Assembly (NCBI GenBank): GCA_036785375.1
Contig: JAWMAR010000051.1
Coordinates: forward strand, 1,364,001-1,428,000
Direction of reading: 5' to 3'
Source: Leucoraja ocellata
Lineage: Eukaryota
Length of the DNA: 64,000 nucleotides
How positions within the stretch are numbered: the first letter of the stretch is position 1; each line of letters opens with the position of its first letter. Below, piece by piece: positions 1-64,000 of the stretch. Both the position numbers and the translations under genes were made by a program. The notes below the pieces were generated by a model. That model was not told the origin of the DNA. It was given only the letters and a program-made list of their open reading frames with translations, and did no database searches.

Positions 1-73
1 TTATCATTTCAGGTAAAAAGCCCTTTGAATGAGTTATGAAATAAAACAAAAATGTTGGAAATACATAGTAGAT

Positions 74-627
74 AGAAACATAGAAAATAGGTGCAGGTGG
101 AGGCCATTCGAACCTTCGAGCCAGCACCCCCATTCATTGTGATCATGGCTGATCGTCCTCAATCAATAAACCGTGCCTGCCTTCTCCCCATATCCCTTGA
201 TTCCACTAGCCCCTAGAGCTCTATCTAACTCTCTCTTAAATCCATCCAGTGATTTGGCCTCCACTGCCCTCTGTGGCATGGAATTCCACAAACTCACAAC
301 TCTCTGCGTGAAAAAGTTTTTTCTCACCTCAGTCTTAAATGGCCTCCCCTTTATTCTAAGACTGTGGCCCCTGGTTCTGGACTCACCCAGCATTGGGAAC
401 ATTTTTTCCTGCATCTAGCTTGTCCAGTCCTTTTATAATTTTACATGTTTCTATAAGGTATCCCATCATCCTTCTAAACTCCAGTGAATACAAGTCTAGT
501 CTTTTCAATCTTTCCTCGTATGACAGTCCCGCTATCCCAGGGATCAATCTCGTGGATCTATGCTGCACTGCCTCAATCACAAGGATGTCCTTCCTCAAAT
601 TAGGAGACCAAAACTGTACACAAAACT
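74..627 (-). mobile_element. 5'-truncated CR1/HER1-type LINE 3' end (RT C-terminus plus 3' UTR)
   Basis: Minus-strand ORF pieces CVQFWSPNLRKDILVIEAVQHRSTRLIPG and TRGHSLRIKG...FFTQRVVSLWNSMP match the CR1 ORF2 C-terminus. Tail reads ...cctattttctatgtttctat on the minus strand. GTAGAT is duplicated at 68-73 and 628-633 (candidate TSD). It interrupts a Penelope-derived fragment. Confidence 0.9.
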
Positions 628-2740
628 GTAGATCAGGCAGCATTTGTGGAAAGAGAGAAAATAAGTTTGATTTAAGTTTGCTGAAAAGATGATGAGCCAC
701 CAATCACCAATTGCTAATATTCTTTGAAGTCATAAGTTAATTTCTTCGTAGATTCCTGGGAATACATGATAATTTATTTGGTGCTTTTTAAATGCCCAGA
801 CATGGAGATTCATTAGGTATTGCCAAAGTATTCCTTAATATTTTATGTCATAAAGCTTCTGCTTCAATGATTATGATTCAAAAAAGAGAGTAAAATTAAA
901 TAACAGGCACTCATCCACTTCAGGATGGGATCAGCGACAGTTTTAATGCAGCTTTAAAACCCCAGAGCTTGCAGGAGGGTTTGCTAGTGTTACTCAGGAG
1001 GGTTTTTAACTAGAGAGGCAAGGGTTGGGGACCAGAGCTGTAGGTCAGCATTTGGAAAGAGTGATGGGAAGGTAGAGGTTAGGATCAGTAAGTCTCAAAG
1101 GGAGGACAAGCAGGGAGAGGTGAAGGAATAAGGTGATGCTGATGGGGTGAACGGTGTTTACTGCAATGCAAGGATTATGCTTGGGACAATGATGTTGCAG
1201 CTATTGAGGAAGTGGAGTTGCGAGAGGTACATGACAGGCAGCTTAATGCTCCAGGGTTTCAATGTTTCTGACGTGATCGAGAGGAAAGCAACAGCAGTGG
1301 AGGAGTTGTGCTACTGATCAAGGAGAGTGTTGTGGCAGCACTTAGAGAAGACATGGTTTGTCCATTGTGGCGATATGGGTGAAGCTTAGGAATAACACAG
1401 TGCAAGCACTCTATTGGGATTGTACTTTAGGCGCCTTAATGTTAACAGGTTGCTTAGTGCCAAGGGCTTAGATTGGGCAAAAATTGTGAGGTGTGTCTAT
1501 GAGGGTTTCTTGAAACAGTATGTGGATAGTCCAACCCAAAAAGGGATCACACTAGACCTTGTGTTGGGAAATGAGATTGACCATGTGGCAAGTGTTTCAG
1601 TGAAGCAGTAATTTGGGACAGTGATCACAACTCTATACATTTTAAGATTGTTTTGAACATGGAGAAGGGTAAACATTGGAAGAACGTAGTAAATTGGAGT
1701 AAGGCAAACTGCAACTCTATTAAGCTGTAGCTTGGGAGGGTACTCTTGAGAGAAATTGTTATCAGGTAAGTCTGGGACGTGTGGGAATTGTTTCAAAACC
1801 AGTTGATTGAAGTTCAGAATAGGCATGTTCAGTGAGAAGGAGGGATAAGGATGGCAAAGTAAGGACATTTTGAATGACTGAAGCTGTGGTAAATTTGGCA
1901 TAAAAGTTTTAAGAAGATGGAATCAGACTGGGGCTTTGGGGATGACAGTATAAAACAAAGAGGAAAGAGTTTGAGCGGGCAGTTAGAAGGGCAAGAAGTG
2001 GCCACAAAATAGCTTTTGGCAATTCAGATTAAAGAAAATCCCAAAGCTTTTTATACCTTTATTTAAAAACAAGAGGGTCACCAGGGAGAAGGTAGGACCG
2101 CTCAAGGATAAAGGAGGGAATTTGTTCTAGGAATCTGGGGATGATGACAAGTTACTAAATTAGTACTTTGCATCTGTTTTCACTAAGGAGAAGGACATGG
2201 AGGACAGTGAGATCAGTGTTGGGGATATTAATAAGGAAGGGCATTTTGAGATCAAGGAGGAGGAGGAGGAGGTGTTGGGGCTCCCGGGGACCGATGGGAT
2301 TTATCCCAGTTTATTGAGGGAAGCAAGAGAGGAGATTGCAGGAGCCTTGACAAAGGTTCAGGAGGACTGAGGAGTAGCTAATGTAGTTTTTTCATTTAAA
2401 AACAAAAATAAAGAGCATGCAGGGAATTATAGGCGAAAGAGCCTCAAATCAGTGGTGGGGAAGTAATTAGAGAGAATTCTTTGGATAGTATTTACTCCCA
2501 TTTGGAATGGGCTAATTGGGGATAGTCAGCATGGCATTGTACATGGCAGGTCATGTTTTACTAACTTGATCGTGTTCTTTTGAGAAGGTGATGAAGGTGA
2601 CTGATGAGGCTAGGGCGGTGGATGTTGTCTACATGGACTTTAGTCTGGTATTTGATAAAGTCTCCAATGGGCTGATCCGGAAGATCAAGGAGGAAGGGAT
2701 TAACAGTAACTTGGTTCTATGGATTCAGAACTGGCTTACT

Positions 2741-2885
2741 TCGTTCGCTCGTGTGTCAGACGACGCATAGCTCGCTGTTGGCGTCCGTCGTCGTCCAACA
2801 TGTTGACAATTGGTCGCACAACGCGTCACTGACTAGATTGTGTCGTCGTTTCCGGGGATTGCTACGAGGAGACTTCTGTCATGAT
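2741..2885. other. CpG-rich 145-bp insertion of unknown origin inside the CR1 RT
   Basis: ACTGGCTTACT is duplicated at 2730-2740 and 2886-2896. The CR1 reading QNWLT|DSRPPVVV resumes after it. About 17 CpG counted in 145 bp. Confidence 0.75.
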
Positions 2886-2924
2886 ACTGGCTTACTGATA
2901 GCAGACCACCGGTTGTGGTGAAAT

Positions 2925-3704
2925 TGTCACACTTGCCACGCCTCCAGACATTTGTGACTCTTTCCACATCCCTTCCCTGAGCTAATTGGAGTTACACCTG
3001 AATTTGATCTGCTCCCCTAATCTATCACTTAGTATAAATACCTGAGATCATCACCAATTGGGTGCTGACTAACCAGTTCTGCATTCTGTTGGTTCGATAG
3101 CAGTTCTGAGTTCTGTCGGTTCCTGGTCGATATCTTTCGGTTCCATTCGTGTCTAGATTTTTTGTTTTCTTCAGTACTTCTCAGTGAGCCTGCTTTCGAG
3201 TCCTTTCCATTTCAGGGCCTGCTGACAGATTAGCCAGTCAGTATGGACTCAGCTGGCAATTTTGGTCAATGATGTGCTGAACCGGTTTGTTTTTGTTTAC
3301 CTGGATGACATCCTCGTGTATTCTGGCTCTGCATCGGAACATACTGGCCCTGTCCGTCTCGTCCTGCAGCGGCTATGGGGGAAAATCAGCTGTTCATCAA
3401 GGAAGGGAAGTGCGAGTTTCACCAGCCCATGGTGTCTTTCCTGGGATACATCCTCTCTGCTGACCGCCGAGATGGATCCAGGAAAGGTGAGGGTGGTGGT
3501 ATATTGGCCTGAGCCTATTAGCCTGGGCTGAGGGTGGTATATTGGCCTGAGCCTATTGGCCTGAGCTGACGGTGGAATATTGGCCTGGCCTGAGGGAGTT
3601 ACAATGCTTCCTCAGCTTTGCCATTTTCTACCGCTGCTTTATCCACAACTACAGCATCTGGATTTTTTGGTTTTCTTCAGTACTTCTCTGTGAGCCTGCT
3701 GACA
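2925..3704 (+). mobile_element. Internally deleted Ty3/Gypsy LTR retrotransposon
   Basis: 5' LTR TGTCA...TGACA at 2925-3227 with a TATAAA box near 3032. RT remnant [13 protein letters not shown]...VRLVLQRL and MDPGKV...WP...LQCFLSFAIFYRCFIHNYS. Partial 3' LTR ~3657-3704 ending TGACA. 5-bp TSD GAAAT at 2920-2924 and 3705-3709. Confidence 0.9.
3488..3595 (+). repeat. Short tandem duplication (~39-bp unit, ~2.5 copies) within the Gypsy remnant
   Basis: tgagggtggtatattggcctgagcctatt(a/g)gcctg is repeated. Confidence 0.8.
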
Positions 3705-5619
3705 GAAATGACAATATTCAGGATGGAGGTCTGTGACCAGTGGAGTATTGCAGGGATCTGTGCTGGGACCTCTGCTGTAACGTAGATGGATTGGTTAGTA
3801 AGTTTGCAGTTGACACCAAGATTACTGGGGTTGCAGACTGTGAGGAAGCTTGTCAAGGTATACAGTGGGATAGAGATCAGCTACAGAAGTTGAAGGTCAA
3901 ATGTAAGGAGAAAATATACAATTAATGGCATGACCCTTAAAAACATTGATGTACATACAGAGGGATATTGGGGTCTATGTCCATAACTGCCTGAAAGTGG
4001 CAATACAAGTAAATGGAGTGGTAAAGAAGGCATATGGTATGCTTGCTTTCATAGGTTGGGGCATTGAGTATAAGTGTCAGGAAATCGTGATGCAGCTTTA
4101 TAGGACTTTGTTTGGGCTGTATTTGGAGTATTATGTGGAGTTCTGGTCGCCCCATAGCTGGAACAATGTGAAGGCTTTGGAAAGGGTGCAGTGGAGTTTT
4201 ACCAGAGTGATGCCTAAATTAGGGGTTATTCACTGCAACAGGAGGTTGAACTGACTTGGATTGTTTTCTCTGAAACGCTGAAGGTTGTAAGGAGACCAGA
4301 TAGAAGTGTATAAAATTATTAGGCATAGATAGGGTAGACAGTCGGAACCTTTTTCCCTTGATAGAAAAATCAAATACTAGAGAGCCAGCTTTAAGGTGAA
4401 AGAGGCAAAGTTTAAAGGAGATTTGGTGAACAACATTTTTACACGGAGGGTGGTGAATGCCTGGACCATGTTGCTTGGTTTAGTGATTAAGGCAGATACG
4501 ATACAGGCATTAATGAGGCTTTTGGATAGATATATGGATATGCAGGTAATGGAGGGATATGGATTTAGTGCGGGTGGATTAGAGATGGTCATGACACAGT
4601 CGCTGTGGGCCGAAGGGCCTGTTTTTGTGCTGTATTGTTCTATATTCCATGTTTCATATTCTAAGTGATTTGTTTGAAGATCATTTATGGAGTTTGCAGG
4701 AGAAGTGGGAAGAGGAGGAGAATGGGCTCATAATAAAGAGGGAAGGGGGGGGGGGGTGAGCTGCAGAAGCAAAGGGGGCTTATTTAAAAAAAACATCTAC
4801 AGTTATAAACTGCTTTTGAGGCAAATAAATTTAGTGGAAGTATGCAGAACTTGTATGACGAGTAATGCAGTGCAGCATAAGGTAGATAGTGTTTATTTAA
4901 AAACAGTAAAAGGACGCAGAAGCTGTTGAGATATACACTGAGTTTTGTTAAGAACCAAATTGTATGGTTGATTACTGTAAATCTTTTTATTTTGATTTGC
5001 CCATAACTTAGTGTAATTTAGGGCCATGAAATTTCTTATTGCATATGCTTTCACATTTAACAGCTCTAAGCAACCATGAAAATGTAAGACTTCGAAAAAT
5101 TGGCAGGATTGGCCATCAGAGTCGCAAAGTGGCATTTCTATAATGAGCAAATAAACGCAACAAAATAAGCATGTTTTACTTCAGTGGATTCAAGGGATAT
5201 TTCCAAAGAAATAAATATTACTTTTGACTTTCGTGCATATACACTTTTTATTTCTTATAACCTCAACCATGATAATTGCATTTCTACAGTGAAAAATATT
5301 CCATTTCACTTGGCACAGAACGAGAAAAAATCTTAACTAATAGGATGCGCAGTTAAACTATTATGACTGGTATAGCCTTTTTTCTCAAATACCTTTATTA
5401 TTCATTGAGAGCAATTATATGTTTGAAAATAAAATTCCTATTCTAATATTTTGATTCCCCATTTGCCACTAAGGCATTTGCAGCACTGGATATGTTTGTG
5501 GTTTAGCAGTGAATTTCCTGCAACTCAAAACAAAGCCAGTCTTATAATTTCCACCAATATCAACTGGGATAGAAGAACATCTTTTTTTACTATGCTTTAT
5601 TTTAATCTTTATTGTATTG

Positions 5620-6300
5620 GTTTATAATTGTCTCCTGTACTGAGATAATGAAAACCTTTGTTTGCCATGCTGTCAAGGCAATTCATACTATACAGGAGTA
5701 CCAAAAGCAGCGCAAAAGTGTAAAGAAACAGTGATAAAAGAAAAGTGCAAAGGCCACTATCGGGTAGATTGGGTGATCAAGGATGTATCCTTAACACACT
5801 AGGGGTCTTTTCAAGGGTCTGATAATAGCTGGGAAGAGGCTATCCTTGAATATGGTGGAGCTTTTGTATCCTTCTGCCCAATGGGACAGGAGGTGACAGA
5901 GAATGGCTGGTGTGTGAGTGGTCCTGGTTATGTTAACTGCTTTCCTGAAGCAGCATGAATTGTGGATGGAGTCAATGTGGGAAAGATTGGTTTGTGTGAT
6001 AGTTTGGACTGCGTTCACAACTCTGCAATTTCTCACAGTCTTGGGCAAAGCTGTGATGCATCTAGAGAGGATACTATCTATGGTGCATCTGCGGAAATAG
6101 TTCAGGGCCATTGGAGACGTGCTGAATTTCTTTAACCATCTGTGGAAGTAGAGACAATGGTGAGCATTTCCTGGCCATAGTGGCGTTTGCATTGATCCCG
6201 GACAAATTACTAGTGATATTTACACCTAGGAACATGAAGCCCTCGATCTTCTCCTCTTCAGCGCCTTTGATACAGACTGGGGTATGCACCTCACCCCTTT
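5620..6300 (-). mobile_element. Rex1/Babar-type LINE 3' fragment
   Basis: Minus-strand ORFs FMFLGVNITSNLS and LYFHRWLKKFS...RCTIDSILSRCITA...RVVNAVQTIT resemble the Rex1/Babar RT C-terminus (LYFLRxLKKF...YRCTIESILxxCITAW). Confidence 0.75.
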
Positions 6301-8161
6301 TCCTGTAGTTTTGTCTTCAAAGCATTGCGTTAAATAATTTGATATCGGGAAGCACTAAGATTTGCAATAAGATGCCGGTCATTTGAGTGCCAGGTAGCCG
6401 TCTGTGGGCTGGTGGGTCTGTCCACATGCTGATTTTAATTTGATATTCAAATTTCTGTAAAACTGGTTGAGGCTTCAAGATGCTGCACTGCAGTATACAA
6501 TTCTAATATAAATTTGGCTTATTTTCCTTCATTGGGAATACTGAAATACATCCAATACTAGAATGGTTAGCAGTAAGTGAACTGTGTTGTATTTATTTAT
6601 AATGTAAAATTGCTGGAACCATCTAAAAATAAACAGATGCATAGCAGTTCATTAGTCTGCCTGCTCGGACTGATTTTCCCATTGATTAGTCTCAGTACTA
6701 ATGCCTGTTCATTCCTCACTTCATAACTAATTAACGTCAGTTCCTTTCTGACTGGTTGACCAGTTTTAAGATCTCTGAGCATGTGTGAATTTATATGTGC
6801 TAGATATGGCAAGGGCAGCCTAACAGAATTAAAGCATAACACTTACCCACCAGAGATTTTTAACCCTAAATTCACAGAACATTTAAGGATGACTTTTGAA
6901 ATTAGTGAGTAGCAGAAGTATGCTCATGAACTATATTTTATTTTGGCTAATATCCTGGGCACCTGTTTAAAATTGATGTTGACAGGTTTTATTAAATGGC
7001 ACATAACAAACACAGAGTACAAGAAAATATTATTAGCATAGAAACAAATTAATTGTATTGCTAAAAAGCACCTCACATATCGTCTTTTAAATTGTCATTT
7101 AGGATCTTAATTTTGAAGGGATAAGATGTTTGGAACAATCTGCTCACCTATCTGCTTTCCACCTGTCTCTAATTTCCTCCACTCCTCTGGCTACCTGAAG
7201 GTGTTGACTCCTTGCTGAGCTCCACCATCTTGTCCATTTGGCCATTTTTTAATCTATGACTCTCGAGCACAAATTTATGGGGAGGGGCGACCTTGGTCCT
7301 GCCCAAACCTATGGAACGATGTAATAAAAGATGGGTCATTGTGATGATGAGCCATTGAGACACTGACTATTGGAACTTTGAAACGATCTGAGGAACTCAT
7401 TCTGTAAGGAAAGAAATCTATACTCCAATAGAAACATAGGCTATCTGCTTGCATTACTTAAGTGATGAGGTGATTCGAGTAGACATTTTGAGCATGCTTA
7501 CTAATTTTGCAGAACTATGAATATTATGACATTGCTATTATGGAGCCACCTAAAGGAAATTTGACAAGCCTTCATTTTCACCAACAATATGTTCATATGT
7601 TGGCAGTGGATACGCTGTTGGTGTGCGTGAGTGTGTGTTTGTGCATGCATGTGTACATGTGAGTGAGCAGGCTTGAGTCCAATGACTGGCATGTCTCATC
7701 AATGAACAGAGAAGATGAATATCGTACTGGCTTCAAAGTAGCTTTCATATTTGTGTATTATTGTGGCCTTAACAGTTCATAATTGCATATAAATGTTAAA
7801 ATTTGAATATAAAAACGTATTTGAAAGTACAGAGGAAGAAGAGTATTTTAACTTAAGCTATTTTCATAATTTATTGACATTGGACTTGAAAATATGGAAG
7901 TGAAACAGAACACACTCAATATACTGCATATTTCATAGAATGCAGTAGTTCATGAAGATCACTCGACTTTTAGACATGACCATTGGCCTTGTTTACTTCT
8001 GCCCAGCACGAGTGGCCCACTTTATCTCGTATCCTACTTACCTATCCATCTAACAATATTAAGTCTCATGTTACTCATGAGAGATATTTCTAATCTATTA
8101 CATGATCACGTGTTTGGCTCTAGCTACTGCACTGGAACCTCATTGTCCACCAAACTCCACC

Positions 8162-8468
8162 TAATTTAGAGATACAGCATGGAAACAGACCCTTCAGTCC
8201 AGCACGACCATATATCACCCGTTCACGCCTGTTCTACGTAATCCCATTTTTGCATCCACCATCTACACACAGCTATCAATTTACAGGGGCCAATTAACCT
8301 ACAAACCTGCATGTTTTCAGGGTGTGGGAAGAAACTGGAGAATATGGAAGAAACCACGCAGTTACAGGGAGAATGTGCAAACTCCACACAGACAGGCCCG
8401 AGGTCAGGATCGAACCTGTGTCTCTGGAGCTGTGAGGCAGCGGCTCTACCAGCTCTGTCACTGTGCTT
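8162..8468 (-). mobile_element. HE1/V-SINE-like tRNA-derived SINE
   Basis: Reverse complement has a tRNA-like head (ggtagagc...ggttcgatcc B box), the central gtgtggagtttgcacattctccc domain and a CR1-like tail. Confidence 0.85.
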
Positions 8469-11400
8469 TCCGCCTTTTAAATAAATATCCCACTTCCTTC
8501 CTGAAGCTTTTGTGACTACGTTTGAACCAGTCACGGCCTTTCGAGGACAAATTATTTAACACAAAGAACCAAGTGATTAATTGATCAAACATTTCAGTAT
8601 TCATCGAGTGCATTTGCCCATTGATTTCGGTCAAGACGAGGTCCCCTGATCCATTTCAACTAAATTGAATGGCTTCTTCAATGTCGATGGCTTCCAAAAA
8701 TCGTAGCATCACTCCGCTAAATGAATAATCAAAAAGAAAATGTTCCCCTTACTCAGATCGAAGCTATGAAGTTGATAAAACTGATAACTTTGCAGTTGGA
8801 CATTCATGGCCATTTCCATCCCTCTGGTACCCATTACTGGCCTGAGTCACCAGTGCCCCACAGCTCTCCAGTACATGGATGCTCCTTCACAAAGTCTGTG
8901 CCAAGATTATGATTAGAAATAGTTCCAGGCCAATTAAATAAACAATGGCAAAATAAACAGTTGAAAGGTTTTAAACGGATAAACGTTGCTAAGTTTTAAC
9001 CTACAAATTATTTGTTCTATTTCCCCTTGTGCCTTTGTGGTTCTCCCTGTTCATGGGGTAATTAATGATTAAGGCAAATCTAATGTAGGGTTTTATTTTC
9101 TTTGAGGATGCAGACACAAAAAAATATTTTGGTGAAGGTAATGTTAAGTTTATTTTAATATTTTAGAGAGACCAGTTACCTTATTTTGAGCTCTGCAGTA
9201 TTGCTATCCTTGTTGGATTCTATTCTTTACCACATTACCTCACCACATTAGCACTTGCATCTCCCTCAGATGGCATTCTGTTTCCATTCCATTCACAGTG
9301 GCCAAGGATCATATCACATAGGCACTTAGAAATACAATGCGCGCTACCCCTGAGAACACAATTGCTTTCACAGTCAAAAGTATCGATCAGCTCTATTTCT
9401 GGTTTTCCATTCAGTCATAGCTTTTGCCAGAAGTTTTTTTTTCAATGGGGTGGGTAGATTTAAATAAAAACTAGCTATCCTATTGTACGCCCTCATCTCT
9501 CTGTAATTATCTCAATGCTGTATAGACAAATGTAATTTTTAGTACAACCATAATCTGATGATTACAAGTACATCTTGGTGAATTATAATTAGAAAGTGTT
9601 AAAATTATATGATGTTATTGTCTGAATATGGATTAAAGAATGCAAACATTTGTGTTCTTCATTAAAGAAAAACACACTATGGGCATTATTGGTACTAATT
9701 ATACAACATTAAGTTGCATGACTCACACAATACCTATCCTAATGAAAACATTTCATATCAAAGTCAAGCAAAACTTATATTGTGTGAAGATGCTTGTTTA
9801 TAATACATCTCTGAAATTCAACATCATTTTCTGTTCCTACCCACAGAAAATTTAGAGGTAAAACTATCAGATCACCCTATTCATTGTTTGGCATAAGCTT
9901 GCTTTTAAAGTATATTTCTACAAAGTTGCAGTTTTTTATTTTTTATTTTAACGAGTGTGTAATGTGTGGTGTGGTCTTCCTTTCATGTAAGATGGGCAGA
10001 AGGAACTCCTCACAGTATCAAATATTATGTGGGACAGGAAGGGAAATTTGATCAAAATGGACGGTGAAAAAAAAGTGATTAACTAGAGACAAAGGGAGGT
10101 TGATCTCCATATTTGACTGATGATGAAGAAAGGTTTAACTTGGTGGACTGGAAGAGGGTCGAGTAGAAGTATAAATGTCTATGTTGGATACAAGTAATCA
10201 TCCCGATTTTCTAGTTTTCATCTTGCAGAGCCATACAGAATGAACTGACTGGACCATCTTTTTAACCTTTTGTTATCGTGAACTATTTTGCTTTGATTCA
10301 AAACAGACGTGTAAAATATCACATTCCTGTTATTTAGATTAGCTGCTTTAGTTGAATCTGGTTTCATAGTTCACAAAGAACATGCATTTACAATACCAAC
10401 TAGTCACGGCATTAATGCAAGATGGTTTCCTGGAAGATTAAATTCCAATTTCTTTACTAAGTTCTAGTTTCTTAATCATGTTGCCGATTTCAGACTGATG
10501 CATATCCAAAACTGCTTTAATGAATTTGAAAATATAGTATGGATGTTCACTTCTCCCAGAGCCAACTGGTATAGATGTTCTTCCATTTAACCCAGCATCT
10601 CCAGTTCCTTCCTACATGTATTTTTTATACATACTGCAACAGAAAAAAACTGATTTGTACAAGTTTTACAAATTAATAACTGTAAAAATATGGGGATGAT
10701 GGAGCCAATTGTGAGGTTTTAACCAGTCTTTCTCATTAGCCTTATCGCAATGTTTGCTGAATTTTAGGATCTGGGTTGCAATAATTTTAAGGAAATTCCA
10801 ATACATAGGTTCTTTAAAAGTGAAATGTTTCACTGATTTCCTTTCCCATGGACTATTGGTTATAGAGCTACGGCAGCAATTTATTATATCTCAAATTCCA
10901 AAATTTGAGCCACTTCTGGCAGATGAAGTAACCAAATGGGGCTTTGCCAATGAAATGTGGAAAAGGACTTTTTGATCCTGCCCTATTTTATTCATCCAGA
11001 GTTTATTGTTGGAATACCCTTTTTTACTTATTCATTTGGTGTTGATGGGATAAATTTCTAACATGCATGGCCAGCCATCTTCGCATAAATTGAATGCAAA
11101 ATTGCACCAATTCTTAATATTGAACTTATTAAATTTCCATGCTAAATAGACATAAAATATTCCAAGAACCCGTGTAATGGGGAAATGTTTCAGAACATTA
11201 TTCCTAGGTTAGATTAAGAGTGGTAACCTTGTCCACTTTTATTAATAGAGGTAACTTTGAGTTAATCACAAACATGAGCATCTTTAATAAGTCCACAGTC
11301 CAGCATCTTTGAGTGAACAGTTTAGTAGTTGAAAATTATTATTTTTAAACTTACACAGAACCACCTACTAATTTCATTGGAATGTTGCAGTCAGTTTTTT

Positions 11401-11825
11401 AGTAAATTATTTATTTTTTATTTAAAAGCAATTAAAATCCGTGGCTCTGCACCAAAATTCATTTAACTTATTTATTTGTCTTCGCACAATATTTAAACCA
11501 TTTTTACATGCTACCATTTTCCCCCTATGTGAATCTATTTTGATTTGTTACTTTTGTCAATTTTTGTTCAAATTCCTTGTATGATTATTTCATCCTTTCC
11601 ACTCTGTGTTACTCATTTTGAGTGCAATAAGCTATTCAAAATTCCCATGAGTACGAATGAGTTCCTAGGTCACGAGGGTAATGGGGATCATAGGCAGCAG
11701 AAATTGGGTGGTGTGTGCAAATTGATCAGTCTCCAACATTGCAAAGCTTAACATAAATAAAGAGCAGGGAGATGGCAACATTGCAGAACAGAGAACTGAT
11801 GAAAGAGATTGTGTAACTGTTTGCG

Positions 11826-12497
11826 ACACGGTGATACAGCCCATGGCTCACATAGTGCCAGGCACCTCGGTTCAATCATGACCTCAGGTACTGTCTGCAT
11901 GCAGTTTTCATGCTCTCCATGACGGTGTTGTTTCCTCCAGTTATTCGGGTTCCTTTCCACATCACAAAGGACATCACAAAGACAAGCAGGTTGATAGGTT
12001 AGTTAGCTGCTGTGAGTTTATAATTTTATTTTGGAGATGCAGCACGGAAACAGGCCCTTCTGTCCACCAGGTCCGCACAGACCAGCGATCCCTGCATATT
12101 AACACTATCCTACACACACTAGGGACAGTTTTTACACCAAGCCAATTTATCTACATACCTGTATGTCTTTGGAGTGTGGGAGGAAACCAAAGATCTCGGA
12201 GAAAACTCACACAGGTCACGGGCATAACGTACAAACTCCATACAGACAGCACCCGTAGTCGGGATCAAATCCGGCTCTCCGGTGCTACAAGCGCTGTAAG
12301 GCAGCAACTCTATCGCTGTGCTGCCCTGTGGCCTTGTGTGTCGGTGAGTGGCAGAGTCTGGGTGCAGTTGGAGAATATGTGCGAAGAATAAAAAATGGGA
12401 TCAATGGGGTATTTGTGAAAAATGGGTGATTGATGGTGATTGGGATTTGATGGGCCAAAGTGCCTGCATCCCCGCTCTATCTCCCAATGACTGTGAC
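11826..12497 (+). mobile_element. Older HE1-like SINE split by a younger antisense SINE
   Basis: 5' half at 11826-12018 (ggttcaatcatgacctcagg...gcagttttcatgctctcc) and 3' half at 12334-12497 (gatgggccaaagtgcctg) flank the minus-strand copy. Confidence 0.7.
12023..12333 (-). mobile_element. HE1/V-SINE-like SINE (nested)
   Basis: Near-complete reverse-complement copy: gcagcacggaaacaggcccttc ... acaaactccatacagacagcacc ... gcagcaactcta. Confidence 0.9.
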
Positions 12498-12539
12498 ACC
12501 ACATCATTGTGCTTTTTTTACTTTCCAATGACCAAGAAC

Positions 12540-12782
12540 TCCCAAAGAACCCCCAAAGCGGAGCACGGATTCAGCCGCGGGACTGACTTGCCATCACCCG
12601 GCGGGGTCACAACATCGGAGGCTTGGATTGCCTCAGCGCAGAGGGAGAGCAAGGAGGGAAGAGACAATGACTTTGGGACTTTAAACTGTGTTGAGTGTTT
12701 GTTATTTATTCTATGTTATGACTGCAGGCTAAACCATTTTGTTGTACTGGAAAATGCAATGACAATAAATTGAATCCAATCA
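12540..12782 (+). mobile_element. Retroelement 3' end (LINE-related, family unresolved)
   Basis: GC-rich body, then a T-rich stretch and aatgacaataaa plus a short simple-repeat tail, as in L2/Rex 3' ends. Confidence 0.4.
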
Positions 12783-13176
12783 AGGGCCATGGCTAGTGTT
12801 CCTCAGAGAGTCTGTCGCTCAGTCTGACTCTCACTGCCACCAGCTTGGATGCTGGCACTGTCCAGGTGGATGAGCTTAGATGCACAGTATCTTGTGATCC
12901 CCGGGCTCAGGCAGCCGACGGTCTGAGTTGGGGTAAAAGTGGTCCATGTGCCATCTCTCTGGAGAGTGAGATAGTCCTCGCGTTTTCAGATCCGGGCTCC
13001 AATGAGGCACAAATGATGGTGCGTATGTCCCATGAGATGCTTGATGGCCCTGTCCGAAATATTCTTTGAACTGTCAATGTGCAGAGGGACTTGAGCTGCC
13101 TCTTGTGCAAAGCTGTAGACAGGGAATTGCATCCATATTTCCCACTATGAAAGTGAGGACATAATCTCAGCATCGA

Positions 13177-13260
13177 AGATGGACACAAAATGCTGGAGTA
13201 ACTCAGCAGATCAGGCAGCATCTCTGGAGAAAAGGAATGGGTGATGTTTTGGGTGAAGGC
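13177..13260 (-). mobile_element. Penelope-derived short unit (partial)
   Basis: gacacaaaatgctggagtaactcagcagatcaggcagcatctctggagaaaaggaatgggtga is the reverse complement of the family at 15750 and 45025. Confidence 0.8.
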
Positions 13261-13629
13261 CAACATCTTTTCTATAATATGGTGCCCAGAAATGAACACA
13301 ATACTCCAAATGCGGCTTCACCAACGTCATATAACTACACGTGTGTGTTTCGATTGAGTCAGACTTCCATTTGCTTCTGCCTGTAGAATTGCTCCCCTGC
13401 AGGCTTCTCCCAGGGCTGGCAGGCCTCTGTCGGCCAGGCAAGTGCCTCTGCTGGAAGGCTGTTCACAGCCTTGAAGGACCACCTTGCGGCATTCTGCACC
13501 TGGGCTTTGACTGCACCCCCTCACAGACGCTGCAGCACTTGCCTGGCCGACAGATAACCAACAGTACTGGTGGTACTCTGAACGTGCTCGGATCACCTGG
13601 GCTTGTCATTGTGTGAGATAGCAGGGAAT

Positions 13630-14172
13630 TCACTGGTGAGGCCGCATTTAGAGTATTGTGTTCAGTTCTGGGCACCGTGTTATAGGAAAGATGGTGTCAA
13701 GCTGGAAAAGGTGCAGGCGAGATTTACGAGACTGTTGCCAGGACTCGAGGTCCTGAGCTATAGGGAGAGGTTGAGCAGGCTAGGACTATATTCCTTGGAA
13801 AGCAGGAGGATGAGGATGATCTTATAGAGCTGTACAAAATCATGAGAGGAATAGATTGGGTAAACGCACAAGCCTCTTGCCAAGAGTAGAGGAATTTGGA
13901 ACCAGAGGGCATTGATTTAAAGTGAGTGGAGAAAAGATTTAATAGGAATCCGAGCAGTAACGTTTTCACACAATGGGTGGTGGAATGAGCTGGCAGAGGA
14001 GCTAGTTGAGGCAGTTGCTTTCGTAACATATAAGAAACATTTGGTCAGGTACATGGAAAGGACAGGTTTAGAGGGATTTGGGCCAAATGCAGGCTGGTGG
14101 GATTCATGTAAATGGGACATGTTGGTAGGTGTGGGCAAGTTGGGCCAAAGGACCTGCTGTATGACTCCATGA
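13630..14172 (+). mobile_element. CR1 LINE 3' fragment
   Basis: [42 protein letters not shown] followed by the CR1 3' UTR. A small antisense CR1 piece lies at ~13262-13335. Confidence 0.9.
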
Positions 14173-15239
14173 TAGTCCAGATTGCAGTGCTTCCTCGTCT
14201 GGAATAGGTGTGTGAACATGATTATTGTGGGTTGCATTCATGAGATGTTCAGTAACGGAGAGCAGGCAAGTCAGGAGTTGTGTTTCGAAGGGGAATTCTG
14301 TTTCTCTCTTTTCATTCATCTCATGTGGGCAACAAGGGGAGCTCAGCATTTAATGATCATCCCTGAAGACAGTGAGGAGTTGCCTTTCAGGCTCATTGCA
14401 GTGATTGCGGTGAAGTTACAACTACTGAGCTCTTAGGCCGGGGTATGAAGAATTTCTAAACCAGTAACAAGGGAAATGTGCAGAGATATTTCCAAGCTTG
14501 GACAGACTACGATGTGGCGATGAGCTCGTAAATGGCAGATTTCCCATGTGTTCTTTCAGGTGCACGGATCATAGGTTTAGGATGTGCAGTAGATGAGGCT
14601 TTTGTGAGTTGTCCCAATGTTTAAGCGGATGGTATACACAGCAACCAAAGTGCACATTGGATGAGGACTGACCTCATTTTTGTGCCTTCCACCACTGTGA
14701 TGAATACTGTGGTGGATGTTTGTGTTAAAATTTTTATTGTGTATTGTGTGGGTTTTTTTTAATTGTACTGCTGCTGACAATTTTTTTTCATGTGACGAAT
14801 AAAACGTGACGACTTGACGACTCGACATTGCTGTAGAAAGTGAATGCTCAGTTGGTAGATTAGCATGGCAATCAAAGGGCTGCATTTATAATTTAAAACA
14901 CCTTTGAAATGGACCTGCCCAAACCAAAGGACCAATGTGGTTGTGTGAATATAATCAGTTCGTAAGTTCTAGGAATGGAATTAGGCCATTCGGCCCATCA
15001 TGTCTACTCAGCCATACAAACATAGCTGATCTAGTACTAGACCAGAGTACTTCAGTAGAACTAGATTATTTTGTGGTGAACAGACAACTGTAAATCCTGC
15101 ATGACTTTTGATATGCGTTGTGAGGAATATAATCACCATGAGTTTAGGTGGAGTAGAGTGAATAGAATCATGATGGTATTAGGTGGATGGCATCTGATGC
15201 TTCAGCATAGCTTATGGTGGGTTGGCATGAGCAAAATAA

Positions 15240-16010
15240 ATTCATGTTCCAGGAGCAGAATTAGGTTATTCAGACCATTGTCTGTTCCGCCATTCAATTA
15301 TCGCTGATCTATCTCTCCCTCTCAACCCCATTCTCCTGACTTTGCCCCGAAACTCCTGACACCCTTATTAATCAAGAAACTGTCAATCTTCATCTGAAAA
15401 TTATCCACTGACTGCCTCCACAGCTGTCAGTGGCAATGAATTCCACAGGTTCACCACCTTCTGACTAAATAAATTCATAGGGTCATAAGGGGTAGAAGCA
15501 GAATTAGACCATTTGGCCCATCAAGCCTTCTCCGCCATTCAATTATGGCTGATCTACTTCTCCGTCCTAAATCCATTCTCCTGCCTTCTCCCCATTACCC
15601 CTGACACCAGTACTAATCAAGAATATATCTCTGCCTTAAAAATACCCATTGACTTGGCCTGCACCGCCTTCTGTGGCAAAAATTCCACAGATTCATCACC
15701 TTCTGCCTAAATAACTTCCTCCTCATCATCTTTCTAAGGTACATCCTTTCAGTCTGAAGAAGGGTCTCGACCTGAAACGTCACCCATTCCTTCTCTCCAG
15801 AGATGCTGCCTATCCTGCAGAGTTACTCTAGCATTTTGTGTCTATCTTCGATTTAAACCAGCTTCTGCAGTTCTTGCCTATACATCCTTTTTTTAATCTG
15901 AGGTTATCGCCTCTGGCCCTAGACTCTCCCACTATTGGAAATATCCTCTCCACATCCACTCTATCCTCATCTTTCACTGTTCTGTAAGTTTCAATGAGGT
16001 CCCTCTCTCA
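15240..16010 (-). mobile_element. Tandem/nested CR1 3'-UTR fragments
   Basis: Two successive antisense tails (ccgccattcaattat(c/g)gctgatcta...) at ~15240 and ~15478, continuing into ctctggccctagactctcccact. Confidence 0.8.
15750..15880 (+). mobile_element. Penelope-derived short unit with hammerhead-like core and 10-bp TSD
   Basis: cagtCTGAAGAagggtctcgacctGAAACGTC core at 15754-15781. TACATCCTTT at 15740-15749 and 15881-15890. Confidence 0.85.
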
Positions 16011-16327
16011 TTTTCCAAATGGTAGCAGTCTCAGATGCAAGGGTTTATGCTAGTTTTGACCATCATAATTATCTGCCTCTGGTTTCAGAATAGTTAAGTG
16101 TTTTGGGACAATGGATTAATGGAGTCCTGTGCTACACACAAATGCTGAGTGTTCCTCCTGGCACCTGTGCTATATGTCCTCTTCTGCCCACTACTCTCTG
16201 CCCAATGATCAGGTCCCGAATGCAGCAGCAGACTGCAGAATGACTGAGAACTGCTGTCTCCTTAAAATCATCTGAAGGCAAGAGGTTTAGGAGTTATTGT
16301 TGCATTTGCTGCCAGCAGCAGTGCAGC

Positions 16328-16812
16328 CCGACACGTGCATCAGGGTAGGCAAGGTAGGCAGTGCCTACCCTGACTAAAATTATAAAAAGGTAATTATTAA
16401 ATATAATTAGTAAAGATTTCCAATTAATTTACTAAATTCAGTATTTATTATTAATGGTTATTATTTGAATAATCGATCTTAGGTAGGAATAATTCTCCCG
16501 TGCCTTTCATCCGCAGTACACGTAATACGCGTAACAATGTTCAACTCGCATGCTGTGGACGCCGCTTCAAGCCCTCGCTTACAACGTGGGCAATAATGGC
16601 AGCTGAAATTCTGCCTTTGCACCGTGGACTGTGCGCAAGGTGCTGCACATGCCTATAGGAGAGGAGACCAATCTGCGCATATGCGGTTTTTATGATTTAC
16701 TGCGCATGCAAGGTTTTCACAATTTTCTGCACATATGGGTGTTTTTACGATTTCTAAAAGTCGACTGACTGCCTAGTGTCTACCCTGAGTAATTACTCAC
16801 GGCATGTGCCTG
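16328..16812. mobile_element. Non-autonomous hAT-type DNA transposon
   Basis: 8-bp TSD AGTGCAGC (16320-16327 and 16813-16820). Imperfect TIR ccgacacgtgc / gcatgtgcctg. Subterminal tg(c/t)ctaccctga at both ends and internal tgcgcat-type tandem repeats. Confidence 0.75.
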
Positions 16813-16847
16813 AGTGCAGCCTGGGCATAGCAGCACGGCATTGGAGT

Positions 16848-17135
16848 GGCAGGGTGACACAGCAGTTGAGTTGCTGCCTTACAGCGCCAGAGACTTGGGT
16901 TCGATCCTGACAACGGGTGCTATCTGTATGGAGTTTGTACGTTCTCCCCGTGACCGTGTGGGTTTTCCCCTGGTGCTCTGGTTTCCTCCCACACTCCAAA
17001 GGCAAGCATGTTTGTCCGTTAATTGGCTTGGGTAAAGATTGTAAATTGTCCCTAGTGTGTAGGATAGTGCTAGTGTGTGTCGATTGCTGGTTGGTGTGGA
17101 TTCAGTGGTCTGACTATCTCGAAACACTAGACTAA
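16848..17135 (+). mobile_element. HE1/V-SINE-like SINE
   Basis: gagttgctgccttacagcgccagagacttgggttcgatcctga...tggagtttgtacgttctccccgtgacc. Confidence 0.9.
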
Positions 17136-17249
17136 GTTCTGCCTAGCAGACCTCATTGATGGCCTCCATGCATTGCGAGTAGATGATGTTCCGTGCTGCT
17201 AACAGCAGCTTTTGATTCAATACAGCCCAATTTGGTGAGGCAGGTGGTA

Positions 17250-17830
17250 AATATAGAAATGTAGAGAATTGGAGCAGGAGTCGACCATTTGGCCTTGTAC
17301 GGTACAATAGAACTTTATTTATCATAGGAGGGAAATTAATTTGCCAACAGTCATAAAAAAACACAAAATACATGAAACATGAAAATAAAGTGACGAGTGG
17401 TAAGGCTTTGGGGATGTGCAAAGATTGAGGAGGTGGGGGGCAGGGGTCAGTCTCAGTCTAGCCCACGACAGAAGGGGGAAAAGTTGTAAAGTTTGATAGC
17501 CACAGGGAAGAAGGATCTCCTGTGCCGTTTTGTCCTGCAACTTGGTGGATGTTGAGCCTGCACTATAATTGTACATGATCATGGCTAATCCTCTACCTCA
17601 ATGCCTTTCATGTCTGGAAATCTTACCTCCTTCTTAAACATGGTCAGGGACTTAGATTCACCACCTTCTGTGTGAGCAGATTTCACTTTATCTCAGCCCT
17701 AAATGTATTAGATGTATCTTGAGACTAAGATCCCCCAGTTCCTGAAACCCCATCCTGGGGAAACATCCTCCCCACATCCAGTCTGCCTCATCCCATCAGA
17801 AATTTGAATGTTTCCGCGAGTTCCTCTCCT
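17250..17830 (-). mobile_element. CR1 3' end interrupted by a Rex/L2-type LINE 3' end (~17298-17550)
   Basis: CR1 tail ggagcaggagtcgaccatttggcctt|gagcctgcac is split by actttatttatc...tgatagccacagggaagaagga. Confidence 0.6.
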
Positions 17831-17857
17831 AGCCGCCTGAAATCAAATCACTATCAC

Positions 17858-18232
17858 TCAGTTTCAGTTTAGTTTATTGTCATGTGTACTGAGGTATAGT
17901 GAAAAGCATTTTGTTGTGTGATAACCAGTCAGCAGAAAGACAATATATTACAATCGATCCATTCAGTGCAAGGTGAAGCCAGCAAAGTCCGATCAAGGAT
18001 AGTCCGTGGGTCATCAAAAAGGCAGGTAGTAGTTCAGCACTGCTCTCTGGTTGTGATTGGGTGATTGAGTTCCCTGATAACAGCTAGGAAGAAACTGTCC
18101 CCGAATCTGGTGGTGTGCGTTTTCACACTTCTATACCATTTTCCTGATGGGAAAGGGGAGAAGAGGGAATGTCCAGGGTGCAACTCATCCTTGATTATGC
18201 TGCTGGTCTTGCCGAAGCAGCGTGAGGTATAA
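17858..18232 (-). mobile_element. Rex1/Babar-type LINE 3' fragment
   Basis: Tail tttagtttattgtcatgtgtactgagg and ctgataacagctaggaagaaactgtcc are similar to the 5820 region. Confidence 0.65.
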
Positions 18233-19704
18233 ATGCACAGGAGTTGATATCACAAACTGCTTCCTCACATTTATCCCCTGTGTAATGACATCCTTCATGG
18301 AACAGTGCATCTCGGCTTGGCAAGGTTTACAAGCCACACCAAAAATGTCTGATTGCAATTCGTAAAGGAAATTCCAAATAATCTGAACTGACATCTAAAA
18401 CAGTGAAATACAATTGGAACCACAAGACTAGCGTCACGTTCGAAATGTGTTGTGTTTCTTTTGTCGTTCTCCTTTACTTTGCTCGATTTGTAACAAAAGC
18501 AGAGAACATCTTATTATTTGGCACATTCTTACGTATGGCAGTGATTGTTATTTTCACATTGGGGTTTTAAAACTGGCACTGTGAAGAACAAAAACGCTGA
18601 AATGGCATGTGTCCTAACTTTTGAGCAGCAGCAATTTTTATTTATGAAAAAAAGTAAATATTTTTGTGAATCTCGAGCTTAAAGGTGTATTTTCAAATTT
18701 CAGCCCCAATCTGCTGCTGTTAATAATTGGAAATGTGAAATAGGTTCAACAGTGTCTAGACTTGTAAAGGACATAATTGGCTGTGAAACAGTTTGGGATG
18801 TCCTGAGGTCATGAACGATACTGTATCAGTGTAAGTTCTTTTTTCCCTTGTCTTTCTCCCTGGGTGGCAATATATTACCTTTTTGATTGTTCTCTCTTGT
18901 TTCTTTGGGCCACATATCTCTGGATGTTAAGACAGCGTGCGTACCATTGCTAGTTAAATTTCCTCTGAATCTCAATCTTTTCCTTTATATTTCCTACTTC
19001 CTGAATTTTCCCCTGCGGTGACCAAATTTATGGTCTACTACAGTAACTCTTGCTTAAGTTATGTCTAAAGTGCACCATTGGGATGTCATAATAATTTCAA
19101 TATTCTATCTCATCAAATTTAACCAGTTGTGTCCTTCTACGTAGTTTTTTTTTCTGGTGAATTGTTTTGTCTATTAGCTTATGTCTCTCAGGAACATCGA
19201 ATAATTTTTCCTTCACTGCTTTCCTGGTAATTCGTCAAAGGTAATCGATTTCCTCCTCTTTAACAAATGCACCCAATTTTTGTTTTGCCGTAATCTCAAC
19301 AAATCCGAACAAATATACGAGCAAAAGTAATTTACTGGCAAATAAGTGAAAACCTTTAGCCATCTGTCGAATAGCAGTGTAAACTGAGCAGCAGAATGAG
19401 AAGTGCCCTTAACTGAACATAGGACATGGCTGGAAAGAAAGGCACAACCATTTTTTTTTGTTTCTATAAATTTAAGATAACTACATACAGACACCAGCTA
19501 GAGAGTTTGCACAAATTTCAATTACAGGTTTTTGTTAATGAAGTGCTCAACAATGCAATTTTCTGGCTTAGAACCACAGCGTTCAATGTCAGTGTACTAC
19601 TGCTCTGAACGATCAAGACCAAAATGTGTGTTTGTTCCATTTGTCTGAGCAAAAGAGTAGACCTGGCCGGTGTGGATGCATGCAGAGGTAGGCAGAACTA
19701 GGTA

Positions 19705-19862
19705 GAATCTTCAACCTCTGAGATTTTGATTTGTACTGGTGTCCGGGGTTATGGATGGAAGGCAGGAGAATGGGGTTGAGAGGTGAAGTTAGATCAGCCA
19801 TGATTGAATGGAGGAGTAGACTTGATGGGCCGAATGGCCTAATTCTGCTCTTGTAACTTAAG
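19705..19862 (+). mobile_element. CR1 3' tail fragment
   Basis: gatcagccatgattgaatggaggagtagacttgatgggccgaatggcctaattctgctc. Confidence 0.8.
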
Positions 19863-22116
19863 AATTTACCAATTTCAGGAGCAATAATGTTGTGAAAATG
19901 CTACCTTCTCATCTAAATTTGATTAATCCATTCTTGTGAATTGGATTAGCGTTTATGTTGACTATACTGTTACAATATCCTGACATTCTTTGACCAGCCT
20001 CATTCTGCCATTCTGCCTCATTCTGCCAAGGACAATGTGCACACACACTGCAGCTATTCAAGAAGAATACAGGTTGCTGCCCTTTTCGATACCTAAGGAT
20101 GTACCTCATCCTTACCTTAAAACAAAATAACATTATAAATCGCTGCTTTCTGAGAACCAACGACAATAACCTTAGTCTATGCCTGGGAACAGGCGATCTA
20201 CACCTCTCAGTACCAGAATCATATACAGCAGAGCAATGGAAGGTTGCAGTTAATTTACCAGTAGAAAAATACCATTAAAAATTTAAAGAGACATAACTAT
20301 GCTATCAAATTCAAACATTATACACCAGTGAAAAGAAAAATGGAAATGTTATGTGTACATATTCTTGGAGTTGTGAAAGAGTACCATTTAGATGCTTTTC
20401 TTAAAAATTGCATTGAAAAGAATGGATTAATCATTTTATCCTGTCATTCCAGTTTCCATTTTTGCTGTGCGTTACAGTGTACTAAACGGTGATGGATTTC
20501 ATTATCCTTTCTGTGGTACTGTAATTAACTGAAATCCGCACAACCTAATTTTGTGCACAAACATATCCTGAAGATTGCTTTGGCTTGTTTGAAAACTAAT
20601 ACAGTTAGGCTTGTGCAGAACAAATTTAATTTGATGGCAGGTGGTTTGATAAATCAAGAGCCATTGTAAGTCCCCTTTTTTTTTTCAGCGGATGGATTAT
20701 GAGGGGTGAGGGGAAAGTCTCTGAAAGCTCAGTTTCAGGATTTTGGTTGTTCAAAACGCAGAACGGCATCTAATGCCAATCAGATTTTGTCCACGGAGAT
20801 GTTAAATTTTGCGATTTTTCTTGTTGCAAAGGTTATTTTTGTATTAAAGTAAAGGCCATGGCTGCACAGCACGAAGAGAAATTAGAATAACGCTAGTTCA
20901 TATTTCGAAAAATGAAATTGAGATTCCCCAGAGGTTCATAAGCAGTTGCTTTAGGGAAGAAGAAACATTTAATACAGCACTGAAAGGAGCCAAAATAAAG
21001 GGCTCCGTGGTTCTTGTGTAGGATGTAATAGCACATGAGATGCAGCATCCACATTTCCAGCAGCAGTATTAGGTTTCATGCCTTGTTATAGATATTAGTA
21101 TATAGGAGGCAAAATGATTTTTTGTGTTGAGAATATTAGAATTTCAGTGCTCTATGAAAAAGCTGTCAAAATTACCCACATAATGGATACTACACCTAAT
21201 CTTCAAATTTTTGTATAGTTGCTCAAAATGGTTTTTCATCCATATTTGTACTCTTTTGTGTTCAGAAATATTATTACACTGTATGTCAACACGGGTTATT
21301 CTGCCATTATATACCATTTGTAAGGCATTTCTGCTTATTGAGAATTTGTGGTAGGTATGGAGGAAATCAGTGCTTGTGATTCTTGCCTGCTGAAGTACAT
21401 ACTTTCCTCTTGCTCAAGTAACTATTGAACGTCAATGTAATTCTTTAAAAATACAGCATGATAAAGCCTACTTTGGAGTTGCATCATGTTCAATTGACAT
21501 GGAGGGTGGAGAGAGGGGGGGGGGGAGTGGTGGGGGAACGTTTGATGAATATGCAAAGGCAATCTTTATATCTCACCTCTCCATCTCTGTAAGCCAGTAC
21601 AGATATATTCCATAGTAAGATTGTAGTTGAGGGTATTTCCATCAGTTTAATACATTTATTAAATATCTTTGCCATATAGATTTCTCGGAGTATTTAACTA
21701 TTATAACTTGCGGCGCTTAAAGAAATTAGGAAATGATTGGCTTTTATTCTGCGGTCTGTTTCAATCATTGACCTTTTAATTTGCAACTTCAGAATTATAA
21801 CACAGTATGTCAGCACTTGTAATGAAAATTAAATGAAGTCTCGCTGAAAGCATCAACACGAAGATAGATTGGGTCAACAAAAACATTTGCTCTGGATTAA
21901 TGTTATGGCCTCGATGTGGATCTATTTTAAATCTCCTTTTGCAGTATTTATTTCTGGGCTTTTTTTCTGTGTGGCTCAAAGTAGTGTTGATAAGGCAGAT
22001 GGAATTCTGGTAATTACCTGATTTTTGCAAAATCCTGAAAGTAGGTTTGTTATGTTCCTTAATTTAGCAAAGTTCTAAGTATCCCAATTTGCAAAAAAAA
22101 TCAAAAGACATTATAG

Positions 22117-22381
22117 AGGCGGCATGGTGGTGCAGCGGTAGAGTTGCTATTTGATTTAGTCCAGGCTGTACTCCGTGACCTATGTGGGTTTTCTCTGGGT
22201 GCTCCAGTTTTCTCCCTCTCTCCAAAGACATACAGGTTTGTAGGTTAATTGTCTTGATATCATTGTAAATTGTCCCCAGTGTGTGTAGGATAGTGTTTGT
22301 GCAGGAATTGCTGGTCGGTATGGACTCGGTGGGCTGAAGGGCCTGTTTCCATGCTGTCTCTCTAAACTAAACTAAGCTAAA
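22117..22381 (+). mobile_element. HE1/V-SINE-like SINE (internal deletion)
   Basis: ggcggcatggtggtgcagcggtagagttgc head; gggctgaagggcctgtttcc and (ctaaa)n tail. Confidence 0.85.
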
Positions 22382-22384
22382 TTA

Positions 22385-22685
22385 TAGGATAAACCAACAG
22401 AACCTTTTACTCAGAATGGAAATATCAAACACTTGAGGGCAAAGCTATAAGGTGAGAGGGGCAAGGTTTAAAGGAGATCTGCAACGCAAGTTTTTTACAC
22501 AAACGATGGTGATGGAGGCAGAAACAATAGTGGCGTTTAAGCGGTTTTTGGATAGACACATAGATACACAGGAACTGGAGGGTTATGGATTATATGAAGA
22601 CAGGTGAGAGTTTGTCTTAGCATTATGTTCAGCACAGATATTGTGGGCCGAAGGGCCTGCTCCTGTGCTGTACTGTTTATCTATA
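22385..22685 (+). mobile_element. CR1 3' fragment
   Basis: aaggtgagaggggcaaggtttaaaggagat...gtgggccgaagggcctgctcctgtgctgtac resembles 4380-4640. Confidence 0.8.
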
Positions 22686-25600
22686 TCATATTGCAATGCA
22701 TGGTACACCTCTTGATTATGGTAAACTGATGAGCAGGCATCTAACATAAAAGATGGGATTACACAGAAACTGCAGCAAATGAGGATTGATGACCTTGTAA
22801 GGGAAATGCCACCCAAATTTCACTTGCACCAAGAAAAGTTAATTTTCTAATTTTTGTCTAAAGATTCTAACAGAAAGTTTGGTATAGTTTATAATGCAAC
22901 ACTTTAGACCTGAAGATTTCACCATTCGAACTGAGTCAGCTTGTATGTCACCAACTTCTACCTTTAGGATTATTTGCCAACACCTACTCTGGACCAGTTA
23001 TCTTTTTCTTCGAGTAGGGTATGTTTGTGGAAACAGAAGTGAGTGATGGGTAACGTGATGTAATACTCTATGCTTGTAAATATTTTGCGTGATTTAACGT
23101 TTAGAGTCCGATCCATCTTCACAAAAATAAAATGAACTCTATTTGCTGAGCTGACTGCTTTACCCAAAGCAAACTGGTCAGCATATGGTGTTGTAGCCGG
23201 GCCCTGTGAAACAGACCCGCGGCCCTGTATTGCTGTGTTTGTTTAGTTTGGTAGGTGGGGGGAAAGCTGTGCCATAGCAGCTTCCAGGGCTGAGCTTTTA
23301 GTCTTGCAACCTGTTGCAGCGACGATTCCCCTGTGGTTTGTTGCAGTTCATTTTCCAAACATGCAGCATTGTTTTTAAATATGGAAATATATGGCCATCA
23401 TTATTGGTGCATTTCTTCAAACGTGTCCAGCATTTGAACCTCGGGCTACAAAAATGTTGATCTGAAAATGGCAGCAGTCAGTTGATGAATGCAGAAGAGA
23501 GAAGCATAAATCAACAGAGGGCATTTCTTTTCTTTCTTTCCTCCCCTCACGTCCACAGAGAATTGTTGTCTATTGGTTCAGAAAATGGAGAAATGAATCT
23601 AGCAATACCCAGTGCTGGTTAGCAGATTGTCATTTTTGGGTTTGATGTTCTTTGGTATAATTGTCTTTCATGTGAACAATGGCAGGAGATCTCTGGTGTG
23701 CCATGGAAGCATGATAAAAGAGGCTGATCTTGCATAGCAATGTCTTTTATTATTAGTGTATAAAATTAGCAAGCTGGATGTTGTTAGAATTAGCTTTACT
23801 GATGTTAATTGCAATGCAGTATGAATTCCGTTAGCAGATTGTGCTGTAATTCTCGGTAAGGTGATAGCTGCATCGAAAGGTAATATTAATAACCTTTTAC
23901 TTTTATTGTATCGTTTTAGTGGGCTTTAATAAGGCAGTCACCGTCAATGGCAATTTATTAGAAAAGTGTAGTAATTGATGTATTGCAGCAAGTATGGGCA
24001 GAGGCTGAAGTTGATTAATGTATGAGTTGGCTTTTTTAAGGCAGTTTAAAAAGGCTTCTTAACTGGGTCTTTGGAGACCAACACAGACCCACTGTAAACT
24101 ACTTCATTCCAGTCAGAAAATGACTTGACAGCTGCTCCGGTCTCTGGTGGTTTTGCTTTTCTGATCAGAGAAAATTGAAGTAATATAGTACTCATCAATA
24201 ATTGCAGTGCTTAAAAATCTTATAAAGGGATTTTGACTGTTTCCCCCCCTGGAGATAAGTTTTCAAAGGTTAAATTAGTTTTACTTGCATTTGCTTCATA
24301 CAGTATATTCAACCCAGAGTAAGGATCAGTTGTGCTTTAAATGGACTGCTGGTTGTGAGTTGCATGAAATTAACATCTTTGCGCCGATCTGCAGTGTTTA
24401 ACTGCAAAGTGGTCTCTTCTGGGCAGAAAGCCTTTGTGTCTGCCATGGCATATAGAAACTATACGTTGAAACTGCAATGGGGAAACTGTGAGGGAGACAC
24501 ATTAATGCCATTCTCGTGTAAAGCCATGTGTCATCCCCAATAATATTGAGATTAGAAAATACCTGGTCTCAGTTGCCTTTGCACATACTTTATATAGTTT
24601 ATACATTGCATAGAAATCAATGAGATGGAAATCCGTATTCTCTATAAGTACTGAGCAGTAACAACATTCTATAAAGACGCTGACTGATACTTCTAACATG
24701 TTGGTATAAAACTGTTCCAACTGAATGTGACAGAAACATTTTACCACAGAGCTCATTTGCAGTATAAAGTATTGCCCTTTTTTCTTAGATTAGATTTTTG
24801 CACAGGTTTTTTTTTAAATGTTGTCCACGAATTTCACTAGACCACAGCACGGCAGTCTCTGGCCAAGGCAGTTTCTTTATAGTAAACGGGTAACTATTCA
24901 GCAGCATGTGAACAAAATGGTACACCGAGCAAAAGTGCCAGACACAGTTAACAGTTGCCCTCTTGTTTCTCATTCCAAATGCTTCCCTGCAGAATATGCA
25001 TTTTATTTACACAGTAAACCTTTCTGATTTTGTTTTAGCTGTGTATTTCTGCAGTCATATTGAAAGCTTTACTTTGCACCTCGCAAACGTTTTCTCACAT
25101 GTAACCCCCAAGAGAAACCTTGCATTGTTTCTCTCTGTTTCTCTTTTTGAAAGCATGTGTGAAGACACATACACCATCTCGCAACGATAAACTCTTTCAC
25201 AATGTTTCATGTTTGCTAGACATGTACTGTATACTGTGATTCCCAAAGTTGTTGGATAAAGTCATTTAAAGTGATTAAGACATCCACAACTTAAAAAGGT
25301 AAGCAGGTACTGAACAAATGTGACCGTACTGTAGAAGTGTAAAGCATTTTATTGCTTTGGCAGTTACACTTCATAACTGTCCCACATTTTTGAGGCATTA
25401 CACAAAGAACCTCTATTGAGACTGACTGATTCAGTTCATATTAACCAAGAGTTCATTTTATTAAAGCACAGGGTTCTCTCAATAACAAATCTTAAAATAA
25501 GCCTTGGCAAAAGACTATTGGTGATGGCTGCAGTCAGTAACAAATGTCCCTCACTCCAGGTAATTTATGGACATTATTATAGTCTGTGGCCCACATTGGC

Positions 25601-26147
25601 TGGTAAAGAAATTGAGAGAGATGCTAGTGGAATCAAATATACAGTTTCATAAGCAGCCAATCTTGGAATCAGTTGAACCTGTCTAATGTTTGTTGTTTAC
25701 TGCAGAGTTTAAGGTACCGATCATATTGGGCACATAATTTTAGATTAAACTAATTTTGTCATCATGCCTGATTTTGCTAAATTAATTTTACTAATGTGCT
25801 TTTGGCTTTATTTATGAAACAATCATGTTTACTTTCAGTTTTAATACTAATCTACAGGGATTGAAGTCATAATAAGTCAGGCTGTCTATTAACCCAGTCA
25901 CATTATGCAAACTACCATTTTAACATGCTGACATCTTGCGTTTACAATTTTTAAATTTGAAAATCTGAGTTTCACCCATCCCCAAACCCGAAGCAATATT
26001 AGTGCATTTTCAGGTCCATAATTTCAATATTTTTTATTTAAGCATGAATCACACAAAACCACTCCTTATTGCTGCTAGGAAGCAAAGTTTGTGGTGTTTT
26101 ATGGAGCCATGGCCATAATCTAAAGGCTACGTGATGGATTTTGCTCA

Positions 26148-26151
<4 letters not shown>

Positions 26152-26182
<31 letters not shown>
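26152..26182. repeat. (CT)n microsatellite
   Basis: About 15 uninterrupted CT units. Confidence 0.95.
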
Positions 26183-26186
<4 letters not shown>

Positions 26187-26959
26187 CATTGCAACAGATA
26201 GCATATGCCATTAATACTGGGATCCCATTGCAGTCAATCTCAATTTAAGGCCAGGTAACAGGAATGCTACACCTCCAGGTGTACATGTCGATCTGCTTTG
26301 CTCATTGTTCTGCAGAAGTGGCTGACATCATTTAGAATCAGGTGCATTTTAGTAGTTCAAGATTGCTGGCCTGAATTAGGAGCGATGATTTGTTTCAAGA
26401 TTTAAAGTGCCAATTTCATCTTCTCAGTGTTGAAATTGGCCACTGTAAAACCTGTTAACAAATCGTATGTGGTGGCAATTGGAACGGGCTCTTAAACCAA
26501 TGTTGTTTAAAGGAACAGTTATAGCTGTTCTCATCTGCCCATTCTTGTCTACATTGGAACAGAGTGACAATGTATGACCTAGAGCGTTTGCACGTAGTGG
26601 GAATCTTGCTCAGTCTGTCTTTATGGCAGAAAGACTATAAGCAGCAAATGATATTGGAGTGGCCTTTGGCAGCAGAGAGCAGGAGAGCAGGACAGAGGAA
26701 GTCTTAAAGAAAATCATTTGAAGTTAAAGAATAAAAACATCCCCCAGTTTATTTGTAGGGCAGACCTCGACAATGCTCTGATACCTATCATCACCAGCTG
26801 GAGTCTAGCACCAGTTCACACAATTTGTTACCTGCACCTTAGAAGCAAAAGGTGGCCCTGAGAAACTTGGATTCACAGCAGGCTGCAGGTACCCCTCATT
26901 GTCAAAGCCAAGTAGTTCCTCTTCCCACTGGATGCAGAAAAGCAGGAAAACAGGACTCT

Positions 26960-27260
26960 CGGGTTTACTACAAGCCGACGTCTCCCCTTGATGCAGGGTA
27001 TAATTTCCATGCTGGCTTTGTAACCAGACACCAGAGAATACAAGAAGGGCTTCCGTTTGTTCCCAGTTCAGCTGCTATGCAACTAATCACAGCATCTCAC
27101 GTAATCTGTGCGTTGTCTCATGTCAGTTGGCTTGATCCTTTCATCCTGCATTACTACCCCTTCCTGTCACCACCAATGCTATTGGCTGCTAATTTGGGTA
27201 TTCTGGAAGAGAGGGTATCCCATGTGTCGTTTACGTTATCTGATGAAAACTAGTGCTGGA
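26960..27260 (+). pseudogene. Fossil PIF/Harbinger (HARBI1-like) DDE transposase fragment
   Basis: Collinear degenerate motifs across frames: LPLMQGII (cf. FPxVQGAID), KKGFRLFPVQLLCN (cf. RKGFHSLNVQLVCD), VICALSHVSWLDPFIL (cf. VxAxxPGSxHDxFIL), RGYPM...YLMK (cf. GDxGYPLxxWLMT). Motif consensuses are recalled, not searched. Confidence 0.6.
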
Positions 27261-27857
27261 AAACAGATGACACCCTTTTCACTTCTCAGCTTATGTAAAC
27301 CATCAGTTCCCTGGAACAGAGGTTGCACTGTTTGATCAGTGTGGACTGATTTTTGAGTGTTTTAGAATTTTCTGTTGTGCATTTCTTGTTCAATGATTTG
27401 TCTTGGATATGAGGCAGCCGCTGGTGCTAGTTGAGGATAAGATATTGAGGGGCAAGAGCAAGGTAAATGGCAGGATTCGGAGAATGATTTAGGCCCCCAA
27501 TCTTGCCCATGCTGCAGCTGTATGTCAGCAGATCTTCAAGATTATTCCTGTCCTTCCATCCCCTCTCAAACATTCCATGCCATCGGCCCTTTTTCTCGTT
27601 AAAGCCCGTTCTTCCAAATAACGTAATTCCAAGCACCACTCTGGAATTATTGCACATCCCATGATATGGTCAACAAATACTCATCTAATTAACAAGATTT
27701 CCATCAAGTTCCGTGAGATATGGAGTTTTCGGAAACGACACATGAAATATAAATTTGCCTGAGTGCCTGGTCTTCACATCAGCGTTATACTCTTGCAAAC
27801 CCTGGGAGATTGAAGCCTGCTATTGACCCCAATTAACTTCTATATGAAGATTCCATA

Positions 27858-28226
27858 TTGATCTTATAGAGGTGTCTAAGATCATGAGAGGAATAGATCG
27901 GGTAGATGCACAGAGTCTCTTGCCCAGAGTTGGTGAATTGAGGATCAGAGGACATAGGTTTAAGGTGGAGGAAAAGATTTAATAGGAATCTGAGGGGTAG
28001 ATTTTTCACACAAAGGGTGGTGGATGCATGGAACAAGCTGCCAGGGGAGTAGTTGAGGCAGGGACTATCCCAACATTTAAGAACGTTAGACAGGTACATG
28101 GATAGGACATGTTTGGAGGGATATGGACCAAATGATGGTAGGTGGGACTAGTGTAGCTGGGACGTGTTTTCCAGTGTTGGCAAGTTGGGCTGAAGGGCCT
28201 GTTTCCACACTGTATCACTCTATGAC
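27858..28226 (+). mobile_element. CR1 3' fragment
   Basis: gatcttatagaggtgtctaagatcatgagaggaatagat...ttcacacaaagggtggtgg...gggctgaagggcctgtttcc. Confidence 0.9.
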
Positions 28227-28702
28227 TAAGGCTTCAATTCACTCCCCAGCCAACATTTTCACTTTGGTGCCTGCTTGGTTCTGTGGAAGTAGATTTGCTT
28301 TGTTCTGGAGTTAAGATGTGTCTCTACTGGGATGCCACTAGGCCTCTTCCGATGCTCTGTAAATGGAACAGAGTATAAAAATGCCAGTGAGGAGGAGGAT
28401 GTTTGGCTTCATAGAGGAAGCTTCCCAGTCAAGAGAAGGATCTTCCCAGTGGAAGGAGTCCAATGAAATGAGTAAGAGAGTATTTGTTGTATATTTTCCA
28501 GTAGAAGATAGCACGACAGTGTGGCCATTGATCCAGAATCAGATGTACAGCTCATTCTCTTTGGCTTACAGAATTCTAAATTAATGCAAGAAAAAAACCA
28601 AATTTAAACTCAATATTTAAACTTTTAAATGAACAGATGCGATATGAAACTTAATTCCCTGATGAAAGAGTGGTGAGCTACTCACCACAAATTAAATATT
28701 GA

Positions 28703-28802
28703 AGATAGATACAAAGTGCAGGAGAAACTCAACGGGTCAGGCAACATATCTGGGGGGAAAAAGGATGGGCGATGCTTCGGGTCGAGACCCTCCTTCAGAC
28801 TA
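28703..28802 (-). mobile_element. Penelope-derived short unit with degenerate hammerhead-like core
   Basis: ttcgggtcgagaccctccttcagact is the reverse complement of agtctgaaggagggtctcgacccgaa. Confidence 0.8.
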
Positions 28803-28826
28803 GTTAGGGAAAAGGGGATACTGAGT

Positions 28827-28913
28827 TGGATGATCAGCCATGATCATATTGAATGGCGGTGCAGGCTCGAAGGGCCGAATGGCCTACTCCTGCACCAAAT
28901 TTCTATGTTTCTA
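28827..28913 (+). mobile_element. Very short CR1 3' tail (~87 bp)
   Basis: tggatgatcagccatgatcatattgaatggcggtgcaggctcgaagggccgaatggcctactcctgcacc...ttctatgtttcta. Confidence 0.85.
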
Positions 28914-29719
28914 AAAGGGAAATGAAAGATATAGACAATGACTCTTACCCATTTGAGAAATAAATTGCAGAATTCCCCAGGTTGTGGGTTCTTGTCTGGG
29001 TAGAAGCATCCAGTGGGGTATTTGCCATTCCCTCACTCTGAATGGTGGGCCCAGAGCAACATGATGACAGAGGCACTCTGCCAACAGGAAGGGAGAAAAC
29101 CCTGGAGTGAGGCACCTCCGAGCACTTGCCCCCTGCCCTACTCTACCCTTGGGACGATCACTCCCAAGCAACAGCAGCAGTGCTGTGGGATCAGATTGAT
29201 CAACCCCTATGCTGCAGACAGCACACAAGGCACTGATCTCGGGGTCAGGAAATTAGGAAGACTTCTCCACAGGACACAAAAATTCCTACCACTCCCAGAA
29301 AATAAAAAAATATTTCTGTTTAACTGAGGCAGTGCTACTACTGTTTACCGTAATCAAGTGGATGATCAATGTTGCATGGTATGTAGCGATTCTTGGAATG
29401 TATAAGGTACATAGACTACACCGAACATTCAGGTGATAAAGCCAGTGTGTTCAAGGTGATAATGATCCTAAAATAGTGTTGGCTTATTCCCCTGTTTATT
29501 TTGCAACTCGTGCTATGGACATGATGTGGCCTTACAGTAAATGCCTGATTGTTAATGTAGTGATAAGATCTTTTTGTGTGGAAATTGCGTACTTTTTTGT
29601 CGTTGTTGTAACACTCCATGCGTTTGTCCCAAGCTGCTATTTTCAAAGACGTCCGTATATCTTCATTCCATTTTTTGAGTTTCTGCAGACTGTACAGATG
29701 TACTACAGCGTGTATACCA

Positions 29720-29781
29720 ACCTACATCCCCAGCACCAACACCTACAACCCCACCTACATCCCCAACACCAACACCTACAA
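29720..29781. repeat. 33-bp tandem repeat (~2 copies)
   Basis: acctacatcccca(g/a)caccaacacctacaa is repeated. Confidence 0.85.
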
Positions 29782-29815
29782 GTACAAACATGATCTTTTC
29801 TCCCTGTCACCTACA

Positions 29816-30348
29816 GGGCTGCACAGTGGCACTGCTGGTAGAGCTGTTGCCTCAAAGCACCAGAGAACAGAGTTTGATCCTGATCTTGGGTGCTGTCCAT
29901 GTGGAGTTTGAACATTCTCCCTGTGGATTTCCTCGGGGTGCTCTGGTTTCTTCCCACCTTCCAAAGACGTTCGGGTTTGGAGGTTAATTGAGCTCTGTAA
30001 AATTGGCTTCACTGTAGGGAGTGGATGAGGAAGTGGGATAACATAGAACTAGTCTGTGAACAGGTGATCGATGGTTGGCATGGACTTGGCGGGTCTTATG
30101 CCCCTGTCCCAGTTAGGAAACCTGAACGAAAACCTCTGGAGACTTTGCGCTCCACCCAAGGTTTCCGTGCGGTTCCCGGTGGTTGCTGGAGGTTGCAGGT
30201 AGTGGAAGCAGGTAGGGAGACTGACAAAAACCTCCGGGATCCGCACGGAAACCTTGGGTGGGGCGCAAAGTCTCCAGAGGTTTCCGTTCAGGTTTCCCAA
30301 GTGGGACAGGGGCATTAGGGTCTGATCCGTGATGTATCTTTTAATCAA
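29816..30348 (+). mobile_element. HE1-like SINE interrupted by a MITE
   Basis: Head ggtagagctgttgcctc...gtttgatcctga and central domain; the tail resumes after 30317. Confidence 0.8.
30099..30314. mobile_element. Fold-back PIF/Harbinger (Tourist-like) MITE
   Basis: ~80-bp near-perfect terminal inverted repeats (tgcccctgtccca... / ...tgggacaggggca). 3-bp TSD TTA at 30096-30098 and 30315-30317. Confidence 0.9.
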
Positions 30349-31330
30349 ACAAAACCAGCTGGCCAGCAGAGGATCCTTCCCCAGTAACCTCTGAGAAGGG
30401 TATCAATGTAGGAACTGTTGGAGATAAGTATATTTTGACCTAATGGTCAACAGTTCCATTATAGTCAAAACCATTGTTACCTCTCACCTCCATGAAACCC
30501 ATTGGTCCCAATGTTGTGTGATAACCACTTAGCAGACTGCGAATGAGTCTGGGTATCTGCGTATATGTGTTTATTTGGGTGGAGGATAATTGGGCCAGAG
30601 GATGTGGATATTTACATGATATTAGTTGACAAGGAGTACATTTGCCTCTTTATTTTATGGGTTCAGGAGAAAGTAGTCATTTCCATGAGCTTTAAAATTA
30701 TTTATGGTGAAGAGGTTTTGCTGTCATTGCCGGATAATTTAAGGCCGTACCCAATTATTGTTTTGGTGGAAAAGTCCATCAATAATTGATGCAGCAATTG
30801 AGAATTTGAACATATGAAAATGGCCACCTCTAAACTAGAACCTGTCATGCCTTGTTCTTTTTTTTATAGCCAGATAGACATTGTTCAGTTTAAATTAGTC
30901 CAGTTGCCTTGCAGAATTAATAAACACATTGAGGTTACTAATGTTTTCATTCCACCTCCAGTATAAATTCCATTTGGAATATTTTGGAGGACCAAGAAAT
31001 CAAGAACCAAGTAATATTAATTGCCGAATACAGATCCGAACTTAGACAGTAGTCCCTGACCCATTGACAAACATTTTTAAATTTGAAGTCAGAAATTGAT
31101 TGTCCAGTTGGGTAATTAATCATATCCTTTATTTCAATTGAAATTATGAATTCTTTGTTATTTTCCACCGACCTTTCATTTTCTCACTTGAACCCTGATT
31201 TATTTTTTGGGATTGTTGTAAAGGAATTGTGAGTATTAGTGCAATTTTCCAGTATTAGTCTACATCTCTTCCAACCTCCAAAACTGAAGACCTGCACAAT
31301 TGTTCAACTAAGAGAGCTATTCTAAGTTTG

Positions 31331-31545
31331 TGTGAGGGAAAGAACTGCAGTTACTGGTTTATACCAAAGATGAACACAAAATGCTGGAGTAATCAGCGAG
31401 TCAGGCAGCATCTCTGGAGAAAAATAAATTGTGACATTTTGGGTGTGATGAAGGTTCTCGACCCGAAACCTCTCCTTTCCTATTCCTTGTCTCTGGAGAT
31501 GCTGCTTGACCTCCTGAGTTACTCCAGCATTTTGTGCCTATCTTT
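31331..31545. mobile_element. Fold-back (inverted) Penelope-derived unit
   Basis: Antisense arm cacaaaatgctggagtaa...ggcagcatctctggaga and sense arm tctctggagatgctgc...ttactccagcattttgtg flank tgatgaaggttctcgacccgaaac. Confidence 0.8.
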
Positions 31546-31755
31546 GTTATTCTACAGAAATTCTTCTGGCTGTTAAACACCTCACAGAGAAAGGCATGGC
31601 GAAAAACTAGTGAAAAACCATTGTGTTGAATAAATGGGTGTTTTTTTGTGCTCCTAATCACTATTTGCCTAATTTGTAACTAATGGCTACCAATCTTGCA
31701 CTTTGTCTCTCATCCCCTTTCTTTCATCCCGTCAACCTCCATTTCTTATTTGCAG

Positions 31756-31774
31756 AAAACAACTGCGCCTGAAG
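31756..31774 (+). other. Candidate 19-nt microexon
   Basis: Long polypyrimidine tract ending ttatttgcag, several ctaat branch-like motifs upstream, donor GAAG|gtaaaa, and TGCATG at 31921. No homologue recognised. Confidence 0.3.
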
Positions 31775-32063
31775 GTAAAAATTACCACAAGTTTACAAAA
31801 CAGAAATGATTGAGTGAACAAAAGCAATGACAGTCTGTTGAATCAGGTACCGGACAACCTAAAAGCTAATAATCAAAACTCCCACTGGCTGCAGTTCAAA
31901 CCTATTTGGAATTGGAATGATGCATGGATCCAGTGCTGGCTGTGTTCTCTCTGATAGACAAGCAAATTAATTATTTGAATGTTAGTAGATTAAAAAAAAA
32001 CATTGATCTGCAGGGAGAGACACCTATAGTCAGAGACAGGAAGGCCCTGTGAGGATGAGATGA

Positions 32064-32287
32064 TGTGTACCAAGGAACTGCAGATGCTGGTTTACACAAA
32101 GATAGACAAAAAGTGCTGCAGTTACTCAACGGGTCATGCAGCATCTCTGGAGAAAAGGAATGGTTGATGTTTCACGTCGAGACCCTTCTTCAGATTGAAG
32201 ATAGGCATCGAGCCAAAAGGTCACCTATTACTTTTCTCCATAGAAGCTGCCTGGCCCTCTGAGTCACTCCAGCATTTTGTGCCTATA
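32064..32287. mobile_element. Fold-back Penelope-derived unit
   Basis: Antisense arm through gtcgagacccttcttcaga, followed by sense arm tgaagatagg...gagtcactccagcattttgtg. Confidence 0.75.
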
Positions 32288-33974
32288 TATGGGGAAGAGA
32301 TTAGATTGGGGAAGAGAGAGCTGTTGACTTGTTTGTGATCAGGCATGAGATCTTCCATTATGGCCCAAAATTTGTTCTAACCAAAACAAATTATACAAAA
32401 CATTATGGCCTGTTTTAGTCTATTGACTCTTCCCTGTTGTGGGAGGGAGATACACACAGTAGAGGCCTTAAGAACAGAGAAGGTAGAACAGTACATCAAC
32501 ACAGGAGCCGTCCCTTCAGCTCACATTGTGCCAATCATAATTCTTGTCTAATTAATCCATTTGCCAGCATATGTTCCATATCCCTCTATTCCCTCTTTGT
32601 TCATGTGTCTGTCAAAATGTTTCTTAAACGTTGTTACTGTATCTGCTTCTGCGATCGTCTGTGGACCATCTCCACGTCTCCAAATCCGTCTTATGTGACC
32701 AGGCCCGCATACAATAAACAGGCTTCTTTGACATAATCTTAAACTGATGTTATGACTGATGACCATATTGGATTGTGACTTTTTAATTTCAGCAAGTCTT
32801 CCGTGCTCCTAAATCTGTACCATTAAAACTACGCTACCAAAGAATATAGTCCGTTGAAGTAAAGAACTGAACTTTTCAAATTTCAACATTTTCCATGCAC
32901 TGTCCTTGAAAAGAGAACCGGGTGTTAAACTTTCAGCTCAAGTCTATATGAGATTTACTTTAATGTATTGGTTTACTATTAACTTTCCAGGGAATTTTTC
33001 CAACAGATCACTTTCTTCTGATGGTTTATTTTAAACTCGGAGAATTTTAAAATATAAATTAGTTGAACAAAATACATTTTCACGTGTCTCTTTAACTCTG
33101 AGAGAATTATGAATAAGAAATGTACAAATAAAACACAAAATGATTGCACATGAATTGGATGGACTGCTGTCCACCTTGCTGGCTTGTGTTGTCTATGTTG
33201 TGCAATCTATATTGGCAACTAACTTAGCAAAATACTGAAGCATTTTCCTGAATGAATCACTTTCATGACAGAATATAACCAATTCCATGTTGCATTCTTA
33301 TGACAAAAATGTTCTTAGTAGTTGCACGCTGGTACGTTTTTGTAACACTTAGCATTTTATCAAGAAGCTCTACTTTTCTTAGGATGATGCCTGCCAATAT
33401 ATTTTTTAATTAATTCCATAAAATATATACAGGTTTATGGAGATTATACTTTCTGTTTCAGAACAATTTGGAATTTTTTACGTTAACATATTTTTCAGTC
33501 ATTTGGGTTGCAGTATAAACCTAATCAGAACTTTATATTCTTTTACGCATTGGATAAACCTTTTGATATTTAAATTAAAACTAACATTCCAGTGATAACG
33601 AGAACAAGTGAGTTGTAAAGTGCATCCTTTTGATCTGCTCCAAGCATGTATTGTAAAACAGTTTATTTTAGATAAGTGCATAGGAAAAATGAGATTTTAT
33701 TTATATATTTGATAAGTGCGTTAATTGCATCGAGGCTATGAATGCTATCAGTGTGCTTTTCCTATCAGCATTTGAAAGCAATTCCACAAATTTAGTGATA
33801 ATATTTTGAACTATAGTTTTGCGCAACATTCATGGTTTGCCATTAGGTGCACAAGACCAGTCACTTTTGATAAGGCCAACTACTTGGAGTCTGCTGTCTG
33901 TGTTTTTGTTCAACAAATTTAAAAAGGAACAGTGACATGCCACACATATATAAGTGCATTTTCTATTATGACTC

Positions 33975-34280
33975 TAGAAACATAGAAACATAAAAACAGA
34001 GAAAATAGGTGCAGGAGTAGGCCATCAACCCTTCGAGCCAGCACCAATGATCATGGCTGATCATCCAAAATCAGTACCCTGTTCCTACTTTTTTCCCATA
34101 TCTCTTGATTCCGTTAGCCAGTGGCATGTGGATAATATATGCAAGTTTGTCAAGTCAAGATATTTCTCCTGCACTAATACTTTCATACCAATGGATGATC
34201 AGCCATGATCATATTGAATGGTGGTGCAGGCTCGAAAGGCCGAATGGCCTACTCCTGCACCTATTTTCTATGTTTCTATA
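33975..34280. mobile_element. Pair of oppositely oriented CR1 3' tails forming an inverted repeat
   Basis: agaaaataggtgcaggagtaggcca...atgatcatggctgatcatcc (antisense, 33975-34118) versus ggatgatcagccatgatcat...tggcctactcctgcacctattttct (sense, 34192-34280). Confidence 0.85.
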
Positions 34281-35224
34281 CGATATTTAGACGTTTAGGT
34301 AACTGATGCCTGTTTATGTTTTCAAAACTGAAAGGAGGCTTAGTCATATTTATATTATTTAATGTAGTACTCAGAATTAAAATTAGTGATAGTACATCTG
34401 AAAAGTAACATTTAATTTTATTGCTATTCAATACTTCACTAGAATTTTATGTTTTGTAAATGACTTTGATCACTACACTATTAGTTAAATGTGTTCTCTT
34501 TTCAATTCATTACCAACTAAATCCAAAAGCATTTGGTTATTCTATCCATTGTAATCACATGTACGGATGAATGCCAGGCTTTTATTTTCCATAAGATACA
34601 GTTTTCTTCAGATGTCTGTATCATTTGAGACTTCAGTAGCATGTTGAATATTTTGCCTTTAAAATGGGAGCTGCACTAATCAACATTAATGAAGCTATTA
34701 ATCAGGAGTGGTCAGTGAATTTTGTTGATGGCATTAGGCAGAGGAGCGATATCATTAAAATAAATGATGAACCTCAGGGAAAATAGACCAGCGGGCTTGT
34801 TGAGGTTGGCTAACTTCTAGATGGAGCCCATCTTTGTCATCAGTGGAGAGATACAGCTAGACAGTCAAAAGGTTGGCTGATCGAATGTTTAAAATGGATC
34901 CCTCTGCGGACTCCAGGAACAAAACAATGCGGGAGCTGTAACTCAATGATGAACAGCAATAGAAAAGGCTATCTTCAATGCCCTAGAAAACTATTGTTAT
35001 TGAACACGTGATTTACCCATGTTCCAGTTCAGTGCCCCGTGTCTTTTAGTGCAGGCAGAAGTATAAAAAAGGAGTAGACTTTACAAAGTAACTACAGTGA
35101 AGGGGTTAAGCTAATTTACCTGTCTTGCATCTTTACTAATAGACGGTAATACAGTACAAGATCAGGTGGGAAGTAAAATTTGTGATCACTTTGTACTACA
35201 AGCAATCAAAAAGGATATGGAGAG

Positions 35225-35472
35225 GAATTTCTATAGTCGGAGGGTAGTGAAGCTGTAGAATTTGTTGCTATAGACGGCTGTGAGGCCACTGATGGATATT
35301 TTTAAGGTAGAGATTGACAGATGCTTGATTTGTAAAAGTGTTAGGCTTATGGGGATAAGGCAAGAGAATGTAGTTGAGAGGGAAATATCGATTAACCATG
35401 ATTGAATGGCGGAGTAGACTTAATGGGCCGAACGGCCTAACTCTGCTCCTATAACTTATGAACCTATGAACT
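35225..35472 (+). mobile_element. CR1 3' fragment
   Basis: agtcggagggtagtgaagctgtagaat...atgggccgaacggcctaactctgctcctataacttatgaacctatgaac. Confidence 0.8.
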
Positions 35473-36977
35473 ACTGCCAAAAACCAATTTAACCCACAGG
35501 AATTCTTACTAATTTAATTTATAATGGGAAAACAGTGAGGAATAACAAATATTTTTCACATTCCATTTTGCTCTGACATCAACATTGATTTTTTGAGAGG
35601 GTTCTTTCTGAGTCAGATTCTTGACTCGCCAATCCTTGGTCCCTTTGATAAACCTCTGCTGCGTTCTCCAACCTTTCTAGAGAGGTTCCCTGCAAATTAT
35701 AACTAAACAGAAACAAAATCATGAATTCTGTATTCTGCTAAATATTGCGGGTAAATTAATTCCTGATGGATCGGTGTGTTTGAGTCGCCCTCATGAGATG
35801 AGCAATATTCTCAAATGGAAAAACTCATAAAGAAAATGTTTACACACAAAAAAATCTCATCAAGGAACATAAAATCACAACACAAAGCTAACTTCCCACA
35901 GAAGAAAACAAAGATAATGCTTAACATATCCAAGACCCTGAATTGTTATAGATGTAGTCTTTCATCAAACCAAGAAAGTGAATTGATGATCCATTGGAAC
36001 TGGGATGCAAGCAGCAAAAACAAACAAAAGTTGGCAAGGAAAATTAATTACGTATAAAATCCGCATTTAAAAAAGATAACTATTTGACCAACTAAGCCCT
36101 TTCCATCACTTTATGAACCACAAACGATCTGTTGGTTTAATCCCCGATTCCTACCTTGCTCCATATCCTTCAATAATCTTATTTCCAAACAAAACTGGCA
36201 AACATGAGTTAGTTAACTATTAAGTACCTTGTAAGCCAATTTAACCTTGACTTTATTTCTAATTAAAGAATAGTTAAGGATACCGTTTCCAAGGGGTCAG
36301 GTAATGCTGCGCCTATATGTTATGTACATTCATAACTTGTATTAATCTTTATTCTGATTCCATGCTTATGGCTATTAAGGGGTACAGCTGCGAACCAAGG
36401 ACATTAATTGTCTGTTCCAAGCACTCAAAATCAGTATGAGCTGATAAAAAAAAAAAGTCCCCTCAAGATTAAAATGTGTTAAAATAGTAATATGTGCCAG
36501 TTTGTTCTAGTGCCTTTATTGTCTGAATCTCTTTCATGCACCTTATGCACTTAGAAGGCAGTGATTGTGAAGATTCCCCTATTAGCATGCCCAGGAGCCC
36601 TGTGCATTCAGCTGAAACTAACCCAAACAGGCTGGCATGTTGCCTGCACCTCTTAAACTGAAATCAGCTACTGTATCCCACAACAGTTTGGTTAATGTGT
36701 AGCTTGAAAAATAGTCAAGAGTGTTTTGTTGTCATATGTCCCTCCAGGGAACAATGAAATTCTCACTTGATAGCTGTACATACACCAGACTCCTACTCGC
36801 ATATGCCAATCTGTGAGAACCTGGTGGATCGATTGAAGGACCTGCAGATGAGATGCTCCTAGAAGCCACTGAGGACTGAAATAAAGCTACAGTGGGAGAA
36901 CATGTCAGAGAGATCGCAGCTTGCAGAGATGCCCTGGGGATGAGGGGGAAATAGAATGTGTGAAGGATTAAGTAAGA

Positions 36978-37086
36978 ACAGTCTCAGTCTGAAGACTTAG
37001 TCTGAAGAAGGGTCTCAACCCGAAACGTCATCTACTCCTTCTATCCAGAGATGCTGCCAGAATTACTCCAGCATTTTGTGTCTGTC
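36978..37086 (+). mobile_element. Penelope-derived short unit with hammerhead-like core and 10-bp TSD
   Basis: agtCTGAAGAagggtctcaacccGAAACGTC with a stuttered 5' end (agtctgaaga duplicated). TTAAGTAAGA at 36968-36977 and 37087-37096. Confidence 0.85.
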
Positions 37087-37584
37087 TTAAGTAAGAGCAT
37101 ACCGTGATCCTCAATAGTATTCAAAGTGCCACTAGCTTTTGAAAATAACCTTGTGCTTGGTTAAGAACAATGAAATTAGCAACAAATTTCCTCCATTAAA
37201 TGTGAATTTCACACTAAACGAACACTCAGACACAATTTTAGTACATTTACATACATCTCTCATCTTAAGCACACCTACCATTAGTCATTTTTGCTAGGTA
37301 TATCATAGGAACACATTGTAGCACAGTCACTAATACTTTCCCCTCTCTCTTGCAGGGCATGGTTGCTTGCAGCCACACACTGCAACAGCATGTATGGGGT
37401 TGGGGACCTTATCATGGTCATTGGCCCTTTTATTTGGCAAAGAGTGTAGTGGCCATGGGCTCATTTGTCACTTTGAATAATATTGAGGATTACAGTATGG
37501 TCTTATTTAATCCCCCTCATACCCCACACTCCCATTATCCCACAATTCATTTTGGGTTTGTGATATCTACTTGATTCAAGTACA

Positions 37585-37880
37585 CATAGAAAATAGACGC
37601 AGGAATAGGTCATTCGGTCATGGCTGATCATCCAATATCAGTAACCCATTCCTGCTTTTTCCCCACATCCCTTGATTCCGTTAGCCCTACGAGCTAAATC
37701 TACCTGTAACTCTCTATTGAAAACATCCAGTGAATTGACCTCCATTGCTTTATGTGGCAGAGAATTCCACAGATTCACAACTCTCTTCCCCATCTCAGTC
37801 CTAAATGGCCTACCCCTTATTCTTAAACTGTAATCCCTGGTTCTGGATTCCCCCAACATGGGGACCATTTTTCCTGCTTT
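37585..37880 (-). mobile_element. CR1 3' fragment
   Basis: ORF ESRTRDYSLRIRGRPFRTEM...RVVNLWNSLP; same family as 74-627. Confidence 0.9.
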
Positions 37881-39262
37881 TAACACTCCTGCCTGCCTCT
37901 TCCACCATCAATTTTTACCCTTCTTCTCACTTTGAATACTCAAGATGTAGGAGCTGTCCAACCCTGGCAGCAGAGCTGTGGTATTCGGAGGAGGAAGTGA
38001 ATCCCGCATTCAGTGTATCCACAATTTGCATCCACCATCTCGGATCCTGACACTGACTGAATATAGAGGACAGGTTGAGGCAGAGGCTGCATGTAGTAAA
38101 TCGCCCGCAATGACTATATCACCATGCATGAGTGGATGGCAGACAAAGCAGAAGAGAAGGTAGCTTGTATGGTGGTTTCCACAGGGACAAGGTCACATTC
38201 CAGTTCTGATCTTTAAGAATCTCAGATGAGTCCCACTTTGGGGCAACCTACAGATGCAGATTGATGAGCCTTCAAATAGAGATGCTTGGGGCACTGAACC
38301 ATCCACTTGAAAGCCTTGGAGAATGCCAAAGAGCATCAGTGGAATGCAACCTGGCTCTCTCCTCTCAGGGTAATGGCACACATGCTCCCAAAGCTGCAAG
38401 TCCTACAATCAATTTGGCCAGACTGTTGCCGCTCATAATGAGATAGTGCAGTCAGAATCAGGGTCCTGGAAGCCCAGAGCTGTGCTCACTCACTGTTTTT
38501 TGCTCATTTGATTGGTTTGCAAGGATGAACACGTGCTTTTTGACTGCGCATCTTTGTATGTGATCAAAACACACCATTTGCTCATGACAAAACTGTTTAG
38601 CAATTGTTGCTGTGCTGCAAATGCATAACACAAAAAATCGTCCTTTACTTGATTGAATTTCTCAGCCCTGCTGTTTTGCTACCAAACTGCAGACAACATT
38701 CTCTTCCGCATAATGAATTATTCCATGTTTTGCCGCGATCTTTCTGACCTTCCATATTACCAATTTTGGTCAACTTAATAGTGATAAGCTGTAGATTATG
38801 GCCACTTTTCTGCTGTGGACTTGCAAAAGATCAGAACATAAATTAGGTTTCCTAAATTCACTTTGCATCAAAGCCTGCAAAGACAAGAGAGATTCCTCTC
38901 CTCAGAGTTAATTGATTAAAAGTTCCTCCGAAAGAAGAAAATAAACATTTCAGACCCCACTCTTTTTTAATAGGGAGTATAATGTTATTGTTCAACCTCC
39001 TCTCCCTTTGTTAAAAATATTATTTTCCTCAAACAACGACAGGGGTTTAATTGATAATCCTCTTATTAACAATGTATACCAGTGTATGCCTCAACACCGT
39101 ACAGATAGCTATAAAAGTGATGGATACTCAAATGACCTCCTTGATACAGTAGCAGGCCTGCCAGATACGCTGTATGTGTTCTCAAGGTGGAAAGGAAACA
39201 TACAACTCTCGCCATGCTCAGAGATTTGCGTGGAATCCAGGACCCATCCTTTCAAGGGAGGC

Positions 39263-39526
39263 ACAGAGACTTGGGTTTGATCCTGACTATGGGTGCTATC
39301 TGTAAAGAGACATACGATCTCCCTGTGGCCGCGTGGGTTTTCTCCGTGTCCGGTTTTCTCCCACATTCCAAAGACGCACAGGTTTGTGCGTTAATTGGTT
39401 TCTGTAAATTGTCATTATTGTGTAGGATAGAACTAGTGTACAGGTGATCGATAGTCGGTGTGGACTCGGTGTGCCAAAGGGCCTGCTTCCATGCTGTATC
39501 TCTAAACTAAGCTAAACTAAACTAAA
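39263..39526 (+). mobile_element. HE1/V-SINE-like SINE
   Basis: gggtttgatcctgactatgggtgc...; (ctaaa)n tail. Confidence 0.85.
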
Positions 39527-40358
39527 GTGCACAGGTGGTGTCACAGCTGTTCCATGCTTATTTATCATGAAGAGACCTGTGGTCAATGTCTCAGCTCCCA
39601 TAACAGGAGAAGCAGAATCTATCTGCAGTGTAAGTCTTCCCCCATAACCAGGGCACAGGGCTCAATGTGGTCTTAGGATGGGGGTGGGCAAGAAACAACA
39701 GTTCAGCATTCTAACCTCCAGAGATGGCAGAAAGGCTACTTTGGGGGAAAGACAATGTCTTTGTGGATCATGAATTAACTGTTCTCCAGTCGGGTGATGA
39801 CGTTTGTGATCCTAGAACTTCTCCAGAGTCTTGTTGCAGCCAGTTAACCAGACAGGCCAAATAGCTGCTGTCATGACATAAGGGGTGCCTACCTACAGGG
39901 CAGCTTGTGTGTCTTCCTCCAAATTCACCTGCCGTCTCTTTCTTTGTAAGCTTTGTGGCTTCCAGCTGTCACCTGCATATATTGGAGAGATTCTGCAATG
40001 AATTATCAAGCATTTCTTTCCAACCCAACTTTTCCATATGATGACTTTTAAGGCAATTAGTTGATATTTGTGTCAGTGTTGTTGAAATTGGACTTTTTAG
40101 AGATGATTTGGAATGTATATTTAGAATGGTTTTCTTTCAACGATGTCAAGCAGATGCTAAGATGATTGGTAATAGACAATGGTAAGATAGAAAGAATTGA
40201 ACTATTTTATTGAAATTGCACCTTGTTTAAAGAACACTTTGCACTTTGTTTGGGATGCCATCCCATCTTCCGCTTCATTACTCTGTGCAACTCTGATAAG
40301 TCCTCCAATAATTAAATAATATTTCCCTGTCACAAACCATCCTTTGGGTGTGTCAGCA

Positions 40359-40458
40359 AGTCTGAAGAAGGGTCCCAACTCGAAACATCACCCATCCTTT
40401 TTCACCAGAGATGCTGCCTGACCTGTTGAGCTACTCCAGCACTTTGTGTCTATCTTTA
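40359..40458 (+). mobile_element. Penelope-derived short unit (degenerate hammerhead-like core)
   Basis: agtctgaagaagggtcccaactcgaaacatcacccatcc...ctactccagcactttgtgtctatct. Confidence 0.8.
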
Positions 40459-42139
40459 CCACACTGCAATCATTGGGGATCCATTTAACTAGAACAAGTG
40501 GGGGTGCCTTTCTGCAACCAAATGAACACAAGGCTTTAGCTGTATAATTAGATCCAATCTGATCACATTCCTGCCTATATTGCACATCAGTTGCTGCTCG
40601 CATCAATAAATGTGGTCGGGATGGGAAGCAACAAAATGTGCACGCTGTGTTTAAATTTGAGCCTAAGCAGCACCTGTGATACCTGGACAACGGACGTTAC
40701 GGAGCCCAGTATTATGCCCTGCAACTGTTAAGTTATTTAGGATGATATGATTTGAACTGAATGCGAGTCCTATGTCAACGCAACTTAAGAGGCTTATTTC
40801 CCAAGCTGTTCTTTATTAGCTGAAATTATTGTCCACCAATGTGCACGTTACAGCTACACAGCATGCCACTGCCAGAGAAGAAATAAACAGCAGAAATTGC
40901 GGAAGCATCTCAAATAGCAGGGCATGGAGTTCAAATGCAAAAATATTGGCAACTCGTTTTTGCAATACCTCCTACTGCAATAGAGGCATTTATTCAGGTA
41001 CCCAATTACAGTAATGTGGTATGCAGTATGTACTGTAGATAGGTGTTTCTGCAGCATGCCAGAAGAAACAATTGTAATCCTTTAAATGCACTTAGGAAAT
41101 TGATGTTACAGCCTACAATCTGTTGCCGGACTTGCTTCCTGGCTGATTGCAAGCATTTCTATCTTAATTGGATCACTGGAATGTGATCTGTATTTTGGTT
41201 TTAAGATTATGTAAGACTGTGACTTTGTTGTGACAGCCTAAAACAGCTGCTGAATTGATGGATATTCTGACCCTTAATGTAGATAAGTGGTATTTGCAAA
41301 TCTGTCCACATAGATCCTTGGAAAAACTGCTTAAAAAAGACAGTGTCCATCTTATGTAGGACCTTTAACTTAATTTTCATTTCTTTAATTTAATACCATT
41401 GCTACGCAGAACTGCCATCGATCAGCCCAACAGATTCTGAGATGAATTGTTTATTAATCCATTTTTAAATTGTACTGAAAGTGGATTTATAGCAATGACA
41501 TTTTTATGGTATCGTATGTGGTATTTGGTTTAGTTTATAAGCTATATTGATTTTCTTACATCATCAGGCCCAAAAGTACAACATATGTCCAGCTATTATT
41601 AATATCACCCCCACAGCATAACTAGTCATGAAGTATACGATCGGTGTCAGACTTAGATTTGTTTTTCATGTCATATGCAGTTTTGTTAGGGCTGGATATT
41701 AACCTTGCCTATTGTCATGTTTGAACAGAGCAATGTTCCAGTGTCTGAAACAAAACTCACTGCTTGTTAATAGAATTTTGAAGAACTAAGGAGAAAACAT
41801 CACTGCTGGAATTGTAAATGTGAAAAAGTTCATTTAACAGCTAGTTTCATTATGAAATACCAAGAATGAACATGCATGTGTCATGCTTATTTGAACTATT
41901 ACAGCCATGGGTCGGAGAAGATGAACAGAACTGATAGGTTTACTCCTTAAGAGCTGGCATAGCCCCGATGGGCTAAATTGCCCTTTTCTCTGCCTTAACA
42001 ATCCTATATTTCTGTGAATAAAAATTACTCAACAATATAATTTAGTGTCGCACAAATCTGAAAAACTTTGAAGAGAAGGAGTAGCAATGAGATTGTACTC
42101 AAAACTGAAAGGAATGTTTTTTTTGTATTTTCCATTCAG

Positions 42140-42175
42140 GCAGTCTTTGGCAACAGGTCCACATAAGAGTACCAG
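42140..42175 (+). other. Candidate 36-nt frame-preserving cassette exon
   Basis: Acceptor ttttttttgtattttccattcag, donor CAG|gtactt; open in two frames (QSLATGPHKST or SLWQQVHIRVP). No homologue recognised. Confidence 0.25.
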
Positions 42176-43578
42176 GTACTTTATTATTTTAAGGCCACTT
42201 TAAAATTAATAGACGGCACATTGGACACACTGCAACAATCAATTTAACTGTAGACTTAATCTAAGATGCATAATTGTTATCAGGTTCCAATCCGTTATAA
42301 AATGTATTCCATTAAAAATATTGATATGATTTGACTCCTTACCCTTGAAATTAGGCACTGTTATAAAAATGTGATAAAATAATCTGGGGAGCCAGGTGGT
42401 GATAGTTGACTGAACTTTTTCAACGCCAGCTTGTTGTATATACAGTGCACCAACATCAAGGGCAATGCACATTGAGTCACATGAGGTTGCAAAAGGTGTG
42501 CTAAGAATGCCTTTGATAGTGTCCAAATGATAGACGTGGACCTCATTTACTACCTTCCCTTCATCCTGCCCCAGGTCTAGCAAAGACTGCATTATTAAGA
42601 GCATAAGTGCAGAATGGTCAAAAGGTAGAAACAGAAGAAAAAGGCAACTTGCTATCAGATAGTCAAAGGATGGTGTAATTTAATGTTATTTGAAATATAG
42701 CTGGAGAAAGAGGAGACCAATTCTGCCCAAACATTAGAAAATAAATCCAGCAAAAGCTATGTGAAGCTCAGCTGCTGATTTGTAACAGCAAATATCTTGG
42801 ATAGTTGAGTTTTGTTTGTGAGGTATTTTAGTCCATCAACAGACTCGGTAAAATGGATATTCCTGGTGTGATCCATATGTAACTTGGTGTCTGAAGGCCT
42901 TATCTTTAAGATTTTAGACCACCCTTCTTAATGGGTTCCCCTTATGGCAAATGTGATAACAGGGCAGGATGAATGGGTTGCCCTTGGGTTTACAAATCAC
43001 CTCACTTTTTTTATTTAGAAGGATGTGCAAGCTCTTGATTGTGTTACAGAGAGTAATCACCTGTTTCTTCTTGTAGTAAATATATAGTTTTCTGGTTTTA
43101 AGTCTTGTATCTTATCAATTACTTAAACAATAAAAGTTCTCCTTTTCTTTTTTTGGTTCATATGAGGATTTTACTAATATTCCCGGTCTTACAATTTTTC
43201 CATGTTTTCACTCTAAAGCAGTTTTATTGTTTTTTTGTAGATTAATTAGTTAAATAATATAAATATAGTTAGTCTATCAATTAATTAATGCTAAATCAAT
43301 TAATTTGCCTGCCATCAAACTAACAGGTAGTCACTAGGTACCGGTGTTTAAATACTTTTTTTTAACAGAAAGGGCATTCACATTTTGATAAAATGCAGAT
43401 CATATTAGGTTTAAATCAGTTTGTTATCAATTAAATGCGACCTTATTCTCTGGTGAGTAAGGTACCATTCATTCACCTGTAATGTTAACAACTAAATGAT
43501 CAATAATCCATTGGATATGTCAGAATTGCCACACGTGGGACAAATCTCATATATCCCTGTACCATCTGAAAATGGGCT

Positions 43579-43825
43579 TTGTCCCACCCCGTCTCTTTTC
43601 CAGTTTTCTCCCTCCCTTCCACAATCAGTCTGAAGAAGGGCCATGACCCGAAGCATCACCTATCCATGTCCTCCAGCGATCGGTCTGAAGAAGGGTCTCA
43701 ACCCTTCACCCATTCCTTTTCTCCAGAGATGCTGCCTGGCCCACTGAGTTACTCCAGCATTTTGTGTCTATCCTCCAGAGATACTGCCTGACTTGCTGAG
43801 TCACCCCAGCAGTTTGTGCTTTGAT
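43579..43825 (+). mobile_element. Penelope-derived unit with a second copy (43681-43770) nested inside it
   Basis: Two ctgaagaaggg cores. tcctccag(c/a)gat is duplicated at 43669-43680 and 43771-43782. Confidence 0.8.
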
Positions 43826-44723
43826 CTGAATCCAGTAGCAAGCTTTACCTCCTTTCTAGATTATATACAAACATTTTTAATGAGGTAAAGTGTTAAAGGT
43901 GTGGAACTAAAAGTGAGTTGTTTTTCTTTACCATTAGGCCTACAGAGTAGAAGCTTCAGAACGTGAGTGAAGCTATTGCTAACACAAGGCAGGGTCGCCA
44001 TTTTCCTGCGGGAGGAGAATCCCTGATTTCTTTGAAACATTATAAATCGCACTAAATAATTACATAATTATTTTATGGTCATTCTAGATGAAAAATATGT
44101 AAATTTCCTTGTCATGGTCTGCTACAGAAATAAATCTTTGAACTTATTAACTTATACTATGATATGAGGAACATGACTGATCTCACCAACTAAATTTATG
44201 TAGAAAAATGATTCTACTAAAATGATTGTGCTAAGTAGTTTAAATTGCACTAATAAACTATTAACCAGATAATTCAGAGAGGATTTTTTTCCTTAAATGT
44301 GTAATAGCATGTAATACATTTTCATTTTTCAAATTTGGTTTTCTGTTTTTATTTTCAAATTAATTTGGGATGAATAAGGCAATGGCATTACCATTATTGG
44401 TTTATTTAATTATTTCAGCACAGTAATTTGTTTGAGTTAAGAATGTAAATAAATTTATGTAACATTTAAAGATGTAATGATTGCAGCTTTTTTTAGATGG
44501 ATGAAACTATAATATATTTTATGCCCAATGTTTTCTTTGGAAATTGCAAATATAAAGTATTCTGTTGCAGACATCAATCTATTAAAACAAAATACTGACT
44601 GGCATTTTATAATCTTAGAAAATTTAAAGTAAAGAAGACGGCCATTTAATCCATCTCCATGCTACTCTAAAAATAATTCCACTGACTAATCCCACCGTCC
44701 AGCAATAACAAAGCAGATCTCAG

Positions 44724-45110
44724 CTCACACCTCCGCTCAGTCCGTCTTAACATATCCGGTGGCCCAGCACTTCGACTACCCCTCACATTCCCAATCTGAC
44801 CTTTCTGTCCTGGGCCTCTTCCACTGTCAGAGTGAGGCCCAGAGCAAATTGGAGGAACAGCACCTCATATTTCGCTTGGGTAGTTTACACCCCAGTGGTA
44901 TGAACATTGGCTTCTCTAACTTCAGATAGCCCTTGCTTTCTCTCTCCTTCCCCTTCCCAGTTCTCCCATTAGTCTTACTGTCTCTGCCCACAGTCTATCT
45001 TTGTCCTGCCCCCTCCCCTGACATTAGTCTGAAGAAGGGTCTCGACCCGAAACGTCGCCCATTCCTTCTCTCCATAGATGCTGTCTCACCCACTGAGTTA
45101 CTCTAGCATG
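44724..45110 (+). mobile_element. Penelope-like element 3' end: GIY-YIG endonuclease C-terminus, 3' UTR and hammerhead-like motif
   Basis: PVAQHFDYPSHSQSDLSVLGLFHCQSEAQSKLEEQHLIFRLGSLHPSGMNIGFSNFR* (stop 44927-44929) fits the PLE GIY-YIG C-terminal pattern VAxHF...E...I..L....P.G.N; it is followed by the core at 45029-45056. Confidence 0.85.
45029..45056 (+). ncRNA. Minimal type-I hammerhead-ribozyme-like core
   Basis: CUGAAGA, an extra A, stem II GGGU/ACCC with a CUCG loop, GAAA, palindromic ACGU, and a GUC triplet. Stem I pairing is weak (about 2 bp), so activity is uncertain. Confidence 0.6.
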
Positions 45111-47270
45111 TAGTTGGAGGTTTCTGTCTATCTCTATTTCAGGCAGTGAGTTCCAGATTCCAATCTCCATTGCTACCCGAGTGGAAATATTTTCCCTCAT
45201 CTCCTTTCTCATTCTTTCATCGCTTAATTGAAATCTATGCCCCCTTTTTGACCACCCTGCTAAGATAAACATTTCCTCCTCATTCATTCTATCCAGTGCT
45301 GCTTTAATTGTAACCACCCCAAATTAGCCTTCTCTGGTCCACATAAGACGCCCTAGCTTATCATAACTTTCCTCAGAACTCATTTTTTTCGGTGCTGGCA
45401 ACATCCTTATAAATCTCATCAGCATTCTCTCCAATGTAATCATATATTTCCTGTAGTGTAGGGATCAGACCCGTTCATATTACTCAAGTTGCGCTCTGAT
45501 TAGAATTATGTGCCACACTGGCATGATCAAACTGCTCAAACATTCTATTCCTCAGAATTTCATTTGCTTTCTAATCACCTTCTTGACCTTATCACTTTCA
45601 TTTTTAAAGATCTTTGGATGAACACTTTTCTAGATCACTCAATATCCTCCTTATTTATTCTTTCACATCACCACATACCTACACTACCTTACACTACTCT
45701 GAGTTAAATTATATATTGACATTTTTCTATCCAAATGACTGTACATTTTTGCCATCTGTCATTATCATTTTCAATCTTAGAGACAATTTCTGTATCTTCT
45801 GCAATCTTCATTATCATTGCTCCTATATTTAGGTCCAAATCATTAACAGATATGGTAAAAAGCAAGGAACTGAGTACTGAGCATAGTTATCAAAGGAATG
45901 CAAGTCCAAATCCTTTGGTTAAACATACTCTGGGAAGAATGTTGCTTCTCTGGAGTTGTTTTAGACCTTGTAGATTAAAGTTGCTGCAAGAAGGTAACTA
46001 TTTTCTCTTAGATTTGCGAAATCACTTTCACCATTGACAATCTCCTTTGTCTCTCTACCACTCAAAGTATTCCAACCCTATGCCAATTCTCACGTGGCAT
46101 AATAGTTTCTGTTTTGCTGGTGCCTTGTCAAGTTTGATTCAGCAACACAAGAGCTTTAAATTAGTAGGGACGTTACCATGCAGGGTTCCTGTGCTGCCAC
46201 AGATAGCTGTAGATCTGTTGAACCACTCGACGTACACATTGATGATTACACTGAAAGAATAAGAAATTGCTAACGGCTGACACCTTTATTCATTCAGGTT
46301 CGCCCAGCTAAAAACAAGGGAAATTCCTTTCCTTTTTTGCTGCCTTATTGCTTGTCTTATTGTGTTGCTGCCAGCTTCCTGCCATGTGATTACAGCTTGG
46401 CTGTGGTGGGTAGTTCCTTTCAATTTTGATTCAAATGGCTTTTACAAGCGTGCCACTAATTTCAATACTTGCACCACTGTTTTCAGGAGACAGACCATTT
46501 ATCAAGGCTATTATTGTGATTTTTAAACTGGTGGGGAAAATGCACATTTCATTGGAAAAGATGTAAAATTGTTCTTAAGTTAAGTATAGGAAAATTCATT
46601 GCAATCAAAGGTGGTCATTAAAAAAAAAAAATCTTGCTGACAAAAGTCTACAATCAATATAATTCATAAATATGCACTATATCAGTCACATGTACAATTG
46701 GACAAACTTCAGTAGCCAAAGCCAAAGAAAGATAATAGTCAGCAAAATGTTGATTTTATTTGGCAGATTTATTTGAAATTTGGTTTTTCAGAAAGCCACT
46801 AGCCAATAATGTATCTGCAGTTCATCTCGGCAACATTTGTTTTGTATTAAGAGTATATAGTAAGTTATTTAAAATGACCTCCTTTCCTCATTGGCAAACT
46901 ATACTTCAACCAGCAATACAAGGATACAAGAATATATTAGAAACAAGAATATGTTTTTGTAGACAAATCAGCCGCCTGGTTTGCGAGTCAGTTTTATTAG
47001 AGACTCGTCTCTCTAGCAGTTAGTAAACTTCAATATTGTTTCTTGAATCAAATCCGGTTTATTTACATCTAACTCTCACTTGGCTGCTGTTGTGGATCGG
47101 CAGGAAAGCAAACCACAACAGAAAACAATCTCAATCTCAAGGCTAGTTATTAATTTGACTAGTATGCTTTGAAGGAAGATACAGGTTGAATTGAAGTCAA
47201 ACCTACAGTGTAGTTAACAATAGTCATCTGACTATATACACTGACTCGCCTCAACTCTTTGAACACCGCC

Positions 47271-47576
47271 GGGCAGTACAGCGGTAGAGTTGCTGCCTTA
47301 CAACGCTTGCAGCGCCAGAGATACAGGTTCGATCCCCACTACGGGTGCTGTCTGTATGGAGTTTGTACATTCTCCCCGTGACCGAGTGGGTTTTCTCCGA
47401 GATCGATTTCCTCCCACACTCCAAAACCATGCAGGTTTGCAGATTAATTGGCTTGGGTTTGTATACTTGGTGTAAGTGTAAATTGTCCCTAGTAGTACGA
47501 TGAGCGGGGATTGCTGGTCGGCACGGACTCAGTGGGCCTAAAGGCCTGTTTCTGTGCCTAGACTAAATAAACTAAA
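47271..47576 (+). mobile_element. HE1/V-SINE-like SINE
   Basis: cagcggtagagttgctgcctta...ggttcgatccc...tggagtttgtacattctccccgtgacc. Confidence 0.9.
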
Positions 47577-48507
47577 CGTGTCACTTTTGAGCTGCATTGG
47601 ACAAACTATTTAGTCAATAAATATATTTGATAGTTTATAAAACTAGCAGGCAGATTTTCTTCATTTGATTTTGAACTGAACAGTTATTTTAATGTACAAT
47701 TTTATCCCAGATTTTAGGTAATTGGATTAATCACTGAGGAAGTTATTTTCTTGAGAGCTTGGGATAAAATTGGCTCCAAGTCATTTTAGAGCTATTGACA
47801 GTACAACACTGTTCAGCCAAATGGAGTTGTTCTTGGAACATAGTAAGTGGGTCTTTGTTTTTTTACGCTTGCTCTAGAATTGTAGGAGCCAAGTGAGGTG
47901 TTATAAGCTACAAAGTTCCAGCATGGAAGTAATAAGTAAGATTACGTCCTAGTGTTAAGAATTGTCACCGTAACAGCGCATGTAGAATGGTGGATCTGGA
48001 ACTCCGATTGACCAAGAAAAGAAGCACAGACGAACTGGCAACGTGCTCTTTGCTGTCGTTCAATATATTAGAAACCTGCACCTGCAGGACTTGTAATCTT
48101 CCACCGACATCACCAGTTCACCATGACTGCATTTTAGTATGCCCTTGAATTAGTTGGAATTTCTCCAAAACGTTTAGTGTTAGCACCACTTACTTCCTAA
48201 AGGGTGATTATCAGAAGGAAAATTATCGAGCATCCTGACAAGTCATTTCATCTCCACTGCTTGTCCTCTGATTTTACTTTCATTCACATATATCCCGTGA
48301 TTCCGACATTAATTTATGCTGTCGTCAGTTGGTTTGTGTTTTTCTATCTTGCTCAATCTAAGTTCTAGATCTGCCATCCTAGATAATCTGTAATGTAGAT
48401 TCTCATTTCATTGAAATTAATTCTTAATAAACAACAAAATGATCAATTCTTAGTTATTATTTTGTATGCTAGAAATTAGTAGCTCCTAATTCTTGCTTGG
48501 CAATACT

Positions 48508-48680
48508 GCTGTAATTTCTACATAGTGAAACCAAAATGTATAAAAATGGCCTTTATTTAAAATCTAACAATGTGCAATTTAACCACATGTGATTATTTCT
48601 ATTACAAATCTCAAATTGTGGAGTACAGAGGCAAATAAATAAATGATGGGTCTGTGTCCCAAACATTATGGAGGGCACTG
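48508..48680 (+). mobile_element. Orphan Tc1 terminal inverted repeat
   Basis: Near-identical to 54032-54203; ends cccaaacattatggagggcactg followed by TA. Confidence 0.9.
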
Positions 48681-49049
48681 TATGATTGTGGCATTCAAGA
48701 GGTTTTTAAATAGGCACATGTATGTGTAGGAAATGGGGGGGATATGGATCATGCCCAGGCAGAGGAGATTAGCTTAACTGACATCATGTTCGGCACAAAC
48801 TATGTTGGCTGAAGGGCCTGATCCTGTGCTGTCCCTTGTTCTTTAAGGCATAACTTGGGAAATTATGAACTTGTTGGTGTCCAGTTACATTTTTTAATAG
48901 AAGACGTGTTTACATAAAAGCCATAACAATCCTTTGAGATCATCAATGTTTTTTTCTTCAATTTGCCTTGCAAAAGGTATTTTGAAAAATATTTTGTTCT
49001 GTTCTTGTAGGAAGTTTGAGGTCTTATCAAATTAGAAGCATACTGTAAA

Positions 49050-49720
49050 TGGCTCAACAATGAGGATAAGTTTTGCTATTAGAGAGGGTGCAGAAAAGAT
49101 TCACAAAGATGTTACCAAAATGTGAGTGCTTGAGTTGTAAGGAGAGACAAGATAGGTCGGGACTCTTTTTTCTAGAGACCATGGGGCTGAGGGGTGACCT
49201 TATAGAGCTGTATAAAATAAAGTCATGATGGATTGTCACAGTCCTCTTTCTCAGGCAAGGAAGTCTAAAACTAGAGAACATATGTTTAATGTGAGAGGGA
49301 AAATATTTAAAGGAAATCTTACAGGCTAGTTTTTCATGCAGAGAGTAGTTTGTATATGGAATGAGCTCGTCAGAAGAAGTGTTAGAGAAGCAGTTGCGAT
49401 CACAACGTTTTAAAACATTTTAAGGCATATGGATAGAAGGGATCAAGTGCTAGAGTAACACAATAGGTCAGGCAGCATCTGTGGGGAGAGTTAGAGAGAG
49501 ATAGTTAGAAAGAGAGAGTTAGATAGAGAGAGAGTTAGAGTTAGAGAGAGAGAGTTAGAGGAACCCCTGTAGGATGACATTTTGGATCGGGACCTTTCTT
49601 CAGATTTTGAGCGATATGGGCCAAATGCAAGTAGATGGGACTCACTCAGGGAGTTACGTTGGTCAACAAGGATGAGCTAAACTGTGGGGGCTATTTCCAT
49701 TCTGTGTACCTATATGACTC
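49050..49720 (+). mobile_element. Decayed CR1 3' fragment containing an antisense Penelope-derived unit (~49447-49605)
   Basis: agagagggtgcagaaaagattcacaaagatgttacc (ERVQKRFTKMLP). The insert reads ggtcaggcagcatctgtgg...gggacctttcttcaga. Confidence 0.75.
49485..49560. repeat. AG-rich compound microsatellite (gagagtta)n
   Basis: Seen directly; it expanded within the Penelope-derived unit. Confidence 0.9.
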
Positions 49721-50375
49721 TGATGCTTAGTTCTTGAACACTGAAAATATTCAACTCAATACCTCATGAAGAGTTTATGTGCAAATTTCTAAATTTCCTT
49801 TTGAAACAAAACATTTGACAGCAAAGACTGGTGTAAATGCAACTCTCGTTCTATATTAGTGATAAAGGCTACAGCTGGTAAATATGGTTTTAAAATAAAT
49901 CAAGATTGAGATTTAAGTAAATATGGTTTCAAAATTACTTATTAGAGGGGAGTGAAAGGAAATGTCTCATTTCAGATTGATTTATGGAAGTTTTCAGAAA
50001 GGTACTGGATAGATTTTTGTTGCAGATAAATTGCCAATTTCTAGACAAGATAGTGGTGTAACAGAGTATAGTCTTCCACATGAACTAATTGGAGGACAAG
50101 AATGAATTGCTACATGAGCTGAATCAATAAACTGACTATGAACTGAATGATTATTTCTGGTTATGAAGATTTATGTACCATAAAGCTCCCCAATGCTAAC
50201 AGCTGCGTAGTTATCGCAGAATACATTGCATCTCAACTTCTCACCTGAAAACAAATTAGACTTGTTTCTGCGATATTGCTTGCATTGTTTGGTTATCACC
50301 GCACTGCACAGAATTCTGTGTTTTACATTCTTCCTTCAACACAGTCCCCTCGTTATTGGTCATCTCAAATATTAA

Positions 50376-50669
50376 ACCAGAAATACAGCGCAGAAACAGG
50401 TCCCTCAGCCCACCGAGTCCGTGCCGACCAGTGATCACCCTGCACACTAGCACTATCCTACGCACTAGGGACAATTTACAAATGTTATCAAAGCCAATTA
50501 ACCTACAAGCATGTACTTCTCTTGAGTGTGAGAGGAAACCGGGGCATCCGGGGAAATCACAGGCAGTCACAGAGGGAACATACAAACTCCGTACAGCCAG
50601 CACCCATAGTCAGGATCAGAACTCTGGCACTGTATAGCAGAAACTCTACCGCTGCGGCACTGTGCCACC
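50376..50669 (-). mobile_element. HE1/V-SINE-like SINE
   Basis: atacagcgcagaaacagg...acaaactccgtacagccagcacc...aactctaccgctgcggcactgtgcc. Confidence 0.9.
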
Positions 50670-52612
50670 CCCATTGTAGGGGCTATATTACAGAAACGTT
50701 TATTCACAGGCAAAGCAAGTGAACAGCTTTAGACTGATGATTCTCACCAGATTTCCTCACATGGCTAGAGAATCCTAATTGAGAATAAATATTGCAATAC
50801 GTTTTTTAACTTACCTGTCCCTATACTATCATCTTAAGTACATCGTCATTGTAGCATCGATCCAGTGTAATAATCATAAACATTTTAGATGTTACTGGCA
50901 TCCATCTCTGTGGCATCTTCCAGTCCGACAAATCTCTTCTCCTTAAATTTTGCTTTCTCATGTATTTGTGTTTAATTGCTCCACTATGGGCAGCAGAGCT
51001 ATTTGCTGTCAAGACCCTAATTTAGGAATTGCCTCCCAGAGAATCAGTGGTTCTGCCTTTTAAAAGTACAACCTTATTAACCAAGCTTTTGATCATCAGT
51101 CCTAACATCAATTTTATGGCTTGATGTTCAATTTTGTCATAATTTTCCTATGGGGCATTTTGGGACATTTAACTGTGTTGAAGATGCTATGTAAATAACG
51201 CATACACCATTGGCAAGAGTATGTGTTTTACTGTATACTTACTTGTAAAGACCATATCCTCTCCCACTAATTCAATGTTCTTATTATTTTGAGTGAGAAC
51301 TATGGAAAGGAAATTCAGTACATGATAGGGTTAAATTAATTCAGATTAATGCCCTAGCTACCAGCCACATTTATTGCAGTTGTTGTGGTTCAAGGGCTGA
51401 CTAAAGCAGTTGTTGAACAGTTGTTTTTCACTCTAGAGCTTTCCCACTGTCTTTAATTTGTTAAAATCATCAAGAGCTGGCTGTTTGTGGTTCTCCTCAT
51501 AAATTCTGTACATCCTCTTGTTAGCAAAGTGTTGTGTACACTAAATACAAAAGTGCCTTGTGTCTTGGGCATAAATTACCTCTGTGCGTTACTGTCTCTG
51601 AATGGGCTCCCCAGTTATGGATTACTTTGTTCTAGACTTGACAGGAACATAATTAGAGCTGTTGATGAAATCTACAAAATTGTTCCTCAGCGGCTTCAAT
51701 GGTTCAGAAATTCAGCACAGCTATATTTGTCAGCACCAAAGGGCTCTAAACAATTTATATTAACTATATTATTATGTACGAGTCATTATTCTTGGCTAAT
51801 ATTCTTTGCATTTTCTTGCCAGCGCACTTGATCTATTTGTTCACATGTAGTTTTTCAGTTTGTAATTTTTATCATGTAGACGAGGGCTATGCAGATGGAT
51901 CGATAATGCTGATGGTTCATTTGTCTAAGTGATGCATTTTCTTCGGATATCTCTCAGGCATGCATTCTTGTTTTCTTTTGTTTCAGTCATTATAGAATTA
52001 GCATTTTTTCTTTAGCAGATAAAGATTTCCCTGATCAAACCCACTTTTGAATTCATACTGTCACAATAGAAACAGCAATATAATAGAAATCCATTTTTCA
52101 AAAGGCATATAATCCTCAAGCCTTTCAGAACGGAATTGCTCATGGACAGCATCTATCTTGTAATGTACAGTTTGAAACACTTTTTTAAAATAAATATCTT
52201 AACGTATGTAGAACAGGAAGGGATTATCTAAATTACTGGCCAATGCTCTGCTTATTAATCTCAAGTGGCTATGTAACATGGTGCTTCCGAAACAGTAAGA
52301 TCTGCAGTGCCTACTGGGTGCTAGGGTTGCATGTGCCCACTTTGACGTTTGAATTTTTTGTTGGGTGCTTATAAATTCTTGGATGCAATCAGTGGTTGCC
52401 ATTTCAGTGGGGGGAAGGTAAAGAAGTTCTGGTATGTTCCATTAATTTGTTTGAACGTGGCAGAGCTAAAATGGCCTTCATTGAAATATGCAGAGACAGC
52501 TGAGCTGTGGATCAAAGAGGCTTGGGCACAATTTGGTATGCAGCAAAATGAATTTTGTTACTGCCCTGCATTTAAATGAGCTTCACCGCACAAATGGATG
52601 TTTCCCAATGTA

Positions 52613-54203
52613 CAGTGCCCTCCATAATGTTTGGGACAAAGACCCATCATTTATTCATTTCCACAATTTTAGATTTGTAATAGAAAAAAATCACATGTGG
52701 TTAAAGTGCACATTGTCAGATTTTATTAAAGGCCATTTTTATACATTTTGGTTTCACCATGTAGAAATTACAGCTGTGTTTATACAAAGTTCCCCTTTCA
52801 GGGCTCCATAATGTTTGGGACACATGGCTTCACAGGCGTTTGTAATTGCTCTGGAGCGTTTAATTGCCTCCTTAATGCAGGTATAAAAGAGTTCTCAGCA
52901 CCTAGTCTTTCCTCCAGTCTTTCCATCACATTTGGCAGCTTTTATTGCTGTTTATCAACATGAGGACCAAAGTTGTGCTAATGAAAGTCAAAGAAGCCAT
53001 TAGGAGACAGAGAAACAAGAATAAAACTGCTAGAGACATCAACCAAACATTGGGCTTACCAAAACAACTGTTTGGAACATCAATGAGAAGCTTACTAATC
53101 GCAAAGGGACTGGCAGGCCAAGGAGAACCTCCACAGCTGATGACAGAAGAATTCTCTCTATAAAAAAGAAAAATCCTCAAACACCTGTCCGACAGATCAG
53201 AAACACTCTTCAGGAGTCAGGTGTGGATTTGTCAATGACCACTGTCCGCTGAAGACTTCATGAACAGAAATACAGAGGCTACACTGCAAGATGCAAACCA
53301 CTGGTTAACTACAAAAATAGGACGGCCGGGTTACAGTTTGCCAAGAAGTACATAAAAGAGCAACCACAGTTCAGGAAAAACGTCTTGTGGACAGATGAGA
53401 CGAAGATTAACTTGTATCAGAGTGATGGCAAGAGCAAAGTATGGAGGAGAGAAGGAACTGCCCAAGATCCAAAGCATACCCCCTCATCTGTGAAACACGG
53501 TAGTGGGGGTGTTATGGCCTGGGCATGTATGGCTGCTGAAGGTATTGGCTCATATGGTAGTAGCATAATGAATTCTGAAGTGCATAGACACATTCTATCT
53601 GTTCGTTCAAACAAATGCCTCAAAATGCATTGGCCGGCGGTTCATTCTACAGCAAGACAATGATCCCAAACATACTGCTAAAGCAACAAAGGAGTTTTTC
53701 AAAGCTAAAATATAGTCAATTCTTGAGTGACCAAGGCAATCACCCGATCTGAACCCAATTGAGCATGCCTTTTATATGCTGAAGAGAAAACTGAAGGGGA
53801 CTAGCCCCAAAACGAGCTTAAGCTAAAGATGGCTGCAATACAGGCCTGGCAGAGCATCACCAGAGAAGACTCCCAGCAACTGGGGATGTCTATGCATCGC
53901 AGACTTCAAGCAGTCATTGCATGCAAAGGATATGCAAAAAAATACTAAACATGACTACTTTAATTTACATGACATTGCTGTTTCCCCAAACATTATGGTG
54001 CCCTGAAATGGGGGGACTATGTATAAACACAGCTGTAATTTCGACATGGTTAAACCAAAATGTATAAAAATGGCCTTTATTAAAATCTGACAATGTGCAC
54101 TTTAACCACATATGATGTTTTCCATCACAAATCTCAAATTGTGGAATACAGAGGCAAATAAATAAATGATGGGTCTTTGTCCCAAACATTATGGAGTGCA
54201 CTG
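52613..54203 (+). mobile_element. Full-length, inactive Tc1-like transposon with IR/DR ends
   Basis: Starts TA|cagtgccctccataatgtttgggaca and ends tgtcccaaacattatggagtgcactg. The ~210-bp TIRs each carry an inner and an outer ccataatgtttggg direct repeat (~52620 and ~52805; ~53985 and ~54180). Confidence 0.95.
52960..53948 (+). pseudogene. Tc1 DD34E transposase pseudogene
   Basis: VLWTDETKINLY, FILQQDNDPKHT, SPDLNPIEH; 34 codons counted between the second D and E. In-frame stops and frameshifts present. Confidence 0.95.
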
Positions 54204-56098
54204 TGTGTGCATTGTGTAAATGCAGTCGTTGCCATGTAAGGTATAAACCTTCCAAAAGTGAAAACAAACATGAAATCCGACCACAAGAATTTTAAGTGAA
54301 TCATTACCAGGACACCTGGGAGACGGCTCTCTACATTATACATTAGATATTTAACTTTAATAAACTGTAAGTAAATGAACAGAATTAGGAATTCAAATTT
54401 GACCTGTTAATTTTGCCACTGTACCCTTTATGTAATATTGCAATTATTTGTTAATCTGTTTCAATTTTAAAGAATCTGAGAATTTTCCATTATTTTCTGT
54501 AGCAGCAGTTGAGCTGATTGTGTCCTGATTTAACCAGAAAGGATTAAAGGTGCAACAGCACAGTGAATGATCTAGCTCAATAGCAGACAATATCCTGGCA
54601 AACATCTGTACCTGATATTGATATTCAATATGTTGTTTTTCCCCGAAGTGAAAACGGATGGGGACCAAATGTTATTTTAGATTTTGAATTCACTGACAAA
54701 CATAATGTTTCAATATATTATTTTGTTTAAGACACTGCATTGTGGTCCCTTCATTTCAGCTGGAGAAAAAAAATGCTAACCTTGTCATATTGGATGCGAT
54801 GGTGCGGAAATGATAACTGTATGTTTTAGAAAGACATCTTATTTAAATCCTGAATACAGGCATGCCTCACATTCATTGCTCAACAGCTCCTGAAAAAATG
54901 CATATGGATTAGGAGGATGAATATTCCATTATTTCAGTATATTGAGCTGATCTTCTTATTGGGACTTTATGTTAAAACAAAATCTGCAAGGAATTTAGCC
55001 TTTCAATCTTAGACAGTAATTTTGACTGTGTCTAAAGCACTTGATATTGTATTATTTGCGTGCTGGGGCATCTTATTGTGCCTGAATTTGCACTTGTTAA
55101 CTTTCTTTAAAACACTACTTCAATATTTCTCGATATTAAAGATGTCAGTTATTACCAAAAGTAAATAAAAATGCAGAATAGAAGGAAATGTAATATTGAA
55201 CCTTTCTTTAGTGTTAATCCTTATTGAGTAATCACAAAAGATGATTAAGTATTGTGTAGTTCCCACATTGGTGTTTTTCTGTAGCCTTTAAGCCCATTTG
55301 TCTTGTGGTTTAGAAAAAAAAAGTTAATCTTATTTGCTTTTAGACTTTGTGCGTGAGCATGGGTTGAAATATCTTTATTTGTATTTTACGCACATATACA
55401 TTCCTCGTGTTTATTATGCATTCCTGATCCATAGGTTATCTTGAGCAGGTCTGTGGCGATTAATTGATTATAATTGATTGAAACATTTTAATCAACAGAA
55501 ATTTAATCAATTAATTGACTTGTTATCGAGCAAGCTGGTGCAGATCCAGACCTGTACTGTCTGCTCATTTGTTTTTGGCTGTTCTGATACTATTCCTCAA
55601 AGGACTATTATATTTGTTACAATAAAACTCCAGGACAAATATAATTTTAGACCAAAGACTTCAGTTTATTAACAGCAAAAGGGATCAGTAACCCGTCCAT
55701 TAGTTTCAATACTGCTGATCCACTGCTAAGTTAATGCTTTTTTGCAACATTTGGTGTTTAAGAAGTTTTCTCCATATTATAACATCTAGTGCAATCTTCC
55801 TTAAATGTGGCAATTATCAAGAGTTTAATCACCAACAAAAAGCAGCGGGAACCACCTTAATGGTAAATGATACCATTGTTGAAATTTAGGCCGAACTAGT
55901 TTCCTATTGACATTTTTATCAACCTCTACTTCAGTCCACTCCTTCTTTTCTTTGCTGCCATCTTCATGGCAACTGCCTTTGTCATTCAGTTTTTTATTCA
56001 CAAGGAAAGGATATTGCATGACCCCCCCCCCAATCAAACATTGTATTCAGATCTCTATCCTCTGATTTATGTGCAAATTCACATAATTTGTGAGAGAA

Positions 56099-56278
56099 AA
56101 ACTTTGCCTTCCATCACAGTGAGGAGGAGATTCACTGTGATGGATGTTTGTGTAAATTGAATTGTTTGTATGTCTTGTAGGAATTGTCTTTGTTTGTATG
56201 GCTGTGGAAACAGAGTTCCGTTTGAGCCTCACTGAGGTTCAAATGACATGTAATAAAAATATTGTATATTGTATTGTA
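56099..56278 (+). mobile_element. LINE-related 3' end (L2/Rex-like)
   Basis: actgtgatggatgtttgtgt is shared with ~14705; ends aaatgacatgtaataaaa plus a (tattg)n tail. Confidence 0.5.
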
Positions 56279-56383
56279 AGTTAATAACCTTTGGTCATCC
56301 AAAATGTGCACCATTTGCATGCTAATTTGAGGATCAGATCACGGTATTTTTGACGTATTAATATAGAATTCATGAATAGTCCT

Positions 56384-56715
56384 TGGTGGGGCTGGTAGAC
56401 CTGCTGCCTGCCAGTGCCAGAGACCCAGGTTCGATCCTGACCTTGGGTGCTGTCTGTGTGGAGTTTGCATGTTCTCCCTTGGACTATGTGGCTTTCCTAC
56501 AGGTGCACCCTTGTCCTCCCAAATCCCAAATATATGTGGGATTGTATGTTAATTTGTCTCTGTAAATTGCCCCTAGTGTGTAGTGGGTGGGAAAGTGGGC
56601 TAACATGGAACTAGTGTGAACGGTTGATCAATAGTTGGCATGGACTTGGCAGACCAAGGGGCTTGTTTCCATGCTATATCTCCAAACTAAACTAAAGTAC
56701 TAAGCTAAACTAAAA
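56384..56715 (+). mobile_element. HE1/V-SINE-like SINE
   Basis: ccagagacccaggttcgatcctgacc...gtgtggagtttgcatgttctccc...(ctaaa)n. Confidence 0.9.
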
Positions 56716-57536
56716 TGCTCATTGGAACTTTGCAGCAAAGGAATATTACAATGTCAAATGCTGATTTATAGTGCAGCCATTTTGAAACGCAGTGCTCCAG
56801 CTAATACCATCTCATAATGGTGCACTGCTTAATGTACAGTAAACAGAAGGAAGGACTCCCAACCCCACAGTGACCCCACCGTACCATGCCATTTAAAAAA
56901 AGAAAAAAGATGATAAGCTACTTATGGGTCAGTTGCTAGTTTATTTCTTCTGGTAGCTGATTTGATTCCGCAAGCATTTGGTGCTGTCTTTCATTATTTC
57001 AAGTTGCAAATTCTACAGGGAGCAATGCGGCACTGAATGACTTTGCTGACTTCGAGCCTTTTGTACAAATGAGTTGCTCAGAGGTATGAGTACATTAGTA
57101 AATAATCCCCACGCATTGCCGCATGACAAGGAGAATGAATGAAGGGCACGCAGATCAGGTCTAGCTCCAGGAAGAGGCAAGAGCAAGAGATGGAAGAGAA
57201 AGATGTGCACAAATCTTCTTCACAGAGGGAGTCTGAGGAACAAGTCACCGACATGAATGCATTACAACATGTAAGCTTTGTTGAGGAGGGTTTTTATTGA
57301 TGGTTTCCATACTGCAGCCACAATTGAGACTTCAGAAGAGGACATGCGCTGCATTTAATGGGACTATCAATGTGAGTTGGGCAGTGAACTCTTGTCTTTC
57401 AAGAGATTTCCAGAGATGCTGAGTTACCCACTCCAACACTTTGTGTCCTTTTGTGGAAACCAGTATCTGCCGTTTCTTGTTTCTTCACAGTGCACAAAGT
57501 TCCCAACTACTTCCTTACAGTAAGATGAGCTTGAAT

Positions 57537-57825
57537 CAGTGCACAAGGCTTGATACCATGACCATTTTGAACTCCACTGTGCTCCCTGACAATGAATGCA
57601 GGTGTCATGCAGGTGTTGTTCGCACACACTTTGCCTATGGAAGCACTAAGCTGAGCCCTCTGGATTACAGTTTCACCTCCACTCTAAGCCAGAACAGTTC
57701 TTGTTATTTTTCTTGTATTGTCCATAGGTCATTTGTGCTGGAAATCACACCATACGCAGATCTCACCTTCCCAAATATGCAGTCGATGAGGGAATGTGAA
57801 ATAGAGAGATAGTGTGCCTTTAGAT
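57537..57825. repeat. Copy 1 of an unclassified ~290-bp direct duplication
   Basis: Aligns with 59690-59990, e.g. cagtgcacaaggcttgataccatgaccattttgaactccact and tttgtgctggaaatcacaccatacgcagatctca are identical. Confidence 0.9.
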
Positions 57826-58274
57826 TCGCTGCTTGCTTTCTTTTGTAGCACTGCTAATACTCCTTGTGTGTCTGTAAGGCAAAAGATATCAGGGTAGTCT
57901 TGTAGCAAATTATAACATTCCTTCTGACAGAGACAAGATTGTTTGACTCTGACCCACTTGTTTCATATGTCTCAGTTCTACACTCATCAGGATCTTGCCG
58001 ACTGAAGGAATTGGGGAAGTACCAATTAAATGTAGTGAATTATTGAAAGTCTTCACCAATATGCAATGAACAAGACTGAATTGCTTTAAGCATTATTGAT
58101 GAGGCATTAACGGGCTCACTGCTAAATAGTCTTCTGAGTGTTTGGAGCAGTTTCAAAGAATTTGTGCATTTATTATCAGTAAAAGGTTTGCTTGAATACT
58201 CGGTACAGATAATGAAAGTTAAATCAATGATTTGGGTGTGTTTCTGTTAACAAGATTAGATAATATAAACTGGG

Positions 58275-58650
58275 GACACAAAAGTCAGCAGATGCTGGAA
58301 TCCGGAGCAAAAAAATGAACTGCTCGAGGAGCGCAACGTGGAGGGAACTTAGAACATCAAACAACAGTACAGCACAGGAACATGCCCTTTGACCTACAAT
58401 ATCTGCCAAACACCGATGCTGTTAATCTAATCCCCTCTGCCCGCAGGTGATCCATATTCCTCCATTCCCTGGATATCCATGTGCCTAACCCAAAGTCTCT
58501 AAAATGATTCTATCACACCTGCATCCAAATGGACAGTCAATGGTTTGGATCGAGACCCTTTCTCAGCACTGGAGCGGTCTCAACCTGAAAGCCCAACTGT
58601 CCATTTGCTCCACAGATGCTGTCTGACTCGCTGACCTCTTCCAGCAGTTT
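58275..58650. mobile_element. Older fold-back Penelope-derived unit interrupted by an antisense CR1 tail (~58348-58526)
   Basis: aaatggacagt / actgtccattt inverted pair around ggatcgagaccctt...ggtctcaacctgaaa. Confidence 0.65.
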
Positions 58651-58874
58651 ACTATTTGAGGACATGACACATTATGAGGAGATCTTTAAAGAGAGAATGT
58701 CAAAGGAAAATAGAGGCAAGGGCAACATCATGTATCAGTCTATTTAATTCTATACAATAAATGTTTCTTAATGGAGCTGAAAGGTTGGGACAGCGAACCT
58801 GCAAACGCATAAGGCCACTGGTGCCTATGTCAATTGTCAGGTTCATTCTGTAAATAGTTGAAAAAGACATGAAC

Positions 58875-59057
58875 NNNNNNNNNNNNNNNNNNNNNNNNNN
58901 NNNNNNNNNNNNNNNNNNNNNNNNNNNNNNNNNNNNNNNNNNNNNNNNNNNNNNNNNNNNNNNNNNNNNNNNNNNNNNNNNNNNNNNNNNNNNNNNNNNN
59001 NNNNNNNNNNNNNNNNNNNNNNNNNNNNNNNNNNNNNNNNNNNNNNNNNNNNNNNNN
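58875..59057. other. Assembly gap (183 N)
   Basis: Run of N. Confidence 1.
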
Positions 59058-59525
59058 TCTGTGTGTGTGCGCACGCGCATGACTGTACATGCGTCTGTGT
59101 GTGTGTGTGCGCGCGCATGACTACATGTGTCTGTGTGTGTGCGCGTGTCTGTGCTTGTGTGGGTGTGTGCAAGTATGTGTGCACGTACGTGTGTGTGCCT
59201 GTCTGTGTGTACGCGTCTGTGTGTGTGCGCGTCTCTGCGTGTGCTGGTGCGTGTGCGCATGCATCTCTGTGTGTGTGTACAAGACTGTGTGTGTGCGTGC
59301 GTCTCTATGCGTGTCTGTGCTTGTGTGGGTGTGTGCCTGCATGTGTGTGTATGTGTGCACGCGTCTCTGTGTGTGCGCGTCTGTGTGCATGTCTGTGGTT
59401 GTGTGGGTGTGTGCGCGTGTCTATGTTTGCCTGCATCTGTGTGTGAGTGTGCGTGTGAGTGTCTGTGTGCACACATCTGCATGTGGGTGTATGCATGTGT
59501 GTGTGAGTCTGTGTGCATGTACACA
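59058..59525. repeat. Degenerate (TG/CG)n compound microsatellite
   Basis: Alternating purine-pyrimidine tract with a recurring gtctgtg(c/g)ttgtgtgggtgtgtgc unit. Confidence 0.95.
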
Positions 59526-59689
59526 CATTGCTCTATTTTACCTACATGCGTATTTGTGTTTCCCTCATCCCTTCTTTTGATCTTGCCTTTCAAGTTTTCT
59601 CTTGTAATTATGCACCTTGTTTTAGCTAATATATTTCTTGTTTATACCACATTGCTTCCTTCAAATTTTTTTTGACCACACCTTACCAA

Positions 59690-59990
59690 CAGTGCACAAG
59701 GCTTGATACCATGACCATTTTGAACTCCACTATGCTCCCTGACAATGGATGCAGGCATCAGGCAGACTACCAGGTGTTGATCAGCACACACATTGCCCAT
59801 GGAAGCACTAAGCTGAGCCCTAGGGATCACAGTTTCACCTCTGCTTTGAGCCAGCACAGTTCTTGTTATTTTTCCTGGATTGTCCATGGGTTATTTGTGC
59901 TGGAAATCACACCATACGCAGATCTCATCTTCCCAAATATGCAGTCGGTGACTGGGAATGTGAAATCGAGTGATGGTGTGCCTTCAGAAT
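59690..59990. repeat. Copy 2 of the unclassified ~290-bp direct duplication
   Basis: See 57537-57825; differs by scattered substitutions and small indels. Confidence 0.9.
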
Positions 59991-62842
59991 TAAGCCCCCA
60001 CTCTGCTCCCACACATCAACACCCCCTTCAACTTTGATTTTGTGTGAAACTTTCCTGTTTGTTTTTTTTATTCATGTTTCCTCATGTCCCATCTCTGACC
60101 CGGAGATGGTACGGTTGAAGCTTTCCACTTCATCAAGTAGAGAGGCCAAGAACTGATGAAACTTGATGGAAGCAGGTGGACGTGAGCCTTGGGAATCAAC
60201 ATCACAAACACAAATGCAGTATTACTTCTTTGTTATTCAAGCTTATTCTGCTGCCAGCTGAAGAACACATTTTTTGGCACAATATTAAATATGTTGTAAA
60301 AAAATAACTGCGATTGGGGAAAAAAACCTAAATATTTTGATATATTGTTAACATCTTTTTTTTTGCATTTGGCCCTAATTAGTAAAAGACTGTGTTATCA
60401 AATCCATATCTTTTCCATCTGGCAGGCCAGGTTTCCTTTATTTCTGCCAGCTTTTTTCACAACTGATGGTTGGAAATCTGAATAAGATTTCTGAATGAGC
60501 ATTTGGTGTAAGGTGACTGCCGAGATCCCTTTTTCTCACCGAAGCAAGTCGAAAAAATAAAGAAGAAACTCTTTGCAAAAATGTTGCCAAAATATGCTTT
60601 GTTATTAAAAGAATTAAAGACAACTCGAATCATTGAAAACGCAAATCTGAGACGCGTGCAAAGGAGTGGGTATTTTACCAGCACCAGTGAGGGTGGCTTC
60701 TCCTTCACAAACGCCGTGGGGACATGCACAGTGCGTGGCGCAAGTGGGAGAAGCCCCTGGGACTCCCACCTTTCACACCTCTACGCTGAGAAGTCCTTGT
60801 ATTCTGTGGGCACACCGTTCCTTTCAAAGATGTAAGCTTTTCCGTTTAAATTTAATAGTGCAGCATGCTGCTGCTGACACTTAAGTGTTTCACATGCGGG
60901 AGTTATTTTTCGATTTGTACACTTATGAAATGATGGTCCCTTTAGGCAGTGAAGTGATCAGCCATGCCCACAGAATAAACTGGTTAGTATTGGAGCTGAG
61001 TAGTGATCATTGCCTGTTCACGATGTCACTGCGGCCCCACCATTCCCTGGGAACTGACCTATCTTTTCGCAGTCATTTCCACATTCTGTTTCCTGCTCTG
61101 AATCCCCTTTCTGTGTCGTAGGGGGGGGAGATGATTTGAAGATCGCCCAATTTGTTCTGACATAAAGAGATGTTTAGCTTTGTGAGAGAGGGTGGCAGTG
61201 GTGGTGGGCTCTGTGTGACTGACAACTGAACAGTGTGTCTGCCGGGCCAGTTCACCACATGTCCTTTCATATTCTCACCATGTCCTGCATGAGTGGTGTT
61301 TGATCTCTGCGGCTAAATATCAACAGACCCGGGGATTTCAGCGGAAAAAAAAAAATCCTGGAATTTAACACCTCGCTGTGCTGCGATGTGGGCTGAGAAT
61401 TTGCAGGGAAACACCCAGTGAACGTGCAATCCTGATCATTTAGAGAGCAGCAATGCCGCACTAGATTCTTTATTTTGTTTCTTTTGAGAGTCGCGTTAAA
61501 TTCAGGTCAAACTGATTCAGATTTGATCAGTCAGTACAGGTTTCTCTCTCCCAGTTTACAATAGAAAGTTAAGTGTTTGCAAGGAGCGATCCAGTTGAAT
61601 ATCTCAGGGCTACACAGCCTTTCAACCACAGTGCTGTTGTGTGTATGTCACATGCTAGTTTTGTTTTAAGAGTCTCATTTCCTTATACGGGTGCATGCAG
61701 ATATCCATTTCCAAACCACTTGTCAGGCCTGAAATTATTTCAATTTTTTTTTTCTCTCTCTGGAGGGGAAATCTACCTTAGAATTCTCGTCAAGACTCAG
61801 CTGATATATATTAAGCATATTGAATCCAAATAAATAAGTTATGAAAATATGACCGGCAGAGCTTTATTGTATTCCTTTTAAACTAGAGAAATTATTTGGA
61901 GTCCGTTTTAAGTGATCACATTTTATAGTAATCTGTTATGATATAAAAGTCGAGAAATAAGCTACCAAAAATTGTAAGAGAAGATTTTTTTATTTATTTA
62001 TGTAAATTGGAAATGGGCCGTGTAGCAGAGAAATGTAAAGATTCCTTCAGTGTTAGAATGTGTTGAATAATTTAAGATCTGACATAAAAAAAACTTGGTT
62101 ACTTTTGCCATTTAAAATATGTCCGAAACTCTCTGCAATACACAAACACATTGTAGCCTCAGATGTGTCCTTTTCTTTAAAGCTGAAAGACATAAAATTA
62201 CTTGTTGTAAGCACTAAGCCAAATGGTCAAACCAATCTAAATCATGCATTTTAGACAGTGTCTGTTTTCTTTTAATTGGCTTGTTGCAACATGACATTTT
62301 GAATCATCTGGTGAAATTATATAGTACCTTACTGAAAGAAGCTTCTTTAGTTTGTTTTGATGGAAGAACAATCAATTTGATAAGTGGTAGCACATCTCAT
62401 TGTCTCAGATTAATTATACTAATTGCTTGATGTTAGCCTTCAGAACAAGCCGAGCCTGAAGAGGAGTGAGGCTGTGGCCCCCCTTTGCATGCAGTGTGAG
62501 TGCCAGTTCCAGTTGCCTGCACACAGGCTGGATACAGCATTGTTAGAATTCAGGTCTACACCTTCGCTGTCAGTACTGGTTCTGCTGTAGTCAAGTTCCT
62601 GCTCTGAGCAGAGCAAATCTTTGCTCAGTTAAGTGAGCCTCAGTCACTGTTGCACTTTCAAAAGGCTTGGCCAACAGCCCAGCTTTGTTAGGCTTTTGGA
62701 GCTTCACCTGAATGAGATATTGACGGAGCTTTGTTACCTGAACATCTCCAAATAACACGGGGGGAAAAAAAGATTTGATAATTAAATTGTTATAGAATAA
62801 CAAAGTCTGCGGATTTCGAAGCCTGTGGCCTCCAGAGGGATT

Positions 62843-62896
62843 GTCATAGAAAACATAGAAAATAGGTGACTATTTGGTCCTTCGAGCCTGCACCGC
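62843..62896 (-). mobile_element. Tiny CR1 3' tail remnant
   Basis: catagaaacatagaaaataggtg...ccttcgagcctgcaccgc. Confidence 0.7.
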
Positions 62897-64000
62897 GTTA
62901 TGGTTAATTTTGACTGGAATTTGCTTGTGTGAGCCCTAGATTCCAACATTTGTACACTTTTGTTGATTTTATTCAACATTGCTTTATTTTCTTGAGGTGA
63001 GCCACCATTGTGATGACACTATTCGTTGCATGAGGGACTCCCATTTAAAAAAATAATAATTCTGAAGTGGTGTTTGCAGCCTCACACAGTATCTTATGAA
63101 GCATCAAAGTGTTGATTAGCAGAAAGACAAACCCATTCTGGGTGTGGCACAATTTCCTGCCCTCTTGTAAATTCAGAACAGCTGAGCAACCCTATACATC
63201 TGAAGCACCTGGTCTCTAGGATTGGGTTACAGCAACTTTATTGTGTTGTTAAAGGTCAGTACTCGGCATATGCTGCATCTCTTCAGAGGTGCTTATCTAG
63301 CAGCTTATTCCATGATAACACATTTGCCGACTGAAGTCACAACTAACCATAAAGAATGAAAAGCATTTCAAGCATCTCACCTTCCCCAAAACAAGCGTGC
63401 AATAGTAACAAGCTCTGCCCCTGACATGCAGCCCAGTGCCTTTAAATTTACTGTATGAAAGGTGGGATTGGCTCTTTAAAAGTTACAACTGGCATCTAAA
63501 TTTGAAATAGAAACAATTGGAAGAATTGTTGTATAATTAATGTATTATCCCTTGCTTTCATGTGCAATATTGCAGCTTCACGCCAGGAAAAATTTTAATT
63601 GGAAAGCACTGTAGCAAGCAAAAACTTCCCTTATCGAATCATCTTTGTCGATCAAATATCAGAATGTACCAGGGAATGAATTCATGCCTCAGCAAATGCA
63701 CTGTTAATTGTGCATAAGCATCAATGGAATGTCAATTAAATGACATGAATGGTGTCTATGAAAGTTTTTGATATTTTCACACCTTGGTTTACTTTCCATA
63801 GTCTCTTCTCTTATTTCACCCCTTCCTCCTGTAGTAGATGAATTTTTAAACAAAGCTGTGCACAACCCTATCACCATAACTTTTTTTAAATTTGCTTAAA
63901 TTTAACCCAGGTCAGATTACCTCAGGTTTCACTGTGAATAAGATCGACAGGTTGTTTGCTCTGCTTCCCTTTAGCTTCCCACTTGATAGAATGTGTAAAA

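Follow-up and report, generated by a model that had tools for sequence, protein, structure and literature searches.

Background

Published minimal hammerheads of Penelope-like elements (PLEs) share with the skate motif described here the same core, an extra nucleotide separating position 9 from 10.1, a G10.1-C11.1 pair, a palindromic 15.2-16.2 and a location in the terminal repeat. The paper reporting them counts such copies in the thousands, calls them "widespread as single elements" and probably the product of PLE truncation, and also mentions opposite-strand pairs; its main text does not name cartilaginous fish or describe a fixed 5' start of solo copies. PAc, a Poseidon element of Anolis carolinensis, is reported to have two internal reverse transcription (RT) start sites separated by a tail ~100-130 nt downstream of the hammerhead, as the skate units would, and to nick and extend both strands of AT-rich targets and insert uncleaved RNA, its hammerhead being protein-assisted (Frangieh et al. 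2024, PMC11167929); the main text of that paper does not discuss the 5' ends of short genomic copies. EN+ PLE insertions of the Neptune/Nematis clades, as described by Craig et al. (2021, PMC8557442) and Arkhipova et al. (2013, PMC3846280), resemble the skate copies in 5' truncation, an inverted 5'-truncated copy, a 30-40 bp tail at one end, 8-10 bp target site duplications (TSDs), palindromic junctions and solo pLTRs. A CX2-5CxxC linker between RT and EN is given as the mark of Neptune/Nematis and as absent from Penelope/Poseidon (PMC8557442). Metazoan non-LTR retrozymes are likewise described as short, non-coding, pLTR-related repeats with type-I hammerheads and dispersed monomers, but are defined by head-to-tail tandems and circular RNA (PMC7229834; bioRxiv 10.64898/2026.07.22.740005).

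The window analysed here is a 64,000-nt stretch of Leucoraja ocellata contig JAWMAR010000051.1. It holds a repeat family with the published PLE signatures of a minimal hammerhead, two 3' ends, inverted pairs and 9-12 bp TSDs, and its units are dispersed end fragments of a retrotransposon type already known. Only one feature is unusual: many of the fragments begin at almost the same base, just ahead of the ribozyme. No published description of such a fixed 5' stop was found.

Repeat family and parent element

An HMM seeded with 10 window copies gave 17 matches at E<1e-5 in the 64-kb window, seeds counted in, and no match below E=3.8 in the reversed window. The family is real and comprises 13 insertion events (16 arms), ~3% of the window (Table 1). 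Family sequence was present at 11 of the 11 positions cited in a preceding sequence-only reading of this DNA. The 57409 event was absent from that list, and the piece at 58275, listed there with the hammerhead-bearing copies, has family sequence but lacks a hammerhead, being the distal end, with tail, of an older inverted pair; another repeat stands between it and the core of that pair (58528-58650). Copies diverge by 5-18% with a CpG bias. Units fall into length classes of ~95-100 nt and ~130-135 nt and are the last 95-135 nt of the parent terminal repeat: they run from the hammerhead motif and stop at either of two 3' end points.

Table 1. Family copies and associated features in the window. 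Starts are relative to C3 of the hammerhead core.
Feature	Position	Strand	Details
PLE GIY-YIG endonuclease C-terminal part, 5'-truncated, frameshifted	44715..44929	+	In frame 44753-44926, stop 44927-44929
Parent 3' UTR, pyrimidine-rich	44930..45024	+	YAG at its end directly before hammerhead motif
Minimal type-I hammerhead motif, best preserved	45025..45058	+	C3=45029; predicted cut after 45056
Downstream part, ORF-attached copy	45059..45139	+	Short 3' end; 11-nt insertion; TSD looked for, none found
Solo unit, long form with tail	15750..15880	+	Start -4; exact 10-bp TSD 15740-15749 / 15881-15890
Solo unit, short form	36978..37086	+	Exact 10-bp TSD 36968-36977 / 37087-37096; C3=37002, core intact
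Solo unit, short form, GAAA deleted	43681..43770	+	Start -4; 12-bp TSD (1 mismatch) 43669-43680 / 43771-43782; nested in 43575..43835
Host copy, related subfamily, interrupted by 43681 insert	43575..43835	+	Core at 43630, A15.1 changed; carries ~55 nt of upstream UTR
Solo unit, short form, no TSD	40359..40456	+	Start -3; stem III CG decayed to CA
Solo unit, short form, no TSD	28702..28802	-	Two core changes; 5' end ambiguous, -4 to -20
Head-to-head inverted pair	32062..32290	both	Minus arm 32062-32194 with tail, start -1; plus arm 32195-32290 short, start 0
Candidate 9-bp TSD (1 mismatch) of 32062..32290 pair	32053-32061 / 32293-32301		
Head-to-head inverted pair	31331..31545	both	Minus arm with tail, truncated ~+15; plus arm short, start ~-2
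Weaker candidate 9-bp TSD of 31331..31545 pair	31316-31324 / 31546-31554		Left end moved 4 nt post hoc in adjacency test
Older head-to-head pair	58275..58650	both	Minus arm 58528-58566 plus distal tail-bearing piece 58275-58345, split by LINE-like insert ~58359-58522; plus arm 58569-58650; both arms start ~0
Decayed unit, internal microsatellite expansion, within LINE-like fragment, no TSD	49445..49604	-	Start -1
Unit truncated inside stem II, short form, no TSD	13172..13255	-	5' end +9 to +15
Old copy with tail, without hammerhead	57409..57485	+	Truncated ~+43

The proposed Penelope origin was borne out by the copy at 45025, which is joined to a GIY-YIG C-terminus 73-80% identical to Leucoraja erinacea predicted proteins. 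These relatives match Pfam GIY-YIG with scores under the curated cutoff, and the window fragment by itself has no Pfam match. It is the only PLE ORF remnant found by tblastn of the window, and the order at 44715-45058, a GIY-YIG C-terminus followed by a 3' UTR with the hammerhead, is that expected of an EN+ PLE. Full-length relatives have RT, a CX2-6Cxx(C/F) linker (a relaxed pattern) and GIY-YIG in 103 of the 113 proteins with YxG[EQ]T; the linker is present in the closest relatives P0002, P0005 and P0007 and degenerate in P0004, and this region is missing from the window copy. The family derives from the terminal segment (pLTR) of a PLE whose type, judged by the linker as read in these relatives, is probably Neptune/Nematis, a different clade from that of PAc. 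No RT remnant of the family and no full-length parent were found in the 64-kb window.

Hammerhead motif

The pattern CTGANGA-N12-18-GAAANNTH has 7 matches in the window vs 0.36 expected, a number reached in 0 of 100 shuffles, and five of the seven are family copies; this enrichment upholds the proposed minimal type-I hammerhead motif. In the best copy (45025..45058) there is an extra nucleotide between 9 and 10.1, stem II has 4-5 bp, compared with 7-8 in Schistosoma, and stem III is a palindromic ACGU. Stem I is only 2 bp, weak as the sequence-only reading had it, with a precedent in the 2-bp helix I of D. virilis. That reading also placed the predicted cut correctly, after 45056. The core string it quoted for the best copies, CUGAAGA-A-GGGU(CUCG)ACCC, is exact at 45029 and nowhere else: the 37002 copy shares the extra nucleotide and the G10.1-C11.1 pair closing helix II and has a CUCA loop, and the 15754 copy, its core intact, has G.U at 10.1-11.1.

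With the core scored as C3UGANGA9, G12AAA15.1 and U16.1H17, an intact core was found in 3 and all 12 scored core positions in 5 of the 11 aligned arms, and the 5' half of the core is missing in 2; most copies are predicted to be inactive, as had been suspected. A palindromic 15.1-16.1 (ACGT), with which a dimeric helix III is possible, occurs in 3 of these arms, and the central dinucleotide is CA or TG in 5 more, as CpG decay would give. Conservation of the core above its flanks, the lack of which the sequence-only reading had itself named as refuting, was not significant in the window (7/98 changes in the core vs 73/670 downstream, Fisher p=0.29). The decay of the dispersed copies looks neutral, being CpG-biased with the core not protected. 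Minimum free energy (MFE) folds pair the core with a downstream pyrimidine tract and so sequester it. The RNAalifold consensus differs from the hammerhead fold, with double-sided change in 0 of 17 pairs, the copies being decay products of near-identical sources, and no Rfam hammerhead match was obtained at E<=10.

A short, PLE-derived, non-coding repeat with a type-I hammerhead motif recalls non-LTR retrozymes, whose units would be freed by self-cleavage, circularised and re-inserted, and vertebrate retrozymes are reported to derive from pLTRs, with monomers and one chondrichthyan among them (bioRxiv 10.64898/2026.07.22.740005). The retrozyme label given to these units does not hold, and such an origin is very improbable. 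No head-to-tail array of the unit was present among 15 tandem-repeat rows of the window, and what looks like a tandem at 43625-43835 is one copy nested in another. The cleavage site coincides with neither end of any unit, and no unit is circularly permuted, all arms being colinear from core to tail; none of the 16 arms starts within 5 nt of the cut (+28), and the common boundary lies ~30 nt upstream of it, so self-cleavage does not make the units. This agrees with PAc, for which uncleaved RNA is the reported insertion substrate (PMC11167929). The units are also shorter than the 150-450 bp given in PMC7229834, and the hammerhead is not the predicted minimum (dimer fold -6.7 vs -19.8 kcal/mol for the cofold MFE).

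Shared 5' boundary

Seven of 13 events (10/16 arms) start 0-4 nt before CUGA, within a 6-nt window, with simulated p<=0.0035 under six null models that embody our own assumptions, for 5' ends read by eye in one window of DNA and an HMM seeded on the same copies. When the inverted pairs were left out, 5/10 events remained at the boundary (p=0.002-0.036). A non-random 5' boundary, as had been proposed, is therefore borne out. Starts 3-5 nt before CUGAAGA, claimed for four copies, were recovered for 15750 and 43681 (both -4) and 40359 (-3), and for the fourth, 28802, the start may lie anywhere from -4 to -20: the preceding 20 nt show similarity to the parent UTR (uncorrected p=0.014) and also to a neighbouring repeat. 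Plain random truncation, with the cluster a product of small-sample noise and of ascertainment from seeding on the core, could draw on the extensive 5' truncation typical of PLEs, on the 6/13 events that start elsewhere and on the weakest test (p=0.036). We regard it as highly unlikely, since all 14 null simulations gave p<0.04, two TSD-bounded units both start at -4 and a third reiterates the same point. In that third unit (36978..37086) the 5' end consists of three segments, each from about YAGTCT, as template jumping at the end of an RNA would produce (n=1).

A SINE has a Pol III head, a 3' end derived from its partner, TSDs and its own master lineage. Discrete insertion with TSDs and a constant 5' start (7/13 events) is a trait of this type, and the window holds 12 short units to one ORF-bearing copy. 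A single 100-135-nt master locus, or a few of them, transcribed from the first base and mobilised in trans by PLE protein, could constitute a non-autonomous, ribozyme-headed retroposon. PLE promoters can be internal (PMC2377424), pLTRs are reported to suffice for mobilisation in trans (PMC3846280) and non-autonomous PLEs are described (PMC8557442). The term SINE-like is nevertheless not borne out and the scenario unlikely: three copies scanned had no Pol III A or B box, and no tRNA, no Pol III-head Rfam match and no A-tail were found. The same boundary occurs in the older, more diverged pair (58566/58569), so it is not confined to one young lineage, and since 3/13 events reach further upstream (one ambiguously) and 3/13 are shorter, the units form a continuum with the parent. 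A minority allele at +39 is common to two TSD-bounded units and the ORF-attached copy, 15750 adding a second at +75, and three other short units share different ones at +64 and +80; these weak, few-site signals point away from a lineage of the short units' own. The tree of short arms was unresolved, and a clade of ten younger short arms, which a single master would give, was not rejected (AU p=0.317); this speaks for master loci and against the by-product reading favoured below. Of the two causes offered earlier for the boundary, an end point set by mechanism or structure is a better fit than a non-autonomous ribozyme-headed element.

3' ends, inverted pairs and target duplications

Units end at ~+92 to +98 or at ~+126 to +131, ~35 nt apart, and the longer form carries the "tail". 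In 3/3 head-to-head inverted pairs the tail is on one arm only, as in the PLE pair of the Fig. 2 legend of PMC8557442. The two 3' ends and the head-to-head pairs, both missed in the sequence-only reading, tie the units to ordinary PLE integration, and the two end classes agree with the 30-40 bp PLE tail (PMC8557442; PMC3846280) and with PAc, in which RT starts at two internal sites (PMC11167929).

The TSDs claimed for 15750, 36978 and 43681 were all confirmed. An exact 10-bp match was found in 0/400 random intervals with +/-12 slop and a 12-bp match with 1 mismatch in 3/400; with +/-3 slop neither occurred in 1500. In total, 3 solid and 2 weaker TSDs of 9-12 bp were recorded among 13 events. 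Solo skate copies with their own TSDs contrast with several A. vaga solo pLTRs that have none, ascribed to deletion or recombination (PMC8557442; PMC3846280), and skate inserts, unlike the Neptune/Nematis-clade insertions, are cut down to the last 95-135 nt.

The near-palindromic head-to-head junctions (32193/32195, 58566/58569) and a small hairpin (36985-36996) raise the alternative that priming or cutting sets the boundary, either by self-priming of an antisense template at a palindromic junction, as proposed in the Discussion of PMC3846280, or by an endonuclease that nicks the pLTR of the element itself just upstream of the hammerhead. PAc is reported to nick its own pLTR at ATT (PMC11167929), and two parent-type UTRs have ATT/AAT at -7..-4, though ATT is a very common word. 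This is improbable, as solo TSD units show the same boundary without inversion, microhomology sits at the sense 3' end, the arms of a pair reach only 72-77% identity and have few non-CpG minority alleles in common, and PAc uses sense RNA in vitro.

Proposed origin

The units are probably (about 0.7) short dead-on-arrival products of ordinary Neptune/Nematis-type PLE retrotransposition and not a separately replicating ribozyme element. By analogy with the Anolis PLE (PMC11167929), the RT-GIY-YIG protein would bind the terminal RNA segment, make nicks staggered by 9-12 nt in AT-rich DNA and prime reverse transcription at either of two internal sites ~35 nt apart (~+94 and ~+130 from C3), aided here by 2-4 nt of microhomology; extension of both nicked strands would give a head-to-head pair with the tail on one arm. 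The hammerhead would travel as an uncleaved passenger, any cleavage function, whether dimeric or aided by protein, lying with the parent's tandem RNA; the dispersed copies would decay neutrally.

Several observations count against this by-product origin: the sample is small (13 events in one window, with 5/10 at the boundary once inverted pairs are left out), the window holds no full-length parent, and the unit had no N-terminal ORF match among 156 proteins. In PAc and A. vaga the pLTR or tail overlaps the ORF start, whereas no such overlap, and no ORF start, was found in the skate unit. In 3/3 solid TSD copies the element sequence runs on into the first 2-4 bases of the TSD. This microhomology supports the by-product origin, but its contrast with PAc, reported to prime at a site non-homologous to the target (PMC11167929), counts against it.

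Under the by-product origin, cDNA synthesis would often end 0-4 nt upstream of CUGA. The likeliest cause, at about even odds within the model, would be a template RNA end, from transcription start or processing at YCAGTCT; a folded or protein-bound hammerhead region acting as a terminal roadblock or fold-back point is possible but less expected. An Inr-like word turns up often (12.8 times per kb of strand) and the D. virilis start site lies ~120 nt upstream of the hammerhead, both of which count against the by-product origin. In D. virilis the 3' end of an intron abuts helix I, so the YAG at the skate boundary could serve as a splice acceptor. In the 44930..45024 UTR, pyrimidines make up 80% of the 30 nt that precede -4.

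Results

The window is repeat-rich vertebrate DNA with a GC content of 34-49% per 2 kb. A hidden Markov model (HMM) of the short hammerhead-bearing family was made from 10 window copies and matched 17 segments at E<1e-5, those seeds included, and three weaker ones, with nothing below E=3.8 in the reversed-window control. After nested and split pieces were merged, the family comprises 13 insertion events, named here by window position, and 16 arms (one per unit, two per head-to-head pair), which total ~2.0 kb or 3.1% of the window. All 11 positions cited in the sequence-only reading are family members by the HMM in the window; one of them, 58275, belongs to the family but is not a hammerhead copy, being the tail-bearing end of an older inverted pair that another repeat has interrupted. 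The unit at 43681 is nested in another family copy, and the halves of this host copy are colinear.

The proposed Penelope parentage was confirmed at the 45025 copy, which lies after a frameshifted GIY-YIG C-terminus and then a 95-nt pyrimidine-rich UTR. Part of this C-terminus (44753-44929) has 80% and 73% identity to two Leucoraja erinacea predicted proteins, which makes a skate or ray the most probable host; relatives from Stegostoma, Chiloscyllium and a slug contain a reverse transcriptase (RT), a cysteine linker and GIY-YIG. The linker, CX2-6Cxx(C/F), is found in 103/113 fetched proteins with YxG[EQ]T; the available text of PMC8557442 gives such a linker as a mark of Neptune/Nematis Penelope-like elements (PLEs), with Penelope/Poseidon being without it. 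The window holds no further PLE ORF remnants, and a search for the unit as an ORF N-terminus among 156 proteins returned noise only (E of at least 0.003).

Counted from C3 of the core (C3=0), which puts the predicted cut between +27 and +28, the events start at +12, -4, -20, +15, 0, -4, -3, -55, -4, -315, -1, 0 and +43. For pairs the value used is the one that favours clustering less, and the same holds for 28802, whose 20-nt upstream extension is ambiguous and whose start was entered as -20. The common 5' boundary suggested earlier is upheld, since seven of the 13 starts fall in a 6-nt window (p<=0.0035 under six nulls), a result that makes chance clustering of the starts very improbable. Clustering is seen without the inverted pairs (5/10, p=0.002-0.036) and by arm (10/16), and the older pair (58275-58650) has the same boundary.

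None of the 16 arms starts within 5 nt of the predicted cut, so cleavage does not define the unit. With the cut ~30 nt downstream, self-cleavage was likewise dismissed as an explanation of the boundary. For PAc, the Poseidon PLE of Anolis carolinensis, the available sections of PMC11167929 describe uncleaved RNA as the insertion substrate and no reads ending at the cut. The earlier retrozyme label fails the definitions in the accessible portions of PMC7229834 and bioRxiv 10.64898/2026.07.22.740005; a retrozyme origin has against it that neither tandem arrays of the unit nor cut-defined unit ends occur in the window, and its probability is very small.

The reading preferred here, with a probability of roughly 0.7, is that the PLE protein primes internally and stops at a fixed end, leaving dead short copies. 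The protein would prime at one of two internal sites on its own terminal-repeat RNA, the cDNA would extend back over some 100 or 135 nt and finish at a fixed position a little upstream of the uncleaved hammerhead, and the outcome would be solo or head-to-head dead copies. The anatomy, parentage, end positions and TSDs (target site duplications) of the units are observed, and the 5' boundary is presumably caused by this stop; an end defined by antisense self-priming or by an endonuclease is quite improbable. At 36978 three reiterated segments begin at about one point (n=1), the pattern expected if the RT had jumped between templates at an RNA end.

The boundary word YCAGTCT may be read as an initiator, such words being common, and after the pyrimidine tract it may also be read as a splice acceptor. 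In D. virilis, the available description places the start site at 371 and the intron at 416-491, with the intron end abutting helix I, a layout that argues against assuming a start site at YCAGTCT. A spliced template as the direct cause of the boundary was also considered, the polypyrimidine tract and YAG abutting the core and D. virilis having an acceptor there, and was rejected because two copies bounded by target site duplications (TSDs) keep the YAG-equivalent bases without an upstream exon.

The 3' ends fall into two classes, at about +92 to +98 and about +126 to +131, and the interval between them is the optional 30-40 bp PLE tail of the available texts of PMC8557442 and PMC3846280, which is described in part of PMC11167929 as the span between two internal RT start sites. 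Head-to-head pairs account for three events (31331, 32062 and 58275-58650), and in each pair a single arm carries the tail, as in the published PLE scheme. For PAc, nicking and extension of both strands are reported in the sections available (PMC11167929); by analogy, internal priming and two-strand extension would account for the skate units. A predicted stem of AGAUGCUG with CAGCAUUU lies at about +47 to +82, upstream of the short 3' end, and the word CCAGCA recurs in the tail about 15-20 nt from the long end at similar spacing (e.g. 15800-15875); together these are a candidate repeated RT-positioning signal.

The three TSDs claimed from the sequence withstood testing: those at 15750 and 36978 are 10 bp and exact (nulls 0/400 and 0/1500), and that at 43681 is 12 bp with one mismatch (nulls 3/400 and 0/1500). 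In all three solid cases the element sequence runs on into the first 2-4 bases of the TSD, which suggests priming at the sense 3' end via microhomology. The TSDs at 32062 and 31331, the latter with its boundary set post hoc, are weaker (9 bp, one mismatch; null 34/400 at +/-12 and 12/1500 at +/-3). No TSD was found in the other eight events (57409 lying outside the test), the 58275 pair having a match of 7 bp only.

The term SINE-like holds for the TSDs and the common start but not for A/B boxes, a tRNA head or an A-tail, all of which are absent. A SINE-like master source would give the TSDs and the start; it is nonetheless unlikely given those absences, the older pair with the same boundary, and minority alleles common to two short units and the ORF-attached copy, three other short units being set apart. 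A short-only clade is compatible with the data, the tree of 12 arms being without resolution (0/9 branches supported), and subfamily claims concern only a few shared sites.

The hammerhead core pattern has 7 matches in the window against 0.36 expected, five of them family copies, and the window cores are like the minimal type-I motif in the available text of PMC4209133 in the extra base between 9 and 10.1, in G10.1-C11.1 and in the palindromic ACGU. Cores were scored in an alignment of 11 arms, omitting those at 43630, 49603, 57409, 58566 and 58569, in all of which the core is altered or missing by eye. All 12 scored positions are kept in 5/11 arms and the palindrome in three of those five (15754, 37002 and 45029), with CpG decay in many other aligned arms. 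Greater conservation of the core than of its flanks was not borne out (core changes 7/98 vs 73/670 at downstream non-CpG positions, p=0.29, not significant), as expected for neutrally decaying copies. In a zebra-shark relative (P0004, 1 of 156 proteins) the reading frame continues into the 3' UTR as SLMKGLRPKRQ, and the matching frame in the window gives SLKKGLDPKRR; judged from the protein, this suggests a CUGAUGA core changed at free position 7, and would support family-level core conservation as a trace from outside the window.

Stem I is weak (2 bp), as had been noted. The hammerhead is not the predicted minimum fold (for the 45029 dimer, -6.7 kcal/mol against a cofold MFE of -19.8 kcal/mol); in the favoured prediction the core is paired to the pyrimidine tract that lies downstream. 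Neither the catalytic core nor Mg2+ enters into nearest-neighbour energies, so these folds are no proof of inactivity. No hammerhead model of Rfam matched at E<=10, either in the whole window or in 45000-45120; we infer that the models do not cover minimal variants and do not count this result against the motif. Prokaryotic genome contigs, scanned for the exact motif, had 0 matches.

Discussion

Hammerheads in PLE terminal repeats, solo truncated dispersal, tails and inverted pairs are already published, and finding this family in a new host group is thus to be expected. In the available text of PMC4209133, solo minimal hammerheads number in the thousands per genome and are regarded as probable truncated PLEs, and opposite-strand pairs are described as well. 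The article texts covered, which do not extend to the repeat databases Repbase/Dfam, to subscription journals, to Lunse et al., to Fig. S2 of PMC11167929 or to the supplements that accompany PMC4209133 and the 2026 preprint, yielded no account of this batoid family or of a constant 5' start; the chondrichthyan families of bioRxiv 10.64898/2026.07.22.740005 might include this unit. With ~13 events per 64 kb, extrapolation from this one window points to a very large copy number in a skate genome.

The fixed 5' boundary is what could matter, as a cheap, testable lead on PLE replication, for which the available parts of PMC8557442 and PMC11167929 list transcript start, intron retention and the in vivo hammerhead role as open questions. 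It is rather unlikely that the fixed start, 0-4 nt ahead of CUGA, marks the genuine 5' terminus of a discrete RNA of 100-135 nt and that the unit is the smallest self-sufficient PLE substrate, itself transcribed and re-mobilised. If true, the unit would combine a start site, an uncleaved hammerhead and RT-binding and priming signals in a Pol III-independent, ribozyme-headed SINE-like class, and its thousands of copies across the genome would show where the PLE reverse-transcription intermediate begins and where it ends, and would indicate a structural, non-cleaving role of the hammerhead.

Other repeats and features of the window are collected in the table.

Coordinates of the parental remnant and of further features in the window
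Feature	Coordinates	Remarks
GIY-YIG C-terminus	44715-44929	
N gap	58875-59057	single gap
Nested family insertion	43625-43770	placed a pair of same-strand hammerhead cores at a distance of 55 nt, from which a cis-dimer or the beginnings of a tandem retrozyme could readily arise; neither core is intact any longer
LINE-like fragments	13261-13334, 28808-28913, 45110-45323, 49330-49720, 58359-58522	hold or adjoin several family copies; taken by us, from translation, to be CR1-type
Inverted repeat	30100-30313	214 bp, near-perfect, MITE-like hairpin adjoining a SINE-like repeat; 97.9 bits vs Rfam MIR820 (gathering 196), most likely only due to the long hairpin
Tc1/mariner-like remnant	52612-54216	inverted repeats 52612-52819 / 53985-54204, 88%
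Decayed transposase in this remnant	53253-53660	Pfam HTH_Tnp_Tc3_2, E=1e-5, below cutoff
Another copy of its repeat	48502-48690	
RVT_1 match	3226-3531	weak (E=0.004); resembles a decayed LTR-retrotransposon RT fragment
Second, commoner interspersed family	8162-8466, 12025-12328, 16840-17113, 22173-22387, 29821-30096, 39264-39528, 47271-47577, 50379-50674, 56391-56698	~300 bp, 65-85% identity; presumably SINE-like
Two-copy repeat	57537-57824, 59690-59988	300 bp, 88% identity, flanks the N gap and a TG-rich array; possible local duplication
Open frame	60512-60832	protein-like composition, no Pfam match; possible host exon
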